From Acidimicrobiia bacterium (GTDB lineage Bacteria > Actinomycetota > Acidimicrobiia > Acidimicrobiales > JANYDT01): 64,000 nt of DNA. Position 1 is the first letter of the stretch, and every line of letters begins with the position of its first letter. Below, piece by piece: positions 1 through 64,000 of this stretch. The notes under the pieces are model-generated. The model was not told the origin of the DNA, did no database searches, and was given only the letters and a program-made list of their open reading frames with translations. The stretch lies in contig JANOYY010000013.1 in the NCBI GenBank assembly GCA_031429095.1, forward strand, positions 13,719 to 77,718, given 5' to 3'. The position numbers were made by a program, and so were the translations under genes.

Positions 1-706
1 CGACCGTGCCAGCACACCCATCCCAGGGGTTGAGGTTGCATTCGTAGTATCCGTCGTAGTGGCCGGCGGCGACGAAGCACAGGTCGATGGCCGCCGAGCC
101 GCCGCGCCGGACATCGCGTACCTGGGGGAGAAGCGTATGGAGAATGCCGCCCTGCCATTCCCGCATTTCTGGCTCGTATCCGAAGCCTGTGCCGATGAGG
201 GCATAGCCCAGATCATTGCAAGATCCGACATGTATTGCACTGCCGTTTCGCGTTGCTCCGCCGTCGCTATGTGCACTGAACAACATGTCGAGCATCGGTG
301 CTTTCACTGCGCCGACAACCGGTCGGCCCCGGTGCTCGATGCCAATCGACACCGACCAGAACGGATGCCGATAGAGATAGTTGGTTGTGCCATCAAGAGG
401 GTCGATGACCCAACGAAATCCGGTGGCGCTCTCGCGTTGTGCACCTTCCTCCCCGAGGAGGCCGTCGTCAGGCCGACTCGCCAAAATTGCGTCGACGATC
501 AGCTTCTCGGCACCACGGTCCATTTCGGTGACCATGTCGGTTCCGGTCGACTTGGTACCTACGGAAATGCGCTCCTGCGCGAAGCCGGAAAGCAGGAAGT
601 TTCCGGCGACCGTGGCGACCTCCTCGGCGAGTAAGCGAAGCTGTTGGAGTTCGATCGGGTCGGGCGTCGACGATTTGGACGAGTTTGCGGAACGCTTGGA
701 TGTCAT
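1..706 (-). CDS. Inositol monophosphatase family protein (SuhB/ImpA/CysQ-like); 3' end runs off the window
   Basis: Not in the ORF track because it leaves the window. My reverse-strand translation reads ...GFRWVIDPLDGTTNYLYRHPFW... and ...AAIDLCFVAAGHYDGYYECNLNPWDGCAG..., which are IMPase signature motifs. The ATG at 706-704 overlaps (ATGA) the stop of upstream ORF 703..1224. Confidence 0.8.
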   Translation of the reverse strand, partial: MTSKRSANSSKSSTPDPIELQQLRLLAEEVATVAGNFLLSGFAQERISVGTKSTGTDMVTEMDRGAEKLIVDAILASRPDDGLLGEEGAQRESATGFRWVIDPLDGTTNYLYRHPFWSVSIGIEHRGRPVVGAVKAPMLDMLFSAHSDGGATRNGSAIHVGSCNDLGYALIGTGFGYEPEMREWQGGILHTLLPQVRDVRRGGSAAIDLCFVAAGHYDGYYECNLNPWDGCAGTV

Positions 707-1224
707 TCGCCGGGTCCTGGTCTGCCACCAGTGTTTCCGAGGCGCACGGGCCCGACGTTCGGATCCACACTTCGCCATTCACCCATCGCCCGCAGTACCA
801 GAACGGCGAGAACGGCAGTTCCTCCTGCGACGAAAATCGCGCCGATCGAGGCGACAAGGGCTTTGGCCGTCTCGTGACCGGTCGGGTATTCGACCCGCGC
901 AAGGCTAAAGCCGATAAGACCACCGAGAACACCGCCAACCAGGATCGCAACGAAGGCCAGCACCCGAGCCAACTGCGAAGGAAGCGCGCTCAACTTCTGT
1001 GATGACGGCGCCGATGACGGCGCCGATGACGGCGCCGGGCCCGTGGGGGTGTAGCGAATCGTGCCGTCGGCACTTTCACGAGTGCCGCGTGGTCGCGATG
1101 GCCGTGGCTTGCCTGTCATGCCCGAAGTCCTTCCGACGGCGTCAACTGCTGTGCGTGCACCTTCATGAAAACTCCGAACCGTGATATCGGCGCCGCGGAC
1201 ACGGGCGGCTTCACGAACCGCCAA
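703..1224 (-). CDS. Hypothetical membrane protein with an APSS x3 repeat and two predicted TM segments
   Basis: ORF track 703..1224. Hydrophobic stretches LARVLAFVAILVGGVLGGLIGF and LVASIGAIFVAGGTAVLAVLVL. The stop is ATGA-coupled to the IMPase start. The true start may be the internal Met at 1119 (MTGKPRP...). Confidence 0.45.
   Translation of the reverse strand: MAVREAARVRGADITVRSFHEGARTAVDAVGRTSGMTGKPRPSRPRGTRESADGTIRYTPTGPAPSSAPSSAPSSQKLSALPSQLARVLAFVAILVGGVLGGLIGFSLARVEYPTGHETAKALVASIGAIFVAGGTAVLAVLVLRAMGEWRSVDPNVGPVRLGNTGGRPGPGE
1001..1036. repeat. Perfect 12-bp tandem repeat x3 (gatgacggcgcc)
   Basis: Read directly from the sequence. Encodes APSSAPSSAPSS in the minus-strand ORF 703..1224. 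Confidence 0.9.
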
Positions 1225-1301
1225 AGCATTTTCGCTGAAGTTCGCTCGTCACCCTCTTCACGGTAGCGGACCCCACTTCCTGGACGTGGCAACATCTTGG
1301 G

Positions 1302-1802
1302 GTGGGAAAGCTTCGACACTGGACCGTGGCAGGTGGAATCATCGAAGCAGACTCTCGAATCCTCCTCGTTGAAAACCTCCGCCGCAACGGAACGACCGAC
1401 TGGTCGACGCCGGGTGGGGTTGTCGAAACCGGCGAGCATGCTCTCGTTGGGCTCAGTCGCGAGGTCGAGGAGGAAACCGGACTGGTGGTCGAGAGCTGGA
1501 GCGATGCGCTCTACCGGGTGACGACCATCGCTCCTGACATGGGTTGGCATCTTGACGTGGTCGTCCATCAGGCTCTCACCTGGGGCGGTCAGCTCCGAGT
1601 CGGTGCCGATCCCGACGGCATTGTCATTGGGGCCGAGTTCTGTGAACACCATGTGGTGGCGAATTACCTCGACACCACCTCGCGGTGGGTCCGTGAGCCC
1701 ATGCTTTCGTGGATGACCGACCGTTGGACCCTGCCGCAGATCTTCCGTTACCAACTCGATGGGTCCGACCGGGCGACGGCCTCTGTCTTGCGACTTGAAT
1801 GA
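1302..1802 (+). CDS. NUDIX hydrolase (MutT-like)
   Basis: Nudix box GGVVETGEHALVGLSREVEEETGL (GX5EX7REVXEETG). GTG start. The stop overlaps the dinB ATG (ATGA at 1799-1802). Confidence 0.85.
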   Translation: MGKLRHWTVAGGIIEADSRILLVENLRRNGTTDWSTPGGVVETGEHALVGLSREVEEETGLVVESWSDALYRVTTIAPDMGWHLDVVVHQALTWGGQLRVGADPDGIVIGAEFCEHHVVANYLDTTSRWVREPMLSWMTDRWTLPQIFRYQLDGSDRATASVLRLE

Positions 1803-3289
1803 CCGGACCAACTGGCACAGCGCGAACGAGTCCGCGTCGGCGCAGCATCTTGCATGTGGACATGGACGCGTTCTATGTCGCCGTTGAGACCCTTGTCGAC
1901 CCAAGTCTGAAAGGCAAACCGGTCATCGTGGGCGGCGCCGGTGCTCGGGGTGTTGTGGCGAGTTGCAGCTACGAGGCACGAGCGTTTGGCGTTCGATCAG
2001 CGATGGCCTCCTTGCGGGCGAGGCAGTTATGTCCGCAGGCCATCTTTCTTCGCGGAAACCACGCGCTCTACGGCGAATACAGCGAACTCATTCACGAGGT
2101 CTTGCGTTCGTTCACGCCGCACATCGAACCAATCGCGCTCGACGAGGCCTTCCTGGATTTAACGGGAGCGAAACGCTTGTTTGGATCGGGTGCGCAAGCC
2201 GCGGTTTCCATTCGAGAAGCGGTGTTGGCCCAAACGAATCTGACCTGCTCCGTCGGCGTGGCCCACAACAAACTTCTCGCCAAGTTGGCCTCCAAGGAAG
2301 CCAAGCCACCTATCGTCGCAACGAACCAGGCCCGCATCGAGCCTACTGCGACAGTGGCCCGAACGATCCCTGGCAGTCGGCGATCAGGTCCAGGCGTGCT
2401 GGAAGTCATTTTCGGGGAGGAACTTGTGTTTCTGGCCCAACTCCCCGTCCGCGCGCTCTGGGGCGTTGGGCCGAAGACCTTCGAACGACTGCAGCGATTT
2501 GGAGTCTGGACCATCGCGGACCTTGCCGCGCTTCGTGTCGAGACGCTGACGCGCGCGCTCGGTGAATCGGCGGGTCGCCATCTCCATTCTTTGGCGAATG
2601 GGATCGATGATCGTCCGGTCGAGTCGGATCGGTCGGCGAAATCGATCGGCCATGAAGAAACGTTCGCTGAGGATCATTTTGACGCCGCATTCCTGGAGAC
2701 CGAACTCGTTCGTATGAGCGACGCAGTGTCATCGCGCATGCGCCAGGCCGGGGTTCGTGGACGCACCGTCCAGCTGAAGCTTAAGACCGCCGACTTTCGA
2801 ATCTTGACCCGCTCACGGACATTGCGGCAGGCCATCGATACTGCACGGCCGATGCGCGAAATTGCGCAGGCCCTTCTCCACGCTCCCGACATCCGTTCCG
2901 AGATCACTGATGTGGGCGTCCGTCTGATCGGCGTCTCCATGTCCAACTTGGCGTTGCGCGAGACCGACCAGGCACCGTGGGTTCTACCCGACCCTGACCT
3001 GAGGGAAGCGGTTGCGCAACAATTAGACTTCTTCTCGATCGATCCCGGGTCATCAGGGGCAACGGCTCACCACAGCGATTCGGACGATTCTCCAGGGGTC
3101 GGGATCGAAACGGCTTCCGACGTGGCACTCGCCGGTACCGTCGACGCCATCCGGGCCCGCTTTGGCCAACAAGCGGTTGGGTCGGCCGCCCTGGCGGGGC
3201 GAAAAGGTCTTCGGGTGAAGGTCAATGGCGACACCCAATGGGGGCCAAGCGGCTCCGAATCAGACGACGTGCGATCGAAAGATTTCTAA
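1799..3289 (+). CDS. dinB: DNA polymerase IV (Y-family translesion polymerase) with an extended C-terminal tail
   Basis: ILHVDMDAFYVAVE, SYEARAFGVRSAM, IEPIALDEAFLDLTG and SVGVAHNKLLAKLAS are typical DinB motifs. QLDFF clamp-binding-like motif at 3020-3034. Confidence 0.92.
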   Translation: MTGPTGTARTSPRRRSILHVDMDAFYVAVETLVDPSLKGKPVIVGGAGARGVVASCSYEARAFGVRSAMASLRARQLCPQAIFLRGNHALYGEYSELIHEVLRSFTPHIEPIALDEAFLDLTGAKRLFGSGAQAAVSIREAVLAQTNLTCSVGVAHNKLLAKLASKEAKPPIVATNQARIEPTATVARTIPGSRRSGPGVLEVIFGEELVFLAQLPVRALWGVGPKTFERLQRFGVWTIADLAALRVETLTRALGESAGRHLHSLANGIDDRPVESDRSAKSIGHEETFAEDHFDAAFLETELVRMSDAVSSRMRQAGVRGRTVQLKLKTADFRILTRSRTLRQAIDTARPMREIAQALLHAPDIRSEITDVGVRLIGVSMSNLALRETDQAPWVLPDPDLREAVAQQLDFFSIDPGSSGATAHHSDSDDSPGVGIETASDVALAGTVDAIRARFGQQAVGSAALAGRKGLRVKVNGDTQWGPSGSESDDVRSKDF

Positions 3290-3345
3290 AATTCCATGCT
3301 GGAACGTCCTCGCACATTGGCGTTGAGTTATGCGATGATGACAGG

Positions 3346-3633
3346 GTGCCGTTGTCAGACGAGGAAGAGCGAGTTCTAGCTGAACTTGAGGCTCAGTTGG
3401 CCTCCGATCACGTCGCGAACCGAATCCGGGACAATTCTGCTCCACGGGCGGCGTCGACGGTTGCGCCGGCTCTGCTCTCCGTAGGTTGTCTGTTGGTCAC
3501 CGTGCTCGGGTTTGTTGTTCACGTCGCCGTTGCCGTTCTGGGCTTCGTTGGTTTGGTGGCCTCACTGGTAACGCTCGTCAAAGCGCTCCTGGCCCGCTAC
3601 GTCGACGATTCTGACCACATTCGCTATTACTAG
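3346..3633 (+). CDS. DUF3040-like small membrane protein
   Basis: In frame with ORF 3238..3633. GTG at 3346 gives VPLSDEEERVLAELEAQLASD followed by one or two hydrophobic segments, the typical DUF3040 layout. Confidence 0.6.
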   Translation: MPLSDEEERVLAELEAQLASDHVANRIRDNSAPRAASTVAPALLSVGCLLVTVLGFVVHVAVAVLGFVGLVASLVTLVKALLARYVDDSDHIRYY

Positions 3634-3661
3634 CTGTCGGTCGGGCAACCGACTCACCTAG

Positions 3662-5920
3662 CTACGAAACGTCGGCTGGCATCATTTGTTCCTGAGCGGC
3701 GCGTAAGGCGTCGTTGCTTAGTGATTCTTCAAGCCCCTGGGCTTTCTCCGTTGCATTCGCAATGGTTGGTCCGTCAACCGTGCCGGGCGGGGCAAAGCGT
3801 GACGCAGTGACCACGCTCGCTATTGCTTCGAGGCAACGTTGCTTGGCCGGAGCAAGGAACAGTGATGCCCATCGACAAACGTCGCGCGGGGTATTCACCG
3901 AGGTCTGCGGGTGGGGAAGCGGTTGGCATTCGCCGAGTCGCTTCACAAGCTGCGACCAGGCCCATTCGAGTTCTCGACGATCTATCGGCACTCCGTCGAG
4001 CAACAACCGACGGTGGCGTTCGATGCGTCGTCGCTGTATCTGCGCAGGGCGAAACAACCAAACAACAGGGAGCGCAGTCACAAGGACGATCGCAAGGAAA
4101 AGAACGCCCATCCAGAGACGTTTTCCTGCATTTGGTTTCACTGGGTCAACAACGCGTTCCGCGGCGGCCATCGTCGACGTCGGGGCCAGCGGTGCCAGGG
4201 TCGTGGTTGGGGGCAGTTCCGAAGGCGTGAGGTCACCAGCGAGGAGTCCCCGGCCGGGGGTGGGTTCAAACGGGACCCAGCCAGCCTCGGCCACGAGGAT
4301 CTCGGGCCATGCATGCGCGTTTTCTCCGGTGATGACGAACGAACCGTCAGCCTGCGACGTTCCCGTGGTGAAACCCACGGCCACCCGTGCGGGAATACCC
4401 ACCGATCGAGCCATCGCCGCAAAGGAACCTGCGAACTGTTCGCAGTATCCTGTTCGGTCGTTCAAGATGAAGGTGTCGAGTGGATTCGCACCTGACCATG
4501 TTTTGTCCGTCGAGTACGTGAAGTTTTCGAGGAAGAAGTTCTCCAGCAGCCGGGCCTGTGCGATGACGTCGTCGGGCTCGGGAGCCACGATTTCGAAAGC
4601 CAGGTCGCGGACCTCCTTCGAAACGCTGTCGGGAACCGTCGTCATCTGCTCCGTAAGGTCGTCAACGCGTCGAGGGGCAGCGGAAGCGGGAACGGCTGGA
4701 ACGACGGAGTCGATCTGGTAGGTCAGCGTGCGGGTGGTGTTGCTGCTGACGATCAGGCTTGCGGTGGTCGGGTCAACACTCACCCGGGCACCGCGGGGTG
4801 CCTTCACCAGCCGCGTGGGTTGAAAGGCGGCGGGGAGCCACGAGTCGACGAGCCCGTCGATGGTTACGGTTTGGCGCACGGCGATTGCACCGACCGACGA
4901 TGGCTGGTCGTTGGGCACCTCGTCGCCCTCATCGAGACGCGCATATCTCCGGGCGGATTGTGACCAGGTTGTTCCATCGAAGCGATCGAGCGCGGCCTGA
5001 CGCCAGTAGGCGCGGACGGGGAGACCCGACTCGTCTCGGGCGTCGACGTGAAACATCGGCGTGGTGGCGAGATCGACGAGTCGTTTTCGCAACGAGATCG
5101 TCGGGCTTTCGAGTTGTCGAACCTTCGACACACCCGAACGCCAGTCGACGCGGCGGGTGAGTGGTCCCTGCCCGAGCTGACTCGACAACACGGTCGAGAG
5201 ACCGACGAGGATGATCATGAAAGCCACCATCGCGGCAACGGCGCGCAATCCCTTCGGGCCGCGTCCGTTCAGCCATCGCGTTCGGCGGCGACGCTTTCGA
5301 TCGGCATCGGCGATTACGTGGGCTCCTGCCGCGAGGACGAATGCAATTGCCCATCGACGCGATGATGACGAACCCCCTTGGCCGAGCGACAGGGCCGTGC
5401 TGACCGCAAGGATCGCTGCCGGGGGAACCAACGATTCGAAAATACCCTGCACTTCGAAAGTAAGGATGTGAGCGATGATGAGCAAGAGCCCGATGAGTAC
5501 AAGCGCAATCGCCGAGAACCCGAAGAGGGCCAGCGCTGGTGACTTGATTCGATCAACGTCGGCGAGGGCGTCTTGTGCGGAGAGCAACGCGTAGCGCAAC
5601 CACGGCTGATCGGCGTTCGATGCGACCTCTCCCGAGGCAACCGCGGCCGCGATGTCGGCTTTTGCCATGTTGCGGATCGTCAAGCCAAGTGCCACGGCTG
5701 TCAACGGAGGCAGAAACGCCCAGTGGATGCGAAACGCCCGAAAAATGGCGCCGCCTGCAGCGAGCAGGACCGTAAACCACCAGAGGCGATTCAAGAGGAC
5801 CGTCCGCTGGGGGGAATCTATGAAGACATCTCGAATGGGCTGCCACGCAAGGAGCCCAATGACCCAAAAGGTCAGTGTGCCGGGGACGTTGACACGTTCG
5901 GTCAGGGTTGGCGAACTCAT
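3662..5920 (-). CDS. Transglutaminase-like membrane protein (TgpA-like; DUF3488 N-terminus, TGase core, DUF4129-like tail)
   Basis: TGase core GYCEQFAGSFAAMARSVGIPARVAVGF...NAHAWPE with a multi-TM N-terminus. I place the start at the ATG at 5920 (MSSPTLTER...), which overlaps (ATGA) the stop of the DUF58 gene. The track ORF extends to 6271. Confidence 0.85.
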   Translation of the reverse strand: MSSPTLTERVNVPGTLTFWVIGLLAWQPIRDVFIDSPQRTVLLNRLWWFTVLLAAGGAIFRAFRIHWAFLPPLTAVALGLTIRNMAKADIAAAVASGEVASNADQPWLRYALLSAQDALADVDRIKSPALALFGFSAIALVLIGLLLIIAHILTFEVQGIFESLVPPAAILAVSTALSLGQGGSSSSRRWAIAFVLAAGAHVIADADRKRRRRTRWLNGRGPKGLRAVAAMVAFMIILVGLSTVLSSQLGQGPLTRRVDWRSGVSKVRQLESPTISLRKRLVDLATTPMFHVDARDESGLPVRAYWRQAALDRFDGTTWSQSARRYARLDEGDEVPNDQPSSVGAIAVRQTVTIDGLVDSWLPAAFQPTRLVKAPRGARVSVDPTTASLIVSSNTTRTLTYQIDSVVPAVPASAAPRRVDDLTEQMTTVPDSVSKEVRDLAFEIVAPEPDDVIAQARLLENFFLENFTYSTDKTWSGANPLDTFILNDRTGYCEQFAGSFAAMARSVGIPARVAVGFTTGTSQADGSFVITGENAHAWPEILVAEAGWVPFEPTPGRGLLAGDLTPSELPPTTTLAPLAPTSTMAAAERVVDPVKPNAGKRLWMGVLFLAIVLVTALPVVWLFRPAQIQRRRIERHRRLLLDGVPIDRRELEWAWSQLVKRLGECQPLPHPQTSVNTPRDVCRWASLFLAPAKQRCLEAIASVVTASRFAPPGTVDGPTIANATEKAQGLEESLSNDALRAAQEQMMPADVS

Positions 5921-7122
5921 TTGGTCGCCAGGAGACGCGCGAGATCCGGGAGCGCTTCGATCTCGTAAACGCCACTGCGCGCGCTCGCGCCATCGCGACT
6001 GTCGAGGCCGCTCCCATCGTGGCGGGCGATTTGTGGGACGGTCCGCCCGCAGCGCAGCGTGACTCGACTCGTTCGAACGCTTTGCGGTCCGGTGATCAAG
6101 ATCGTTCCCGCGTTCGACGCTGTCTCCGTAGAGTGTCCGCAGTCGCGATTCAGTTCGAGGGTGTGCTCCAACGACTCCAACGACTCCAACACAGCGAGCG
6201 CAGCTGCGTTTTGATGGGCGTTGTCGCTGCGATGCACAACGCGTGATCCGGCGATGATTTCGAGAACGCAATGCGTCTCGCTTCGACCGAGATGGTCGCG
6301 TTCTTGATTGGCGAGTTCATTCACGATGCTTGCGGCGACACTTACTGCCGTCTCGCGAATTCCTTCGGGAAGCTTGACATCCCAGTCGGTGGGCGGGAGG
6401 CTCTCGACGTCCAGTTGAACCCGTATTTCGGCTTGGCCGCCGCGTGGCCGGACATCGGCAACGATGAGCGTTCCCGAACTCATAGTACGTGCACTTGCTT
6501 TCCAGTTCACGCGCCGGGGATCGTCGCCGGGGACGTACGCGCGCATGTCACCAGGCTCGGCGTCTTCGGAAAGGCCGGTCGCCTGAACGCCGAGCAGTTC
6601 GAGGAGGCGCTCGGGTTCGAAACGGGTCACCTGCGGCAGCACCAGGAGCTCACTGGTCGCGAGGTCTGCGAAGCGCCTTCGAAACAATGAAAACAGGTCG
6701 TGTCGAACGATTACACCTGGACCAGCATGCAAAACGCCACGAGCGGTGGTGGCCACCTGCCAGCTGATTCGCAGCGGGTCCTTCTGCGCGTAGGTTGCGG
6801 ACAACCCCAGTCCGCGCGTGCCCCACGGTGTCGGTTCGAACAGCGTCAAGGTGGGTGCAAACGCCCGATTCGGTACAGCGATGATCTCAACGAAAACCGA
6901 TTCTCCGACCTGCGGGGTTGCGGGCAGCAGCACGCGCTCGATGTTCCAACTCTTGCGCCCACCGGTAAAGACACTGAGAAAACCGAGGACCAGGAGTGTC
7001 GCAATGCCCACAGAGAAGGCAAACAGTGCAAACACACCCAACATCGCTCCGGCCCAGGCGGACCCCGCTGCAGCGAGTGCCAGAAGCACTGCCTTCGGGG
7101 TCGGAAGGACGGTGGGGCGCAT
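5917..7122 (-). CDS. DUF58 domain protein (vWA-like partner of MoxR)
   Basis: MRAYVPGDDPRRVNWKASART motif and an N-terminal double TM segment. Start taken as Met31 of track ORF 5917..7212 to avoid overlap with moxR. Confidence 0.8.
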   Translation of the reverse strand: MRPTVLPTPKAVLLALAAAGSAWAGAMLGVFALFAFSVGIATLLVLGFLSVFTGGRKSWNIERVLLPATPQVGESVFVEIIAVPNRAFAPTLTLFEPTPWGTRGLGLSATYAQKDPLRISWQVATTARGVLHAGPGVIVRHDLFSLFRRRFADLATSELLVLPQVTRFEPERLLELLGVQATGLSEDAEPGDMRAYVPGDDPRRVNWKASARTMSSGTLIVADVRPRGGQAEIRVQLDVESLPPTDWDVKLPEGIRETAVSVAASIVNELANQERDHLGRSETHCVLEIIAGSRVVHRSDNAHQNAAALAVLESLESLEHTLELNRDCGHSTETASNAGTILITGPQSVRTSRVTLRCGRTVPQIARHDGSGLDSRDGASARSGVYEIEALPDLARLLATK

Positions 7123-7156
7123 CAGAAGGCCCGTTTCGGTGGCGTCTCGGGACTGG

Positions 7157-8206
7157 TCACGAGCCGGCACGGGTTCCGGGTATCGACACAGTCTGAAGCA
7201 CCCCGGTAACAATCGCAGCAGATGACGCCCGACTCCAACGCGACGCCCCCTTCACAAGAATCCGATGATCGAGTACCCGGTGTGCGACGTCGCGAACGTC
7301 GTCGGGAGTCGCAAAGCTACGTGCACGTAGGAGCGCTTGCGCACGGCTGGCCCGTAGGAGCGCGAGGGCTCCTCGAGGGGATGCGCCAAGTGCAGCGTTT
7401 GAATGATCGCGTGTTGCCCGTACGAGATCGGCGACGTAGCCGATGAGCGCTGGGGCAACATAAATGGAGGCGCACAATTCGGTGAGCGCCGCCATATCGG
7501 CAGGCGAAACGATCGGGCGCAGTTTGGGAAGCGTGAACTCGGCGCCGCCTCCCTGAAGGAGGGCGACCTCTGACGCGCGGCTTGGATAGCCGATGGCCGT
7601 GCGCATAAGGAATCGGTCAATCTGGCTTTCCGGCAGGTTGTACGTGCCGTCTTGTTCGAATGGGTTCTGGGTCGCAATCACCATGAAGGGTCGAGCAAGC
7701 CGGTAGGTGTTTCCGTCGACGGAAACCGACCGTTCCTCCATAGCCTCGAGCAGCGCGGACTGAGTCTTCGCCGGGCCACGATTGAGTTCGTCACAGACAA
7801 CGATGTTGGAAAAGATCGGACCGGGCCGAAAGGAGAAACTCTCCTTCGACGGCTGCCAAATCGAGACACCGGTGATGTCGGCCGGGAGGAGGTCTGGCGT
7901 GAACTGCACTCGAGAAGCAACGCCGCCGATGGTCGCGGCGATTGATTTCGCAAGAAGGGTCTTGCCGACGCCGGGAACGTCGTCGAGCAGGAGGTGGCCT
8001 TCGGCAAGGACGCACAGAACAGCGGTCTCAATGACGTCGACCTTGCCTTCGAGCGCCGTCGCGATTTCGGATACGAGCGCATCGAGGAGCGGGGCGGCCC
8101 CGTCGACACCCACTCTTGTCCGTTCGGAGGCTCCTATTTCGCTCCGGTCGTTCACACCAGCCTCCAAAGCTGTTTCGGTTTCGTTTCGAGTCCGCCACGT
8201 TCGCAT
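7157..8206 (-). CDS. MoxR-family AAA+ ATPase
   Basis: Walker A DDVPGVGKT, Walker B VVCDELNR, and VIATQNPFEQDGTYNLPESQIDRF. Confidence 0.9.
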   Translation of the reverse strand: MRTWRTRNETETALEAGVNDRSEIGASERTRVGVDGAAPLLDALVSEIATALEGKVDVIETAVLCVLAEGHLLLDDVPGVGKTLLAKSIAATIGGVASRVQFTPDLLPADITGVSIWQPSKESFSFRPGPIFSNIVVCDELNRGPAKTQSALLEAMEERSVSVDGNTYRLARPFMVIATQNPFEQDGTYNLPESQIDRFLMRTAIGYPSRASEVALLQGGGAEFTLPKLRPIVSPADMAALTELCASIYVAPALIGYVADLVRATRDHSNAALGASPRGALALLRASRAQALLRARSFATPDDVRDVAHRVLDHRILVKGASRWSRASSAAIVTGVLQTVSIPGTRAGS

Positions 8207-8325
8207 TTCCCCACGACGTAAGGGTAGGCGCAGTCGAACGACCTGCGGTTTTTTGCGGCCTCCGGTTGCCGCCCGAAGACGGTGGGCCTTCCCGCCGGGG
8301 TACGATTCCTCACGTCGTGTCGGAG

Positions 8326-9588
8326 ATGGGCAAGAATGACGTCATGGAAATGGCATACCCGCCCGAGGCCGACGAGTTCCGGGCCACGGTCAAGTCGTTC
8401 CTCCTGAACAGTCTTCCCGCCGAATTTGGCGGCGTCGGAACGCTCGAAGGTGAGGAACTGGAGAACTTCGTCAGGTCATGGCGAAAGACGCTCTATGAGA
8501 ACGGGTACCTGGCCCCGAACTGGCCGAAACAGTTTGGGGGTGGTGGGCTGTCCGCCCTTGAGGAAGTGGTCGTCGCCGAGGAGTTCTGTAAGGCGGGCGT
8601 TCCCGGTGGGGGACCCAACGACGGGTTCGGTATTGCAATGTTGGGAAACACGCTCCTGCGGATGGGCACGGAAGACCAGAAGAAGCACTACCTGCCCCGT
8701 ATCTTGTCTGGCGAGGACACATGGTGTCAGGGGTACTCCGAACCGGATGCGGGATCTGACTTGGGCAATCTCGGAACGCGGGCGGTACTCGACGGCGACG
8801 AGTGGGTCGTCAACGGTCAAAAGATTTGGACGTCGGCCGGGCATCTCGCTGATCACATTTTCGTGTTGTGTCGATCTGATGCCGACGCACCCAAGCACAA
8901 GGGGATCTCGTTCCTTCTTTGCGACATGCGCCAGCCCGGCGTCGAAGTTCGGCCGATCAAGATGATCTCGGGCCAAAGCGAGTTCAACGAGGTTTTCTTC
9001 ACCGATGCCCGCGTTCCGAAAGAGAACGTGGTGGGCGGCGTCAACAACGGCTGGGCCGTCGCCATGACCCTGTTGGGATTCGAGCGAGGCGAGGCGGCCG
9101 CAACGCTGCCTATTCGCTACATGGCCGATTGGGATCGCCTGGTCGCATTAGCCCGCGACTATGGAGTTACCGGCGACGCAACGATGCGTCAGCGCCTCGC
9201 GTGGACGTACTCCAAGGTGCGCATCATGGACTTCAACGGCAAGCGTGTGCTTACGAAGTTCCTGCAGGGCCACCATCCCGGTCCCGATGCGGCAATCGGA
9301 AAGCTCTACTGGTCGGAGTTCCACAAGCTCGAAACCGAACTTGCTCTGGACATTCTCGGTGCCCACGCCATGGTGCCGAGCGGTCGACCCCCATCGTCAT
9401 CGTTCCAGGTCGATGATTCGGCGGCGCCCAACACGACTGCCTCGTGGGTGGGGACGTTCCTCAATGCTCGGGCCGGAACCATCTATGCAGGTTCGAGCGA
9501 AGTGCAGCGAAACATCATCGGGGAGCAGGTGCTCGGCCTGCCCAAAGAGCCTCGCGCCGACGCGGGACCCTGGAACCAGAAGAAATAG
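8326..9588 (+). CDS. Acyl-CoA dehydrogenase
   Basis: WCQGYSEPDAGSDL, KIWTSAGHLAD and IYAGSSEVQRNIIGE motifs. The track ORF starts at 8116, but its N-terminus looks non-coding. In-frame ATGs at 8326, 8344 and 8350 are the plausible starts. Confidence 0.85.
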   Translation: MGKNDVMEMAYPPEADEFRATVKSFLLNSLPAEFGGVGTLEGEELENFVRSWRKTLYENGYLAPNWPKQFGGGGLSALEEVVVAEEFCKAGVPGGGPNDGFGIAMLGNTLLRMGTEDQKKHYLPRILSGEDTWCQGYSEPDAGSDLGNLGTRAVLDGDEWVVNGQKIWTSAGHLADHIFVLCRSDADAPKHKGISFLLCDMRQPGVEVRPIKMISGQSEFNEVFFTDARVPKENVVGGVNNGWAVAMTLLGFERGEAAATLPIRYMADWDRLVALARDYGVTGDATMRQRLAWTYSKVRIMDFNGKRVLTKFLQGHHPGPDAAIGKLYWSEFHKLETELALDILGAHAMVPSGRPPSSSFQVDDSAAPNTTASWVGTFLNARAGTIYAGSSEVQRNIIGEQVLGLPKEPRADAGPWNQKK

Positions 9589-9595
9589 CCAGTTC

Positions 9596-9850
9596 ATGGC
9601 TCGTCCGAAACTCCTCGGTATGCACGCGATCGGTGCTGTTTTGGCGCGACCGAGCCTGTGGCCTAAAGCGCTGCGCGCGTGTCGGAGACTTGTCGGCAAA
9701 CGTGGTGCCTCCGAGGCGAGGCTTGTGCCCTACGACTATCTGAGATTTCGAGCGCAAACTGCCTCCGGGGGCCTCGGATCGGAGATTTCGGGAGAAGAAA
9801 TCGTCGATTGGCTGAAATGGGCAGGGCGTTTTCGACAGGTCGTCGAGTAG
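9596..9850 (+). CDS. Hypothetical small protein (84 aa)
   Basis: In-frame ATG inside track ORF 9161..9850, directly after the ACAD stop. No recognisable motif. Confidence 0.35.
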   Translation: MARPKLLGMHAIGAVLARPSLWPKALRACRRLVGKRGASEARLVPYDYLRFRAQTASGGLGSEISGEEIVDWLKWAGRFRQVVE

Positions 9851-9859
9851 GTTCTGGTC

Positions 9860-10372
9860 ATGGCAGGGGCCCTCGTCTTGAACGCATCGTTCGAACCGTT
9901 GTGCGTCGTGCCTGTTCGTCGGGCCATCGTTTTGGTTCTGAACCGCAAAGCGGAGATCGTTTCCGCCGCTGATCGTCAGTTTCGATCTGAGCGTACGGTC
10001 TTCGAGACGCCGTCAGTCATTCGTTTGGTGCACTACGTCCGCGTCCCGTTTCGGACCAGGGTGCCGTTGAATCGTCGGGCGGTCTTTGCGCGTGACCACA
10101 ACCGCTGCCAGTATTGCGCGGCCGGCGCGGAGAACATCGATCACGTGGTTCCGCGTTCTCGTGGAGGTCAGCACATCTGGGAAAATGTGGTGGCCTCATG
10201 CCAGCCGTGCAACGCAAGAAAGGGCGACAAGATGCTCGATCAGACCAACCTCGTGTTGCGCCGCCGTCCACAGGCCCCGCACTCGCTCACATGGGTGCTC
10301 GTTGCTGTCGGGAACGTGGCTCCGGATTGGGAGCCGTATCTGGGTGGTCACTTCAGCGCGCTCTCCGCATAG
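9860..10372 (+). CDS. HNH endonuclease
   Basis: CQYCAAGAENIDHVVPRSRGGQHIWENVVASCQPCNARKGDK is an HNH/Cys4 nuclease motif. Confidence 0.85.
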   Translation: MAGALVLNASFEPLCVVPVRRAIVLVLNRKAEIVSAADRQFRSERTVFETPSVIRLVHYVRVPFRTRVPLNRRAVFARDHNRCQYCAAGAENIDHVVPRSRGGQHIWENVVASCQPCNARKGDKMLDQTNLVLRRRPQAPHSLTWVLVAVGNVAPDWEPYLGGHFSALSA

Positions 10373-10393
10373 GTCCCTGGAGGCGTCGCCGGT

Positions 10394-11209
10394 TCAGGTG
10401 ATGTCGGCCGGCCACTCGCGGCCGGCAAGGACTGCGGCCTGCTTTGCCATTGCTATGTACGCTGACCGTTCACTCGGCGCGATGGCATTGATATGAGCGC
10501 GTATGGTCTGCCAATCGCCGCGAGAAACGGGACCCGGTAGCGCACGAGCCGGGCCAAGCCGTCGGGTACTTTCCAGAGCGGCTGCGGCCAGGTCAAGATA
10601 CGCGTCGATGGGAACGCCCAGGGGTTTGGAAATTCGTTCTACTTGGCCGAGCAGGGCGATGAGGTGATTGGAGGCGACCACCGCAGCCGCGTGGTGGATC
10701 GCGCGGTCTGATTCGTCGATGCGTACGAGTCGAGCGTTCAGGGCTCCAGCAAGTCTCTCAATGAGCGGATCGCCAGCGGCTGCCATCCACGCGCCCTTCA
10801 ATGCCTCGGCTGCGTTGACGGGGTCGCTCATCGGGACGAGCGGATGAAGCGATGCTCGCCGCTCGTGGGGGAGGAGCGCGTCGAGTGCGGTGGCGCCGGA
10901 AAGGTGGGCGACCACGGTTTCGGGGACGGCCGCCATCTGGGCAGCGACCCCCGCGATGGCGGCATCTGGCACGGCGAGGATGACGATGTCGACGCCAACC
11001 GCGGCCCGAGTGAGATCATCGCCGTGTCGCAAACTTGGTTCGACGTCGACGCACCCGCTGTCTCGAAGAGCTCGAGCCACGGCAGTGCCCGCCTTCCCGG
11101 TTCCTACGATTCGGACGCGAAGTGACTCCACATCGGCGAGGCTACCCGGGGTGCCAAACCCCCGGTTCGACTGTCGAGATTCGTGGGGAAGAATGGTGGC
11201 GTGGGCCAT
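10394..11209 (-). CDS. Rossmann-fold oxidoreductase-like protein with a DUF2520 C-terminal domain
   Basis: RVRIVGTGKAGTAVARAL dinucleotide-binding loop and C-terminal PGPVSRGDWQTIRAHI. Start is uncertain: ATG at 11209 or GTG at 11131. Only the distal third of track ORF 10394..11812 looks real. Confidence 0.65.
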   Translation of the reverse strand: MAHATILPHESRQSNRGFGTPGSLADVESLRVRIVGTGKAGTAVARALRDSGCVDVEPSLRHGDDLTRAAVGVDIVILAVPDAAIAGVAAQMAAVPETVVAHLSGATALDALLPHERRASLHPLVPMSDPVNAAEALKGAWMAAAGDPLIERLAGALNARLVRIDESDRAIHHAAAVVASNHLIALLGQVERISKPLGVPIDAYLDLAAAALESTRRLGPARALPGPVSRGDWQTIRAHINAIAPSERSAYIAMAKQAAVLAGREWPADIT

Positions 11210-12736
11210 CAATTTCGAACGCAGCGGCGCCTCCTCGCGATCGGGGTTGCAGCGCTTGTGCTTTCGCTTGGCTCCACGTCGCGAATCGTGGCGGTTCAAC
11301 CCGGCGCTGCTACCACCGCGGTTCGCGCTGGCGCGAGGCCCTTGACCTGGGGCCCGTGCTATGACAACAAGCGCTACGACTGCGCTCGCCTTTCGGTACC
11401 CCTCGACCGCTCGAATCCGGTCGGCGCCGGAGTATCCCTGTCGATCCTGCGGGTCCCGGCAACGAGGAAGAGCAAGCGCATCGGCGTGCTGCTGGTCAAC
11501 CCCGGTGGGCCGGGCGCGTCGGGCCGGACCTTTGCCAAACAGCTGGCCGTGAATCCGATCTTCGACAGGATCAGGAGGTCCTACGACATTGTCGGATGGG
11601 ACCCTCGGGGGGTTGGCGAATCGGCGCCCATTCGTTGCCTTGACTCCGCGGGCTATGACCGGTTCTTCGCTGCTGATCCCAATCCCGACACGCCCGCCGA
11701 ACATGACCAGCTCGTCGCCGTGACGAAAGAGTTCGTCGAGGGGTGCAGGGAACGCAACGGCGACGTCCTGAAACATGTGTCGACGGCCGACACCGTCGCC
11801 GACATGGACCAAATTCGTGAAGCGTTGGGAGAGAAAACGGTCTCCTATGCCGGCTTTTCCTACGGCACCCTACTGGGCGCACGATACGCGGACGCCTACC
11901 CGAAGCGGGTTCGTCGATTTGTCCTTGACGGGGCACTTGATCCGTTGGCGACAACCGAAAAACGTTCTGAGCTCCAAGCGATCGGTTTTGAACGTGCGCT
12001 TATGAATTTCCTGGCGACATGCACAGCCAAGAAGTGTCGGTTTATGCACAAGAACGAAACGCCACTGAGTGCCTTCGACCGTCTTGTGGCGTCGTTCGAG
12101 GCAACACCGCTCGCCGTGAAATGGGTTGCGAACAACAAGACGACGGCCCGATTGCTCGGGCCGGGCGAGGGATACACCGCGGTGTTGGCTGCGCTCTACA
12201 ACGTAAACCTTGGTTGGCCACGTTTGAAGTCGGCGCTGACCGACCTTGATCGCGGCGACGGCAGGGCAATGCTTCAGCTGTTTGATCTGTACGCAGATCG
12301 GAGTGCCGCCGGTGACTACCGCAATACTTCCGACGCAAACGCTGCGGTGAACTGTACGGACCTACCCAACTCGACCAACATTGCCGACTACGACGCAGTG
12401 GCGAAACGTCTGGACGGGGTTGCCCCGCACTTCGGGGCGTTCGCTGCGTATTCGACCGTTGTCTGTGCGTTCTGGCCCAGCGCCGGCCCGGTTCCGAAGG
12501 CGGTTCAGGCTGCGACCAGTGCGCCGATCATGATCCTTGGAACGACCGATGACCCGGCGACTCCGTTCGTGTGGGCCGAGTCCCTTCACCGCCAACTCGT
12601 CACGAGCCGACTCGTCCGGTTCCAAAGCGATGGTCACACCGCCTTGCTTTCCGGGAACACGTGTGTACGCAAACTGGTCGAAAAGTACTTGCTCGTAGGC
12701 GAATTACCTGAAAACAGGACGACCTGTCGTCGGTGA
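11183..12736 (+). CDS. Secreted alpha/beta hydrolase, S33 tripeptidyl-aminopeptidase-like
   Basis: Signal-like RRLLAIGVAALVLSLGS, LLVNPGGPGASG and the nucleophile elbow GFSYGT. Confidence 0.75.
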   Translation: MGKNGGVGHQFRTQRRLLAIGVAALVLSLGSTSRIVAVQPGAATTAVRAGARPLTWGPCYDNKRYDCARLSVPLDRSNPVGAGVSLSILRVPATRKSKRIGVLLVNPGGPGASGRTFAKQLAVNPIFDRIRRSYDIVGWDPRGVGESAPIRCLDSAGYDRFFAADPNPDTPAEHDQLVAVTKEFVEGCRERNGDVLKHVSTADTVADMDQIREALGEKTVSYAGFSYGTLLGARYADAYPKRVRRFVLDGALDPLATTEKRSELQAIGFERALMNFLATCTAKKCRFMHKNETPLSAFDRLVASFEATPLAVKWVANNKTTARLLGPGEGYTAVLAALYNVNLGWPRLKSALTDLDRGDGRAMLQLFDLYADRSAAGDYRNTSDANAAVNCTDLPNSTNIADYDAVAKRLDGVAPHFGAFAAYSTVVCAFWPSAGPVPKAVQAATSAPIMILGTTDDPATPFVWAESLHRQLVTSRLVRFQSDGHTALLSGNTCVRKLVEKYLLVGELPENRTTCRR

Positions 12737-12773
12737 GCGACCCCGAAAACGCAAAGAGTCAAGCGTCCGCGGT

Positions 12774-12801
12774 GAGATCTCCTAACCTGGGAGGAGATAT
12801 C
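12774..12801 (+). promoter_or_regulatory. Possible RBS-occluding hairpin in the DEAD-box helicase leader
   Basis: gagatctcc (12774-12782) pairs with ggagatatc (12793-12801) at 8 of 9 positions. The 3' arm overlaps the GGGAGGAG Shine-Dalgarno just before the ATG at 12803. Confidence 0.3.
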
Positions 12802-12802
12802 C

Positions 12803-14020
12803 ATGAACGTTGAACCCACTGTCCCCGTGCCCTATACAGAAGACGCGCCCCTTGTCGGCGTCACCTTCGAATCCCTGGGGGTACCTGATGACATCTGTTC
12901 GGCGTTGACCGCTCAGGGAATCCTGACTGCATTCGAGGTTCAGGCATTGACGGTTCCCGACGGCTTGGCCGGTCGAGATGTCTGTGGTCAGGCGAAAACG
13001 GGATCAGGCAAGACCCTCGCTTTCGGAATCCCGTTGGTCGCCCGGGCAGTGACCCCCGCAACGGCGAAGACCCCGACGGCCATGGTGCTGGTCCCCACCC
13101 GTGAACTGGCTTCCCAGGTCGAGAAGGAACTCAGCTGGCTCTCGGCGGCGCGTGGACTCAAGGTCGTCGCCATCTACGGCGGAGCCTCCTTCGACAAACA
13201 GCGTAAGGAACTCAACGATGGCGCCGAGGTCGTGGTCGCGACACCGGGTCGTCTCATCGATCTCGTGGGCCGGGGCGACATTGATCTGAGCGCAATTCGA
13301 TTTCTGGTGCTCGACGAAGCCGACCGCATGTGCGACATGGGCTTTCTCCCGAACGTCGAGTGGCTCCTGCGTAAGATGCCGAGGGACCGCCAGACCCTCC
13401 TGTTCTCGGCGACGCTTGGCTCCGACGTCAACTACATGATTAAGAATGAGCTGACGGATCCGATCCGTCACACGATGGAGAGCGACTCGACCACGGTCGA
13501 GCAATCGCATCATCGGTTCCTCTTTGTCCATGAGATGGACCGTGTCAAGGTCGTGGCCGCGATTGTCGGGAGCTACGACCGAGCGCTGGTATTCGTGAAC
13601 ACCAAACGGGGGTGTGACCGGCTTGTCGACGATCTCAAGGATCTCGGTGTCCAGGCCCGGGCAATTCACGGAGACCTTGACCAGACCCGCCGCGACCGAG
13701 CGCTTCGCCAGTTCGGCGACGGGCAGATCCATGTGCTCGTCGCAACCGATGTCGCAGCACGGGGGTTGCATATCGACGGCGTCGACTGCGTGTTGCAGTT
13801 CGACCCACCCGACGATCACAAGACGTACCTTCACCGCGCGGGGCGTACGGCGCGGGCTGGGGCTACGGGCGTCGTCGCGACGATGCTGTTATGGAACCAG
13901 CGAGTGGAAGTGGAGCGGCTGCAGAAGCGCCTCGGTCTCTCGATCCCGGTTGCGGAGATGTTCTCCAACGACCAACGACTTACGGACCTGGCGAACTGGG
14001 ACCCAACAGCCTCGACATGA
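12803..14020 (+). CDS. DEAD-box ATP-dependent RNA helicase
   Basis: AKTGSGKTLAF, PTRELA, DEAD, SAT and HRAGRTARAG motifs. Confidence 0.93.
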   Translation: MNVEPTVPVPYTEDAPLVGVTFESLGVPDDICSALTAQGILTAFEVQALTVPDGLAGRDVCGQAKTGSGKTLAFGIPLVARAVTPATAKTPTAMVLVPTRELASQVEKELSWLSAARGLKVVAIYGGASFDKQRKELNDGAEVVVATPGRLIDLVGRGDIDLSAIRFLVLDEADRMCDMGFLPNVEWLLRKMPRDRQTLLFSATLGSDVNYMIKNELTDPIRHTMESDSTTVEQSHHRFLFVHEMDRVKVVAAIVGSYDRALVFVNTKRGCDRLVDDLKDLGVQARAIHGDLDQTRRDRALRQFGDGQIHVLVATDVAARGLHIDGVDCVLQFDPPDDHKTYLHRAGRTARAGATGVVATMLLWNQRVEVERLQKRLGLSIPVAEMFSNDQRLTDLANWDPTAST

Positions 14021-14053
14021 CGGACGACGTTCTCTGTTGGTGATCAATCCGTC

Positions 14054-14734
14054 GTGAACGCAACAGACTGGAATCTTCAGCGCCTGTCTGGCCCGGCGTC
14101 GCAACTCTTTGGCGGGACCGCTGCTGCGCTGAATGCTGTGAACGATGCCGGGCTGGCCGTTGACCGGATACTACGTGTACTCACGGTTTCGGAATCGACG
14201 GTGGTGCTCGGCAGCTCACAGCCGTTGGAGGACATCGTCAAACCATCGCTGGGAACGCCGATAGTTCGACGCCGTAGCGGTGGGGGAGCGGTTTGGCTCG
14301 AGCCCGCCGCCATGGTTTGGTTCGACCTGATGGTCGGCCGGTCTGATCAGCTGTGGAGCGACGACGTTGGTCGGGCAACGTGGTGGGTCGGCGAAGCGTT
14401 CGCGCGGGCGCTGCGAAATTCGGGATGCCGTGATGCCGTAGCGCATCGCGGGGCGATGGTCCACAACGCGCTTGACCGCAAAGTGTGCTGGACGGGGCTT
14501 GGCCCTGGCGAGGTGACCGGCGGGGCCGGCGGACCGAAGCTGGTCGGAATCGCACAGAAGCGGAAGCGCCGTGCCGTCGTGTTCCAAGTGGGAGTGTTGA
14601 TCACTCCGTGTCAGTACTTGTTGGCGGAACCGATGGGACTCGACCCGGCAGCGATACTCGTAAGTGAACGTGGTATCGCTACGGATCGAGAAACCCTCAT
14701 CGAATCGGTTCTCGACGCTCTTCCGAAGATATAG
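14054..14734 (+). CDS. Lipoate/biotin protein ligase family (BPL_LplA_LipB-like) protein
   Basis: RRRSGGGAVWL and a KLVGIAQKR-type lysine motif resemble LplA/LipB-fold proteins. GTG start. Confidence 0.5.
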   Translation: MNATDWNLQRLSGPASQLFGGTAAALNAVNDAGLAVDRILRVLTVSESTVVLGSSQPLEDIVKPSLGTPIVRRRSGGGAVWLEPAAMVWFDLMVGRSDQLWSDDVGRATWWVGEAFARALRNSGCRDAVAHRGAMVHNALDRKVCWTGLGPGEVTGGAGGPKLVGIAQKRKRRAVVFQVGVLITPCQYLLAEPMGLDPAAILVSERGIATDRETLIESVLDALPKI

Positions 14735-14746
14735 TAAGCGTACGAA

Positions 14747-15247
14747 TTACTTCAACGCGGCTAGTGCAGCGTCGTAATTCGGCTCGTTGGCAATTTCCGC
14801 AACCAATTCGGTGTGGGCGACCTTGCCGTTTTCGTCGATGACCACGACGGCTCGGGCCAGAAGGCCCTGCAGCACGCTGTCGGTGAGGGTTACGCCGTAG
14901 GTGCTTCCGAAATCAGCGGACCGGAACGAACTGGCTGTCACGACGTTGCTCAGGCCTTCGGAGCCGCAAAAGCGACCCTGGGCGAAGGGGAGGTCGGCAG
15001 AAACGCACACCACGACGGCGTTCTCCAGACCCGAAGCTGCTTCGTTGAACTTGCGAACGCTGCTCGCGCAGGTCGGTGTGTCGACGCTGGGGAAGATATT
15101 CAAAACAATGCGCTTTCCGGCAAAGTCAGCATTCGTGAGGGGCGACAGATCGCCCTTCGTCAGTGAGAAGGCGGGCGCATCGGAACCGACCGCCGGAAGA
15201 TCTCCGGAAGTATTGACCGGATTGCCGCCAAGGGAAACTGTGCTCAT
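14747..15247 (-). CDS. tpx: Thiol peroxidase
   Basis: [10 protein letters not shown] peroxidatic Cys motif and a ...FCG... resolving Cys; 166 aa. Confidence 0.9.
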
Positions 15248-15414
15248 GTGGGTGTCTTTCGTGTTTCGGACGGCATGTACCCGTCACTCGTATGGCGAGA
15301 GCCTACCGAGTCCGGCGTCGTTGTTTCTTCGGCGTCGGCCCACCGGCTTGGGCCGAGAAGGGAGCATGGGCAAAACCGGCGCCGGGTGAGACCCGTTGTG
15401 CTACATTGACGCAC

Positions 15415-15693
15415 ATGAGTGCATCGGTCGGAATTCGCGCCCTGCAGCAAAACGCATCGGCGGTCGTGTCGCGGGTCGAGGCCGGCGAGTCGATTGAGAT
15501 TACCGACCGGGGCCGGCCGGTGGCCCGACTCGTACCGATCACGATCGGGTCGCGCCTCGAAGCACTTCGTATGGCGGGTCAGGTCCGCGAGGCGTCTCGT
15601 CCGCTGGGGTCAATTGTGCGTCCGCCGAACCGACAACCGGGAAAACCATCGCTCAGTCAAATGCTCGACGATATGCGCGCAGATGAACACTAA
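15415..15693 (+). CDS. vapB: Type II antitoxin, Phd/YefM (VapB-like)
   Basis: MSASVGIRALQQNASAVVSRVEAGESIEITDRGRPVARLVPI. Lies directly upstream of the PIN toxin. Confidence 0.8.
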   Translation: MSASVGIRALQQNASAVVSRVEAGESIEITDRGRPVARLVPITIGSRLEALRMAGQVREASRPLGSIVRPPNRQPGKPSLSQMLDDMRADEH

Positions 15694-15699
15694 TCGTTC

Positions 15700-16092
15700 G
15701 TGATTGCGTACATCGACTCGTCGGCTCTCGTGAAGCTCGTGAGTCTCGAGACTGAAACCGACGCGCTACTCGAATGGATCACCGACCATCAGCCCACCCT
15801 CTTTGGCAGCGAGCTGCTCCGCACAGAGGTCATACGGGCCGTTCGTCGTTTCGACCCCATGGCGCTGGAAGCGGCGAAGGAGTTGCTGCGAACCGTGAAC
15901 CTTCTTGCGATGCCCTCCTCGACTTTCGCTCGAGCGGGTGAGCTTGACCCGCAGATCCTTCGGCCACTCGACGCGCTCCATCTCGCTTCAGCCCTCGATC
16001 TCGGCGACGATCTTGATGTGCTCGTGACCTACGACGATCGCCTCACCGAGGCATGCGCGATCCATGGCGTTCGCGTGGTTGCTCCGGCCTAA
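15700..16092 (+). CDS. vapC: PIN-domain toxin VapC
   Basis: N-terminal IAYIDSSALVKL (Asp), ...SELLRTEV..., DALHLASAL and VTYDDRL acidic residues typical of PIN domains. Confidence 0.85.
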   Translation: MIAYIDSSALVKLVSLETETDALLEWITDHQPTLFGSELLRTEVIRAVRRFDPMALEAAKELLRTVNLLAMPSSTFARAGELDPQILRPLDALHLASALDLGDDLDVLVTYDDRLTEACAIHGVRVVAPA

Positions 16093-16109
16093 CGATGGCC
16101 TAACGGAGC

Positions 16110-16931
16110 CTACCGACCCTCGAACACAGGGGGGCGTCGCTCGAGATACGACATCATCCCCTCCTGAAAGTCCTTGGTGCGCAGGAGCGGGAGGAGCTGC
16201 AAGAACACGTGGTGGACGTTTTGTTCGAAGGTCTCGGATTCGCCCATACGCATCATGCGCTTGATCGCTCGAACCGCAAGCGGCGCGTTCTCGGAAATCT
16301 CGATGGCCATATTCATGGCGGTTTCCATCAGGTCGCCGTCGCTGACCACATGGTTCACGAGTCCATGTCCGAGCGCTTCATCGGCAGTCAGGGTGCGGCC
16401 CGTAAAGCTCAACTCAGCGGCCTTCGCATACCCGACGAGGCGCGGCAAAAGCCATGTCCCTCCCGACTCAGGCAGGATTCCGCGCTTGGCGAAGGCCATA
16501 GACAACTTTGCCGACCGGGCGGCAAGGCGAATGTCGCACCCGAGTGCAAGATCGAGACCGTACCCGGCGGCTCCGCCATTGAGCGCCGCAATGATCGGCG
16601 TGTCGAGCTCGTGAAGGACAGTTGGCGGCGTGAACCGCATGTCGATCTCGGCCGCGGCGCCGGACCCGACACCGTTGAGCATGCCCGACCCTTCCGCCTG
16701 CGACTTCACATCGAGGCCCGCGCAAAAGGCGCGACCCTTGCCGGTGAGGATGATGCACCGGACGTCGCGGTTGCGGTCGGCGGCGAGGAGATGCTCGCAA
16801 AGTTGATCCAGCATCTTCGCTGTGATTGTGTTCATCGCCTCCGGGCGATTGAACCGAATGATGGCGACATGGCCGTCGATCTCGGTCGTGATCTCATCGG
16901 TCGACTCTTGCGAAGTTGTAGTTTCGGGCAT
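16110..16931 (-). CDS. Enoyl-CoA hydratase/isomerase (crotonase family)
   Basis: IIRFNRPEAMN, GKGRAFCAGLD and AALNGGAAGYGLDLALGCDIR. Start at the ATG at 16931 (MPETTTS...) within track ORF 16110..17204. Confidence 0.88.
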   Translation of the reverse strand: MPETTTSQESTDEITTEIDGHVAIIRFNRPEAMNTITAKMLDQLCEHLLAADRNRDVRCIILTGKGRAFCAGLDVKSQAEGSGMLNGVGSGAAAEIDMRFTPPTVLHELDTPIIAALNGGAAGYGLDLALGCDIRLAARSAKLSMAFAKRGILPESGGTWLLPRLVGYAKAAELSFTGRTLTADEALGHGLVNHVVSDGDLMETAMNMAIEISENAPLAVRAIKRMMRMGESETFEQNVHHVFLQLLPLLRTKDFQEGMMSYLERRPPVFEGR

Positions 16932-16977
16932 CACACCATCACAGCACCGAACCGATGCGATGCGCCAACGTTGCCCG

Positions 16978-17502
16978 TTATTTGGCTCGCCAGTCGTGGC
17001 GGCCCGCGCGGACTGCAGTTGACGACACGTCACTGAAACGATCGGCGATGCGTAGCACCACTCGGCCTTCACGGTGGTCGGGCACCGCGAACGGCGGGCG
17101 AGGGACGATCGCAATGTTGGGAAGCGCGGCAATCGCCTCGTCGCGTCGCTGGGCTTCGTAGCCGTACCACTGCAACTCGTTGATCTGCTCCCATTTGTCG
17201 GCACCGACGATCACCCAGTCATACCCGGCCGCAATGTCGACCAAGAGCGACGCGGGGGAGACTTCGACATCAAAACGGTTGCCGTGGCGCTCGGTAAGTG
17301 ATTTCAGTAGCTCGGCTCGATGGGCGGGTGCGGGGAGAGCGGTCTCGTCTTTTCCAAGGGTCTGGAGCGACACGACAAACACGACTTGATCGACGCCTAG
17401 CTGCTCCGACGCCATGTGTGCGACTGCCAAATGCGCGATGGTCGGCGGGTTGAAGGTCCCGGGATAGCACGCCCGCACCGGTTCGCGTCGCGCCTCGCTC
17501 AC
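16978..17502 (-). CDS. Cytidylyltransferase-fold nucleotidyltransferase (NadD/NMNAT-like)
   Basis: GTFNPPTIAHL is an (H/T)xxH motif, with SSTAVR near the C-terminus. The GTG at 17502 overlaps (GTGA) the pgl stop. Confidence 0.6.
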   Translation of the reverse strand: MSEARREPVRACYPGTFNPPTIAHLAVAHMASEQLGVDQVVFVVSLQTLGKDETALPAPAHRAELLKSLTERHGNRFDVEVSPASLLVDIAAGYDWVIVGADKWEQINELQWYGYEAQRRDEAIAALPNIAIVPRPPFAVPDHREGRVVLRIADRFSDVSSTAVRAGRHDWRAK

Positions 17503-18203
17503 GTCCGGTCGATTGTCGTCGCTGAGCCGTTCGCATCGTGGTCGAGGTAGAGGGTGTTCGCCCCACTCGCCCGAACACGACCGGCGGGAACGGTCGGGTC
17601 CTGAGCGAGGAGCAGCCGAACGGCGTCGACCTTGGACGCTCCCGTGACCAGCCACACCAGAGCCCGGGCCTGATTGATCGTTCGAAACGACACGGTGATG
17701 CGTCGACGTCCGTCGTACCTACGAGTAGTCGCAGTCAGTGCTCTCGTAACCGTAAGCACCGGGTCGTTCGGAATCAGCGATGCCGTGTGGCCGTCATCGC
17801 CGAGACCGAGATGGATAACATCGAACACACCATCGCAGGTTTCGCGAATTGTCTTGGCGTACGCCCGGGCGGCCTCGCCAGGGGTGCCCATTTCGACCGG
17901 TACTGCGTGCACGTTCGACGGCGGAATGTCGATCTTGGCGAGCAGACGATCGTGGAGTTGCACCAGGTTTCGATCCGGGTGGCCGGTGGGCGCAATTCGT
18001 TCGTCGACCTGGAACACGTGAACGTCTTGCCATGCGACGTCACGGGAGGCGAGCGCATCGAACAACAGGGCCGGCGTCGAACCACCGCTCAGCGCGAAGC
18101 AGGCGGTTCCCCGCGCGGCGACAGCTGCGGCAAGGAGCGCAGAAACATCTTTCGCCGCCCGACGCGCGAGCTCCGAGCGATTTTTCGCGACGACTGTTTC
18201 CAC
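17499..18203 (-). CDS. pgl: 6-phosphogluconolactonase
   Basis: FALSGGSTP, VDERIAP and HLGLGDDGHTASL motifs of the 6PGL/NagB family. GTG start. Confidence 0.85.
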   Translation of the reverse strand: METVVAKNRSELARRAAKDVSALLAAAVAARGTACFALSGGSTPALLFDALASRDVAWQDVHVFQVDERIAPTGHPDRNLVQLHDRLLAKIDIPPSNVHAVPVEMGTPGEAARAYAKTIRETCDGVFDVIHLGLGDDGHTASLIPNDPVLTVTRALTATTRRYDGRRRITVSFRTINQARALVWLVTGASKVDAVRLLLAQDPTVPAGRVRASGANTLYLDHDANGSATTIDRT

Positions 18204-18222
18204 TGTTTCCGTTCTTCCCTAG

Positions 18223-18258
18223 TTGTTTCGATTGTTGTTTCGATTGTTGTCTCGATTG
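18223..18258. repeat. 12-bp tandem repeat x3 (ttgtttcgattg, third copy with 1 mismatch) in the pgl/mraZ divergent intergenic region
   Basis: Read directly. Preceded by a 9-bp duplication actgtttcc x2 at 18193-18210. Confidence 0.9.
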
Positions 18259-18422
18259 TTTTTCCATGCTCACCGTTCTCGATCCTTTCACGCCGACCCA
18301 CGGCCGTTCATCTCTCGCCCGTACGTCTGTTCTGATTTTCGTACGCCTGTTCGAATCCTCACGTCGGCTTGGGAAATCCCCACGGAAAACCGTCGTATTT
18401 CGCCAGAAAAGCGTCGGCAATC

Positions 18423-18446
18423 TGGTGACGAAGTGGGGCAAAGTGG
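18423..18446 (+). promoter_or_regulatory. Candidate MraZ operator: direct AAGTGG repeats with 10-bp phasing
   Basis: AAGTGG at 18431-18436 and 18441-18446, plus a degenerate TGGTGA at 18423-18428, about 110 bp upstream of the mraZ ATG. This resembles the phased GTGG-type direct repeats bound by MraZ in other bacteria. Confidence 0.3.
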
Positions 18447-18553
18447 TACGGTATCCCTGTTCAGGGAAGCAGGTGGAAGAGGACGCTCGTTTTCGGGTGT
18501 TTTCACCATTCGAGCTCCACATCACGAGGTAGTTAGGTCCGAAGTCGATCGCG

Positions 18554-18961
18554 ATGCGCTTAGTTGGGGAGTTCGAACAGAGGCTGGACGACAAGGGTCG
18601 CATCGTGCTGCCCTCGGGCTTCCGAGCTGATCTCGAACACACGAAATTGATCGTGGCCCTTGGTGACTTCGGCGAACTCGGGGTATGGCCCGAAGCGGAA
18701 TGGGATACCCGCGCAGCTGCCAAACAGGCCAAAGAACACGAGAGCCCCGATGACGCTCGAGCGTTTCGTGAATTCACGAGGAACGCGCATGAGATCAAAC
18801 TCGACGGCCAATTCCGATTCGCGGTGTCGGAGAATCTACGTCGCAAGGGTGGGTTCACCTTGGGCACGTCGCAGCCGTTGTACGTCATTGGTGCGAGGAA
18901 CCGTTTGGAGATCTGGGAAAAGTCTCGCCACGAGGCCTTCTACGGCGAGGGCGGCGAATGA
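18554..18961 (+). CDS. mraZ: Transcriptional regulator MraZ
   Basis: GEFEQRLDDKGRIVLPSGFR and a second DGQFRFAVSENLR SpoVT/AbrB-like repeat. Confidence 0.93.
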   Translation: MRLVGEFEQRLDDKGRIVLPSGFRADLEHTKLIVALGDFGELGVWPEAEWDTRAAAKQAKEHESPDDARAFREFTRNAHEIKLDGQFRFAVSENLRRKGGFTLGTSQPLYVIGARNRLEIWEKSRHEAFYGEGGE

Positions 18962-20109
18962 ATGTCGCACTCGTTGAAATACCTGGTCACGCCGTCCAGA
19001 CCTTCGTGCGCGACACAGGCGATGGGCGCGCCATGACCTTCACCGACGAATCCTTCCACCACGTTCCCGTTCTTCGCGACGAGGTACTCGATGCGTTCTC
19101 GACCGTCCCGGCGGGGGTGATCATCGACGCCACCTGTGGTGGCGCGGGTCACGCATCGGCCCTCCTGGACTCACGCGCCGACCTCGCGCTCATCGGGCTT
19201 GATCGCGACCAAGCGGCGGTTGAAGTCGCAAGGCAGCGCCTCAGCCGATTCGGCACTCGCGCTTCGGTGCATCACCTCCGATTCGATCACCTCCGCGATG
19301 TCGTGACTGCGCGAACCGCAATCACCGGCGTGCTCTTCGACCTTGGCGTCAGCTCCGCGCAGTTCGACATCGGCGAGCGCGGCTTCTCCTACCGCTTCGA
19401 CGCCCCGCTCGATATGCGGATGGATACCTCCGGCGGTCCAACGGCCGCCGAGATCGTCAACAGCTCGACACCTGCCGAACTGCGCCACGTCATCTCGAAG
19501 TACGGTGACGAACGCTTTGCCGATCGCATCGCACGGGCGATCGTTGCAAAACGGCCCGTGCTCACCACCGGACAGCTCGCCCAGATCGTCACCGAGGCCA
19601 TACCAGCTGCGACCCGTCGAACCGGTGGCCACCCCGCGAAGCGGACCTTCCAGGCATTGCGGATCGAAGTCAACGACGAACTTCGTGTGCTTGCCCCCGC
19701 GATCGACGCCGCGATCGACGTGCTTGGCCCCGGCGGGAGAGTCGTCGTGTTGAGCTACCACTCCGGCGAAGACCGGATAGTCAAAGACCGGTTTCGTTTC
19801 GCAGAAACCGGTGGATGTTCGTGCCCCTCCGACTTGCCGTGTGTTTGCGGCGCCCTTCCCCGGGGTCGGATGGTGCGACGAGGCGTGTTACGCGCCACGG
19901 AGGCCGAAAAGGCCCGAAACCCGCGTGCGACAAGCGTTGTCGCCCGCATCTTCGAAAAAGCCGGGGCACCCGGCTCTCCCGGTACGGCGTCGGCGTCGCG
20001 ACATTCTTTGCGCCGCCGCGCCGTGCCGGATTCGAAAGCAGCATTGTCGCTCGCAAACTCAACCACGATCACTTCCCCGATCACCGTGCCTCGCAAGGAA
20101 TCCCGATGA
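18958..20109 (+). CDS. rsmH: 16S rRNA (cytosine1402-N4)-methyltransferase RsmH
   Basis: HVPVL, DATCGGAGH, LDLGVSS..D...RGFS, HSGEDRIVK and NPRA motifs. ATGA overlap with the mraZ stop. Carries a tail of about 50 aa after the NPRA motif. Confidence 0.92.
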   Translation: MNVALVEIPGHAVQTFVRDTGDGRAMTFTDESFHHVPVLRDEVLDAFSTVPAGVIIDATCGGAGHASALLDSRADLALIGLDRDQAAVEVARQRLSRFGTRASVHHLRFDHLRDVVTARTAITGVLFDLGVSSAQFDIGERGFSYRFDAPLDMRMDTSGGPTAAEIVNSSTPAELRHVISKYGDERFADRIARAIVAKRPVLTTGQLAQIVTEAIPAATRRTGGHPAKRTFQALRIEVNDELRVLAPAIDAAIDVLGPGGRVVVLSYHSGEDRIVKDRFRFAETGGCSCPSDLPCVCGALPRGRMVRRGVLRATEAEKARNPRATSVVARIFEKAGAPGSPGTASASRHSLRRRAVPDSKAALSLANSTTITSPITVPRKESR

Positions 20110-21143
20110 CCGTTCGTTCCACACAGTTGCGTCCTTCCCAGCAATCGCGAGGCGCGGAGCGTGCGGTTTCCTTTGCGGAGTCGGCGTCGCGTCGCAGCAC
20201 TTCGCTTGACGCAGCGATCGCCCGATCCCCGGTTTCTCCGGTCGCCTCCTCGATGGTGATCGCGAACCCAAACCGTTCCACGCGCCGCTGGGGCACGGTG
20301 GCAGTTTCCCCGGTGGAGGTTTCCGGCGAGTCGACCAGGACCGCCACAGCCATGACACGAGCCCGATCGGCCCACCCGACGGCGCCGGGTCGAGAAACCG
20401 GCCTCGGGGTCAAAGGCGATCTGGGATCGAATGGTCGTCCGCAGCGGTCTACTCCCGTTCGCTCAAATGTCGTCGCAATGCACCCGAAGTCGACCGAGCA
20501 GCCCACTGGCAAACGCGTCGCAGCCGCACCGCCAGACCCGTTCCACACACAACGTCCGCCTGACCGCACCACTGCGTCGGCGCGTACCTCGAACGTCGGA
20601 ACGCGAACTCTCCCGCAAACCGCATCACGCGAAACCAAATCACGTGAAACCGCCCCTCGAACGCGAAGCGGTGGACCCCCCAGCGCCGCAGGAGCACGAC
20701 TTCTAGTCGTCGGGCCGGAGACTATCGGTGCTACTGCCCTCGCCCCGCAGCCCGAACAACAACCATATTCACGCATACGAAAACCGAGGCAGGTCGGAAA
20801 GGGCGCAGAAACGCAACCGAATCTCCGCGTCGCCCGGCCGCCACGACGCGTTCGCCGACGACTTGTATCGCGTCCTACCACGGCGCTCTTTGCGATCGCA
20901 TTGGTTCTAGCCGGCGCAGTGTCTGCGATCGTGCTCCATGCCGATCTGGCACAAAATCAACTTGTTCTGGACAAACTCCGCGTCGAGGTAGGCGCGGAAG
21001 AACGCACGAACCAGCGCCTTCGGGTCGAAGTTGCCGAACTCGAGGCCCCGGCACGGCTGATCAGCGCCGCTACTGAACTGGGGCTCGTTTCAGCCGAGCG
21101 GGTTGACTACACACCAGTCGACTCGACAACGAACGGGCGATGA
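20106..21143 (+). CDS. ftsL: FtsL-like septation protein (single TM plus coiled coil) with a long basic N-terminal region
   Basis: C-terminal TTALFAIALVLAGAVSAIVL TM followed by LDKLRVEVGAEERTNQRLRVEVAELEAPARL. The position between rsmH and ftsI is canonical. The start is assigned from the ATGA overlap at 20106, but an internal start is possible. Confidence 0.6.
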   Translation: MTVRSTQLRPSQQSRGAERAVSFAESASRRSTSLDAAIARSPVSPVASSMVIANPNRSTRRWGTVAVSPVEVSGESTRTATAMTRARSAHPTAPGRETGLGVKGDLGSNGRPQRSTPVRSNVVAMHPKSTEQPTGKRVAAAPPDPFHTQRPPDRTTASARTSNVGTRTLPQTASRETKSRETAPRTRSGGPPSAAGARLLVVGPETIGATALAPQPEQQPYSRIRKPRQVGKGAETQPNLRVARPPRRVRRRLVSRPTTALFAIALVLAGAVSAIVLHADLAQNQLVLDKLRVEVGAEERTNQRLRVEVAELEAPARLISAATELGLVSAERVDYTPVDSTTNGR

Positions 21144-23959
21144 GGGTGCGCAGGACCTACCGATCTTGCGGCGCGAGCGGACCGCGGCCAGCGTGGTCAC
21201 CTGAGCAGGCGCTCCAAAAAGCGCTCCGCGATCCCCGACGCGCCCCCCAACGCGATCCGCGACGTGATCCGAGACGTGATCCGAGACGCGATCCCCAACG
21301 GCCCTCCCGGGTGGCCCGCCGAACGCCTTCGATTCCAACGTCACCACGCGCGCGGGAATCTCGTCGAGTAGCTGCGTCCAAGAAACCCCTGCCGAAGGGC
21401 AAGATTGCCGGCACCAGGGTTCAGTCCGGCCGTACGCCGCTGTCGCGATCATTGCGCCCAAGCGGTGGGCCGGGCGCTGCACCGTGGTTCGTAGGAAACG
21501 CACGACGGCTGCGATTCATGACCCTGGCCTGGATAGCGCTCTTCATCGTGGTGTTCGTGCAGATGGCTTCGCTTCAGCTCCGCAACCCCGAAACGACGGC
21601 GGTCCGAGTCAGTCGACAGCGCATCCACGCCACCCGGATCGCAGCTGAGCGAGGAGACCTGATCGACCGATCCGGGATACCTCTCGCGATATCGGTACGG
21701 GAGTGGAGGTTGGTCGCTGATCCGATGGTTATCGCGGCGAGTAAGGCCGTCGAATCGCATTCGAAAAACATCGGAAGCCGTTTGGGTGTGGACCCGGCCG
21801 TGATCGAGAAGCGCCTGAGGCGAGCAGGCCGCTATTCGATCGTGGCTCGTGGACTTGATGAGTCGAAAGCGAATGCCTTTCGACGCGGAGCAGGCCGACT
21901 CGACGGTATTGCGGTCGAGGAGGAACCACGGCGTGTGTACCCTGCCGGAGATTTGGCCCGCAGCCTCCTCGGGTCAGTGCGCCGATCGGACCAAGTTGGT
22001 GTTTCCGGGATGGAGCTGAAGTTCGACTCGCTCCTCCAAGGGCGCGAGGGAGAAATGAAGGTCGAGCGCGATTTGAAGGGTGGGCAAATCCCAACAGCTC
22101 CAGGTCTCGTGCGACCGGCCAAACGGGGCTCGTCATACCAATTGACGGTCGACAGATCGCTGCAATACAGCGCCGAGGGAATACTTGCTCAGGCGATCAA
22201 ATTGACCGGCGCCGAGACCGGAATCGTCATGATCTCCAACGTCGGATCCGGTGAAATTCTCGCTGTCGTAAACATGACCGTTGCTGAGAACGGATCCATC
22301 GTGAATACCGGTCGCAACTGCGCGTTTGTTTGCTCCTACGAACTCGGCAGCGTCAACAAGGCGGTAACGATTGCTGCAGCGCTCGAAGAAAAGGTTGTCA
22401 GCCCGACTTCACGGGTTATCGTCCCCGACCGTCTCCAAATGTGGGACAAGCGGTTCAAGGATGATGAAAACCATCCGACGATGTCATGGACGCCTGGCGA
22501 TATCTTGGTCAAGTCATCGAACATCGGAACGATCAAGATTGCGAAGATGCTGGGGCGCGATCGTCTGAACGCGTACCTTCGTTCTTTCGGTCTGGGATCA
22601 AAAACGTCCGTGGAGTTTCCGGGTGAGTCCGCCGGAATTCTCCCCAAGCCGTCGAAGTGGTCTGGGACGTCGATCGGCACCATCTCGATCGGGCAGGGCA
22701 TTGCGAGCACCCCCGCCCAGATGCTCGAGGCGTACAACACCATTGCGAACGGTGGTCTTCGGGTGCCGCTGCGTTTGCTGCGTGCGACCGTTGATGCGCA
22801 AGGCCGAACACACGAGATTGCGGCGAGCACCCCGAAACGAGTCGTCTCTGCAAATACAGCAGCATCGCTTACTACCATGCTCACCGATGTCGTTCGCAGT
22901 GGAACGGGGCAGGCTGCATCTTTCGACGGCTACACCGTGGCCGGGAAAACAGGAACGGCTCAGAAACCCGATGAGACGGGCGGATATTCGAAGACGAAGT
23001 ACGTGGCGACCTTCGCCGGATTCTTCCCGGCCGAACGCCCCGTACTGAGCGCAATCGTCGTTCTCGATGAACCGAAGTCCTCGATCTACGGATCCCATGT
23101 CGCCGCACCGTTGTTTTCCGAAATCGGCCGGATGGCAGCAGCGTACGAAAGGGTCCAGCCGAGTCCGGGTCGCCTCGCTCTGACCCGCCCCGAGCTTCCG
23201 AAGAACGACCGTTCCTTGGCGTATCAGCGGACGGTACTTCGCAGTGGTGCCCTGACCTTGGGGCCGGCGACCCCGGTCGAGCTTGCGCAGTCGGCGGTCG
23301 GATCCGTTCGTCTTCTGAATGACTCTGCGACGGTATTTGCTGGTGCTGCGACTCCGTCGTCTGTTCCCCAGCGAGTGGCAATCATCGATCCGTCGACCGG
23401 GAAGATCATCGTCGGTCAGGTCGCGACGCCAGCCGCAGTGTCGGCCGGTCAAGGTTCCTCCGAGGCCAACGTCGCCCCAACGATCGCGCCAACCCTTTCG
23501 ACCCCCAGCCGTTACGTTGCGCCGATCATAAACGGCATCCCCGATCTTAGCAAGCGCGCATATGATCTGAAAGATCGTCCTCGTGCGGTATCGGCCAGAA
23601 TGACTTTGGCACCGGGCGCTACCGAACACAACGGGCTGCATGCTCCTCCTCCCGGTTCGGCGGTTGAAGCGGAGGCGCGCTTGGCGCCAGTTCGCGGCGC
23701 CAAGGCGAGGGTGGCATCGGGTGACAAAGCAGCAACGACCGAAAAGGTTGCCAAGAAAGTTAGTGCCGAACAGCCGGTTGTCTCGACGCCGACGCCGAAG
23801 GCGCGTTCGACGGGGCCCACCGACGATGCCCCGATAGCGACGTTGAAACCAGTACTCCGCGTGAGCGCAGATACGCGAACCGATTCAGCAGACTCACCAT
23901 CGGGAGACGATGATGTGGTTGCGGTCGCGCGTCCCCCGGCAACGGTTGTCGAGTCATGA
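21140..23959 (+). CDS. ftsI: Class B penicillin-binding protein FtsI with N- and C-terminal extensions
   Basis: SVNK (SxxK), SSN and KTGT transpeptidase motifs with a PBP dimerisation region. ATGA overlaps on both sides. Confidence 0.9.
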   Translation: MRVRRTYRSCGASGPRPAWSPEQALQKALRDPRRAPQRDPRRDPRRDPRRDPQRPSRVARRTPSIPTSPRARESRRVAASKKPLPKGKIAGTRVQSGRTPLSRSLRPSGGPGAAPWFVGNARRLRFMTLAWIALFIVVFVQMASLQLRNPETTAVRVSRQRIHATRIAAERGDLIDRSGIPLAISVREWRLVADPMVIAASKAVESHSKNIGSRLGVDPAVIEKRLRRAGRYSIVARGLDESKANAFRRGAGRLDGIAVEEEPRRVYPAGDLARSLLGSVRRSDQVGVSGMELKFDSLLQGREGEMKVERDLKGGQIPTAPGLVRPAKRGSSYQLTVDRSLQYSAEGILAQAIKLTGAETGIVMISNVGSGEILAVVNMTVAENGSIVNTGRNCAFVCSYELGSVNKAVTIAAALEEKVVSPTSRVIVPDRLQMWDKRFKDDENHPTMSWTPGDILVKSSNIGTIKIAKMLGRDRLNAYLRSFGLGSKTSVEFPGESAGILPKPSKWSGTSIGTISIGQGIASTPAQMLEAYNTIANGGLRVPLRLLRATVDAQGRTHEIAASTPKRVVSANTAASLTTMLTDVVRSGTGQAASFDGYTVAGKTGTAQKPDETGGYSKTKYVATFAGFFPAERPVLSAIVVLDEPKSSIYGSHVAAPLFSEIGRMAAAYERVQPSPGRLALTRPELPKNDRSLAYQRTVLRSGALTLGPATPVELAQSAVGSVRLLNDSATVFAGAATPSSVPQRVAIIDPSTGKIIVGQVATPAAVSAGQGSSEANVAPTIAPTLSTPSRYVAPIINGIPDLSKRAYDLKDRPRAVSARMTLAPGATEHNGLHAPPPGSAVEAEARLAPVRGAKARVASGDKAATTEKVAKKVSAEQPVVSTPTPKARSTGPTDDAPIATLKPVLRVSADTRTDSADSPSGDDDVVAVARPPATVVES
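21227..21298. repeat. 12-bp imperfect tandem repeat x6 (cgcgatccSSRa), encoding RDPR/RAPQ/RDPQ units
   Basis: Read directly. Gives RDPRRAPQRDPRRDPRRDPRRDPQ in the ftsI frame. Confidence 0.85.
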
Positions 23960-25407
23960 CCGAATTGCCTCCGCGCTCATCTTGTTCGGTCATTGAGTTG
24001 GTCTCGGCAGTTGAACAGCGATTCGGCAAACTGGTCCTCGATATCGTGGGCGAACAATCTGCCCTCATCACCTCGATAACGCACAACTCAGCGTCGGTCG
24101 GCCCCAATTCGATATTCGTATGCGTACGTGGCTCATCGAGCAACGGACACGACTACGCGTCCGATGCCGTGTCGCGAGGAGCCTCGTGCCTTCTCGTCGA
24201 CCATTTCATTGATGGCCTCGACCCGGTCACTCAGATCGTTGTCAAGGACACACGTGCGGAAATGGGCCGGTTCGCGGCAGGCGTCTACGGCTTTCCCGCT
24301 GACCGGCTGACTCTTATCGGAGTCACCGGAACGAACGGTAAGACGACGACCGCGCACACCATCGAGTCGATCGTGCGCGGTGCCGGGCGCCACGTCGAGG
24401 TGATCGGAACGCTCACCCAAAAGCGAACCACTCCTGAGGCCACTGACATTCATGAGCGGCTCGCCGTGCTGGCCCAGAGCGGGTGTGAATTCGTGGTCAT
24501 GGAGGTCACCTCGCACGCACTCGACCTTCATCGCGTGCGCGGACTTCATTTTGCCGTGGCCGTATTCACGAATCTTTCCCAGGACCACCTCGACTTCCAC
24601 GGAACGATCGAGGCGTACTTCAGGTCGAAAGCGAAGCTTTTCACCGCGGAGTTCTCCGACCGAGCCATTGTCAACGGAGACGATAGATACGGGAGATTGC
24701 TCTTCGACAGTGCCGAGATTCCAACGGAGACGGTTTCATTGAGCGCGGTGGATGATCTGCGTCTCGGATCGCGCGGGTCAACCTATCGATGGAATGGGCA
24801 GCATTTCGCGGTTCCAATTGCGGGAGCGTTCAACGTAATGAACGCACTTCAAGCTTCGTCGGTTGCGCGCCTGCTCGGTATTGGATGGGACTCGATTGTC
24901 GCCGGTATCTCCGCCGTGCGGGTGCCCGGACGATTTGAACCCGTCGACGCCGGGCAGCCCTTCGCCGTCTACGTCGATTTTGCCCATACCCCGGACGGGC
25001 TGGAGCGAGTTCTCGGGGCAGCGCGTGAGACTGCTGGCAGTGGACGACTGATCAGTGTGTTCGGATGCGGTGGGGACCGCGATCGAGCCAAGCGTCCACT
25101 CATGGGAGAAATCGGCGTCCGTCTGAGCGATGTCGCCTATTTCACTTCCGACAATCCGCGTTCGGAAGAGATTGAAACTATTTTGAACGACATGCTCCTG
25201 GGAGTGTCCGAGCGCCAGAACGTCCGGGTAGTTCCGGATCGTCGGATGGCTATCGAATCGGCGCTTCGAGATGCCCATCCGGGAGACGTTGTCGTGATTG
25301 CGGGAAAGGGCCATGAGCAGGGCCAGGTGTCCGCCGGCATTGTCACCCCCTTTGACGACCGCAACGTTGCGCGTGAGATCCTTCGCGATCTGGGCTGGGT
25401 GGCATGA
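23956..25407 (+). CDS. murE: UDP-N-acetylmuramoyl-L-alanyl-D-glutamate--2,6-diaminopimelate ligase
   Basis: GVTGTNGKTTT, DNPRSE and GKGHE motifs. Confidence 0.93.
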   Translation: MTELPPRSSCSVIELVSAVEQRFGKLVLDIVGEQSALITSITHNSASVGPNSIFVCVRGSSSNGHDYASDAVSRGASCLLVDHFIDGLDPVTQIVVKDTRAEMGRFAAGVYGFPADRLTLIGVTGTNGKTTTAHTIESIVRGAGRHVEVIGTLTQKRTTPEATDIHERLAVLAQSGCEFVVMEVTSHALDLHRVRGLHFAVAVFTNLSQDHLDFHGTIEAYFRSKAKLFTAEFSDRAIVNGDDRYGRLLFDSAEIPTETVSLSAVDDLRLGSRGSTYRWNGQHFAVPIAGAFNVMNALQASSVARLLGIGWDSIVAGISAVRVPGRFEPVDAGQPFAVYVDFAHTPDGLERVLGAARETAGSGRLISVFGCGGDRDRAKRPLMGEIGVRLSDVAYFTSDNPRSEEIETILNDMLLGVSERQNVRVVPDRRMAIESALRDAHPGDVVVIAGKGHEQGQVSAGIVTPFDDRNVAREILRDLGWVA

Positions 25408-26750
25408 AGCTGACGCTCGGTGACATCGCTGACCATGTCGGCGGATCGTTGAACTCGGCTTCTGCCAGATCCATCGAAGTCGATGGTGCGTCTATCGACT
25501 CTCGCAGCATATTGCCGGGGCAACTTTTCGTGCCGATTGTCGCCGAACGAGATGGTCATGAGTACATCGAATCGGCAAGGCAACGCGGTGCAAATGCGTG
25601 GTTTGTCGCCGTTGGGAAACCTGCATCTTCAGATCAACGCTCGGTCGTGGTGCCCGACACAACGACTGCGTTGCAACAATTGAGTGGACTTGTGCGTCGC
25701 CGCCTTCCGGATCGAATTGCGGGGGTGACGGGATCCGTTGGGAAGACGTCAACAAAAGACCTGCTCGGCGCTGTCTTGCGCGAACGAGCCCCTGCAATGG
25801 TGAGCGCCAAGTCGTTCAACAACGAACTCGGCGTCCCACTCACACTGTTGAATGCTCCTGATGATTGCTGGGCAGGGGTCGTCGAGATGGGTGCCCGCGG
25901 ACCCGGTCACATTCGATTCCTCTGCGAGTTCGCGCGCCCAACGGTTGGAGTGATTACCAACATCGGCTCGGCGCACCTTGAGTTGTTCGGGAGTCGAGAG
26001 GTGATCGCGGACTCGAAGAGCGAATTGATTGCCGGCCTTCCTTCACACGGGGTTGCTGTGTTGAACTTCGACTCCGATCTCTACGCGCGCATGGTTGATC
26101 ATGCCTCGACGACTATCGTGTCGTTCTCCGCAACCGGTAACACCGCAGCCTCTGTGTACGCAACTGATGTTCGCCTCAACAGCGAACTGCGAGCATCCTT
26201 CATCGTTCATACGCCCGACGCCCGCTTCGAGGTTGCGCTGGGCGCCCGAGGCCTGCATCAGGTGGCGAACGCATTGGCAGCCTCGATCGCAGCTCGTGCG
26301 TTCGGATCGACGATTGAAGAAATCAAAGCCGGGCTGGCGACATCGGAACTTTCGCCTCTTCGAATGGATCTTGTTCGACTTCCGTCCGGTACCCGCGTCC
26401 TCAACGACACGTACAATGCCAATCCGGTATCGATGCGGGCAGCGCTCGATAGTCTCGCCCAGATGAACGCCAGCCGTCGTTTCGCGTTTCTCGGTCCAAT
26501 GGCTGAACTCGGCCCGGATCGCAATGCCCTCCACCTCGAAGTCGCAGAGCACGGTCGAGACCTTGGGCTCGAAGGGATCGTTAGTGTGGGGGAGCCGGCC
26601 TACGGAACGACCAACGTTGAGGACATCGACGCTGCAATCGCGCTCTGCGCTGAGCTTGCCCTTGGACCCGAAGACGTCGTGCTGGTCAAAGGGTCGCGTG
26701 TTGCTGAGCTCGAACGTCTCGTTCAAAAACTTCTTGAAGGTCCAAGATGA
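25404..26750 (+). CDS. murF: UDP-N-acetylmuramoyl-tripeptide--D-alanyl-D-alanine ligase
   Basis: GVTGSVGKTSTK, NDTYNANP and VKGSR motifs. Confidence 0.93.
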   Translation: MKLTLGDIADHVGGSLNSASARSIEVDGASIDSRSILPGQLFVPIVAERDGHEYIESARQRGANAWFVAVGKPASSDQRSVVVPDTTTALQQLSGLVRRRLPDRIAGVTGSVGKTSTKDLLGAVLRERAPAMVSAKSFNNELGVPLTLLNAPDDCWAGVVEMGARGPGHIRFLCEFARPTVGVITNIGSAHLELFGSREVIADSKSELIAGLPSHGVAVLNFDSDLYARMVDHASTTIVSFSATGNTAASVYATDVRLNSELRASFIVHTPDARFEVALGARGLHQVANALAASIAARAFGSTIEEIKAGLATSELSPLRMDLVRLPSGTRVLNDTYNANPVSMRAALDSLAQMNASRRFAFLGPMAELGPDRNALHLEVAEHGRDLGLEGIVSVGEPAYGTTNVEDIDAAIALCAELALGPEDVVLVKGSRVAELERLVQKLLEGPR

Positions 26751-27784
26751 CTTCTCTTCTCGTAGCAGCGATCATAAGTATGCTTACTTCACTCCTCGGG
26801 ATGCCGGTGCTCATACGTTGGCTTGCGTCCAAAGGGATTGGTCAGCCGATTCGAAAGGATCTCCACGAGAACCAGCAGAAGAAGAAGGGGACGCCGACGA
26901 TGGGCGGGATCGCGATCGTGCTGGCAGCAGTCGCTGGCTATGTCGTGCCTCACTACGCGACCTCGCTCGCGTTTACCCGCGGCGGCATCCTCATCATGGT
27001 CGCCTTTGTTGGTGCGGCTCTCGTCGGACTGACCGATGATTGGATCAAGGTTACCCGCCAGCGAAGTCTTGGCCTGAACAAACGGGCAAAAGCCGGCGGG
27101 CAATTCCTTGTCGCGATTGCGTTCTCCTTCTTCGCCGTCACCTGGGCCAACGTGCCAATGACCATAGGATTCACCCGTTTTTCGAGCCCTGGTTGGAAAG
27201 TACCTGCGTTGGTTTGGGTCCTCTTCACGATCTTCATCCTGATCGGATTTTCGAATGCAGTGAATCTGACCGACGGTATGGACGGCCTTGCCGCGGGGAG
27301 CTCGATGTACGCATTTTCGGCTTACACCGTCATGGCATTTTGGATGTTTCGACACGCCTCGATTTACCAGGTTCAACAGGCGCTTGATGTCAGCGTTATA
27401 GCGGCATCGATGGTCGGCGCCTGTGCCGGGTTTCTCTGGTGGAACGCCGCCCCGGCCCGAATCTTCATGGGCGACGTCGGTTCCCTGGCCATTGGGAGTG
27501 CCTTTGGTGCGATGGCGATGATCACATCGACACCGCTGCTGCTCCCGATCATCGGTGGCCTCTTCGTGGTCGAAACAGTCTCGGTCATGATTCAAATCTT
27601 CACCTTCCGGCTCATGGGAAAGCGACGACTGTTTCGAATGGCTCCGATTCACCACCACTTTGAACTGGGCGGATGGCCTGAAACCACGGTGATCATCCGG
27701 TTCTGGATTATCGGCATGATCACTGCATCTATAGGTCTTGGAATCTTCTATGCGGACTTTCTTTCAATCGGAGGCGTTGACTAA
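26747..27784 (+). CDS. mraY: Phospho-N-acetylmuramoyl-pentapeptide transferase
   Basis: KKGTPTMGG, NAVNLTDGMDGLA and APIHHHFE motifs. Confidence 0.95.
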   Translation: MTSLLVAAIISMLTSLLGMPVLIRWLASKGIGQPIRKDLHENQQKKKGTPTMGGIAIVLAAVAGYVVPHYATSLAFTRGGILIMVAFVGAALVGLTDDWIKVTRQRSLGLNKRAKAGGQFLVAIAFSFFAVTWANVPMTIGFTRFSSPGWKVPALVWVLFTIFILIGFSNAVNLTDGMDGLAAGSSMYAFSAYTVMAFWMFRHASIYQVQQALDVSVIAASMVGACAGFLWWNAAPARIFMGDVGSLAIGSAFGAMAMITSTPLLLPIIGGLFVVETVSVMIQIFTFRLMGKRRLFRMAPIHHHFELGGWPETTVIIRFWIIGMITASIGLGIFYADFLSIGGVD

Positions 27785-29112
27785 TGGCCACTGTTCTAGG
27801 ACCGTCGACGGATCGCGGCAACGGCTCAACTCAACCTCGACGGACCAGCCGTCGAAGCACAACCTCGCAAAAGCTCCGACTGCTTGGCCGCACTCGCGTG
27901 GTACGTATCGGAAGGACCCGGTGGACGACGTCGTCCTTCGTCCTCCTCGCTCTGGCCACTTTGTTGACCATCGTGGGTCTCACGTTTGTGGCGTCGGCGT
28001 CATCGGTGAGCTCACTGCACACCAATGGCAGCAGCTGGACGGTCTTCAACCGTCAACTCTTCTTCGTCGTTTTCGGAATTGTCGCAATGTTCGCCGCGAC
28101 ACTGGTGCCATACCGTGTTTGGTGGGGTCTCGGTCCGATCGCATTTGGCGTGTCGGCAGCGGCCAGTACGTTCGCCGCGTTCGCCGGAGTTGAAAAGAAC
28201 GGCTCACGACGCTGGATTGGATTTGGCTCGGTCCTTGTTCAGCCTTCGGAGTTCTTGAAGCTCGGAACGGTGCTGATGTTCGCGATGGTCTTTACACATA
28301 AGAACACGGTCCGAGCGATGGGCACGAAGCGATTCATGTGGCGCACCCTTTTACCGATGAGCCTCCTCGCCGCAGGCCCCGTGATGTTGCAGCCGGACCT
28401 TGGGACAGCAGCGGTGATCATCTTTTCATTCATGGCCATCATCGTCGTCGGGGGCTTTCCCACCCGTCGACTTTTTCCCGGGCTGCTCGCTGGCGCGACC
28501 CTGGTCTCGATTTGGGCGATGTCGGCGCAATACCGCCGTGATCGCGTCACGACATTCTTGAACCCCGAGAGTGATCCGACGGGTCTGGGCTGGCACGTCA
28601 CGCAATCCAAGCTCGGATTTGCGACGGGCAAACTTTTTGGAATCGGCATCGGAGCGAGCCGTTCGAAATGGGGATGGGTCCCCAATGCACATACCGACTT
28701 TGTCTTCGCGATCATCGGCGAAGAAGTCGGCCTCGTCGGGGCCACATTGGTGCTCAGCCTCTTTGTGTCCATCGCCATTGTCGGGTTCAGCGTCGTGAAC
28801 AACGCGAAAGACCGATTCGGTTCGCTCGTCGCCGCGGGAGTGACAACTTGGATCATTTCGCAGGCGGTGTTCAACATGGGAACCGTCTTGGGGACCGTTC
28901 CCGTCACTGGAGTACCGATGCCATTTGTTTCGTCCGGAGGCTCCTCGTTTGTGGTTCTTGGAATCGCGTTCGGCATTCTCGTGAACATCTCAAGGTATTC
29001 AATCGTTCCGTCCGTGTCGGACCCGAGTGCTCGTTCGGTCAGCCATGGCGTTGGTACCGGAGTCCGGGTTCGGGGACCGGGTTCGACTTCGTCGGTGAAA
29101 CGAACCCGGTAG
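27784..29112 (+). CDS. ftsW: SEDS-family peptidoglycan glycosyltransferase FtsW
   Basis: QPSEFLK, PDLGTA, HTDFVFA and PFVSSGGSS motifs. Confidence 0.92.
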   Translation: MATVLGPSTDRGNGSTQPRRTSRRSTTSQKLRLLGRTRVVRIGRTRWTTSSFVLLALATLLTIVGLTFVASASSVSSLHTNGSSWTVFNRQLFFVVFGIVAMFAATLVPYRVWWGLGPIAFGVSAAASTFAAFAGVEKNGSRRWIGFGSVLVQPSEFLKLGTVLMFAMVFTHKNTVRAMGTKRFMWRTLLPMSLLAAGPVMLQPDLGTAAVIIFSFMAIIVVGGFPTRRLFPGLLAGATLVSIWAMSAQYRRDRVTTFLNPESDPTGLGWHVTQSKLGFATGKLFGIGIGASRSKWGWVPNAHTDFVFAIIGEEVGLVGATLVLSLFVSIAIVGFSVVNNAKDRFGSLVAAGVTTWIISQAVFNMGTVLGTVPVTGVPMPFVSSGGSSFVVLGIAFGILVNISRYSIVPSVSDPSARSVSHGVGTGVRVRGPGSTSSVKRTR

Positions 29113-29120
29113 GACCTGCC

Positions 29121-30521
29121 TTGGCCCCTGACCTTTCAGAGAAGAAACGTATACATATCATCGGCGTCGGCGGCGCGGCCATGTCCGCGATCGCGCACAT
29201 AGCGACGCGAATGGGCCACGTCGTAACGGGCAGCGATCAGAGCCCGTCACCGGCCATCGACCGACTACGTTCGGAAGGGCTCGATCTCTGGACGCCACAC
29301 GATGCCGAGCGAATTGGCACGCCTGATCTTGTAATGCTGTCCGCCGCCGTGCCCGTGACGAATCCGGAGCTTGTGACCGCACGTGAACGAAACATCTCGG
29401 TCGCAACCCGGGCTGACGTGATGGAATCACTCGGGCGCCTTCGGCGAACGATTGCAATCAGCGGAACGGCGGGCAAGACCACGACATCGGCAATGATGGC
29501 CACGGTTGCGGCTACGGCAGGTCTCAAGCCATCAATGATCGTCGGTGCCACCATCCACGGGTTCGGCAACGGCGTCGAGTGGAACGATTCCGAGTGGTTC
29601 GTCGTCGAAGCTGACGAGAGCGACGGCTCGTTCCTGCGATTCGGGGCCGAAGCGGTCATCGTCACGAACATAGAACCCGATCATCTCGATTTCTGGGGCT
29701 CGATGGGAGCCCTCGAAGCCGGATTTGATGAGTTTGTTCGACAGGCTACAGGCCCAAAAGTGATCAACGTGGACGATCCGGGATGTCGTGCGCTGTTGCG
29801 GCGCGTCGGACCGATAGCGGGCCTGATCACGTTCGGAACAAATGCTGATGCCTCCTATCGGATGGTGAACTACGCAGCAGATGGTCTGAATAGCAGCTTC
29901 GAGGTGCTCTCCGCCGGCCGTTCGGCGATACCCGTTTCGCTGGGCGTGCCGGGAAAGCACAACGCAATGAACGCGGTGGCTGCCCTTGCCATGGCGATCG
30001 AGCTCGGACTGGCGCCTGTCGACGCAACAAAGGGACTGGCTGATTTTCGTGGAGCATCACGCCGCTTCGAATTTCGCGGGGTGGGCAATGGGGTCACGTT
30101 CGTCGACGACTATGCGCACCTCCCGGCGAAAGCCAGGTCTGCGGTTGACGCCGCACTCCTCGGAAATTGGCCCCGTGTCGTCGCGGTGTACCAGCCACAT
30201 AGATACACCCGGACGCGAGACCTGTGGCAGGACCATCGAGATTCGTTCGTCGGCGTGGACATGCTCATCGTCACAGGCATCTATGCCGCAGGGCAGCAGC
30301 CCATTCCCGGGGTTTCGGGAAAACTCATTGCCGACGAGGTACTACGTGTACATCCCAATCAACGCGTGATCTATTGCGAGACCAGGGACGAACTCGTCGC
30401 GACGCTTACACGCGAGTTACGTGAGGGGGACCTGTGCCTTACAATGAATGCTGGCGATCTGACGACGCTTCCGGACCAGCTCCTCAACTCACCGTGGAAC
30501 AAAAGCCGGAGCGCTACGTGA
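29121..30521 (+). CDS. murC: UDP-N-acetylmuramate--L-alanine ligase
   Basis: IHIIGVGGAAMSAIA, GTAGKTTTSAM and EADESDGSF motifs. I place the start at the in-frame TTG at 29121, just after the ftsW stop. The track ORF starts at 28668 and overlaps ftsW. Confidence 0.9.
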   Translation: MAPDLSEKKRIHIIGVGGAAMSAIAHIATRMGHVVTGSDQSPSPAIDRLRSEGLDLWTPHDAERIGTPDLVMLSAAVPVTNPELVTARERNISVATRADVMESLGRLRRTIAISGTAGKTTTSAMMATVAATAGLKPSMIVGATIHGFGNGVEWNDSEWFVVEADESDGSFLRFGAEAVIVTNIEPDHLDFWGSMGALEAGFDEFVRQATGPKVINVDDPGCRALLRRVGPIAGLITFGTNADASYRMVNYAADGLNSSFEVLSAGRSAIPVSLGVPGKHNAMNAVAALAMAIELGLAPVDATKGLADFRGASRRFEFRGVGNGVTFVDDYAHLPAKARSAVDAALLGNWPRVVAVYQPHRYTRTRDLWQDHRDSFVGVDMLIVTGIYAAGQQPIPGVSGKLIADEVLRVHPNQRVIYCETRDELVATLTRELREGDLCLTMNAGDLTTLPDQLLNSPWNKSRSAT

Positions 30522-31489
30522 GTAGCGACAACCTCGAGCTCGCGATTCGCGCGATTGGGGAGCGCGGCGAACGAGGAGTTCCGCTCTCGTTGTTCACAAC
30601 GTTTCGCATCGGAGGACCGGCGGAGGTCCTCGTTCGTCCGAAGTCGATCCCCGAACTCGTGGATATCGCCCATGCGTTCGCCGGAATCGACGTCCCTTTT
30701 CTCGTGGTTGGCCAAGGCTCGAACCTATTGATCGGCGACGCTGGATTTCGGGGCGTGGTGATCGTCCTCGACGGAGCCTTCGCCGAATGGAAGGACGAAG
30801 GGCTGCTCGTCGAAGCAGGAGCGGCCGTCAAGATGCCGGTCCTCGCCCGCCAAACTGCGCACCTCGGCCTCCGTGGACTCGAGTGGATGGTGGGCGTGCC
30901 AGGCTCTGTCGGCGGTGCCGTCTGTATGAACGCCGGTGGTCACGGCTCTGATATTGCCGACAATCTCCGCTGCGCCACGATTCTCGATTTACGAGACGCA
31001 ACCGTGCGCACCCGAGACGTCGAAGTGCTCGACCTGTCCTACCGCCACTCCGCCATCGAAGCTCACGAACTCGTCATGTCAGCGACGTTCCAGTGCGCGG
31101 CCGGAGATCGCTCGGCTGCTGAGGCCGAGATCTCCTCGATTGTTCGATGGCGACGAGAACATCAGCCTGGCGGAGCAAATTGCGGCAGCGTGTTCACAAA
31201 CCCACCGGGGGATTCGGCAGGACGTCTGATTGATGCGACAGGCCTTCGCGGCTTCCAGATCGGCACAGCACAGGTATCCCCGAAACATGCGAACTTCATC
31301 CAAGCCGCAGAGCATGCCACGGCGGCAGATGTATGGGCGCTTATCGTCGAAGTGCGTCGGCGGGTTTTCGACAACTTCGGCGTTGAGCTTCACCCCGAAG
31401 TGAGAACCGTCGGATTCGACAGCCTGCTGGAGCCGCTTGCCAACAACACAAATCCTGCACCCCAACGCGACACCGACCCGACCCAGTAG
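30518..31489 (+). CDS. murB: UDP-N-acetylenolpyruvoylglucosamine reductase
   Basis: FRIGGPAEVLV, GQGSNLL and GCGSVF-like NCGSVFTNP motifs. The GTG at 30518 overlaps (GTGA) the murC stop. Confidence 0.9.
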   Translation: MSSDNLELAIRAIGERGERGVPLSLFTTFRIGGPAEVLVRPKSIPELVDIAHAFAGIDVPFLVVGQGSNLLIGDAGFRGVVIVLDGAFAEWKDEGLLVEAGAAVKMPVLARQTAHLGLRGLEWMVGVPGSVGGAVCMNAGGHGSDIADNLRCATILDLRDATVRTRDVEVLDLSYRHSAIEAHELVMSATFQCAAGDRSAAEAEISSIVRWRREHQPGGANCGSVFTNPPGDSAGRLIDATGLRGFQIGTAQVSPKHANFIQAAEHATAADVWALIVEVRRRVFDNFGVELHPEVRTVGFDSLLEPLANNTNPAPQRDTDPTQ

Positions 31490-31512
31490 TTCGTACTACC
31501 GAAGGAACTCAC

Positions 31513-32583
31513 ATGACCATCACGCTCGAGCCGACGACGCAACCCATCGATTTCGATCAGCTCCCCCCATTTGAGGGCGAGTTCGCTGAACCAACTCGCG
31601 ACAACACAAAGAGCCGACATGTCCGAGATATCAGAGATATCAGACATGTCAGACATGTCAGCCATGTCCGAGATGTCCGACGACCTGGCGTGGTCGGGGC
31701 AGTTGCAGTTCGCCCGATCCTTGCCGAAGCGACAGCGGCTTCGGAAACACCGCCCATTGGCCGTCGGCGTCGATGGGACTGGCGAGAGGTTGTCCAGGGT
31801 GGCCAACGTTGGTCGCCTCAAACACCGATGGACCCGGCAATTGCGCGTCGACGTGTCGAAGTCGCGGAGACGAGGCCCCGCATTGCCGCATCAATGGTCG
31901 CATGGGGAATCGGTCTCGCGTTGGTACTCATCGCAGTGGCGATGTTGTTCTCTCCGTGGATGTCGGTGCGCAGCGTCGAAGTGGTGGGCGGGAATCCAGC
32001 GATTGCGGCCCAGGTGCGAAGCATCGCCGACCGCCGGATCGGCACCGCGATGATCCGCTTCCCGGTCGATGAGATTCGGAGGACGATCAAGAATCAACCC
32101 GACATCGCGACGGTCGAAGTCGCCAAGCATTGGCCGGAGCAGGTCCAGATTCGTATCACCGTGCGCGAGCCGTTCGCGGTGGTCAGCATCGATGGAGCCG
32201 ACCGGCAACTTATTGATCGTTCCGGGGTGGTCCTCCCGACGCGGGCGACGCCGCCTCTGCCGTTGATCGCCGTGAATGCAGATGCAACGCGAAACAGCAA
32301 CGCAACCCCGACGGGGTCTGCGGAAAAGCTCGAATCGCGCCGAACATCGGCCCTTGCAATCCTGGCCGCGCTTGACGAAGGGACCCGACGCGCAGTCGAT
32401 CGCGTAGACAATTTCGGCGACGAATTCGTGCTTCGGATGGGAAAGGCGAGCGTATTGGTCGGGCGACCCGACGACCTCACGGCAAAGGCGATGCTTGTCG
32501 GGTCGCTGCATCGCAGCGAACGTCTTCCGAAAAGCGGAACCATCGACGTAACGATCCCCGATGCCGTCATTTTGGGCGAATAA
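31513..32583 (+). CDS. ftsQ: Cell division protein FtsQ (POTRA plus FtsQ domain), start uncertain
   Basis: TM segment MVAWGIGLALVLIAVAMLF followed by POTRA-like VRSVEVVGG...I. The position between murB and ftsZ fits. An alternative start is the ATG at 31828 (MDPAIARRR...). Confidence 0.8.
   Translation: MTITLEPTTQPIDFDQLPPFEGEFAEPTRDNTKSRHVRDIRDIRHVRHVSHVRDVRRPGVVGAVAVRPILAEATAASETPPIGRRRRWDWREVVQGGQRWSPQTPMDPAIARRRVEVAETRPRIAASMVAWGIGLALVLIAVAMLFSPWMSVRSVEVVGGNPAIAAQVRSIADRRIGTAMIRFPVDEIRRTIKNQPDIATVEVAKHWPEQVQIRITVREPFAVVSIDGADRQLIDRSGVVLPTRATPPLPLIAVNADATRNSNATPTGSAEKLESRRTSALAILAALDEGTRRAVDRVDNFGDEFVLRMGKASVLVGRPDDLTAKAMLVGSLHRSERLPKSGTIDVTIPDAVILGE
31616..31678. repeat. 9-bp imperfect tandem repeat x7 (gacatgtcc/gagatatca family)
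   Basis: Read directly. Gives RHVRDIRDIRHVRHVSHVRDV in the ftsQ frame and acidic SEISEISDMSDMS in the +1 frame. Confidence 0.85.
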
Positions 32584-32739
32584 TTACTGTTCGGACAGAT
32601 TTCTTCCCTGGAGTCCCCAATTCATGCCCTATTCACCGGTAACCTGTCCCCTTTGAAGTCTGTGTTTCTGTCGCTGGTCGCGTTTGCGAACTCGCCTGGA
32701 AACCCATTATGTCGGTCGTGTGAGAGAAGAGGTCCCTCG

Positions 32740-33831
32740 GTGGTTCCACCACAGAACTACTTAGCAGTCATCAAAGTCGTCGGTGCGGGCGGCGGCGGCG
32801 TGAACGCTGTTAATCGCATGATCGAAGCGGGGCTCAAGGGCGTCGAGTTCATCGGCGTGAACACCGACGCTCAGGCGTTGTTGATGAGCGATGCCGACGT
32901 AAAGCTCGACATCGGCCGCGAACTCACTAGGGGACTGGGGGCGGGATCAGACCCGGAAATCGGTCGTCGAGCCGCCGAGGAACACCACGACGAAATCCAA
33001 GAGGCAATCAAAGGTGCCGACATGGTGTTCATTACCGCAGGCGAGGGCGGCGGCACAGGCACCGGAGCTGCGCCCGTCATCGCGGAGATCGCCAAAGCAC
33101 ACGGTGCACTGACGATCGGCGTCGTGACACGGCCATTTAGTTTTGAGGGTCGCCGACGCGGCGTCCAGGCAGAAACCGGAATCGCCTCGCTTCGGGAAAA
33201 AGTCGACACGCTTATTGTCATTCCGAACGACCGACTGCTCACCGTTGCTTCCGACAAGACGACGATGCTCAACGCCTTCAAAATGGCCGACGAAGTGTTG
33301 TTGCAAGGTGTGCAGGGCATCACCGACCTCATCACAATCCCCGGTCTCATCAACACGGACTTTGCCGACGTCAAAGCCATTCTCCACGACGCAGGATCTG
33401 CACTCATGGGTATCGGTTACGGCAGCGGCAATGGCCGAGCTGCAACCGCAGCACGTCAGGCGATCTCGTCGCCGCTCCTCGAGGCGTCGATCGAAGGTGC
33501 ACGTGGCATTTTGTTCAACATCAGCGGGAGCAGCGACCTTGGCCTGTTCGAGGTGAATGAGGCTGCCGAGATCATTCAGAGTGTCGCCCATCCTGATGCC
33601 AACATCATTTTCGGCAATGTCATTGATGATTCGATGGGCGACGAAGTTCGCGTGACCGTCATCGCGGCTGGTTTCGATCGTTGGGACGACCGTCGTAATC
33701 CGGCGAAAGCTGATACCCCGACGCCGCGCCCGGCTCCGTCCAATCCGGCGGATGCGATGTTTTCGAACCCGACCGACGATGACCTGGGATTCGACGATGA
33801 CGAGTTCGACGTCCCGTCGTTCTTGAAATAG
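32740..33831 (+). CDS. ftsZ: Cell division GTPase FtsZ
   Basis: [28 protein letters not shown] and NDRL motifs. GTG at 32740 is preceded by gagaagagg. The track ORF starts at 32653. Confidence 0.95.
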
Positions 33832-33862
33832 CCGGTCGGCTCGAAGGAGGTCCTTCGGCCCG

Positions 33863-34534
33863 ATGAGTTCGCCTGAGGTAACGGTCGTGACCCAGTTGAA
33901 CCTTTGTGTGCGATTCGAGGACAAGCGCCTTGGATCGGTTGATATCGCACGACAAGATGGCTCCGTCACATGGCTGCACCAGGTTCACGGAGCCCAGGTT
34001 GTCGTCGTTGACCAAATCGGGGCACATGTCGCCGATTCGGCCGACGCCGCGGTCACGAACGTCGTCGGTGCGAAGCTGCTGATCCGGAGCGCGGATTGTG
34101 CTCCGGTGCTCTTCGTCGGCGAACGAGACGGCCACGTTTGTTGTATCGGCGTTGCCCACGCCGGTTGGAAGGGGTTGCTCGCGGGGGTCCTTCCTGCGAC
34201 GGCTGGCGCACTGCGCAGACTCGGGGCCACAGAGATTCGAGCGACCCTCTACCCGTGCATTGGCCCCGAGTGCTACGAGTTCGGTGAACAAGATCTCGAC
34301 GCCGTCGTGGCGTCGCTCGGGAATTCGGTCCGAAGCAAAACCGCCGCCGGTACCGTTGCTCTCGACCTGATCGAGGCGGTGCGCTGTTCGTTGAATACGG
34401 CCGGTGTCGACGCGCTCGACACATCGCTGTGGTCGTGCACGTCATGTGACGAATCCCGGTTCTTCTCCTATCGGACGCGTCGCGAGCAGGGACGGCTCGG
34501 ATTGTTTGCATGGCTCGAAACAGCCCGGCCGTGA
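33863..34534 (+). CDS. pgeF: YfiH/PgeF family (DUF152) purine nucleoside phosphorylase/laccase-like protein
   Basis: QVHG, SADCAPV, HAGWKG and C..C...FFS motifs. Canonical position after ftsZ. Confidence 0.85.
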   Translation: MSSPEVTVVTQLNLCVRFEDKRLGSVDIARQDGSVTWLHQVHGAQVVVVDQIGAHVADSADAAVTNVVGAKLLIRSADCAPVLFVGERDGHVCCIGVAHAGWKGLLAGVLPATAGALRRLGATEIRATLYPCIGPECYEFGEQDLDAVVASLGNSVRSKTAAGTVALDLIEAVRCSLNTAGVDALDTSLWSCTSCDESRFFSYRTRREQGRLGLFAWLETARP

Positions 34535-34537
34535 GCG

Positions 34538-35221
34538 ATGTCTGAGCAACCCCAAGTCGGCGAAACGGCGATCATCGCCGCGAATCTGGCGGATCTGCGT
34601 CGTCGTATTCGCGACGCCGCCGCTCACCGAGACGTCGACATCGTCGCCGTGTCGAAAGGCCAACCGGTTACGGCCATCCGGGCTGCAGTTGGAGCTGGGC
34701 TGAAGATGTTCGGCGAGAACTACGCCGACGAACTCGTGGAGAAGGCGACCCACCCGAGTTTGGCGGATCTAGGAATTCGATGGACGTATCAGGGTCGGCT
34801 GCAAACGAACAAAATCAACCGCCTGGTGCCTCACGTGAGTCTGTGGCAAACCGTCGACACGGTCGAACGAGCGCAGGCCCTGGCCCGGCGCGCACCGGGC
34901 GCAACCGTCCTCATACAGATAAACATCACGGGAGACGGCCAACGAAGTGGAATGGCTGCAACGCAGGCCAGCGCAGTCATTGAGGCCTCACGACTCGTGG
35001 GTCTCGACGTCGTGGGAATAATGGGCGTGGGGCACGATCCCAACACCCCGGGGGTTTCGGCCGACGATTGTCGCCGAGCGTTCTCCGATGCGGTTTCCGT
35101 TGCGAATGATCATGGTTTGGTGATCCGATCCCTTGGGATGTCGAGCGATTTCGAACTTGCGCTGCAAGCGGGCGCCACCATGGTCCGTATCGGTTCGCTG
35201 CTCTTTGGACCTCGCGCCTAG
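34538..35221 (+). CDS. yggS: YggS-family pyridoxal-phosphate homeostasis protein
   Basis: AVSKGQP Lys motif, GENYADE, W...G.LQTNK and SLGMS motifs. Confidence 0.88.
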   Translation: MSEQPQVGETAIIAANLADLRRRIRDAAAHRDVDIVAVSKGQPVTAIRAAVGAGLKMFGENYADELVEKATHPSLADLGIRWTYQGRLQTNKINRLVPHVSLWQTVDTVERAQALARRAPGATVLIQINITGDGQRSGMAATQASAVIEASRLVGLDVVGIMGVGHDPNTPGVSADDCRRAFSDAVSVANDHGLVIRSLGMSSDFELALQAGATMVRIGSLLFGPRA

Positions 35222-35314
35222 TCGGCGAACCCCGTTCGACAAAAACTGTCTCGGTTGGAGGCGAAGTTCCGGAAACGACGGACAACAGCGATTAGGCTGG
35301 CGGCGGAGGGCTAC

Positions 35315-35860
35315 ATGGCTGGATTTCGCAAATTTTGGGACGCGCTCGGTCTAAGCGATGGCGACGCATACCCTGACTATGAACCGTACGAGGATCAGTC
35401 GCCGGTCGCGACGCGCCCTACGCGACCGATGCCCGGATATTCACCGCCGGCTCAAGTCGAATCCGAGGCAGTTTCCAACGTGCGCGCGCTGCCGATTCTT
35501 CCGGCCGACGGTGGGGTAGGAGCAATTCAAACTCGACCAGCGCCGCCGGCTTCAGGGTCGGTGCGGCCAATTCCTGCGCCCGCCGCTGCCAAGGTCCAGG
35601 TGGTTGCCCCGACGTCGTTCCATGACGCACAAGAGATCGGCGAGTCGTTCCGCAGCGGACAACCGGTCATCATCAACCTTGGTGGCGTCGACCGGGACCT
35701 CAAGCGACGATTGGTGGATTTCGCTGCTGGCCTCATCTTTGGTCTGCAGGGCGAGATGCAGCGAGTCGCCGAGAGCGTGTTCATGCTGACACCGAAGAAC
35801 GTGGAAGTGTCGGCCGACGAGCGCCGGAAACTGCAAGAACGTGGTTTGCTCGGCAGCTAA
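35315..35860 (+). CDS. sepF: Cell division protein SepF
   Basis: MAGFRKFWDALGL N-terminus and the FHDAQEIGESFRSGQPVIINL...RRLVDFAAGL core. Start at the ATG at 35315, preceded by ggcggaggg. Confidence 0.9.
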   Translation: MAGFRKFWDALGLSDGDAYPDYEPYEDQSPVATRPTRPMPGYSPPAQVESEAVSNVRALPILPADGGVGAIQTRPAPPASGSVRPIPAPAAAKVQVVAPTSFHDAQEIGESFRSGQPVIINLGGVDRDLKRRLVDFAAGLIFGLQGEMQRVAESVFMLTPKNVEVSADERRKLQERGLLGS

Positions 35861-35908
35861 CCGCGGTGAGCCCGTATCTGCGTTTTTGCTGCTGAACCAA
35901 AGGGTGCC

Positions 35909-36694
35909 ATGGAACTGACGGTTGAGGTGCTTCGCGAAGCGGAGTTTCGAGAAGGGTGGCGGGGTTACAACCCCGTCGACGTTGACGAGTTCATCGACCG
36001 TGTTTCGGTTGGGGTACAAGAACTTCATGATCGAATTCATGCACTGACCGTTCGTGCGGAGCGCGCCGAGTCACGACTCGGCGGAGAAAACGACGAGACC
36101 GTAAAGCGGACTCTGGTACTTGCCCAGCGCGCGGCCGACCTCGTCGTCAGCGAGGCGAAGTCTGTCGCCGAACGTATAGTGCAAGACGCGCATCGCGAGG
36201 CGGAGAGGACAGTCGCCGACGCAAACGCAGCCGCAGCCGCCAAACGGGAGCAATTCGATCACGAAATTGCAATCGCCACCGAGCGCAAACGAGCCGATGC
36301 CCAGGCCGAGCACGAGCAATTGATGCACGGTTTGCGCGAGCACGAACAGGTCGCGCACCGTCAGGCACAGCTGGCCTCGGCACGGGCCAATGAACTCAAC
36401 GCGCAAGTCGTTGCGCTACGTGATCGCTTTCGATCGGCGCTCACCGATCAGATCGTGCGACTCGATCATCTCGTCGATTCCACCCCCGCCGCGGGCGACA
36501 CGACATCGACTTCAACGGTCCCATCGGGCGCTGCGACGCCAGGCGTCGGGGTCGCATCAGAGCCTTCAGAGCCTTCAGAGCAAGCAATGTCAAGGTCCGT
36601 GTTGCCAGACTTTCTTCGAGTTCCAGCAGCGGCTAACGAGGATCGGACCGACGCCCCAGGCCCAGATTCCAAGGTGGACGACGCGGTGAACTGA
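35909..36694 (+). CDS. divIVA: DivIVA-family protein (Wag31-like)
   Basis: EFREGWRGYNPVDVDEFIDRV N-terminal DivIVA domain followed by a long coiled coil. Confidence 0.9.
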   Translation: MELTVEVLREAEFREGWRGYNPVDVDEFIDRVSVGVQELHDRIHALTVRAERAESRLGGENDETVKRTLVLAQRAADLVVSEAKSVAERIVQDAHREAERTVADANAAAAAKREQFDHEIAIATERKRADAQAEHEQLMHGLREHEQVAHRQAQLASARANELNAQVVALRDRFRSALTDQIVRLDHLVDSTPAAGDTTSTSTVPSGAATPGVGVASEPSEPSEQAMSRSVLPDFLRVPAAANEDRTDAPGPDSKVDDAVN

Positions 36695-36756
36695 CCCGTT
36701 GTTGCGCGGAGTCCGCCGATGGGTCAAAAACTGGTGGTAAGGTCCGCCGTCCTCTG

Positions 36757-38010
36757 ATGGGGCCAAGCGGTCTCATCGTGGCTCGGAGCAAGGAGTCGAT
36801 CGTGCCGTCGAAGGCGAATAACACAGCGAAAAATACGTCTCGGTCAACTGTGGTGAGCAGCCCGCCAGCGAAACGTGCGTCAACGACGCCCCCTGCGAAG
36901 GTCAAGGGTTCAAAATCCCCGTCGCCGAAGGCGCAAGACCCAAAACCCATGCCGAAGCCCGCCACCGCAAAGTCGTCGGTGGCCAAAAAGGCCGTTGTTT
37001 CGAAAGTGCCGGCCAAACCGGAATTGAAACAAGCAACCGCGAAACATCCGAAGAAGGCGACGACCACCCCGGCGCCGAAAGGCACCCCCAAACCGGCGGT
37101 TCCGAAAACACCGAAAGACACTGTGGGAACGAAACCCAAAGACACAACCGCCCCTGCTCCCACGCCCAGGAAGTCGCCTGCGAAAACGCCGGTGGGAGTC
37201 CCCAAAGCCTCGAATTCGAGCCCTGTTTCGACCTCGGCCAAAAGCGCAACGAAACCGAAAACTGCGAAGGTCGCGGAAAAGCCAGCCGCGCAAGTCGTAG
37301 AACCTGTTGCGCCGAGTACGAAAGCCACGACCGGAAAGACGAAAGCCCGCAAGGGGGCAGCGTCGTCGGATTCCCTTGTCGCCGCGGTCTCGACTTCGAT
37401 CGAAGAAAGCCCGGTGACGAAAATTGACACCGCAGTAGCCGACGTTGCGCCAAAGGGAAAGAAGAAGAAGACGGCGAAATCGGTCCCCGAAGCGGCGCCC
37501 GTGGCGAGCGATCCCGAACCAGTAAAGATCATCAAGCCAAAGGCGCCTGCGCAGCCCGTGTTTGTGCCCAGACCGGTGAAGCCGGTAAAGGGACCCGCCA
37601 TCAACGCAGACGACCCCTTCGACGGCATCGATGAGTTGTCTGATGGTCAGTTCCTATGGCAACAAATCGAGCTTCTGAAGTCGGAACGAGAGCACTATCT
37701 TGCCCAGGCTGCGATGCTTCGTGCCGAAGCGGACCAACTTGCCGTCGACATGGAGCCAGGCGATGTGCAATTCGACGATGAGTCGGGTGAGGGCGCCACA
37801 ACCGGTGTCGAACGAGAGCGAGACCTCGCCATGTCAGCGAGCGCTATCGGGTTTGCCGAGGAGATAGAACGCCTCCTGTTGACTATTGAGAACGGCAGCT
37901 ACGGCTACTGCGAAAGCTGCCATAAGGCAATTGTCCGAGCCCGGTTGCGAGCCATGCCAGCGGCAACACTTTGTGTTGCATGCAAGAGTGGCGGGCTCTC
38001 CCGTCGGTGA
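36757..38010 (+). CDS. Lys/Ala/Pro-rich (histone-H1-like) protein fused to a C-terminal DksA/TraR C4 zinc finger
   Basis: About 285 aa of PAK/KKA/TPK low-complexity sequence, then a coiled coil and CESC-x17-CVAC. Immediately upstream of lspA. Confidence 0.75.
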   Translation: MGPSGLIVARSKESIVPSKANNTAKNTSRSTVVSSPPAKRASTTPPAKVKGSKSPSPKAQDPKPMPKPATAKSSVAKKAVVSKVPAKPELKQATAKHPKKATTTPAPKGTPKPAVPKTPKDTVGTKPKDTTAPAPTPRKSPAKTPVGVPKASNSSPVSTSAKSATKPKTAKVAEKPAAQVVEPVAPSTKATTGKTKARKGAASSDSLVAAVSTSIEESPVTKIDTAVADVAPKGKKKKTAKSVPEAAPVASDPEPVKIIKPKAPAQPVFVPRPVKPVKGPAINADDPFDGIDELSDGQFLWQQIELLKSEREHYLAQAAMLRAEADQLAVDMEPGDVQFDDESGEGATTGVERERDLAMSASAIGFAEEIERLLLTIENGSYGYCESCHKAIVRARLRAMPAATLCVACKSGGLSRR

Positions 38011-38507
38011 GTTCTCGTTCCCGACGAACTGCGGCCGCTGTGGTCACAGGAGTTGTCGCGACCGATCAGCTCTCGAAGCATCTGATCCTGAACAATATCG
38101 ACGCGGATGACCGCATTCACGTGGTCGGTCCGCTGCACATCGTCCGGCGTTTCAACACCGGTGGTGCGTTCAGCGTGGGAGACGGGCAAAACCTGTTCCC
38201 CTGGATTGTGTCGTTCCTTGTGTTGATCTTGGTGACTTGGTTCGTCCGCTCTCTGTTCCGACACGATCCACGCCTTCGCGGCATGTCGCTGGTCGCTCTG
38301 TCCGCCATGGTCGGCGGTGCGCTCGGAAATCAAATGGATCGACTTTTCCGGGGGCCGGGATGGAACCGTGGGGCAGTGGTTGATTTCTTGGCGACGGGCT
38401 TTTGGCCGGTATTTAACTTGGCCGACTCGGCACTTTTCTGTGGTGCCTTGACGATCGCTGCGATCGCATTCCGGAGCGCGCCGCGCTCCGGCGACAGGTC
38501 AACGTGA
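38007..38507 (+). CDS. lspA: Lipoprotein signal peptidase II
   Basis: TDQLSKHLI, NTGGAFS, VVDFL and FNLADS motifs. The GTG at 38007 overlaps (GTGA) the upstream stop. Confidence 0.9.
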   Translation: MSSRSRRTAAAVVTGVVATDQLSKHLILNNIDADDRIHVVGPLHIVRRFNTGGAFSVGDGQNLFPWIVSFLVLILVTWFVRSLFRHDPRLRGMSLVALSAMVGGALGNQMDRLFRGPGWNRGAVVDFLATGFWPVFNLADSALFCGALTIAAIAFRSAPRSGDRST

Positions 38508-39445
38508 CCGGTCCGGCGATCCATGCCGTCATCTCCGAGGCTCTCGACGGGGAGCGGATCGACCGAGTCGTTGCGGTGCTCGCCAATTTGACCCGTGCCG
38601 ATGCGACGTTGCTCGTGGAGACCGGAAGCGTGCAGGTCACCAACACCGTGGTCGTACGACGCAGCGTTCGAGTTCACCTCGGCGACGAGATTGTGATCCA
38701 AGTTCCCGAACTCGAAGTTCGCCGTGGCCTGACCGGCGATCCATCGGTCGATTTCGATGTTGTCTATGAAGACGAAAGCTTGATCGTTGTCAATAAGCAC
38801 TCAGATCTTGTCGTGCATCCGGGCGCGGGAAACCAGACCGGAACGCTTGTCCACGGACTTCTCGCTCGATTCCCAGAGCTTGCAGAACTTGCGGTAGGCA
38901 GCCAGGCGGACCGTCCGGGTATCGTCCATCGTCTTGACAAAGGTACGAGCGGCCTTCTCATGGTCGGTCGCACGCAGGAGGCGGTAAACAACCTCATCGC
39001 ACAACTAAGCGCACGTACGGTGTCTCGGCACTACCTTGCGCTTGCCCGTGGAAGATTTGCCGCCCGGAGTGGCGTGATCGACGCCGCGGTTGGCCGGAGC
39101 GATTCCGATCCAACCCGGATGACGGTGACGGCAAGTGGCAAAGAGGCCATAACTCATTACCGAGTCGAAAAGATCTTCGGCCTACCCGAGCCGGCCACGC
39201 TGGTCGAGTGTTGGCTTGAGACCGGTCGCACCCACCAGATTCGGGTTCATCTCTCCGCAATCGGCCATCCAATTGTGGGTGATCCTCGATATGGGGGATC
39301 GCGCGGCGCAATCCGTTCGCCGAGGCTGTGGCTGCACGCGTTTTCTCTTCGCTTTCGCCACCCGACCTCGGGCGAGGAAGTCTTCTTCGAGGCGCCAGTC
39401 CCCACAGAACTCGAAGACGTCCTTGCGCAGTTCGTTGCCGACTGA
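38504..39445 (+). CDS. rluD: RluA-family 23S rRNA pseudouridine synthase
   Basis: S4-like N-terminus, HRLDKGTSGLL catalytic Asp motif and TGRTHQIRVH. Confidence 0.9.
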   Translation: MTGPAIHAVISEALDGERIDRVVAVLANLTRADATLLVETGSVQVTNTVVVRRSVRVHLGDEIVIQVPELEVRRGLTGDPSVDFDVVYEDESLIVVNKHSDLVVHPGAGNQTGTLVHGLLARFPELAELAVGSQADRPGIVHRLDKGTSGLLMVGRTQEAVNNLIAQLSARTVSRHYLALARGRFAARSGVIDAAVGRSDSDPTRMTVTASGKEAITHYRVEKIFGLPEPATLVECWLETGRTHQIRVHLSAIGHPIVGDPRYGGSRGAIRSPRLWLHAFSLRFRHPTSGEEVFFEAPVPTELEDVLAQFVAD

Positions 39446-39480
39446 CATCCACGCACACGCCAAAGGTGGGTACGCAGTGC

Positions 39481-39936
39481 TCAGTGGTGATCGATAACCG
39501 GGGCCGGCGGTACCGGCATTCCGTTCGCGCGTTGCACCATTTGGGCAAGCGTGTGCGCCTGAAGGTGCATACGCATGTGCCCGCCAACGTCGTTCCAAAC
39601 AGCAAGCAACACGCATTGCCCCTCATGGTCACAGGCTCCGTCTTTATGGGGTAGCCCAAAGTCGCCGAGTTGGATCGGTCCGTCGACGGCGCTGACGATC
39701 TCGGCGAGGGTCACTTCTTCTGTTGGCCGGGCGAGGACGTAACCGCCTCCGACGCCGCGTTTGGACCGGACCAGACCTGCACCCTTGAGCGCCAAAAGGA
39801 TCTGCTCCAGATATGGCTGGGGGAGGCCGGTGCGTAAGGCAATATCGCGGACGGACTGAGTTGGGGAGTCCTCGACGTGCAGAGCCATCGAAAGCAGCGC
39901 ACGGCACGCATAGTCCCCTCGAGTCGATACGCGCAT
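39481..39936 (-). CDS. Rrf2-family transcriptional regulator
   Basis: MRVSTRGDYACRALL, the wHTH SVRDIALRTGLPQPYLEQILLALKGAGLVRSKRGVGGGY, and C-x5-C at GACDHEGQC. Confidence 0.88.
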   Translation of the reverse strand: MRVSTRGDYACRALLSMALHVEDSPTQSVRDIALRTGLPQPYLEQILLALKGAGLVRSKRGVGGGYVLARPTEEVTLAEIVSAVDGPIQLGDFGLPHKDGACDHEGQCVLLAVWNDVGGHMRMHLQAHTLAQMVQRANGMPVPPAPVIDHH

Positions 39937-40042
39937 ACCGCCAGCCTACCGGCAGACCGGGTACGGGTGGAGGCGCCTGCAAGAGAATCGGTGTCGGAGC
40001 AAAGGTACGCCGTGGCGCCGGATTCAGGGAAGAATAGGAGCC

Positions 40043-40591
40043 ATGTCGCCTGACTCTGCACGTGAATCAATTCCCGCCGACGCAGTCGTGATCGTCGACG
40101 CGTCACCTACCGTTTCGTCGGATTCCGAATCATCGCCTCAGGAAACGGTTTCCGAGCCGGGCAAGGTAATGCGCATCGGCTCGATGATCAAACAGCTGCT
40201 CGAAGAGGTCCGTCAAGCACCCCTCGATGAGAAGTCGCGAGCTCGACTGCGCAATGTTTTTGATCGTTCTGTGGCCGAACTTTCGTCGGCGCTTTCCGCT
40301 GACCTCGAAGTTGAGCTGCGATCGCTGGCCCTTCCCTTCGCCGACGGCGAGGTACCCAGTGAGTCCGAACTGCGAATTGCCCAGGCCCAACTCGTGGGTT
40401 GGCTCGAAGGCCTGTTTCACGGGATTCAGGCCACCCTCTTTGCCCAGCAGATGGCGGCACAAGCGCAACTTCAGCAGATGCGCGGTGGCGATCCCCGGGG
40501 CTTGCCACCGGGGATGGCACCGGGGATCGCCACCGCCGGCTCCCCGCAGGGCGCAGAGAACCGCGTTGGCGGCGGTGGGACCTACCTGTAG
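40043..40591 (+). CDS. bpa: Bacterial proteasome activator Bpa/PafE
   Basis: KVMRIGSMIKQLLEEVRQAPLDE and ELRIAQAQLVGWLEGLFHGIQATLFAQQMAAQAQLQQMR match my recollection of M. tuberculosis Rv3780. The C-terminus is GGGTYL, against canonical GQYL. Confidence 0.88.
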   Translation: MSPDSARESIPADAVVIVDASPTVSSDSESSPQETVSEPGKVMRIGSMIKQLLEEVRQAPLDEKSRARLRNVFDRSVAELSSALSADLEVELRSLALPFADGEVPSESELRIAQAQLVGWLEGLFHGIQATLFAQQMAAQAQLQQMRGGDPRGLPPGMAPGIATAGSPQGAENRVGGGGTYL

Positions 40592-40705
40592 TTCGCCCTC
40601 GGCCCGGTTCGGGTCCCGTGGCCCAGCGGCGGTCGTGCGGCGAAGAACGTGTTGGCGCGGTAACTTCATGAATTACACAGACGTGCTTCTGCGATCAGAA
40701 AATCG

Positions 40706-43700
40706 ATGCCCTCCTCCTTCACCCATCTGCACCTGCATACCGAATACTCGATGCTTGACGGAGCGGCGCGCATCGAGGAGGTCATTGCCGCGGCGCGTGC
40801 CGACGGTCAGCCCGCGATCGGGATTACCGATCACGGAAACATGTACGGGGTCTTGGACTTCTACAAAGCCGCGAACAAGCTCGGTATAAAACCCATTATC
40901 GGTACCGAGGCCTACATGGCCGGGGAATCAAGAACGGAGCGTCCGGTTCGTCGTGGACGCCTCGACGATGGGGACCAGGGTGAGGGCGAAAAGCTCTATT
41001 ACCACCTGACGTTGCTCGCCGAGACAACCCAGGGGTATCGCAACCTCATGAAGCTCTCGTCGAGGGCCTACCTCGAGGGTTATTACTACAAGCCGCGTCT
41101 GGATTGGGAGTTGCTCGACGAGCTCCACGACGGGATCATTGCAACGACGGGATGCCTCGGCGGCCAGGTACTCCAGGCCCTGCTGAAGGGTGACAAGAAG
41201 GGTGCGCTGGCGAAAGCCGCACGCCTTCAGGACATTTTTGGACGCGACAATCTTTTCGTCGAGATCCAAGATCACGGTATCGCCGCCCAACACGAAACCA
41301 ACCCCCAACTCATTGAGATTGCCCGCAAGCTGAAAGCACCGCTTCTCGCAACCAACGACAGCCACTACACGAATCGCGAAGACCACGTCGCCCACGACGC
41401 GTTGCTCTGTGTGCAGACCGGCGCACTGATCAGCGACCCGAAGCGGTTCAAGTTCGAAGGCGACCAGCACTATCTCAAGTCCGCCGCTGAAATGCGCCAA
41501 CTCTTTCGGCACTGGGAATCTGCCTGCGACAACACATTATGGATCGCCGAGCGTGCACAGGTGGAGATCGAGTTCGGACGCACCGAGCTTCCCGACTTTC
41601 CACTTCCGGAAGGGTTCGAAAATGACCGCGAGTACTTGCGCCACCTGGTCTACCTCGGAGCGCGTGAACGATACAGCGAGATCACCGAACAAATACGTGA
41701 ACGTATTGATTTCGAATTAGGTGTTATCGACAACATGGGCTTCAACGCCTACTTCCTCGTTGTGTGGGATCTCATCCGCTTCGCCCGTGAAGAGAAGATT
41801 CGCGTTGGTCCCGGACGAGGAAGCGCTGCCGGGTCGGCAGTGAGCTATTGCCTTCGAATCGTGGACCTCGACCCAATTCGCTACGACCTGCTGTTCGAAC
41901 GCTTTCTCAATCCTGGGCGCAAGCAGATGCCCGATATCGATATGGACTTCGACGATCGATATCGGTCCCGGATGATCGAATATGCATCGAAGCGTTACGG
42001 CTGGGATCACGTTGCGCAGATCGTTACCTTCTCCACTATTAAAGCGCGAGCGGCGGTCCGCGACGCAGCGCGAGTGCTCGGTTACCCATACGGGCTGGGG
42101 GACCGAGTTGCGAAAGCGATGCCTCCCCTGGTGATGGGACGCGATACGCCCCTCTATGCGTGCTTAACACCTCATCCGAAATACGAAGACGGATACAAGA
42201 TGGCTGCGGATCTCCGCGCCATGTATGAATCCGACCCCGACGTCCGACAGGTAGTGGATGTTGCGAAGGGGCTGGAGGGCCTGCGTCGACAAGACGGAAT
42301 CCATGCCGCAGCAGTAGTGATTACGCGTCAAGGCCTCATGGAGTACCTGCCGATTCAGCGAAAGCCGGAACCGGGGGGAAGCATCGATAACGCGCCAATC
42401 GTCACGCAGTACGAAATGCACGGCGTGGAAGAACTTGGCCTCCTCAAGATGGACTTCCTTGGCCTGCGAAACCTGAGCGTGATCGACCGCGCACTCGAAC
42501 TGATTATGCAGTCTCGTGGGATCCAGCTCGATATCGACAACGTCGACCTCGAAGACACCAAGACCTTTGAGATGCTCAAGCGAGGCGACTCGATCGGCGT
42601 GTTCCAGCTCGAAGGTGGCCCCATGCGGGCGCTTATGCGCTCACTGGAACCGACCGTCTTCGGTGACATTGCCGCGCTCGTTGCGCTCTATCGACCTGGC
42701 CCGATGGCGGCCAACATGCACAACGATTTCGCCGATGTGAAGAACGGACGCAAACCGCTGACGTACTTCCATCCAGATGCCGAAGAAGTGCTCAAAGACA
42801 CGTACGGCTTGATGATTTATCAAGAATCGATGATGCGAGTGGCCCAGAAGTTCGCTGGCTATTCCCTCGAACAGGCTGACAACCTTCGCAAGGCGGCGGG
42901 GAAAAAGATCCGCGAGGTCATGGCGAAGGAGCGACAAAGCTTCGAAGACGGATGTGAGGCGACGGGCTACGGACGCGAGCTCGGCAAAAAGATCTTCGAC
43001 ATCATCGAGCCGTTTGCCGACTATGCATTCAACAAGAGCCACAGCTACGGATATGGCTTCATCAGCTACCAGACCGCGTACCTCAAAGCGAACTATCCGG
43101 CCGAATACCTTGCCGCACTCCTGACCAGTTCGCGTGACGACAAAGACAAAACGGCGGTGTACCTTGCCGAAGCTCGCAACTCCAACATCACGGTCACGGT
43201 TCCCGACGTGAATTCGTCGTTCAGCGATTTTGCCACGACTGTTCGCGACGGTGGCCCCATCATCTTGTTCGGGATGTCCGCTGTTCGAAACGTCGGTGAG
43301 GGGATCGTTCGGCCGATCGTAGAGGAACGCGAAAAGAATGGTCCGTACACAGACTTTCTCGACTTTTGCTTTCGCGTTGAGCCAAGCGTCCTGAACAAGC
43401 GAGCGATCGAGTCACTGATCAAAGGCGGCGGATTCGATTCGTTGGGGCACACTCGCCGATCACTCATGCTGGTGCATGAAGAGATCGTGGACTTAGCAGT
43501 TCAGGATTATCGCGATCGAAACAACCCGCAGATTTCGATGTTCGACATGCTGTCTTCCGATGAATCCGCAAGCGGGTCCGGCGCGATGGACGGAAGTCGC
43601 CGGGCCGACGCCGAACGAATTGTAATGACCATCTCGGCCTCGTCATCGGGTACCGAATGGCCGAAGGAAGAACGACTCCGGTTCGAGAAAGAGATGCTGG

Positions 43701-44308
43701 GGCTCTACGTGAGCGATCATCCGCTGCTCGGGGCCCAAGCCGCCCTTCGGAGGGCCGCTGACTGCTCGATCCGTGAACTGCGCGAGGGAACATTCCCCAA
43801 GAGCGAAGGAGGGGGCCGCGACGGGGCACCAACCAAGACGGTTGGCGGAGTCATAACTGCGCTTACGAAGAAGTACACCAAAAAGGGTGAACTCATGGCG
43901 GTATTTACGCTCGAAGACCTCGAATCGGCGATCGAGGTTATGGTCTTCCCAAAAACGATGAGCGAGATCGGGTACATGATCACCGACGACGCCCTGGTGC
44001 TCATACGTGCTCGAATCGACGACCGCGACGACATCCCGAAATTGATCGCAATGGATATCAAGCGTCTTGAGATCAATATCGACGGTGGCGGACCGCCGAT
44101 TCGGATCCAGCTTCCCGAACGCGGTACACGACCCGCCATTTTGACCGAACTTCGCGAAATCCTTTGTATGTACCCAGGAGATTCCGAAGTGTTCATACAT
44201 TTCGGGCGCCAGATTCTTCGGCTCTCCGCCGAGTTCAACGTCGAAGCTTCCGCGCGTCTGCTGTCGGAAATCCGAGTGTTGCTCGGGCCCGACGCGGTCG
44301 TCGTTTGA
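40706..44308 (+). CDS. dnaE: DNA polymerase III alpha subunit (DnaE1-type, PHP domain intact)
   Basis: FTHLHLHTEYSMLDGA PHP motif, PDIDMDF and GLLKMDFLGLRNL; 1200 aa. Confidence 0.96.
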   Translation: MPSSFTHLHLHTEYSMLDGAARIEEVIAAARADGQPAIGITDHGNMYGVLDFYKAANKLGIKPIIGTEAYMAGESRTERPVRRGRLDDGDQGEGEKLYYHLTLLAETTQGYRNLMKLSSRAYLEGYYYKPRLDWELLDELHDGIIATTGCLGGQVLQALLKGDKKGALAKAARLQDIFGRDNLFVEIQDHGIAAQHETNPQLIEIARKLKAPLLATNDSHYTNREDHVAHDALLCVQTGALISDPKRFKFEGDQHYLKSAAEMRQLFRHWESACDNTLWIAERAQVEIEFGRTELPDFPLPEGFENDREYLRHLVYLGARERYSEITEQIRERIDFELGVIDNMGFNAYFLVVWDLIRFAREEKIRVGPGRGSAAGSAVSYCLRIVDLDPIRYDLLFERFLNPGRKQMPDIDMDFDDRYRSRMIEYASKRYGWDHVAQIVTFSTIKARAAVRDAARVLGYPYGLGDRVAKAMPPLVMGRDTPLYACLTPHPKYEDGYKMAADLRAMYESDPDVRQVVDVAKGLEGLRRQDGIHAAAVVITRQGLMEYLPIQRKPEPGGSIDNAPIVTQYEMHGVEELGLLKMDFLGLRNLSVIDRALELIMQSRGIQLDIDNVDLEDTKTFEMLKRGDSIGVFQLEGGPMRALMRSLEPTVFGDIAALVALYRPGPMAANMHNDFADVKNGRKPLTYFHPDAEEVLKDTYGLMIYQESMMRVAQKFAGYSLEQADNLRKAAGKKIREVMAKERQSFEDGCEATGYGRELGKKIFDIIEPFADYAFNKSHSYGYGFISYQTAYLKANYPAEYLAALLTSSRDDKDKTAVYLAEARNSNITVTVPDVNSSFSDFATTVRDGGPIILFGMSAVRNVGEGIVRPIVEEREKNGPYTDFLDFCFRVEPSVLNKRAIESLIKGGGFDSLGHTRRSLMLVHEEIVDLAVQDYRDRNNPQISMFDMLSSDESASGSGAMDGSRRADAERIVMTISASSSGTEWPKEERLRFEKEMLGLYVSDHPLLGAQAALRRAADCSIRELREGTFPKSEGGGRDGAPTKTVGGVITALTKKYTKKGELMAVFTLEDLESAIEVMVFPKTMSEIGYMITDDALVLIRARIDDRDDIPKLIAMDIKRLEINIDGGGPPIRIQLPERGTRPAILTELREILCMYPGDSEVFIHFGRQILRLSAEFNVEASARLLSEIRVLLGPDAVVV

Positions 44309-44315
44309 GCGTTTC

Positions 44316-45173
44316 TTAGCAGGACCGAGGCAGCAGGTTCAGAGCCTCCTCGACGCCGGGCTGCCAAGCCTTGGCGAACAACTCTCCGCCATTCAATGAG
44401 AAGTGGACCCCGTCGACGGTGTCCTTCGCCGCGTTGAATCCGGCCGCCAACAGTCGTTTTGCCGTGTCGCCGTAAACAACTCGATCGTGCGGATCAGCGT
44501 TCCCGGCTGCACTTGCTGCTGCGTTCACACCTTTGTTCACGTTGGTCGAGGTTGGATCGTAGATCGACGGTGGAATATCGCCGACCACGAGGACTGCATT
44601 GGGCGCGAGTCCGCGAATCTTCTTTATGAGAGCAGTCAACTTACGTGGCGCTTCCGTTATCCAGGTTCCGCCACCGGCAATATCGTTCGTTCCGATGGTC
44701 AAGAGAATGATTTGTGGCTTCGCCGCCGGAATCCACCTGTCAAGATTTTCGAACAGGTTGGACTTCTCGCCCCGGTCGTCTAGGCGGGCATCGGGGCCAA
44801 TTGTGAAACCTCCGTGACCCTCCCCATCGGCATCTCCGCCGATGGTCGGCGCCCAACTCGCCGATCCCACGAAATCGACGTCGAGTCTGAGGGAAACAAG
44901 ATTTCGAAACAGCGGACCCCGGTACGAGTCTGGAAACGCCGTAAGAGAGTCGCCCAGGGGCATTATCCGAATTTTGGAACACCGACTCGATGGTCGTGTC
45001 GTCGGGGCAGGTTTCACGACCGCAGCGAGTTTGCGTCGCGCCGGGCGCGTTGACTTGGTAGTCGCTTGTGTCAGCGGGGTGGTTGACACCGTAAGAACCC
45101 CGATCACGAGAATCACTTTGGCGACGATCGCCCGCTTCGGGCACCACGACAGAGGGGCCGGGGAAGGAACCAT
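44316..45173 (-). CDS. Secreted or membrane-anchored SGNH/GDSL hydrolase
   Basis: IMPLGDSLT (block I Ser), GTNDI (block III) and DGVHFS (block V) motifs with an N-terminal hydrophobic anchor. Confidence 0.8.
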   Translation of the reverse strand: MVPSPAPLSWCPKRAIVAKVILVIGVLTVSTTPLTQATTKSTRPARRKLAAVVKPAPTTRPSSRCSKIRIMPLGDSLTAFPDSYRGPLFRNLVSLRLDVDFVGSASWAPTIGGDADGEGHGGFTIGPDARLDDRGEKSNLFENLDRWIPAAKPQIILLTIGTNDIAGGGTWITEAPRKLTALIKKIRGLAPNAVLVVGDIPPSIYDPTSTNVNKGVNAAASAAGNADPHDRVVYGDTAKRLLAAGFNAAKDTVDGVHFSLNGGELFAKAWQPGVEEALNLLPRSC

Positions 45174-45405
45174 CGTGGAAGGCTAACCCGAAGGCATCGG
45201 AACGGAAAGAGACTCGTCCTCGAAATGGCAGAACCGCCATTTCTTTTGGGCTGATTCCCACGCCGCGGCCACCCGTACGTATCGACGTGGCGCTTCTCAA
45301 GTGCCTTCGTGGCGAAGCCGAAGTAGTACGTGGAGATCCACGACAGACTGTGGTGGAGGGCCTCCCGATGCTGAGCGAATACTTGACACCCACCAGGCAG
45401 GGCTG

Positions 45406-45576
45406 ATGACCGGCAAGTTACTGTTCCTGTCATTGATGATTGCCATCATCGTGCTTCCGACGCGGCTCTCAAAAGGGGACGTCCGAAAAGGCCCGCGCCG
45501 GGTGGTCTCGCTCTATCTCTTCGCCTGTGTCGCCTACTACGCCACGCTGCGTTTCGTAATCCCCAGAGTTGCATGA
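45406..45576 (+). CDS. Possible 56-aa two-TM micro-protein, translationally coupled to the Wzy-like gene
   Basis: MTGKLLFLSLMIAIIVLP...VVSLYLFACVAYYATLRFVI. Its stop overlaps (ATGA at 45573-45576) the start of the next ORF. Confidence 0.3.
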   Translation: MTGKLLFLSLMIAIIVLPTRLSKGDVRKGPRRVVSLYLFACVAYYATLRFVIPRVA

Positions 45577-47291
45577 AAGCCCAACACGCGGGGGTGGGTG
45601 GTTCGTGGGCCCGACACGTGAGCTCGCAGACGCGGGTTCGTCGGGCGTCGGATCGCAAGCTTTTCTCCAAGTCCTCTACCCGCGTTGTCATTCCGACGCT
45701 GCTCGTGGCGACCGTTGCCGCGACAGTTCTCGGTGGACCGTCGATGATTTTGATTCCGACCCTGGCGGGGGCGCTGGGATGGGCGGCCTTTTCGTTGTCC
45801 CTCGACACGGTCCTACCGTCGATTGCCTTCCTTCTCCTCGCACTGAACAATCCTTCGGGCCAACCTGCAGAAAACAAGGTCCATTGGTTCTTGAACCCTC
45901 TCGGAACGTTTCTGTACAAAAACCTTCCCCCCAAATTCGCTTTGGCCGACGTCTTGATCGGATTGCTGGTTTTTCGCGCGGCGACGGTGCTCGTCCTTTC
46001 CGACCGCGAGGTGGGTCTCAATCGTCGACCGCCTCGGCCATTTGCGCAGGCGTGCCTGTTTGGTGTTCTGGCCATCATCGGGTTGGAATTCTGGGGAGTC
46101 TTCGTCAACGGAGGCAACTTCCAGCAGTCTCTGTGGCAACTGCGGGTGCCGCTGCTGGTTCCTGCCTTCGCCCTGGCCGTCGCAGTAGCCGCAACCGATC
46201 TCGGTATTCGTCGTCTGCGCTTTGCGCTCTTCGCTGCCGGTTTCGTCAAGGTCGCCGAAGCAATCTGGGTCACCTACGGCACCGGGTTGAAAGCGAATAC
46301 CAGCGGCGCCTACGTAACAACGCATTCCGACTCGGTGATTTGGGTGACCTGTCTGTTCATCCTCATCGCCACCTGGCTCGAAACACGCAAACGGTCCGAT
46401 TTTCGACTCATGCTCGTGGCGTCCCCGTTCTTCCTTCTCGCAATTGAGTTGAATAACCGCCGGGTGGCCTGGGTAGCGCTCCTCGCCGGAACCCTTTTTC
46501 TCCTGACCGTGGCGCATCGTCCCGTGAAGCGCCAACTCGGCCGGTACCTGTCGCTGACCTGGCCGCTCCTCGTTGTGTACATCGTTGTTGGATTCGCATC
46601 CCAGTCGGCGTCGTCGATCTTTTTGCCAATCAACAAGATCGCCAGCGTCTCGACCAAGAAGGACGTTTCGACAGACACGCGAGACATCGAGAATTTCAAC
46701 CTACTGGTCACATTGAAGGAAAAGCCCGTGCTCGGGTACGGATTCGGTCACCAGTACAACGAGTTCGTGGTTGCGTACCAGATCAAGGACGCGTTTTCGC
46801 AGTACCGGTACCTGCCCCACAACAGCTTCCTGGGCTTTTGGGCGTTCAACGGACTGATCGGCCCATCGATCTATTTCCTCCTGCCGGTCGTTTCGGTGTT
46901 CTACGCAGTGAGCACTCGGCGACGCAGCATCAATCCCCAGCACCGTGCGGCCGGCGCATGGTCGGTGTGCATCGTTATTGCCTATCTCATCCAGTCATGG
47001 GCTGATCTCGGCATGCAGGACTGGGCAGCAATGATTTGTGTCGGGATCGCCTACGGGGCTTCGGGCTCATTAGGCCGCTCCCTGATCGCCGAAGGCCGCC
47101 CCTCCCGGGTTCGCGGCCATCGCTTCGAATACGTCGACGAGGATCAGGTTCCCCCTGCGCTTCGCCAGCCCGAAGCGGCTGCCTCCGGTCGCCTGCCGAG
47201 CCCCCGTGCACGCCAATCGGTGGCCGCAGCCATCGTTCGGGAGTCGGAACCGCCCTCGGCGGGCCGCCACGTCGCATCTGCCCAGCGATAA
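45573..47291 (+). CDS. O-antigen ligase/Wzy-like polytopic membrane protein (probable EPS polymerase)
   Basis: At least 10 hydrophobic segments and a LPHNSFLGFWAFNGLIG motif typical of the Wzy_C/O-antigen ligase family. Arg/Pro-rich C-terminal tail. Confidence 0.7.
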   Translation: MKAQHAGVGGSWARHVSSQTRVRRASDRKLFSKSSTRVVIPTLLVATVAATVLGGPSMILIPTLAGALGWAAFSLSLDTVLPSIAFLLLALNNPSGQPAENKVHWFLNPLGTFLYKNLPPKFALADVLIGLLVFRAATVLVLSDREVGLNRRPPRPFAQACLFGVLAIIGLEFWGVFVNGGNFQQSLWQLRVPLLVPAFALAVAVAATDLGIRRLRFALFAAGFVKVAEAIWVTYGTGLKANTSGAYVTTHSDSVIWVTCLFILIATWLETRKRSDFRLMLVASPFFLLAIELNNRRVAWVALLAGTLFLLTVAHRPVKRQLGRYLSLTWPLLVVYIVVGFASQSASSIFLPINKIASVSTKKDVSTDTRDIENFNLLVTLKEKPVLGYGFGHQYNEFVVAYQIKDAFSQYRYLPHNSFLGFWAFNGLIGPSIYFLLPVVSVFYAVSTRRRSINPQHRAAGAWSVCIVIAYLIQSWADLGMQDWAAMICVGIAYGASGSLGRSLIAEGRPSRVRGHRFEYVDEDQVPPALRQPEAAASGRLPSPRARQSVAAAIVRESEPPSAGRHVASAQR

Positions 47292-47405
47292 GACGTCACG
47301 AGGGCGAGTAGCGCCCTGCAAAACCCCATTGCGGATGCGAGCTTGGGGCAAGCGTTGCGGCTCGGCTAAACTAGTTGCGGGCCGGGGGGCCAGGAAGCAG
47401 AGCGA

Positions 47406-48086
47406 GTGAGCCAAATGGACGTCGAAACCAAAGATTGCACGGCCCTATCGGATGCTGAACTCACCGAGATGGGGGACATTTCCGTACCGTCCTCCGCAGG
47501 ATTCGATATTGGTCTGCTCTCCAAGCAACGCGACCTCTGGGTGCTCGTCACGCAGGTACGCGAGGCCGGCAAGCTCCAAGCGTTCGGGTTCTGCAGTCTC
47601 GAGCGGATCGGTGGGACCCCATCGCTTCTGGTTGGGCTGGCATCGGTGCGTCGGGGGTCAAAACGCGATACAGCCTTGCGCGTCATGATGTTCGACCAGC
47701 TTCGTCGATCGCTGCTTGCTTTCCCCGACGAAGACGTATTGATCGGGACACGAATGATCGACCCTGCGGGTTTTGCCGCGTTCAAGGGTCTCGAAGACAT
47801 CGTTCCTCGGCCGGGACACAAACCGAGCGGTGAAGAACGAGCGTGGAGCCGTCGACTCGCCAAGCGCTTTGGCGCCGAACACCGAGTCGACGACCGAGCC
47901 TTTGTCATTCGAGGTGACGGTTCACCGGGTGGGTGCCTCGATTTCGAAGCGACAAAGCCTGATTCGATCGCTCACGACATCCGAGAGTTCTTCTCCACCC
48001 TCGACCGGCCGAACGGCGATGTTCTGGTCACCTTCGGGTGGGCGATGGCGGAGCATCTCGCCGCCCGTGTGGCCAGCGGGAAATAG
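47406..48086 (+). CDS. Hypothetical protein, possibly GNAT-fold
   Basis: 226-aa ORF with coding-like codon bias. There is only weak GNAT-like resemblance (VRRGSKRDTALRVM, RRLAKRFG). No firm motif. Confidence 0.4.
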   Translation: MSQMDVETKDCTALSDAELTEMGDISVPSSAGFDIGLLSKQRDLWVLVTQVREAGKLQAFGFCSLERIGGTPSLLVGLASVRRGSKRDTALRVMMFDQLRRSLLAFPDEDVLIGTRMIDPAGFAAFKGLEDIVPRPGHKPSGEERAWSRRLAKRFGAEHRVDDRAFVIRGDGSPGGCLDFEATKPDSIAHDIREFFSTLDRPNGDVLVTFGWAMAEHLAARVASGK

Positions 48087-48101
48087 TCGACGCTCGAACG
48101 T

Positions 48102-48761
48102 CTACGGCAAGAGCCCGGCGATAACTTTGGAGCAGTAGCCGTTGTGGGGGCGGCCGATCGCAACCACAAGGCGCGTCGGGCGAAAGCCGAGCATCTCGGC
48201 CAGCGGGAGTGCTCCGGTCTGGCGCGGCGATACCCAGTCGAGCCGTTCGAGGACTCGTAAGTCTTCGAGTGGGAGATCCTGCACGTTTGAGTTCCAGACA
48301 AATCGAGCTCGTAATCCGTGCGCCGTAAGGTTGGCCCGGACGCTTCGATCGACCTCCACGATGGCGACGGAAGGTCCGCTCGTGTCGCGATCCCACCACG
48401 GGATCGACGGCCCGTGGAAACCGAGGAGAGGCCGATGTTTGGGATGAAGGAGCGGTCGTGTCAGCCGATAGGCCCGTTTGGGTGCGATGGACCCGACTGG
48501 GATGAGAGCGCGGTCGAACGTGGCAAGTTCGGGGTGCTCCGGCCGTTCGTACTCCGGTGGAGCTGTCGTGCCACGGACCACGGTGAAAGGTTTGAGCAGC
48601 GGTCGTGACACGGATTCGACCGTTCGAATGAACGCACCGGAGTCGAGGTCGACTCCGATACAACTTCTGCGTCCGGATGCGACGACCATCAATTCAAGAA
48701 CGGAGCCAGGAGTTGTAGTCCTGCAGCGAACGAGTGTGTCCCCCATGACCCAATAATGCAT
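48102..48761 (-). CDS. Hypothetical protein
   Basis: 219-aa ORF convergent with 47406..48086. No recognisable motif. Confidence 0.4.
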   Translation of the reverse strand: MHYWVMGDTLVRCRTTTPGSVLELMVVASGRRSCIGVDLDSGAFIRTVESVSRPLLKPFTVVRGTTAPPEYERPEHPELATFDRALIPVGSIAPKRAYRLTRPLLHPKHRPLLGFHGPSIPWWDRDTSGPSVAIVEVDRSVRANLTAHGLRARFVWNSNVQDLPLEDLRVLERLDWVSPRQTGALPLAEMLGFRPTRLVVAIGRPHNGYCSKVIAGLLP

Positions 48762-48890
48762 GTTGGGCGGGCAAAGCTGGTGGATGCTAAGCGCGCATCG
48801 TAGGGACCCTACTTACACTTGTCTGTGAACGGACATCCGATGCGCTTACAACGATCGCTCCGAAATACCGGTGGTCGATCAGTGAGCTCG

Positions 48891-50687
48891 CTAGCCCTTC
48901 GGCGGAGACAGAGGCCCCGGCTTGGGAGCCGCCTTGCTCGTGGCCCGCTTCCCGACCTCAATGACGGTCTGCAGCAGAATCATCACATCGAGGCGAATCG
49001 ACCAGTTCTCTACGTAGAAGAGATCACAGCGTTCGTAGTCGGCGAAGCTCGGATCGTCGCGCGACTCAACCTGCCAGAGTCCCGTGATCCCCGGTTTCAC
49101 GCGGTGGCGGGTGAGGAGACGGTCATTGAACGTTGCGACCTCCCGGGCCAACGCGGGTCGCGGGCCGACAAGACTCATTTCGCCTCGGAGAACATTCCAG
49201 AGCTGAGGAAGTTCGTTGATGCTTGCGGCGTCCATCAGCTTGCCAACCTTGGTGAACCGAGGGTCGTTCTCCATCTTGAACAGCGGACCGTTGCGCTCAT
49301 TGAGTTTCTTCAGCTCGGCGAGCCGGGCTTCGGCATCGACGACCATTGTCCGAAGCTTCAACATGGTGAAGGTCTTTCCGTCGCGACCGACACGCTGTTG
49401 ACGGAACAGGGCGGGTCCTCCGTCGTTCATCTTTACGGCGATCGCAAATGCCGCGATGATCGGTGCCGTAACCACGAGCGCACAGGATGCCAAAACGAGA
49501 TCGAGAACACGTTTTACTCGGGCCTGCCATCCGGAAAGCTGTACCTGCTCGAGGTAGAACGCAGCTTCTCGACCAATCGGGTTGGCTCGAAGCCGACTCG
49601 AGTCGACGCCGAGGAGACCACCGGAGACCTGCACGTGGATATCGGCATCGAGAAGCGAACGAACCACGTGGTTGAGCTCGCGAAACGACAGCGACGACGC
49701 CCCGATGATGACACCGCTGACGCCGTTGTCGCGGGCGATCGTCGCCGCGTCGGCGGCTGCGCCCAGGTACGGCACGCTGAAGTGATGATCGGCGACCTCG
49801 TGCGCCCGACCTACGATGCCAACGACGCGGTACCCGAGTTCGGGCTCGTCGGCGAGCATCTTGTGAAGTTCATAACCTTCGTCACCCGTTCCGACCAGAA
49901 GAACTGCTCTCGTGAACCGGCCGTCTCGTCTCGCCCGACGAAGGAGAGCGCGGTACGCCATACGTCCCACGAAAATGAAGAGAACGGAGAGCGCCTGCGC
50001 CCAAAGAACGCGGGCGAGGGACAGGTTGGTTGCTCCAAGTCGTTCGGCGATGAGCCAGCCACCAACCGCACTCATTGCGCCCGCGCGGACGATGCCTGCC
50101 GTCTCGACCGCCCGTACCGAACACATTCGAGCGCGATACAGCCGTCCGGAGACAAGCAACGCCATTGTGAGGCCGAGCATCACCGGGACAAATCCGAAGC
50201 GTTGCATCGACAGCAGTCGTCCCTCCGCGGCCGACGTCGTCGTCGAGGTGGTGATAGCCCAGGCGATCGTCACACCGAGCACGTCCCCCGCCACCAAGGC
50301 TGCGCGAAGGCGCCGGCTACCCGCCCGAGGAGCTTCGCGCGTCTCGGCAATGAGGTTGACCGGGTTCAGTCCGGAGAGCTCGTCGATCGAGTCAACCCTT
50401 TCGGTGTCGACGTGTTCATTCGCGTCGACGAATACCGGTCGGGCATCGCGAAACCGGCGGTCGACAAGGGAATCGATGTCGTCGAGTTCTTCGAGATCCT
50501 GTCGATTCACTGCACCTCCTACTCGATGCCTTTCAAAAGGGCTGACTTCGAGTTCTTGCCAAAGAGCAAAAGTTCCCGAGTCAACACGCTTGCTTGCTGC
50601 GATTTCTGACTTCGGCGCATAGGGCGCACGTCTTGAGGTCAAAACCGCTGAACCGCACAATGACCACCCGGATGCTAGTTGTTGCAC
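48891..50687 (-). CDS. Polyprenyl-phosphate hexose-1-phosphate transferase (WbaP/CpsE-type priming glycosyltransferase)
   Basis: C-terminal bacterial sugar transferase domain KRVLDLVLASCALVVTAPI...FRQQRVGRDGKTFTMLKLRTM...PLFKMENDPRFTKVG...ELPQLWNVLRGEMSLVGPRP, with upstream TM segments. The N-terminal start is uncertain. Confidence 0.9.
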   Translation of the reverse strand: MQQLASGWSLCGSAVLTSRRAPYAPKSEIAASKRVDSGTFALWQELEVSPFERHRVGGAVNRQDLEELDDIDSLVDRRFRDARPVFVDANEHVDTERVDSIDELSGLNPVNLIAETREAPRAGSRRLRAALVAGDVLGVTIAWAITTSTTTSAAEGRLLSMQRFGFVPVMLGLTMALLVSGRLYRARMCSVRAVETAGIVRAGAMSAVGGWLIAERLGATNLSLARVLWAQALSVLFIFVGRMAYRALLRRARRDGRFTRAVLLVGTGDEGYELHKMLADEPELGYRVVGIVGRAHEVADHHFSVPYLGAAADAATIARDNGVSGVIIGASSLSFRELNHVVRSLLDADIHVQVSGGLLGVDSSRLRANPIGREAAFYLEQVQLSGWQARVKRVLDLVLASCALVVTAPIIAAFAIAVKMNDGGPALFRQQRVGRDGKTFTMLKLRTMVVDAEARLAELKKLNERNGPLFKMENDPRFTKVGKLMDAASINELPQLWNVLRGEMSLVGPRPALAREVATFNDRLLTRHRVKPGITGLWQVESRDDPSFADYERCDLFYVENWSIRLDVMILLQTVIEVGKRATSKAAPKPGPLSPPKG

Positions 50688-50958
50688 CTTGACGACACCA
50701 CCGGAGGTGGCCGATTCGGATTCATTCTGCGTATAGGGAATATGACCGTCACCGTTCAGTTCTTACGGGGACAGACCGAAAAGAAAACCGGGTGACAGGC
50801 CGATACATTGGTATTCGGTTGATGCTGAATCCCTTCTGTGACTGCACCGCACTCGACAATGACGCCTGATACCCCCATGGAACCTTTCAACAACTCGCTT
50901 TCCCGACCCTACGGAACCCGGCCATGAATCTCGGGCTGTCGATTGCTGGGCGGTAACC

Positions 50959-51627
50959 ATGACCACATTGGGCGCCGGTCTGAAATCGGTCCACGCAAAA
51001 CTTCGCCGCGACGGTGGTCTGTCGAGATCGACCATTCGAAAGGCGAGGGACTACGCACTTGGACTCGCCAAGGCTCGGTTTTGCCTGCGCAATATTGGTG
51101 GCAGGGGTCGCGGCTGCCGCGTCAACGGACAGGTCGTGGTCCGCAACGACGGGCAGATGGAACTCGGCCGAGAGAGCGTCCTGCGTGGAATTCCGACCGC
51201 AGTCGAGTTGGCCACGGGTCCAGAAGGTTCTTTGGAGATCGGCACCGGCGCGATCATCAACAGCGGCGCAAGTATTTGCGCTTACGGTCGCATCGTGATT
51301 GGAAATCGGGTCCTCATCGGACCGCACGTCATGATCAACGACACGTCGTTCCATGACCTTTATGACCGGTCGGTTGTGCCCGAACCGTTCGACGTCGTGA
51401 TTGAGGATGACGTTTGGATTGGGGCAAAAGTCTCGATTCTTCCCGGGGTGAGAGTCGGACGTGGCGCAGTGATCTCCGCCCATGCCCTCGTCAATAGGGA
51501 TGTCGATCCCTTCACGATCGTAAGCGGTGTGCCCGCGGTGCAGATTGCAAAACTCAATCCGAAGAAGTTTGTGGTGCGAAACCCCCGAACGGGGCAGCCC
51601 GACCCCGAGTTGGGAGCAAACAGGTGA
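50959..51627 (+). CDS. Left-handed beta-helix (hexapeptide) acyl/acetyltransferase
   Basis: Hexapeptide repeats IGTGAIINSGASI, IGNRVLIGPHVMI, VWIGAKVSILPGVRVGRGAVI. Confidence 0.85.
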   Translation: MTTLGAGLKSVHAKLRRDGGLSRSTIRKARDYALGLAKARFCLRNIGGRGRGCRVNGQVVVRNDGQMELGRESVLRGIPTAVELATGPEGSLEIGTGAIINSGASICAYGRIVIGNRVLIGPHVMINDTSFHDLYDRSVVPEPFDVVIEDDVWIGAKVSILPGVRVGRGAVISAHALVNRDVDPFTIVSGVPAVQIAKLNPKKFVVRNPRTGQPDPELGANR

Positions 51628-52676
51628 GCGGTGCCAAGCTCAGCGCTGAACAGGTCGTGCGGATCGGTCCAGCAGCCGCCGTCCCTGTCGCCGTGACCGT
51701 CGTCATCGCGACCTTTAACCGTACCGAGGGTCTTCGTGGGGTGCTCGCCGATCTTGAGACGCAAAAGGCCTCGATGCCTTTCGAAGTGGTTGTGGTCGAC
51801 GATGGCGGAGGTGAGCCCGTTCTGGGCTGGATTGGCGATTCGTACACATTTCCGCTGTTGTGTGTGCGCCGGGTGAACGGTGGACCCGGACAGGCTCGGC
51901 ACAGCGGCATTCAGCGAGCGAGCGGTGAGATCATCGTGATAGTCGACGATGACATGCACCTTCCGGAGGGGTTTCTCGATGCGCATTTCTCATTGTACGA
52001 GCAAGGTGCGGACGTTGTCCTCGGCCACATCAAATCCCCCGACGACCCCTCGCTTCCCCTGTTTGAGCGATTTCATACCCAGGCGCTGGAGCGCGTCGTG
52101 CAGGAGTACGAGCGCGGCGAGTCCAAGCCCGAAGGGATCCGTCTTTGTACGGGCAATGTGTCCTTTCGTAAGTCCGCGTACGAAGCGGTCGGGGGTTTCG
52201 ACCTGTCACTCAAGCGCTGCGAGGACCGGGACCTCGGTCTGCGTTTTGAAGTGAGCGGCTACCGCTTCGCGTTCGCGCCCGAGGCGTGGTCAACGCACCA
52301 AAGCGACCACGAGGACGTATCGGTATGGCGAAAACGCAGCCGCCTCTTCGGCGAACTTGACACCAAAATCTCGCGAAAGCATCCATCGCATCGTGCAGCG
52401 AGCCCCTGGTCGTTTTTCCCGAAGCTGCCACGCGTCGTGCGTCCCGCGTTGCTTGCGGCGGCGTGCGCGCCTCGATTTGGTTCGGCAGTCGGATCATCGA
52501 GCTATCGGCTCGGAGTCCGCATCGAGCAGGCCGGCCGAGGAAAGCTGGCGATGACCTTCGCTTCGCTCTGTTATGCAATGGAGTACTTCGCCGGAGTCGG
52601 CACCGCATTTGAGTCTCCGAGATTGCGTCGCGTTGTTGCGTCATGGCGAAACTTCTCGAATTCGGTGACGCAATGA
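51624..52676 (+). CDS. Glycosyltransferase family 2
   Basis: VTVVIATFNRTEGL, VVVVDDGG and IVDDDMHLPEGF (DxD) motifs. GTGA overlap with the upstream stop. Confidence 0.88.
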   Translation: MSGAKLSAEQVVRIGPAAAVPVAVTVVIATFNRTEGLRGVLADLETQKASMPFEVVVVDDGGGEPVLGWIGDSYTFPLLCVRRVNGGPGQARHSGIQRASGEIIVIVDDDMHLPEGFLDAHFSLYEQGADVVLGHIKSPDDPSLPLFERFHTQALERVVQEYERGESKPEGIRLCTGNVSFRKSAYEAVGGFDLSLKRCEDRDLGLRFEVSGYRFAFAPEAWSTHQSDHEDVSVWRKRSRLFGELDTKISRKHPSHRAASPWSFFPKLPRVVRPALLAAACAPRFGSAVGSSSYRLGVRIEQAGRGKLAMTFASLCYAMEYFAGVGTAFESPRLRRVVASWRNFSNSVTQ

Positions 52677-53275
52677 GCGCGTGGCGGATTCTCCTCGATG
52701 CCGTACAAGCCGACCACGCAGCAATGCGCTCAGGACGCGACAAGTATCGGACCGAAGGTTCATCGATGCGTTCGGCCGGGTTGCTCGGCGACGGAATTCA
52801 GAAAATCGGCTTTCAGATGATGGTGGCGTATCGCATCATGCGTTGCGCTGGCGATCTCGGGATTCCGTTTCTCCCGCAGGTGGTGTCTCGACTCATACGC
52901 CACCTGTACGGTGCCGAGATCCATTGGAACGCAACAATCCATCCAGGCGTTTCGATCGTGCACGGTTCTGGCCTTGTCTTGAGCCACGGTTGCGTGGTCG
53001 GGTCGGGCTGCATCCTGTTTCAAGGAGTAACTCTTGGCGAATCGATTGACTCGTTCAGTAGAACGGTCGGCGCGCCGACACTTGAAGCCAACGTTCACGT
53101 AGGCCCCGGTGCGGTATTGCTCGGTCCGATCGTGGTGGGCGAGGGAAGCAAAATCATGGCCAACGTGGTCCTCGATCGTTCGGTGCCACCAGGATCGGTG
53201 GTTCGACTCAGTGCGGCTCTGGTCGAACCACGAAAAAGCGTTCGAGTCGACACAAATCAGCAAGAGGAACAATGA
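52673..53275 (+). CDS. Serine-acetyltransferase-like hexapeptide O-acetyltransferase (CysE/EpsC-like)
   Basis: RLIRHLYGAEIHWNATIHPGVSIVHGSGLVLSHGCVVGSGCILFQGVTLG. Start set at the ATG at 52673, which overlaps (ATGA) the GT2 stop. The track ORF starts at 52643. Confidence 0.8.
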   Translation: MSAWRILLDAVQADHAAMRSGRDKYRTEGSSMRSAGLLGDGIQKIGFQMMVAYRIMRCAGDLGIPFLPQVVSRLIRHLYGAEIHWNATIHPGVSIVHGSGLVLSHGCVVGSGCILFQGVTLGESIDSFSRTVGAPTLEANVHVGPGAVLLGPIVVGEGSKIMANVVLDRSVPPGSVVRLSAALVEPRKSVRVDTNQQEEQ

Positions 53276-54150
53276 AGGCGAACGAACTCGAAACTGAGGC
53301 GCCCAAACCAACCCACGTGACCTCCGACGAGCGCGGCTCCGGCCGAGCGTCGGCGACGACCACGAGGCAGGCGTCGTTTCAGCGCGTCCAGTTCGGTCGA
53401 ATTTTCGCCCATGCGGTCCGTCAGGACGAGGCGATTACGCGAATATTCGAGCAGGTGGAGAGCGGTCAGGGCGGATTTGTCGTCACCCCGAATGTCGATC
53501 ACATCTGCTTGGCCGAAACCGATCCCGAACTTCGGGCCGCATATCGCGACGCGTTCCTCAGCTTGCCCGACGGTCAACCGCTTCTTTGGATGGCGCGAGC
53601 GATGGGCGAACCGCTGCCGGAGAAAGTCTCCGGATCGGACTTGATTACGCCGTTACTCCTCGAAGCGATGAAGCGCTCGAAGACTGTCTACTTCCTTGGA
53701 TCCACCGAATCGGCGTGTGTCGAAGCAGCCCGTCGGCTCAGCATCTCGATGCCGGACCTTCGCATCGTTGGTTGGGACAGCCCTGCTTTCGAACCGTATA
53801 GCGACGATCTCGACGGACTATTCCGAGGTTTTCAGCGAATCCGAAAAGCCAAGCCGGACCTGATCTTGTTCGCCTTCGGAAATCCGAAACAGGAATACGC
53901 GATGTGGCGTTACCGCGAGCTGTATTACCCGGCCGTTGGTCTAGGGGTCGGCGCCTCGATCGATTTTCTGGCCGGAAAGGTCGAACGTGCCCCCGAGTGG
54001 ATGAGCCGCGCCGGGTTTGAATGGCTCTTTCGACTCGCGCAGGAGCCGGGCCGACTTTGGCGGCGATACTTGGTCCGTGACCGAGCGATCCTTGGAATCT
54101 TCTTGCGGACCCGACGTCAGGTCCGATCGCGCCGTGTCGACAACACCTGA
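53272..54150 (+). CDS. WecB/TagA/CpsF-family glycosyltransferase (GT26)
   Basis: FVVTPNVDHICLAE, LPDGQPLLW, GNPKQE and FEWLFRLAQEPGRLWRRY motifs. Confidence 0.88.
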   Translation: MKANELETEAPKPTHVTSDERGSGRASATTTRQASFQRVQFGRIFAHAVRQDEAITRIFEQVESGQGGFVVTPNVDHICLAETDPELRAAYRDAFLSLPDGQPLLWMARAMGEPLPEKVSGSDLITPLLLEAMKRSKTVYFLGSTESACVEAARRLSISMPDLRIVGWDSPAFEPYSDDLDGLFRGFQRIRKAKPDLILFAFGNPKQEYAMWRYRELYYPAVGLGVGASIDFLAGKVERAPEWMSRAGFEWLFRLAQEPGRLWRRYLVRDRAILGIFLRTRRQVRSRRVDNT

Positions 54151-55666
54151 GAACACCAGCCACGAAGGGCGGCCGGGCCAGTCATTCGAAGAAGGCACTC
54201 AGGCGCAGCGCACGAATGCGACCGATACGGCACTCGCAATTCGTAACGCCGGGAGCCTCGGTTCTTCGCTGTTCATTACCGCATTCCTCGGTTTCCTTGT
54301 GCAGTTCCTCTACCAAGATCTGCTGGGTACGTCGAAGGCAGGACGCGTGGGCGGGGCCGAGTCGCTCTCGATTTTGCTGCTCGGCCTCTTAACGTTTGGG
54401 GTCGATACCTATGCGCGCAAAGAAGTTGCCCTACAACGTTCGTCGGCGAAGACATTTGTTTCCGGTGTGGTCGTCTTTCGTGGGGTTTGCACGCTGGCGA
54501 TCATCGCGATGGCCGCAATCGCCCTTGCGCTGGTCAATCGACCGTCTGAGGTGGTTTGGCTCTTCGTGCTGTTCGGCCTTTCACGGTTCCTGGTGCAGAC
54601 CAACGAACTCTTGTTGGCGTGCCTCCAAGCGATCGGTGAAGTCTCGGGTGTCGCTCGTGTAAACGTCGCTGCGAAAATCATGTGGGCGGTCCTGGTCATC
54701 GTCGGTGTCCGATCGCGAATCGGGGCCTTTGCGGTGCCAGCCGGTTGGGTAATCGCCGAAGCGTTTCGTTGCGTGATGTTAGGTATTCGTGCGCATAGCA
54801 ATCTGGGGGTCGTCGACGTTCCCATCAGACGAACCACGCGAATGGTCCTCCAGGCGAGCTTCGCGTTCACGGCAGGAGCCATCATTGCGAACTGGTCGAC
54901 CTTCTTCGACGTGACGTTGATCTCGTTTTGGTTTGACGACGTCGAAGTCGGCCTCTACCGATACGCCCAGAACATTGCTGGCCTTGCCTTTCTGGTCGGG
55001 ACTGTCTTGCCCTGGGTCCTCATGCCCCTGTCGTCGCGTGCTCGGGAGCGTTCCCTGGAAGACTTTTTGGTCATCATGCGTCGATCGTTGCAGCTCGTAC
55101 TCACGCTGGCGATTCCGGGCGCAGTCTTGCTCTCCCTAAATGCTGACACCATCGTGTCGACGCTTGGCCCGGAGTGGGCGCGTGCGGTGCCGGCCCTGCG
55201 AATACTTGCCTTCACGGTGATCGCGACCTACGTGATCATGGCAACGATGACGTTTCTCGTCGTGGAAGATCGAGCCTGGCTCACCGTACGCCTGGGGCTC
55301 TATGGCGTCATCATCGATATCCTTCTCAATTTGATTTTGCTTCACGGCGGGCGTTCGCGATTTGGCGTCGGTGGCGCGGGGACGACTGCCGCATCAATAG
55401 CGGTGTGCGCGGAGTTCATCGTCGCAGGGCTGTGTCTGCGGGCCCTCGGTCCGAGTGCGTGGGACCGGCGATCGGTTTCTGCGATCGGGCGGGTGATTGT
55501 TTGCGCGATGTCTGTGGCGGTGATCGATCGGTTTCTGGCCGAAAAAGGCCTCAGGTGGCCACGCTTGGCAACCGATGCAGTTCTGTACGTGGGTCTGCTG
55601 TTCTTGAGCGGCGCGGTAAAACTGAACGAACTGAAAGACATTTTGATGAAACACGAACGCACATGA
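54134..55666 (+). CDS. Polysaccharide flippase (Wzx/MOP superfamily)
   Basis: About 12 hydrophobic segments with a typical oligosaccharide flippase layout. Start taken as the GTG at 54134, overlapping the end of the GT26 gene. The track ORF starts at 54017. Confidence 0.75.
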   Translation: MSTTPENTSHEGRPGQSFEEGTQAQRTNATDTALAIRNAGSLGSSLFITAFLGFLVQFLYQDLLGTSKAGRVGGAESLSILLLGLLTFGVDTYARKEVALQRSSAKTFVSGVVVFRGVCTLAIIAMAAIALALVNRPSEVVWLFVLFGLSRFLVQTNELLLACLQAIGEVSGVARVNVAAKIMWAVLVIVGVRSRIGAFAVPAGWVIAEAFRCVMLGIRAHSNLGVVDVPIRRTTRMVLQASFAFTAGAIIANWSTFFDVTLISFWFDDVEVGLYRYAQNIAGLAFLVGTVLPWVLMPLSSRARERSLEDFLVIMRRSLQLVLTLAIPGAVLLSLNADTIVSTLGPEWARAVPALRILAFTVIATYVIMATMTFLVVEDRAWLTVRLGLYGVIIDILLNLILLHGGRSRFGVGGAGTTAASIAVCAEFIVAGLCLRALGPSAWDRRSVSAIGRVIVCAMSVAVIDRFLAEKGLRWPRLATDAVLYVGLLFLSGAVKLNELKDILMKHERT

Positions 55667-56706
55667 GCCAGACACCAAGTGAGTACGGTGCTGATGGCGG
55701 CGAACTCTTCGATCTGGGTCAAGGCAAGCTGTGGCTCGGGTTCGTGCTTCGCTCGATTCGGCGTCACCTCCGCTTGTTCCTTGCGACGTTTCTGGTCTTG
55801 GCGTCGCTCGGTATTGTCCTGACGCTTTCGGGATCGAAGCAGTACTACGCGGCCTCAAAGCTCCTTGCGGCACGTCGCGATTCGACGATCGGGACGATAA
55901 CCAATCCGAATAATGGCGGCGGCGACCCAACGAACGAAACGCCCGCCCAAGCGGCGGAGCAGGTCATCAAGTCTGACGCGAGCCTTATTCGGCTGGTGGA
56001 GGACCTGAAGCTTGTCGAGCGAGCCAACGTGGGTGAACCGCCGCTCGGAAAAGTGAAACGTGGCATTTTTGAGGCGATCTTTTCCAAGCCCGACCCGGTG
56101 ACACAAGAACGTGACATGGTCGGAAAACTCCGTGTTGCGTTGTCGGTCGCGACCAGTGATCGGGAGAGCGTCAAGAAGACCGTCGATCTGAGTGTGATCT
56201 GGCAGGATCCGTTGATCGCGAAGCAGATAGTGGATGCCGCCGGTTCAAGCTTCCTCCGCGATCGTCAAGACGCCGAAATCGAATCGATAACGAAGGCCCG
56301 CGATATCGCGGCCGAACAGCTGAAAAAGGAACAGGACAAGGTTGTGACCCTGCGCGACGAACTAGGGATTCCTGAGTTCGATGAACGGCCGGTGCCCGAG
56401 TCGTCACCGTTGAAGGGAGCGCTGGCCCGCGTCGATGACTACAGCCAACGAGTCCTGGACGCAGACACGCAGCTCAAGGCTGCTGCTGCATCCTTCCCGT
56501 CACGTTTCGCGGTCACAACGCCGGCTCAGCTCCCGGTAGCCCCGCTCAACGGGGGTCTTTCATCGTTGCTCATTCCCGTTCTCGCGAGCGCGATCGTCGG
56601 AGCATTTGTGACAACGTTGGCGGATGTACTTCGAGGACGTGTTGTCGAGCCGTGGCAGGTAACCCGGAGCACGGGGCTGCCGCTTCTTTCCGATTTGAAG
56701 AACTAG
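55663..56706 (+). CDS. Wzz/PCP-family chain-length determinant protein (no kinase domain)
   Basis: N-terminal TM (LRLFLATFLVLASLGIVLTL), a long extracytoplasmic coiled-coil region and a C-terminal TM (LLIPVLASAIVGAFVTTLA). The ATG at 55663 overlaps (ATGA) the flippase stop. Confidence 0.7.
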   Translation: MSQTPSEYGADGGELFDLGQGKLWLGFVLRSIRRHLRLFLATFLVLASLGIVLTLSGSKQYYAASKLLAARRDSTIGTITNPNNGGGDPTNETPAQAAEQVIKSDASLIRLVEDLKLVERANVGEPPLGKVKRGIFEAIFSKPDPVTQERDMVGKLRVALSVATSDRESVKKTVDLSVIWQDPLIAKQIVDAAGSSFLRDRQDAEIESITKARDIAAEQLKKEQDKVVTLRDELGIPEFDERPVPESSPLKGALARVDDYSQRVLDADTQLKAAAASFPSRFAVTTPAQLPVAPLNGGLSSLLIPVLASAIVGAFVTTLADVLRGRVVEPWQVTRSTGLPLLSDLKN

Positions 56707-56727
56707 TTCACCGATGAGAGGCCCCGA

Positions 56728-57984
56728 ATGACTCGCAAGGGCTATCTCGCGCTCGACGTTCTTCTGGCGACGCTGGCCACCCCGGCGGGGCTGGCCGGGA
56801 CGTATCTCGGCGCGCTTTCATTGCTTTCTTCAGCCCCGAAGCCCCGACCCGGGAAAACGTCGATTCGTTTCGCAGTTGTCGTGCCGGCACACAACGAGGC
56901 GCTTTGCATCGCGAACACGGTACGGAGTCTGGCGGAGGTTGATTATCCGCCAGCCAACATGCGCATCGTGGTTGTGGCCGACAACTGCACCGACGAAACG
57001 GCTGAGGTCGCTCGCCTGGCCGGGGCCGAAGTAATGACCCGCAATGACGCCAGCCGACGCGGAAAGGGTTACGCCCTCCACCTGGCGTTCGAGGAGTTGT
57101 TGGATCAACGAGACGTCAAATCGGTTCAGCCGGTTGATGCGGTTGTCGTGGTCGATGCCGACACGGTCGTGTCGCCGAACATCTTGCAGGCGTTTGCTGC
57201 CGGGCTGCTCGCCGGTGAACAGGTATTGCAGGCGACTTACCGAGTCGCCAACCACGACGCTACGTGGCGAACCTCGCTGATGGCCGTGGCATTTGCCTGC
57301 ATTCATGATGTGCGATCGATCGGCCGTGAACGCCTGGGTCTGTCGACGGGTCTGCGGGGCAATGGCATGTGTTTCTCTGCGGAGGCGCTTCGCCTAGTTC
57401 CACACCGGGCGGCATCGCTTGTTGAGGACGTTGAGCACGGTCTCGACCTTGGCGAAGCCGGTATTCGAGTTGCGTTCGTGCCCGAGGCCTCGGTCCATGC
57501 CGAAATGCCTGAGCATGCTGTGGAGTCGGCGAGTCAACGAGAACGTTGGGAGTTGGGTCGGGCGAAGTTGAAACGACAGCGACTTCCTCGACTGGTTCGA
57601 CGAGCGGCGGTCGATAGGGACCCCATACTCGCTGACCTCGCCATCGACCTCGCCATTGCGCCATTGGCTCGAGTGTCGCTTGTTTTGGGAGCGGCGATGG
57701 TGGGAAGTTCGCTGTGGCGCGGACTCGTTGGCCGGTGGCCGAAAGCGATCTGGCCAACGGGAGTCGGACTCGTCGGGCTCGTCGGCCACGTTGGCGTTGG
57801 ATGGCGACAATCGGGCACCGGCATGGCCGGGTTTCGGGCCCTTCTTCATATCCCGGGATACCTCTTGTGGAAGCTCGGTCTTCGTTCCTTGCGAACCTCG
57901 GGCCTTGAAAAAGTTCTTGTGAACGCCACCGGAGATGCCGAAGAGTGGGTGCGTACAAAACGCAACTCCGAACGAAGCCAGTGA
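56728..57984 (+). CDS. Membrane-embedded processive-type GT2 synthase (PgaC/NodC/cellulose-synthase-like)
   Basis: AVVVPAHNE, VVADNCTDET, VVVDADT, LVEDVE and QRERW (57535-57549) motifs, plus N- and C-terminal TM segments. Confidence 0.8.
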   Translation: MTRKGYLALDVLLATLATPAGLAGTYLGALSLLSSAPKPRPGKTSIRFAVVVPAHNEALCIANTVRSLAEVDYPPANMRIVVVADNCTDETAEVARLAGAEVMTRNDASRRGKGYALHLAFEELLDQRDVKSVQPVDAVVVVDADTVVSPNILQAFAAGLLAGEQVLQATYRVANHDATWRTSLMAVAFACIHDVRSIGRERLGLSTGLRGNGMCFSAEALRLVPHRAASLVEDVEHGLDLGEAGIRVAFVPEASVHAEMPEHAVESASQRERWELGRAKLKRQRLPRLVRRAAVDRDPILADLAIDLAIAPLARVSLVLGAAMVGSSLWRGLVGRWPKAIWPTGVGLVGLVGHVGVGWRQSGTGMAGFRALLHIPGYLLWKLGLRSLRTSGLEKVLVNATGDAEEWVRTKRNSERSQ

Positions 57985-58034
57985 ATTACCGACCTGTGAA
58001 CGCCGAACCATCAAATCCGGAAGAAACGAAACCG

Positions 58035-58535
58035 ATGTCAGAAGCCTCGAATGAAAAGATCGCGCCCGAAGCTTCTTTCGGGCCTCGCGAATGGATCTTG
58101 CAACCGGGCCAGTTCAACCAAATGCCCGATCGGTCATATCAGCAGCTGTGGTTTGAATTGCGAACATGGTCGTGGAAATCGCTGGCCGTTGTTCCAACCA
58201 TCGCGGGCGTGAGCGAACTCGATGTTGCCGAGAAACTCGTCGTCGTCGGCGTCGCGAACACGAACCGGCGGATGTCGCTGATTTCGGCGGAGGGGGCAAC
58301 CGTGTCCGACACCGACCGGGTGATCGCAATGATCCGCGCTGCGGAAGCTCGCGGCGACCGGGTGATCGTGGGAACGGACTCGATCATCGACAATCCATCG
58401 GCGGCCCCGATTATTCGAGCGGTGAACGGCACAATTCTCAGTGTGCGTCTGGGCAGTACCGAAAAGGCCGATGTGGAGCGCAGTGTTGCTGCGATCAATC
58501 GAAATCGCGTCATCGGCCTTGTGACGCGGAGTTGA
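58035..58535 (+). CDS. BY-kinase/ParA-fold-like protein with degenerate P-loop (putative pseudo-kinase)
   Basis: By eye it aligns with CapB/CpsD-type kinase cores: KSLAVVPTIAGVSE where KS.V.TS..PGEGKS is expected, VIVGTDSIID where IIDTPP is expected, and RVIGLVTRS where GvVLN is expected. There is no Walker A Lys and no C-terminal Tyr cluster. Confidence 0.5.
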   Translation: MSEASNEKIAPEASFGPREWILQPGQFNQMPDRSYQQLWFELRTWSWKSLAVVPTIAGVSELDVAEKLVVVGVANTNRRMSLISAEGATVSDTDRVIAMIRAAEARGDRVIVGTDSIIDNPSAAPIIRAVNGTILSVRLGSTEKADVERSVAAINRNRVIGLVTRS

Positions 58536-58572
58536 TCCGCAGTTGATCCGCAGTCCGCAGGTATCGGAACCG

Positions 58573-60906
58573 ATGAGTACGCAGTCATCATTGTTTCGCC
58601 GTCTGGCCGCAATCGTCGCCGTCTCGATCGCGCTGTTGGCGGCTTGTGGGTCAGCGACGAAGGACCCGTACGCCGATTCTCTTCTCTCGACGACGCTGCC
58701 GTCGTCCACAGTGCCGGGCGCCTTGCCGGACCCGCTCGACCCCCATGAATCCGGAACTGGCGTCAAAACCCCGGGTGTCTCGGCCCCGTCAGGGGGGTCG
58801 GCCCCGTCACTCGCTGAGACGCCGAGACGAGTTGTTCAGGTCGTGTACCAAAAGGGTATGCGGAGCGGTTGGAAGGACGTGGGTTGGGACCCGACCCGCA
58901 AGACCAAGAACGGTCCGGCCCGGATTGACCTGGGCAATGGCGGCGGGTGGCTCATAGCTGGGCAACCACCCTCGAACGCGACTGGGTTGGAGTTTCGATT
59001 TCGCATGCTACGCGACCTCGGTCCGGTCATTCGCATCATCGTGGGTTCCGCAGACGCAGAGAACATTGGGCGTGAACTTCGCCTGAACAGAGTGAAAGCC
59101 GACTCCGAGGGATGGGTGAAGGTTCGCATCCCTCTTTCCCAAATGAACCCGAAGGGCGTTGCGTTTTCTCAAGTCCGATTCGCGCCGGTGCGCCGGCTGC
59201 GCTCGCCAGCCACAGTGGAGATCGACGACTTCGTGTTCACGGCGGGTGGTTCGATGACGCGATATGGCTCAAGCGCGGGTGAGCAGTCCCCAGCTCCGAC
59301 GACGGTCGCTCGTCGCGCACAAAGCGATGTCGCAGCGGTGAGCAGCTTGAAGTCAGGTCTGCGGATTCCCGAAACTCAAAACATTGCCGTCGATTGCAAG
59401 GCAGATGAAAAACCAATAAGTCAACTTATCTATGGAATCGGTTGGGTGGGCGCGGGTGATCAGCCTGAACCACCGTGGGATTTGTACGCTGGGGCGAATC
59501 GCTGGGGCGGAAATCCGACGAGCCGATTCAACTGGAAACACGGAAACGCCTGGAACACGGCCAATGACTATTTCTTTCGCAACGTGCGCGTAGCCGACGC
59601 GGGCGAGAACGCCATGGACGTATTCCTCCAGTCCAATGAGGAGCACTCCGTGCCCAGCGCAGTAAGTGTTCCGACCCTCGGATGGGTCGCTAAGGACGTC
59701 GAGTCCTACTCGTTCCCGACATCGGAGTTTGGGCCACAGGCCCGGACCGATCCGGATATCGCTGACGCCGGAAATGGTGTTGGGAAAAAAAACTCGAAAC
59801 CGATTTTTCCCGGCAATCCACAACGCACGAGCGTTGCCTCATCCCCGGCGTCTATCACCAGTTGGGTCCAGTCGCAGCTGAGGGGTCGTGTCACGATGTA
59901 CTTTCTGGACAACGAACCCGATCTCTGGAATTCGACTCATCGCGATGTACGTCCGCAACCCCTCGGTTACGACGAACTGCTTCAGAACACAATCGATTAC
60001 GCGACGGCGATTCGAAAGGCAGACCCCGATGCCATTATCGCCGGGCCGTCCTCGTGGGGCTGGCCGGGCTACTTCTATTCGGCGGCGGACGCGGCTGCCG
60101 GCTTCAACAAGGCGCCCGACCGGAACGCGCATGGCGGTATGGCCCTGCTCCCCTGGTATCTGAAGGCTATGCGTACATATGAAATAAGGAACGACGTGAG
60201 GTTGCTCAATGTTCTCGACGTTCATTTTTATCCGGCGGCTACAGGCCTCTATACGCCGGGTGCGGAGAACGACGATCCAGCAATTGCTGCGAAGCGGCTT
60301 CGCTCAACGCACGGTCTTTGGGATCCGTCGTATGTTGATGAGTCATGGGTGGGCGAGGCCATCTACTTGATCCCACGCTTACGTCAGTGGATTGATCAAT
60401 ACGCCCCCGGGATCGGGATCTCGATCGGAGAGTGGAATTTTGGTGGCGAAACTCACATGAGCGGTGGACTCGCGGTTGCTGAAGCGCTCGGACGCTTCGG
60501 AGGCGAAGGGGTGACTTCGGCCTTCTATTGGACCGCTCCGCCCAAGGGTTCTCCTGCGTTCTGGGGGTTTCGAGCTTTTCGCAACTACGACGGCAAGGGT
60601 GCAAACTTCAATCGCTTGAGTATTCGAGCGCAGGGACGTTCGGGGTCGACAATCTCCTCGTTTGCATCACGAGATGACAGCGGTCACGAAGTCACCATGG
60701 TCCTCTTGAACAACTCGCCTTCGAACCCGGAGGTGGCGAAGGCGACCTTCTTGAACTGTCTCCGGCTCGAGTCGTACAAGACGTACACCTACACGGGCGA
60801 CGCGAATGGGTTTCGAGCCGACGACGAGTTGGGAGCCGTCAATGATTCGGTAACGCTCCGTTTGCCCCCGTATTCGATTACCGTGCTTCGAACCAGACTT
60901 CGATGA
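58573..60906 (+). CDS. Lipoprotein with a beta-sandwich (CBM-like) domain and a GH44-like clan-A glycoside hydrolase domain
   Basis: Lipobox LLAAC. NRWGGNPTSRFNW, YFLDNEPDLW and IGEWNFGG resemble GH44 signature and catalytic Glu motifs as I recall them. Start at the ATG at 58573. Confidence 0.6.
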   Translation: MSTQSSLFRRLAAIVAVSIALLAACGSATKDPYADSLLSTTLPSSTVPGALPDPLDPHESGTGVKTPGVSAPSGGSAPSLAETPRRVVQVVYQKGMRSGWKDVGWDPTRKTKNGPARIDLGNGGGWLIAGQPPSNATGLEFRFRMLRDLGPVIRIIVGSADAENIGRELRLNRVKADSEGWVKVRIPLSQMNPKGVAFSQVRFAPVRRLRSPATVEIDDFVFTAGGSMTRYGSSAGEQSPAPTTVARRAQSDVAAVSSLKSGLRIPETQNIAVDCKADEKPISQLIYGIGWVGAGDQPEPPWDLYAGANRWGGNPTSRFNWKHGNAWNTANDYFFRNVRVADAGENAMDVFLQSNEEHSVPSAVSVPTLGWVAKDVESYSFPTSEFGPQARTDPDIADAGNGVGKKNSKPIFPGNPQRTSVASSPASITSWVQSQLRGRVTMYFLDNEPDLWNSTHRDVRPQPLGYDELLQNTIDYATAIRKADPDAIIAGPSSWGWPGYFYSAADAAAGFNKAPDRNAHGGMALLPWYLKAMRTYEIRNDVRLLNVLDVHFYPAATGLYTPGAENDDPAIAAKRLRSTHGLWDPSYVDESWVGEAIYLIPRLRQWIDQYAPGIGISIGEWNFGGETHMSGGLAVAEALGRFGGEGVTSAFYWTAPPKGSPAFWGFRAFRNYDGKGANFNRLSIRAQGRSGSTISSFASRDDSGHEVTMVLLNNSPSNPEVAKATFLNCLRLESYKTYTYTGDANGFRADDELGAVNDSVTLRLPPYSITVLRTRLR

Positions 60907-60944
60907 GTCTTTGATTGAAAACCTTCGACCTGGAAAGGGTTCGT

Positions 60945-61172
60945 ATGTCCTTGGAATCGCTAATCGCTGCCGTCCTTGGCGTTGATGAGGCCAGCTTGAC
61001 CGACGAATCGGGGCGCGCAACTGTTACAGAGTGGGACAGCGTCGCTCAACTCAATGTGCTGTCGGCGATCGAAGAAACCTACGAGGTGATGTTCTCTTCG
61101 GTTGAAATGCGTGAGCTGAACACGATCAGGACAATTCGCGCGGCGTTGAAAGCGCAGGAGATCGACGGGTGA
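60945..61172 (+). CDS. Acyl carrier protein
   Basis: About 75 aa with TEWDSVAQLNVLSAIEETYEV, the phosphopantetheine Ser in a DS-hydrophobic context. An alternative TTG start lies at 60915. Confidence 0.7.
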   Translation: MSLESLIAAVLGVDEASLTDESGRATVTEWDSVAQLNVLSAIEETYEVMFSSVEMRELNTIRTIRAALKAQEIDG

Positions 61173-62866
61173 GCCTTCTCGCCCGGCGGTTGGCGTGGCA
61201 GAAGATCGAGCGGACCGACCGGGCGATAAATATGCGCGCATATCTTTTGGCCACCTTCACGGCGAATCCGCTAATTCCGTATCTTGGTTCGGCGCTTGTA
61301 GCCGGCGGTTTCGAGCCGTCGGTTGATGTTGGACCGTTCGACCAGATCCAGCAGACGCTGTTATTCGGATCCGTGCACAACGAAGCAGATGTAGTGGTCG
61401 TCTGGGCCCGTCTGGAGGAGCTGTGGGGGGGTGGGGCGTGGCCGTTGGTCGACGGCGATGCGGCGGCGGGCATTAGCGCACTCGTGGACGTCGGGGAGTT
61501 GTGCAGCCGGACGGCAGCGGAGCGCGGCGTCACGGTGGTGGTTGTTCTGCCAGGCGTTCCTGACTATGTGCCACTCGGGGTGGGAGATGCCGGCAACGAG
61601 TTTGGCGTGAGCGCGATGGCCGCTGAAGGTCGTGAGAGACTTCGTGCAACGTTGACGAATCGGCCTGGAGTGCTGGTATTCGATGCGGAAGCAGTGATCC
61701 GGGAGGTCGGAAGCGCAAACGTGCTCGACCATCGTCGGATGGCGGCAGCCACGATTCCCTACACCGAAGATCTGTTTGCGCGAGTCGCCGATGGGATCGC
61801 TCGCGTCCTCATGCTCGATCGCAAAGGAGCCAAGAAGGTTGCGGTCGTGGATGCGGACAACACGCTCTGGGGAGGCGTCGTAGGGGAGGACGGCGGAGCG
61901 GGGGTTGATTTAGCCGAGCAGGGACCCGGGATGTCGTACCGAGCCTTCCAGCGTTACTTGCTCGACCTCCGACGAGCGGGCACGATTCTGGCCGTTGCCA
62001 GTAAGAACAACGAGCCAGATGCCCTCGAAGTGTTCCAACGTCGAGAGATGCTGCTCGCCGTGGATGACCTTGCTGCCTGGCGGATCAACTGGGAACCGAA
62101 ATCGTCCAACATCGCGGACATGGCCGATGAACTCAATTTGGGAACGTCTTCGATGGTCTTTATCGACGACTCGGCCATGGAGCGTGCCGAGGTCCTCGCC
62201 AACCTCGCCGGAATCGTGACCCTTGAAATGCCGGAGGATCCTGCGGGTTGGTTCGATGCCATCGCTCGCTCGGGTGTTCTGGATCGGCTGCCGCCAACGA
62301 ACTCGGACCTTTCGCGTGCGCAATCGTACGCGCAGGAAACCCAGCGGGTACAGGCCCGCCAGGTCACTGATCTCGGTGCGTTCCTCGAGTCGCTGCAGTT
62401 GCGAGTCGGCTTGATCGAACCGAGTGCGAAGGATCTTGCTCGTTTGGCGCAGTTGGTTGCGAAAACAAATCAGTTCACCTTGGGCGGGTACCGGCACACG
62501 GAAGCCGAGATCGTTGCGATGGCGAACCTTGACGATGTGGTGCTTCGTCTCGTGCATGCGAAAGATAACTTCGGCGATTACGGTATTGTAGGTGCACTTA
62601 TAGTGTGTGGCAGCAATTCGCCCCAGCCCTCGCTGGACACGTTTGTTCTTTCCTGCCGGGCCATGGGGCGAGGAGTCGAAGACGCAATGCTTTCGGCAGC
62701 GCAACGGCTGGTCAACTTTGCGTTGTGTGTGCGACTCGTCGAAACTGAGAAGAATCGACCGATGCGGCAGTGGATCAGCCGTTATGGCGTGGACCCAGGG
62801 GAGCACGGGCAGATACAGCCATGTCCATGGCCGCTGCATGTCGCCAACGTTGATGCCATCGATTAG
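61169..62866 (+). CDS. FkbH-like HAD-IIIC phosphatase/acyl-loading protein
   Basis: VAVVDADNTLWGGVVGEDG (DxDxT), AVASKNNE and VFIDDS HAD motifs, with a C-terminal SCRAMGRGVE GNAT-like region. The GTG overlaps (GTGA) the ACP stop. Confidence 0.8.
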   Translation: MSLLARRLAWQKIERTDRAINMRAYLLATFTANPLIPYLGSALVAGGFEPSVDVGPFDQIQQTLLFGSVHNEADVVVVWARLEELWGGGAWPLVDGDAAAGISALVDVGELCSRTAAERGVTVVVVLPGVPDYVPLGVGDAGNEFGVSAMAAEGRERLRATLTNRPGVLVFDAEAVIREVGSANVLDHRRMAAATIPYTEDLFARVADGIARVLMLDRKGAKKVAVVDADNTLWGGVVGEDGGAGVDLAEQGPGMSYRAFQRYLLDLRRAGTILAVASKNNEPDALEVFQRREMLLAVDDLAAWRINWEPKSSNIADMADELNLGTSSMVFIDDSAMERAEVLANLAGIVTLEMPEDPAGWFDAIARSGVLDRLPPTNSDLSRAQSYAQETQRVQARQVTDLGAFLESLQLRVGLIEPSAKDLARLAQLVAKTNQFTLGGYRHTEAEIVAMANLDDVVLRLVHAKDNFGDYGIVGALIVCGSNSPQPSLDTFVLSCRAMGRGVEDAMLSAAQRLVNFALCVRLVETEKNRPMRQWISRYGVDPGEHGQIQPCPWPLHVANVDAID

Positions 62867-63034
62867 TCGTTGCGCGACACCCGACGAGGCGTTTGTGGGC
62901 GTGCATAGTCTTTTACGCGTTCGTCGTGTGATCACGCTTGCCCGGCACCCCTGTGGTTCGTGAACGGCGAACGTCGCCGGCGTCGTTCGGCTTTATGATT
63001 CTCATAGTGCTCGCTATCGGATCGTGCCGGAACA

Positions 63035-64000
63035 ATGTCGATTTTCTTTAAGAAGACTCGTCAACAGGTCGATGGCTCACCCATGACCTCGTCCCTACTC
63101 GTTGACGACCCTGAGGGGCAGTCACCTGAGATCCTGAGCCGGACCGATTCGGTCGGTGAGCTTTTCGAGGAAGCCGAAGCGGCGCGTTCGCCCGAGTACA
63201 GTGGCCAAGAACCACTTTCGTCGACCTCGATTCCCCATTTCGGAACGCTTCATTTCGACGAGTCCGTAGCGGGCCTTTCATTTGCCGATGTCTCGGTGGT
63301 CCTCGTTGGCGATTTTCCTGTAGCGGTCCCGATCCCCCGATCTCTCGCCGAAACCTGCGGGTTCGTGGTCCTTGATGTCGAAGACGATGTGTTGCGCTCG
63401 ATCGGCGTTGTCGAGGTGATCGCCCAGCCGGAACCAGCCCCCTCGCGGGCCGTGCTGCCGACACACGAGCGAGCTCGCCTTTCCTCATCAGCTGGCGCGT
63501 TCCCCGCCGGCGACGCGTCGATTCCACCCCGCACTGCGTCCGAGGTCAGCGAAGAAATTGGTTCGGCCACCCTCGCTCCACTCGCACAACGGCCCATCGA
63601 CCTCGCCCCTGCCCCGCTAGCACTTCTTCGCGGTCTCGAAGCCGACGGCGATCAGCCAATTCACGCCGCCGAACCCATATGGGACAAGCTTGCTCGACGG
63701 AGCCCTGACCTTGCAGTGCCGTCGACGCCGTTTTCTGTGGAGCCTGATTTCGTCGCTGTTGATACTGATACGGCGTTGCCCGATGACGTCGAGGGATTGC
63801 AGTGCGTGGACGACATTGTCGACGTGGCGAGACCGTTCGCCACAAACATGGCCAAACGGGTCGACGTAGGTTTCGTCGACGCCCAGAGTTGGCCTGAAGT
63901 AGAGCGCCGACTGAGTGAGCGCAGTGAAACCTCGGCCGACAGTGGCGATTTCGACTGTCCAGGGGCTGGTGCCGTTGCATCGTCTGGCGTAGAGCAGGAT
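63035..64000 (+). CDS. Hypothetical acidic protein, 3' end runs off the window
   Basis: Not in the ORF track. My translation from the ATG at 63035 is open for all 322 codons to the window end (MSIFFKKTRQQVDGSPMTSSLLVDDPEGQ...). GC-rich third positions. No motif recognised. Confidence 0.45.
   Translation, partial: MSIFFKKTRQQVDGSPMTSSLLVDDPEGQSPEILSRTDSVGELFEEAEAARSPEYSGQEPLSSTSIPHFGTLHFDESVAGLSFADVSVVLVGDFPVAVPIPRSLAETCGFVVLDVEDDVLRSIGVVEVIAQPEPAPSRAVLPTHERARLSSSAGAFPAGDASIPPRTASEVSEEIGSATLAPLAQRPIDLAPAPLALLRGLEADGDQPIHAAEPIWDKLARRSPDLAVPSTPFSVEPDFVAVDTDTALPDDVEGLQCVDDIVDVARPFATNMAKRVDVGFVDAQSWPEVERRLSERSETSADSGDFDCPGAGAVASSGVEQD

Follow-up and report, generated by a model that had tools for sequence, protein, structure and literature searches.

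The exopolysaccharide (EPS) of Myxococcus xanthus is produced by a genetically characterised Wzx/Wzy-dependent pathway, in which EpsZ, Wzx and Wzy are needed for the product and the homologous genes make up one pathway (PMC7484181). No synthase-dependent machinery was found for this EPS by the same authors (PMC7484181), and the tyrosine pseudokinase EcpK was described as the partner of EpsV (PMC12004946). A polysaccharide cluster of about 20 kb in an Acidimicrobiia contig (positions 44316-64000 of the 64,000-nucleotide stretch analysed here, the window) adjoins dnaE, which is itself preceded by a dcw block encoding MraW, a PBP, Mur ligases, MraY, FtsZ and DivIVA. A first-pass annotation made from the letters alone had placed the locus there, and all genes it listed were recovered at or near its positions. 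The region likely specifies a single Wzx/Wzy-dependent pathway, homologous to M. xanthus Eps, by which a monoderm member of the Acidimicrobiia makes a secreted or surface heteropolysaccharide. The odd mix of parts would then be mostly a known design in a new kind of host, an uncultured Gram-positive actinobacterium.

Nine proteins of the locus matched NCBIfam models built on the M. xanthus EPS pathway (E-values 1e-27 to 2e-185), all nine below the curated equivalog cut-offs. Genes are on the forward strand unless noted. The Wzy-type repeat-unit polymerase (g2, 45573-47291; about 10 hydrophobic segments) matched Pfam Wzy_C (2e-12) and Wzy_EPS (9e-74). The initiating polyprenyl-phosphate hexose-1-phosphate transferase (PHPT) of WbaP/EpsZ type (g5, 48891-50687, reverse strand) matched EpsZ (8e-68), Bac_transf (5e-63), CoA_binding_3 and TIGR03025 (366 bits, cut-off 295). 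For the GT2 and EpsD homologue g7 (51624-52676; Glycos_transf_2, 7e-17) the EPS_EpsD match had an E-value of 8e-80 (269 bits, cut-off 370). The serine-O-acetyltransferase-like hexapeptide (LbH) protein g8 (52643-53275, alternative start 52673; Hexapep 7e-12, CysE 6e-25) corresponds to EPS_EpsC (1e-27) and the GT26 of the WecG/TagA/CpsF family g9 (53272-54150; Glyco_tran_WecG, 1e-52) to EPS_EpsA (8e-62). The MOP-family Wzx flippase (g10, 54134-55666, its start as called on the identical contig L001; Polysacc_synt, 3e-8) has 12 hydrophobic segments and matched Wzx_EPS (6e-61). The remaining three are the PCP-2-type co-polymerase g11 (55663-56706; EpsV, 1e-28), the membrane GT2 g12 (56728-57984; Glyco_tranf_2_3 1e-28, EpsU 1e-107) and the GH44 lipoprotein g14 (58543-60906; lipobox LAAC, Glyco_hydro_44 1e-61), which matched the whole EPS_EpsB model (2e-185). 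With matches below the equivalog cut-offs and no more than 25-55 % identity, the locus may differ from Myxococcus in its sugar specificities and its product.

Shared with M. xanthus Eps are the PHPT, Wzx, Wzy, the kinase-less PCP, the pseudokinase, the EpsU-type and EpsD GT2s, the GT26, the serine-acetyltransferase-like LbH protein and the GH44. Only the ACP+FkbH module, an extra LbH gene and an SGNH gene of the Acidimicrobiia locus fall outside the M. xanthus set, so that the earlier view of an unusual mix without a textbook layout does not hold beyond these genes. In contrast to Myxococcus, the Acidimicrobiia locus is without outer-membrane export genes (neither an OPX nor another export gene was found in the locus or the rest of the window), it has two fewer glycosyltransferases, as EpsH and EpsE (two of the five in Myxococcus) are without counterpart, and it carries the additional, variable ACP+FkbH module. 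The family calls of the first-pass annotation were all confirmed by Pfam and NCBIfam profile searches, and we retain its polysaccharide locus with Wzx/Wzy parts, a QxxRW membrane GT2, a degenerate kinase-like protein, a GH44 lipoprotein and ACP+FkbH. It had asked whether this might be a well-described conserved locus; the gene set is well described, in a distant phylum, and the locus is conserved in close relatives, but its Acidimicrobiia version appears to be undescribed in the literature.

The degenerate kinase-like protein can now be specified. This stand-alone tyrosine pseudokinase of 196 aa (g13, 57945-58535; possible starts 57945, 57981 and 58035) belongs to no Pfam family, but its AF2 model (pLDDT 84.5) has the Wzc-kinase fold, with the Wzc kinase domain 3la6 as best Foldseek match (6e-5), followed by BceF, Etk and VpsO. 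BLASTP aligned it to the Myxococcus eversor ORF in the EcpK position (30 % identity, 2e-21), and its sequence contains neither a Walker A motif nor a C-terminal tyrosine or tyrosine tail. Myxococcus and Corallococcus have homologues at the EcpK position of their loci, directly 5' of EpsD-EpsC-EpsB-EpsA, and some Myxococcota MAGs have a single cluster Wzx...PCP-Wzy-EpsU-EcpK-EpsD-EpsC-EpsB-EpsA. The predicted partner of g13 is g11, which has two TM helices, lacks a kinase domain and matches Pfam Wzz just under the cut-off. The C-terminal cytoplasmic tail of g11 (27 aa) is its best-conserved segment and resembles the tails of EpsV and CapA, which bind their (pseudo)kinase.

The main operon and g5 are divergently transcribed. 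The 4-nt overlaps described earlier for the operon are unambiguous (ATGA or GTGA) at g6/g7, g8/g9, g10/g11 and also g15/g16; at g7/g8 and g12/g13 they require the alternative starts 52673 and 57981. The overlap of g9 and g10 is 17 nt long, and a gap of 21 nt lies between g11 and g12. The operon is tight and translationally coupled, which we count in favour of a single pathway.

The first-pass annotation read the locus as a hybrid. On such a reading, a separate synthase module would stand beside the Wzx/Wzy pathway, with g12 making and exporting a β-glucan-type homopolymer or block and g14 as its dedicated glucanase, as BcsZ is for cellulose synthase. Indeed g12 has a DxD motif, a QRxRW motif shared by 41 of 41 homologues, C-terminal membrane segments and weaker matches to PgaC, NodC and cellulose synthase. 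The PDB matches of g14 are GH44 cellulases and xyloglucanases (1e-82), the solved GH44 enzymes are β-1,4-glucanases or xyloglucanases, and both catalytic glutamates (E458 and E630) are invariant. The g12-g13-g14 adjacency is moreover kept in all Acidimicrobiia loci and several Myxococcota loci. Still, g12 contains only a few hydrophobic segments, no BcsB, PgaD or PilZ-type partner occurs among the locus proteins, and the gene between g12 and g14 encodes a pseudokinase that partners a PCP and is thus part of a Wzy pathway. Together with the single, synthase-free pathway formed by the M. xanthus homologues, this makes a hybrid unlikely. Because the M. xanthus Eps models were matched and an EcpK homologue is present, we regard the synthase-type GT2 and the GH44 as regular members of the Wzx/Wzy pathway and not as a second one. 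The processive-synthase motif QxxRW is invariant in EpsU-type GT2s and therefore a partly processive step may occur. A peptidoglycan-attached cell-wall glycopolymer, teichoic-acid-like or of linkage-unit type, would explain the position beside dcw and dnaE, a site next to cell-wall and division genes that is kept in many Acidimicrobiia, and would suit a GT26 of the TagA/WecG family and a 3'-terminal ABC-ATPase-like gene. It is nevertheless very improbable, as initiation is by a PHPT and not a TagO/WecA-type PNPT, the locus contains Wzx, Wzy and a PCP and lacks an LCP ligase and a TagG/TagH-type transporter, the ABC-like protein is degenerate in Walker A and signature with no permease adjacent, the locus is missing at the dnaE site of one relative (L089), and the complete gene set fits a secreted-EPS pathway.

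That the region is a recently acquired, strain-specific island, for example from Myxococcota, is hardly credible, since it is contradicted by composition, synteny and trees. The closest homologues outside the Acidimicrobiia are in Myxococcota, and the presence of the SGNH+Wzy pair and of ACP+FkbH varies, as an island would predict. Against this, GC, GC3 and codon usage of the locus are those of the housekeeping genes, with a GC content of 0.59-0.61, a GC3 of 0.667 compared to 0.669 in housekeeping genes, and a codon-usage correlation of 0.96. Acidimicrobiia relatives share the gene content, the gene order and the site (dnaE...LysR-luciferase-nadD-rsfS) with proteins only 45-77 % identical, and since the locus keeps this dnaE-proximal site even where protein identity falls to about 45-50 %, the term accessory, in the sense of strain-specific, is not warranted. 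Rough NJ trees placed the GH44 and EpsU sequences of Acidimicrobiia in deep clades of their own, with a depth like that of the split from Myxococcota, and the called genes showed no integrase, tRNA or repeat boundary. At class level the locus is variable at the dnaE site, because no eps gene lies within 10 kb of g3, which adjoins dnaE, in at least one deeper relative (L089).

Under the preferred reading of one Wzx/Wzy pathway, the steps follow a pathway logic deduced from protein families, whereas the homologies come from sequence comparison. The PHPT g5 would transfer hexose-1-phosphate to undecaprenyl phosphate, and g9, g7 and g12 would assemble the repeat unit at the cytoplasmic side of the membrane. 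The LbH proteins g8 and g6 (a WcaF/Vat-type O-acyltransferase, 50959-51627; Hexapep 6e-12, WcaF-family matches) may O-acylate the unit or its precursors. In the source lineage, the ACP (g15, 60915-61172; PP-binding 21.6 bits, cut-off 20.8; serine in a WDS motif) and the FkbH-family HAD-IIIC phosphatase/acyl-ACP loading enzyme (g16, 61169-62866) could add an ACP-bound, glycolysis-derived decoration of glyceryl type. The latter matched TIGR01686 (FkbH; 246 bits, cut-off 147), TIGR01681 and PDB 3slr (BF1531, 5e-32), with DADNT (DxDxT) and LSCR motifs visible. Wzx would flip the unit and Wzy polymerise it outside the membrane under control of g11, with g13 holding the conserved tail of g11 as a phosphorylation-independent scaffold. 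Outside the cell, g14 and the SGNH/GDSL hydrolase g1 (44316-45173, reverse strand; Lipase_GDSL_2, 1e-13) may trim, release or de-acylate the polymer, and an outer-membrane export component, absent here, would not be needed. The secreted or membrane-anchored g1 has one N-terminal hydrophobic segment and visible GDSL and DxxH blocks, and is a candidate EPS O-acyl esterase in a two-gene unit with Wzy; both genes lie beside dnaE in L088 and are absent there in L087 and L090. Among relatives, the ACP occurs only in L003, L008 and L009 and g6 only in the closest ones (L003, L005, L008). Since their co-occurrence is not strict, no acyltransferase can be assigned to ACP+FkbH. Wzx is not in the locus of one relative (L005/L007).

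Three further genes lie within the locus or at its edge. For g3 (47406-48086) there was no Pfam or PDB sequence match, but its AF2 model (pLDDT 88.7) matched the GNAT acetyltransferases NatD and RimI in Foldseek (probability 1.0). This GNAT-fold protein has more than 7000 homologues and follows dnaE also in L089; it is a conserved dnaE neighbour of Acidimicrobiia and probably not EPS-specific. The 219-aa protein g4 (48102-48761, reverse strand) gave only a weak DuOB match (1.4e-3) below the cut-off and no PDB match; it travels with the PHPT gene, which its homologues adjoin in L005, L011, L013, L015, L087, L088 and L090, and L089 lacks it. The end of the window is not the end of the locus, as on an identical metagenome contig (L002) the gene starting at 63035 (g17, 63035-64000, cut by the window end) encodes 562 aa, followed by unrelated LysR, CAP and luciferase genes. 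Its long low-complexity N-terminus precedes a degenerate ABC-ATPase domain (ABC_tran 1.7e-4, below the cut-off; LolD/FtsE-like matches, 2e-10) with DSTGTAHT in place of Walker A and MPKSEM in place of the signature. This gene bounds the locus at the 3' side and its membership is uncertain; a terminator-like hairpin lies 5' of it (62976-62991), and L003, L005 and L008 carry homologues of the gene at this position.

Nine proteins encoded downstream of dnaE (40706-44308) fall on NCBIfam models (NF0418xx) that were built from the exopolysaccharide (EPS) pathway of Myxococcus xanthus, with E-values from 1e-27 to 2e-185. On the plus strand these are a Wzy-type polymerase (g2, 45573-47291; Wzy_EPS, 9e-74), a GT2 glycosyltransferase (g7, 51624-52676; EpsD, 8e-80), a hexapeptide (LbH) acyltransferase (g8, 52643-53275; EpsC, 1e-27), a GT26 glycosyltransferase (g9, 53272-54150; EpsA, 8e-62), Wzx (g10, 54134-55666; Wzx_EPS, 6e-61), a polysaccharide co-polymerase (PCP; g11, 55663-56706; EpsV, 1e-28), a membrane GT2 (g12, 56728-57984; EpsU, 1e-107) and a GH44 lipoprotein (g14, 58543-60906; EpsB, 2e-185), and on the minus strand a polyprenyl-phosphate hexose-1-phosphate transferase (PHPT; g5, 48891-50687; EpsZ, 8e-68). 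General family models also matched above cut-off, namely Wzy_C for g2 (about 10 hydrophobic segments), Polysacc_synt for g10 (12 hydrophobic segments) and TIGR03025 for g5, which matched Bac_transf as well (E 5e-63). The gene inventory of the first-pass annotation was borne out by ORF listing and profile searches. None of the nine proteins reached the equivalog cut-off of its model (e.g., EpsB 618 vs. 1250, EpsU 360 vs. 700, EpsD 269 vs. 370), and on their sequences they are homologs of M. xanthus Eps proteins, not demonstrated iso-functional orthologs.

The M. xanthus gene set forms a Wzx/Wzy-dependent pathway with the PHPT EpsZ, Wzx, Wzy, the PCP EpsV, the outer-membrane export protein (OPX) EpsY, the glycosyltransferases EpsU/H/E/D/A, the acetyltransferase EpsC and the glycosyl hydrolase EpsB, and the authors found no synthase-dependent machinery in M. 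xanthus (Perez-Burgos et al., 2020; PMC7484181). Ten components have homologs here: PHPT, Wzx, Wzy, a kinase-less PCP-2, a stand-alone BY pseudokinase, EpsU, EpsD, EpsA, an EpsC-like acetyltransferase and the GH44 protein EpsB. In a tblastn survey, 80 genome loci anchored on GH44 were searched with the proteins of the window; Myxococcus and Corallococcus have the order g13-like-EpsD-EpsC-EpsB-EpsA, which agrees with the numbering MXAN_7447 (EcpK), 7448 (EpsD), 7449 (EpsC), 7450 (EpsB) and 7451 (EpsA) in M. xanthus (PMC7484181; PMC12004946). Several Myxococcota MAGs contain a single cluster with the order Wzx...PCP-Wzy-EpsU-g13-like-EpsD-EpsC-EpsB-EpsA, and the neighborhoods EpsD-EpsC and EpsU-EcpK are common to the window locus and the myxobacterial loci. 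One record in the survey, titled ‘Comamonas sp. KCTC 72670’ (BNCN01000018.1), has 70% GC and a Myxococcus-type EcpK-EpsD-EpsC-EpsB-EpsA region with ~83% nucleotide identity to Myxococcus and Pyxidicoccus loci; this assembly is probably mislabeled or contaminated.

The locus shares ancestry with the M. xanthus Eps pathway and is predicted to work like it. The two differ in several respects. Protein identities are 25-55%, the host is a monoderm actinobacterium, and the locus lacks EpsY/EpsX, the EpsH and EpsE glycosyltransferases and the EpsW and Nla24 regulators. The locus proteins and the remaining window ORFs that were scanned include neither a Poly_export-type OPX nor a β-barrel protein, and the only glycosyltransferase genes among them are three genes of the locus (g7, g9 and g12). 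Acidimicrobiia (Actinomycetota) are a monoderm lineage, so the absence of OPX and β-barrel is expected. Additional genes encode the LbH protein g6, the SGNH hydrolase g1, an acyl carrier protein (ACP) with FkbH, and g4, and a GNAT-fold core gene (g3) lies inside the locus. The PCP is shorter than EpsV (347 aa vs. ~484 model positions), and EcpK has a Lys/Arg-rich C-terminal helix that is missing from g13, which ends right after its last strand. Since equivalog thresholds were missed, outer-membrane parts are absent and two glycosyltransferases are lacking, we consider the locus a variant of the Eps pathway and not the same system.

The pseudokinase gene g13 (57945-58535, plus strand) gave no Pfam family in profile searches. 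Its AlphaFold2 model, calculated from a 41-sequence alignment, has a pLDDT of 84.5, with values >90 over a core of ~150 residues. The best PDB fold match was the Wzc tyrosine-kinase domain (3la6, E 6e-5, probability 1.0), and BceF, Etk and VpsO were matched as well (Foldseek 3la6, 6z0p, 3cio, 6u1q; probability 0.9-1.0, TM ~0.5). Similar structural matches (Wzc, Etk, VpsO, CapAB) were reported for EcpK (Blocher et al., 2025; PMC12004946). The link to EcpK comes from the locus tblastn, this fold search and BLASTP, in which g13 and the ORF that occupies the EcpK position in Myxococcus eversor had 30% identity over 138 residues (E 2e-21); a word-indexed search returned only homologs that were at least 54% identical, all of them metagenome clusters from the clade to which the Acidimicrobiia eps loci belong. 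At the P-loop position the sequence is VPT-x-x-G-x-SELD. GK[ST] and a C-terminal tyrosine are absent in g13 and its close homologs, and g13 has neither a Walker A' DxD motif nor a Walker B motif. A family profile search yielded 673 cluster representatives; Walker A was present in one of 146 new representatives checked, and the C-terminal Tyr was absent in 38 of the 40 whose C-termini were inspected. Because a BY-kinase P-loop fold is combined with the lack of Walker A and of a Tyr tail, g13 is to be regarded as a pseudokinase and not a kinase: model and motifs assign it as an EcpK-type stand-alone BY pseudokinase, with g11 as its predicted partner.

The PCP g11 has two TM helices (residues 38-56 and ~300-320) that flank an extracytoplasmic domain, and its Pfam Wzz match is slightly under the cut-off. 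The cytoplasmic C-terminal tail of 27 residues (aa 321-347; 56623-56706), with the pattern DVLRGRVVEPWQ..R...LPLL, is the best conserved segment of the PCP across 12 Acidimicrobiia homologs. By analogy this tail would fit a docking peptide for g13, as such a docking mode was described for the EpsV tail with EcpK and the CapA tail with CapB (PMC12004946). The ~150-aa core of g13 is 93-94% identical to that of one relative in which DnaE is 91.5% and other Eps proteins are 64-77% identical. In this comparison, which took in relatives L003/L088, L005 and L009, the core is still 68-80% identical at greater distances, while its neighbors go down to 40-60%. This conservation indicates a constraint that is unusually strong for a predicted non-catalytic scaffold. 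Together with the conserved PCP tail it points to a tightly constrained predicted interaction, which would be worth solving structurally.

CapA/CapB of S. aureus and CpsC/CpsD of S. pneumoniae resemble this pair in belonging to monoderm hosts without an outer-membrane export step, in occurring with PHPT, Wzx and Wzy, and in combining a two-TM PCP and its short cytoplasmic C-terminal tail with a separate P-loop-fold partner, although docking is only predicted here. Unlike CapB and CpsD, g13 has no Walker A, A' and B motifs and no Tyr cluster, and therefore cannot act as an autokinase; a phosphotyrosine phosphatase (CpsB/CapC type) and an LCP (CpsA) gene are also missing from the window locus. 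A kinase-less PCP-2 and a stand-alone pseudokinase also serve the Wzx/Wzy pathway of holdfast synthesis in Caulobacter crescentus (HfsA/HfsB), a diderm of another phylum with different glycosyltransferases; this likeness is by description. Such pairs were proposed as a third PCP-2 subfamily, one independent of phosphorylation, and are discussed for Gram-negative bacteria only (PMC12004946).

A single Wzx/Wzy-dependent pathway quite probably explains the locus, which encodes its general parts, a phosphoglycosyl transferase (g5), Wzx (g10), Wzy (g2) and a two-TM PCP (g11). Starting from the observed homologies and motifs, g5 would initiate synthesis and the three glycosyltransferases would build a short repeat unit, of which the sugars and the order of addition are putative. 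LbH-mediated O-acylation and, optionally, ACP/FkbH-derived acylation would follow, the acyl group being presumptive. Wzx would then flip the unit and Wzy would polymerize it, governed by the PCP-2 g11 with g13 as scaffold, and the GH44 lipoprotein, in a presumed trimming role, and the SGNH esterase would process the polymer extracellularly. The first-pass annotation had read the locus as an unusual mix of pathway types that includes a synthase-type GT2, and g12 indeed has a DAD motif at residue 143 and a QRERW motif at 270. As QRxRW is invariant in 41 of 41 homologs from both phyla, this impression has a basis in the motifs, but the reading of an unusual mix is supported only in part. The GH44 protein g14 covers the EpsB model in full and matches PF12891 at E 1e-61 and solved GH44 endoglucanases and xyloglucanases in the PDB at 1e-82. 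Its residues E458 (NEP) and E630 (GEW) are invariant in 21 homologs and correspond, by alignment offset, to E186 and E359 of Clostridium thermocellum Cel44A, so that both catalytic glutamates are kept. Since g14 also carries a lipobox, we predict an active glycanase outside the cytoplasm.

The invariant QxxRW motif and the glucanase ancestry of GH44 would suit a hybrid, in which a synthase module accompanies the Wzx/Wzy pathway, and BcsA/BcsZ (cellulose) and PgaC/PgaB (PNAG) likewise combine a membrane GT2, carrying the motifs D, DxD and QxxRW, with a nearby glycoside hydrolase gene. In contrast to those systems, g12 has few TM segments and no co-polymerase, c-di-GMP receptor or channel partner: domain searches detected no BcsB/PgaD-type co-polymerase and no PilZ or other c-di-GMP receptor in any locus protein. 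Wzx, Wzy, PHPT and PCP are all encoded in the locus. Such a hybrid is unlikely, as the M. xanthus homologs act inside a Wzx/Wzy pathway and synthase partner domains are missing from the locus proteins. A wider reading takes the Acidimicrobiia locus as an outer-membrane-free Eps machine that is controlled by a pseudokinase with a ~150-aa core at least as conserved as DnaE, and thus as the first Gram-positive case of a phosphorylation-independent PCP-2/pseudokinase pair; the invariant QxxRW GT2 (EpsU), the pseudokinase and GH44 would be a processive sub-module that makes and trims β-glucan within the Wzx/Wzy pathway, which would truly combine repeat-unit with synthase chemistry, with an ACP/FkbH-derived glyceryl decoration in some lineages. 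Taken as a whole, this reading is doubtful. That the locus makes a wall glycopolymer is very unlikely, because the initiator is a PHPT and not a TagO/WecA PNPT, the degenerate ATPase g17 has no permease and there is no TagGH-type exporter, and no LCP domain occurs among the locus proteins.

The first-pass annotation also considered the locus accessory. In the sense of strain-specific this did not hold, because the gene order is kept in relatives and the composition is native. GC is flat at ~0.60 across the window, GC3 is 0.667 in the locus and 0.669 in housekeeping genes, and the codon-usage correlation is 0.96, so that a compositional island was rejected. A strain-specific locus was rejected by synteny in at least five relatives. 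The nearest genome matches of the GH44 protein are Acidimicrobiia MAGs (77, 51 and 47% identity), followed by Myxococcota (40-46%), which assigns the window to an uncultured member of the class Acidimicrobiia. The order g5-g14 is kept in relatives with GH44 identities of 77, 64, 51 and ~46%. The downstream flank LysR-luciferase-nadD-rsfS is shared by two relatives (L003, L005) and the upstream flank lspA-rluD-Rrf2-BPA-dnaE by three (L087, L088, L090). In a deeper relative (L089) g3 follows dnaE and eps genes are missing up to 10 kb from g3; the locus is therefore variable at this site at the level of clades, not strains. In neighbor-joining trees of GH44 and EpsU, which are rough, without bootstrap or maximum likelihood, and were used only to show separate clades, Acidimicrobiia form their own clades with SJ307 (Acidimicrobiales) at the base, apart from Myxococcota, which argues against recent transfer. 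Given this composition, synteny and clade structure, a recent island is highly improbable. In one assembly (L005/L007; GCA_043720395.1, JAYSSR010000057.1) the operon is kept, but a Wzx gene is missing both between the genes for GT26 and PCP and from the surrounding 10 kb; ACP and FkbH are also absent there.

We found no paper describing this locus in Acidimicrobiia; literature searches on EPS loci of Acidimicrobiia, on EPS loci with GH44 and on polysaccharide loci with FkbH gave nothing relevant, and Islam et al. (2020) make no mention of Actinobacteria. Discussion of the M. xanthus Eps pathway and the EcpK/EpsV pair has so far been confined to Myxococcota and other Gram-negative bacteria. A vertically kept counterpart, at gene level, in monoderm Acidimicrobiia would imply that the core machine can do without an OPX translocon, and would bring Gram-positives into the PCP-2 subfamily that does not depend on phosphorylation. 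Acidimicrobiia are abundant bacteria of freshwater, soil and biofilms, most of them uncultured, and several of their ‘hypothetical proteins’ can be replaced by testable assignments. EpsU, EpsB and EcpK are biochemically uncharacterized, and a locus with ten homologous genes, three glycosyltransferases and no outer-membrane parts could help to assign their functions. The finding can help annotation and, as a minimal case in a monoderm, the study of the pseudokinase-PCP mechanism, but does not represent a new kind of system.

The ACP (g15, 60915-61172) and FkbH (g16, 61169-62866) genes, both on the plus strand, are translationally coupled and start 8 nt after g14. FkbH matches TIGR01686 with 246 bits (cut-off 147) and contains DADNT as HAD DxDxT motif and a conserved Cys (LSCR); the ACP matches PP-binding above cut-off, with the WDS serine as phosphopantetheine site. 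Enzymes of the OzmB/FkbH family take a glyceryl unit from 1,3-bisphosphoglycerate and load it onto an ACP, and by analogy g16 should load glyceryl from this donor onto g15. The FkbH domain, DxDxT motif and conserved Cys are shared with FkbH/OzmB-type loading enzymes of methoxymalonyl-ACP and tetronate polyketide pathways and with B. fragilis BF1531 (PDB 3slr), and those systems likewise have a dedicated ACP, here translationally coupled upstream. They differ in that the module sits here in a polysaccharide operon, with no FkbK, FkbI or FkbG-type dehydrogenase/methyltransferase and no PKS. No transferase from ACP to glycan was identifiable in the locus. The LbH acyltransferase g6 (50959-51627, plus strand), which is confined to the closest relatives, was rejected as the ACP-dependent transferase because strict co-occurrence with FkbH/ACP was lacking. 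Among the Acidimicrobiia relatives only three (L003, L008 and L009) have ACP and FkbH, and we therefore regard them as an optional decoration module. In Myxococcota MAGs, three loci (L052, L062, L079) have FkbH-like (34%) or ACP-like (30-37%) matches no more than 10 kb away from EpsB-type GH44 genes; the module may recur in this locus family across phyla.

The remaining genes are less clearly connected to EPS synthesis. The SGNH/GDSL hydrolase g1 (44316-45173, minus strand), directly downstream of dnaE, is paired with g2 between dnaE and g3 only in the window and one relative (L088). Profile searches gave no Pfam or NCBIfam family for g3 (47406-48086, plus strand), which has >7000 database homologs and a GNAT fold in its predicted structure. 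The fold suggested an EPS decoration enzyme, but this was rejected, as g3 follows dnaE directly in Acidimicrobiia even without eps genes nearby (L089) and its conservation tracks dnaE. It is probably a core gene surrounded by the locus, and represents an unannotated, highly conserved, class-wide protein family. The 219-aa protein g4 (48102-48761, minus strand) has a weak, sub-threshold DuOB match and otherwise only noise-level matches (Pfam at E up to 5, PDB sequence search). In the eps loci of Acidimicrobiia its gene is always next to that for the PHPT and, speculatively, could encode a PHPT-associated regulator; in M. xanthus this role falls to the response regulator EpsW. The last gene, g17 (562 aa), is cut by the window end (63035-64000 and beyond). 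Two metagenome contigs that are almost identical to the window over their aligned parts reveal it as the last gene, with its start at 63035 (L002:2723-4411 on one of them). It combines a low-complexity N-terminal half of ~330 residues with a LolD/FtsE-like ABC-ATPase domain with degenerate Walker A (DSTGTAHT) and signature (MPKSEM) motifs. No permease gene adjoins it, and relatives keep it in the same place, at the 3' edge; it is a possible member of the locus.

The plus-strand operon runs from g6 to g16. The 4-nt overlaps proposed in the first-pass annotation were unambiguous (ATGA/GTGA) at g6/g7, g8/g9, g10/g11 and g15/g16, and g7/g8 and g12/g13 become such overlaps with alternative starts at 52673 and 57981, but g9/g10 overlap by 17 nt and g11/g12 are separated by 21 nt. 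In a promoter and terminator scan promoter-like sites were no more common than in shuffled sequence; its sole useful feature was a terminator-like hairpin after FkbH and before g17. Downstream of g17 follow LysR, CAP and luciferase genes, which have no obvious connection with polysaccharide synthesis. Upstream, the block is a true dcw/division region with MraW, PBP, Mur ligases, MraY, MurB, FtsZ, DivIVA, rluD, the bacterial proteasome activator and dnaE. Further upstream, on the minus strand (3662-8206), a TgpA transglutaminase-like protein (869 aa) adjoins a MoxR-type AAA ATPase, both unrelated to the eps locus. Between DivIVA and lspA lies a 417-aa ORF (36757-38010) that carries a DksA/TraR C4 zinc finger at its C-terminus; its positional counterpart in one relative has no Pfam match, and the highest peak of AT skew in the window (0.24) falls on this ORF.
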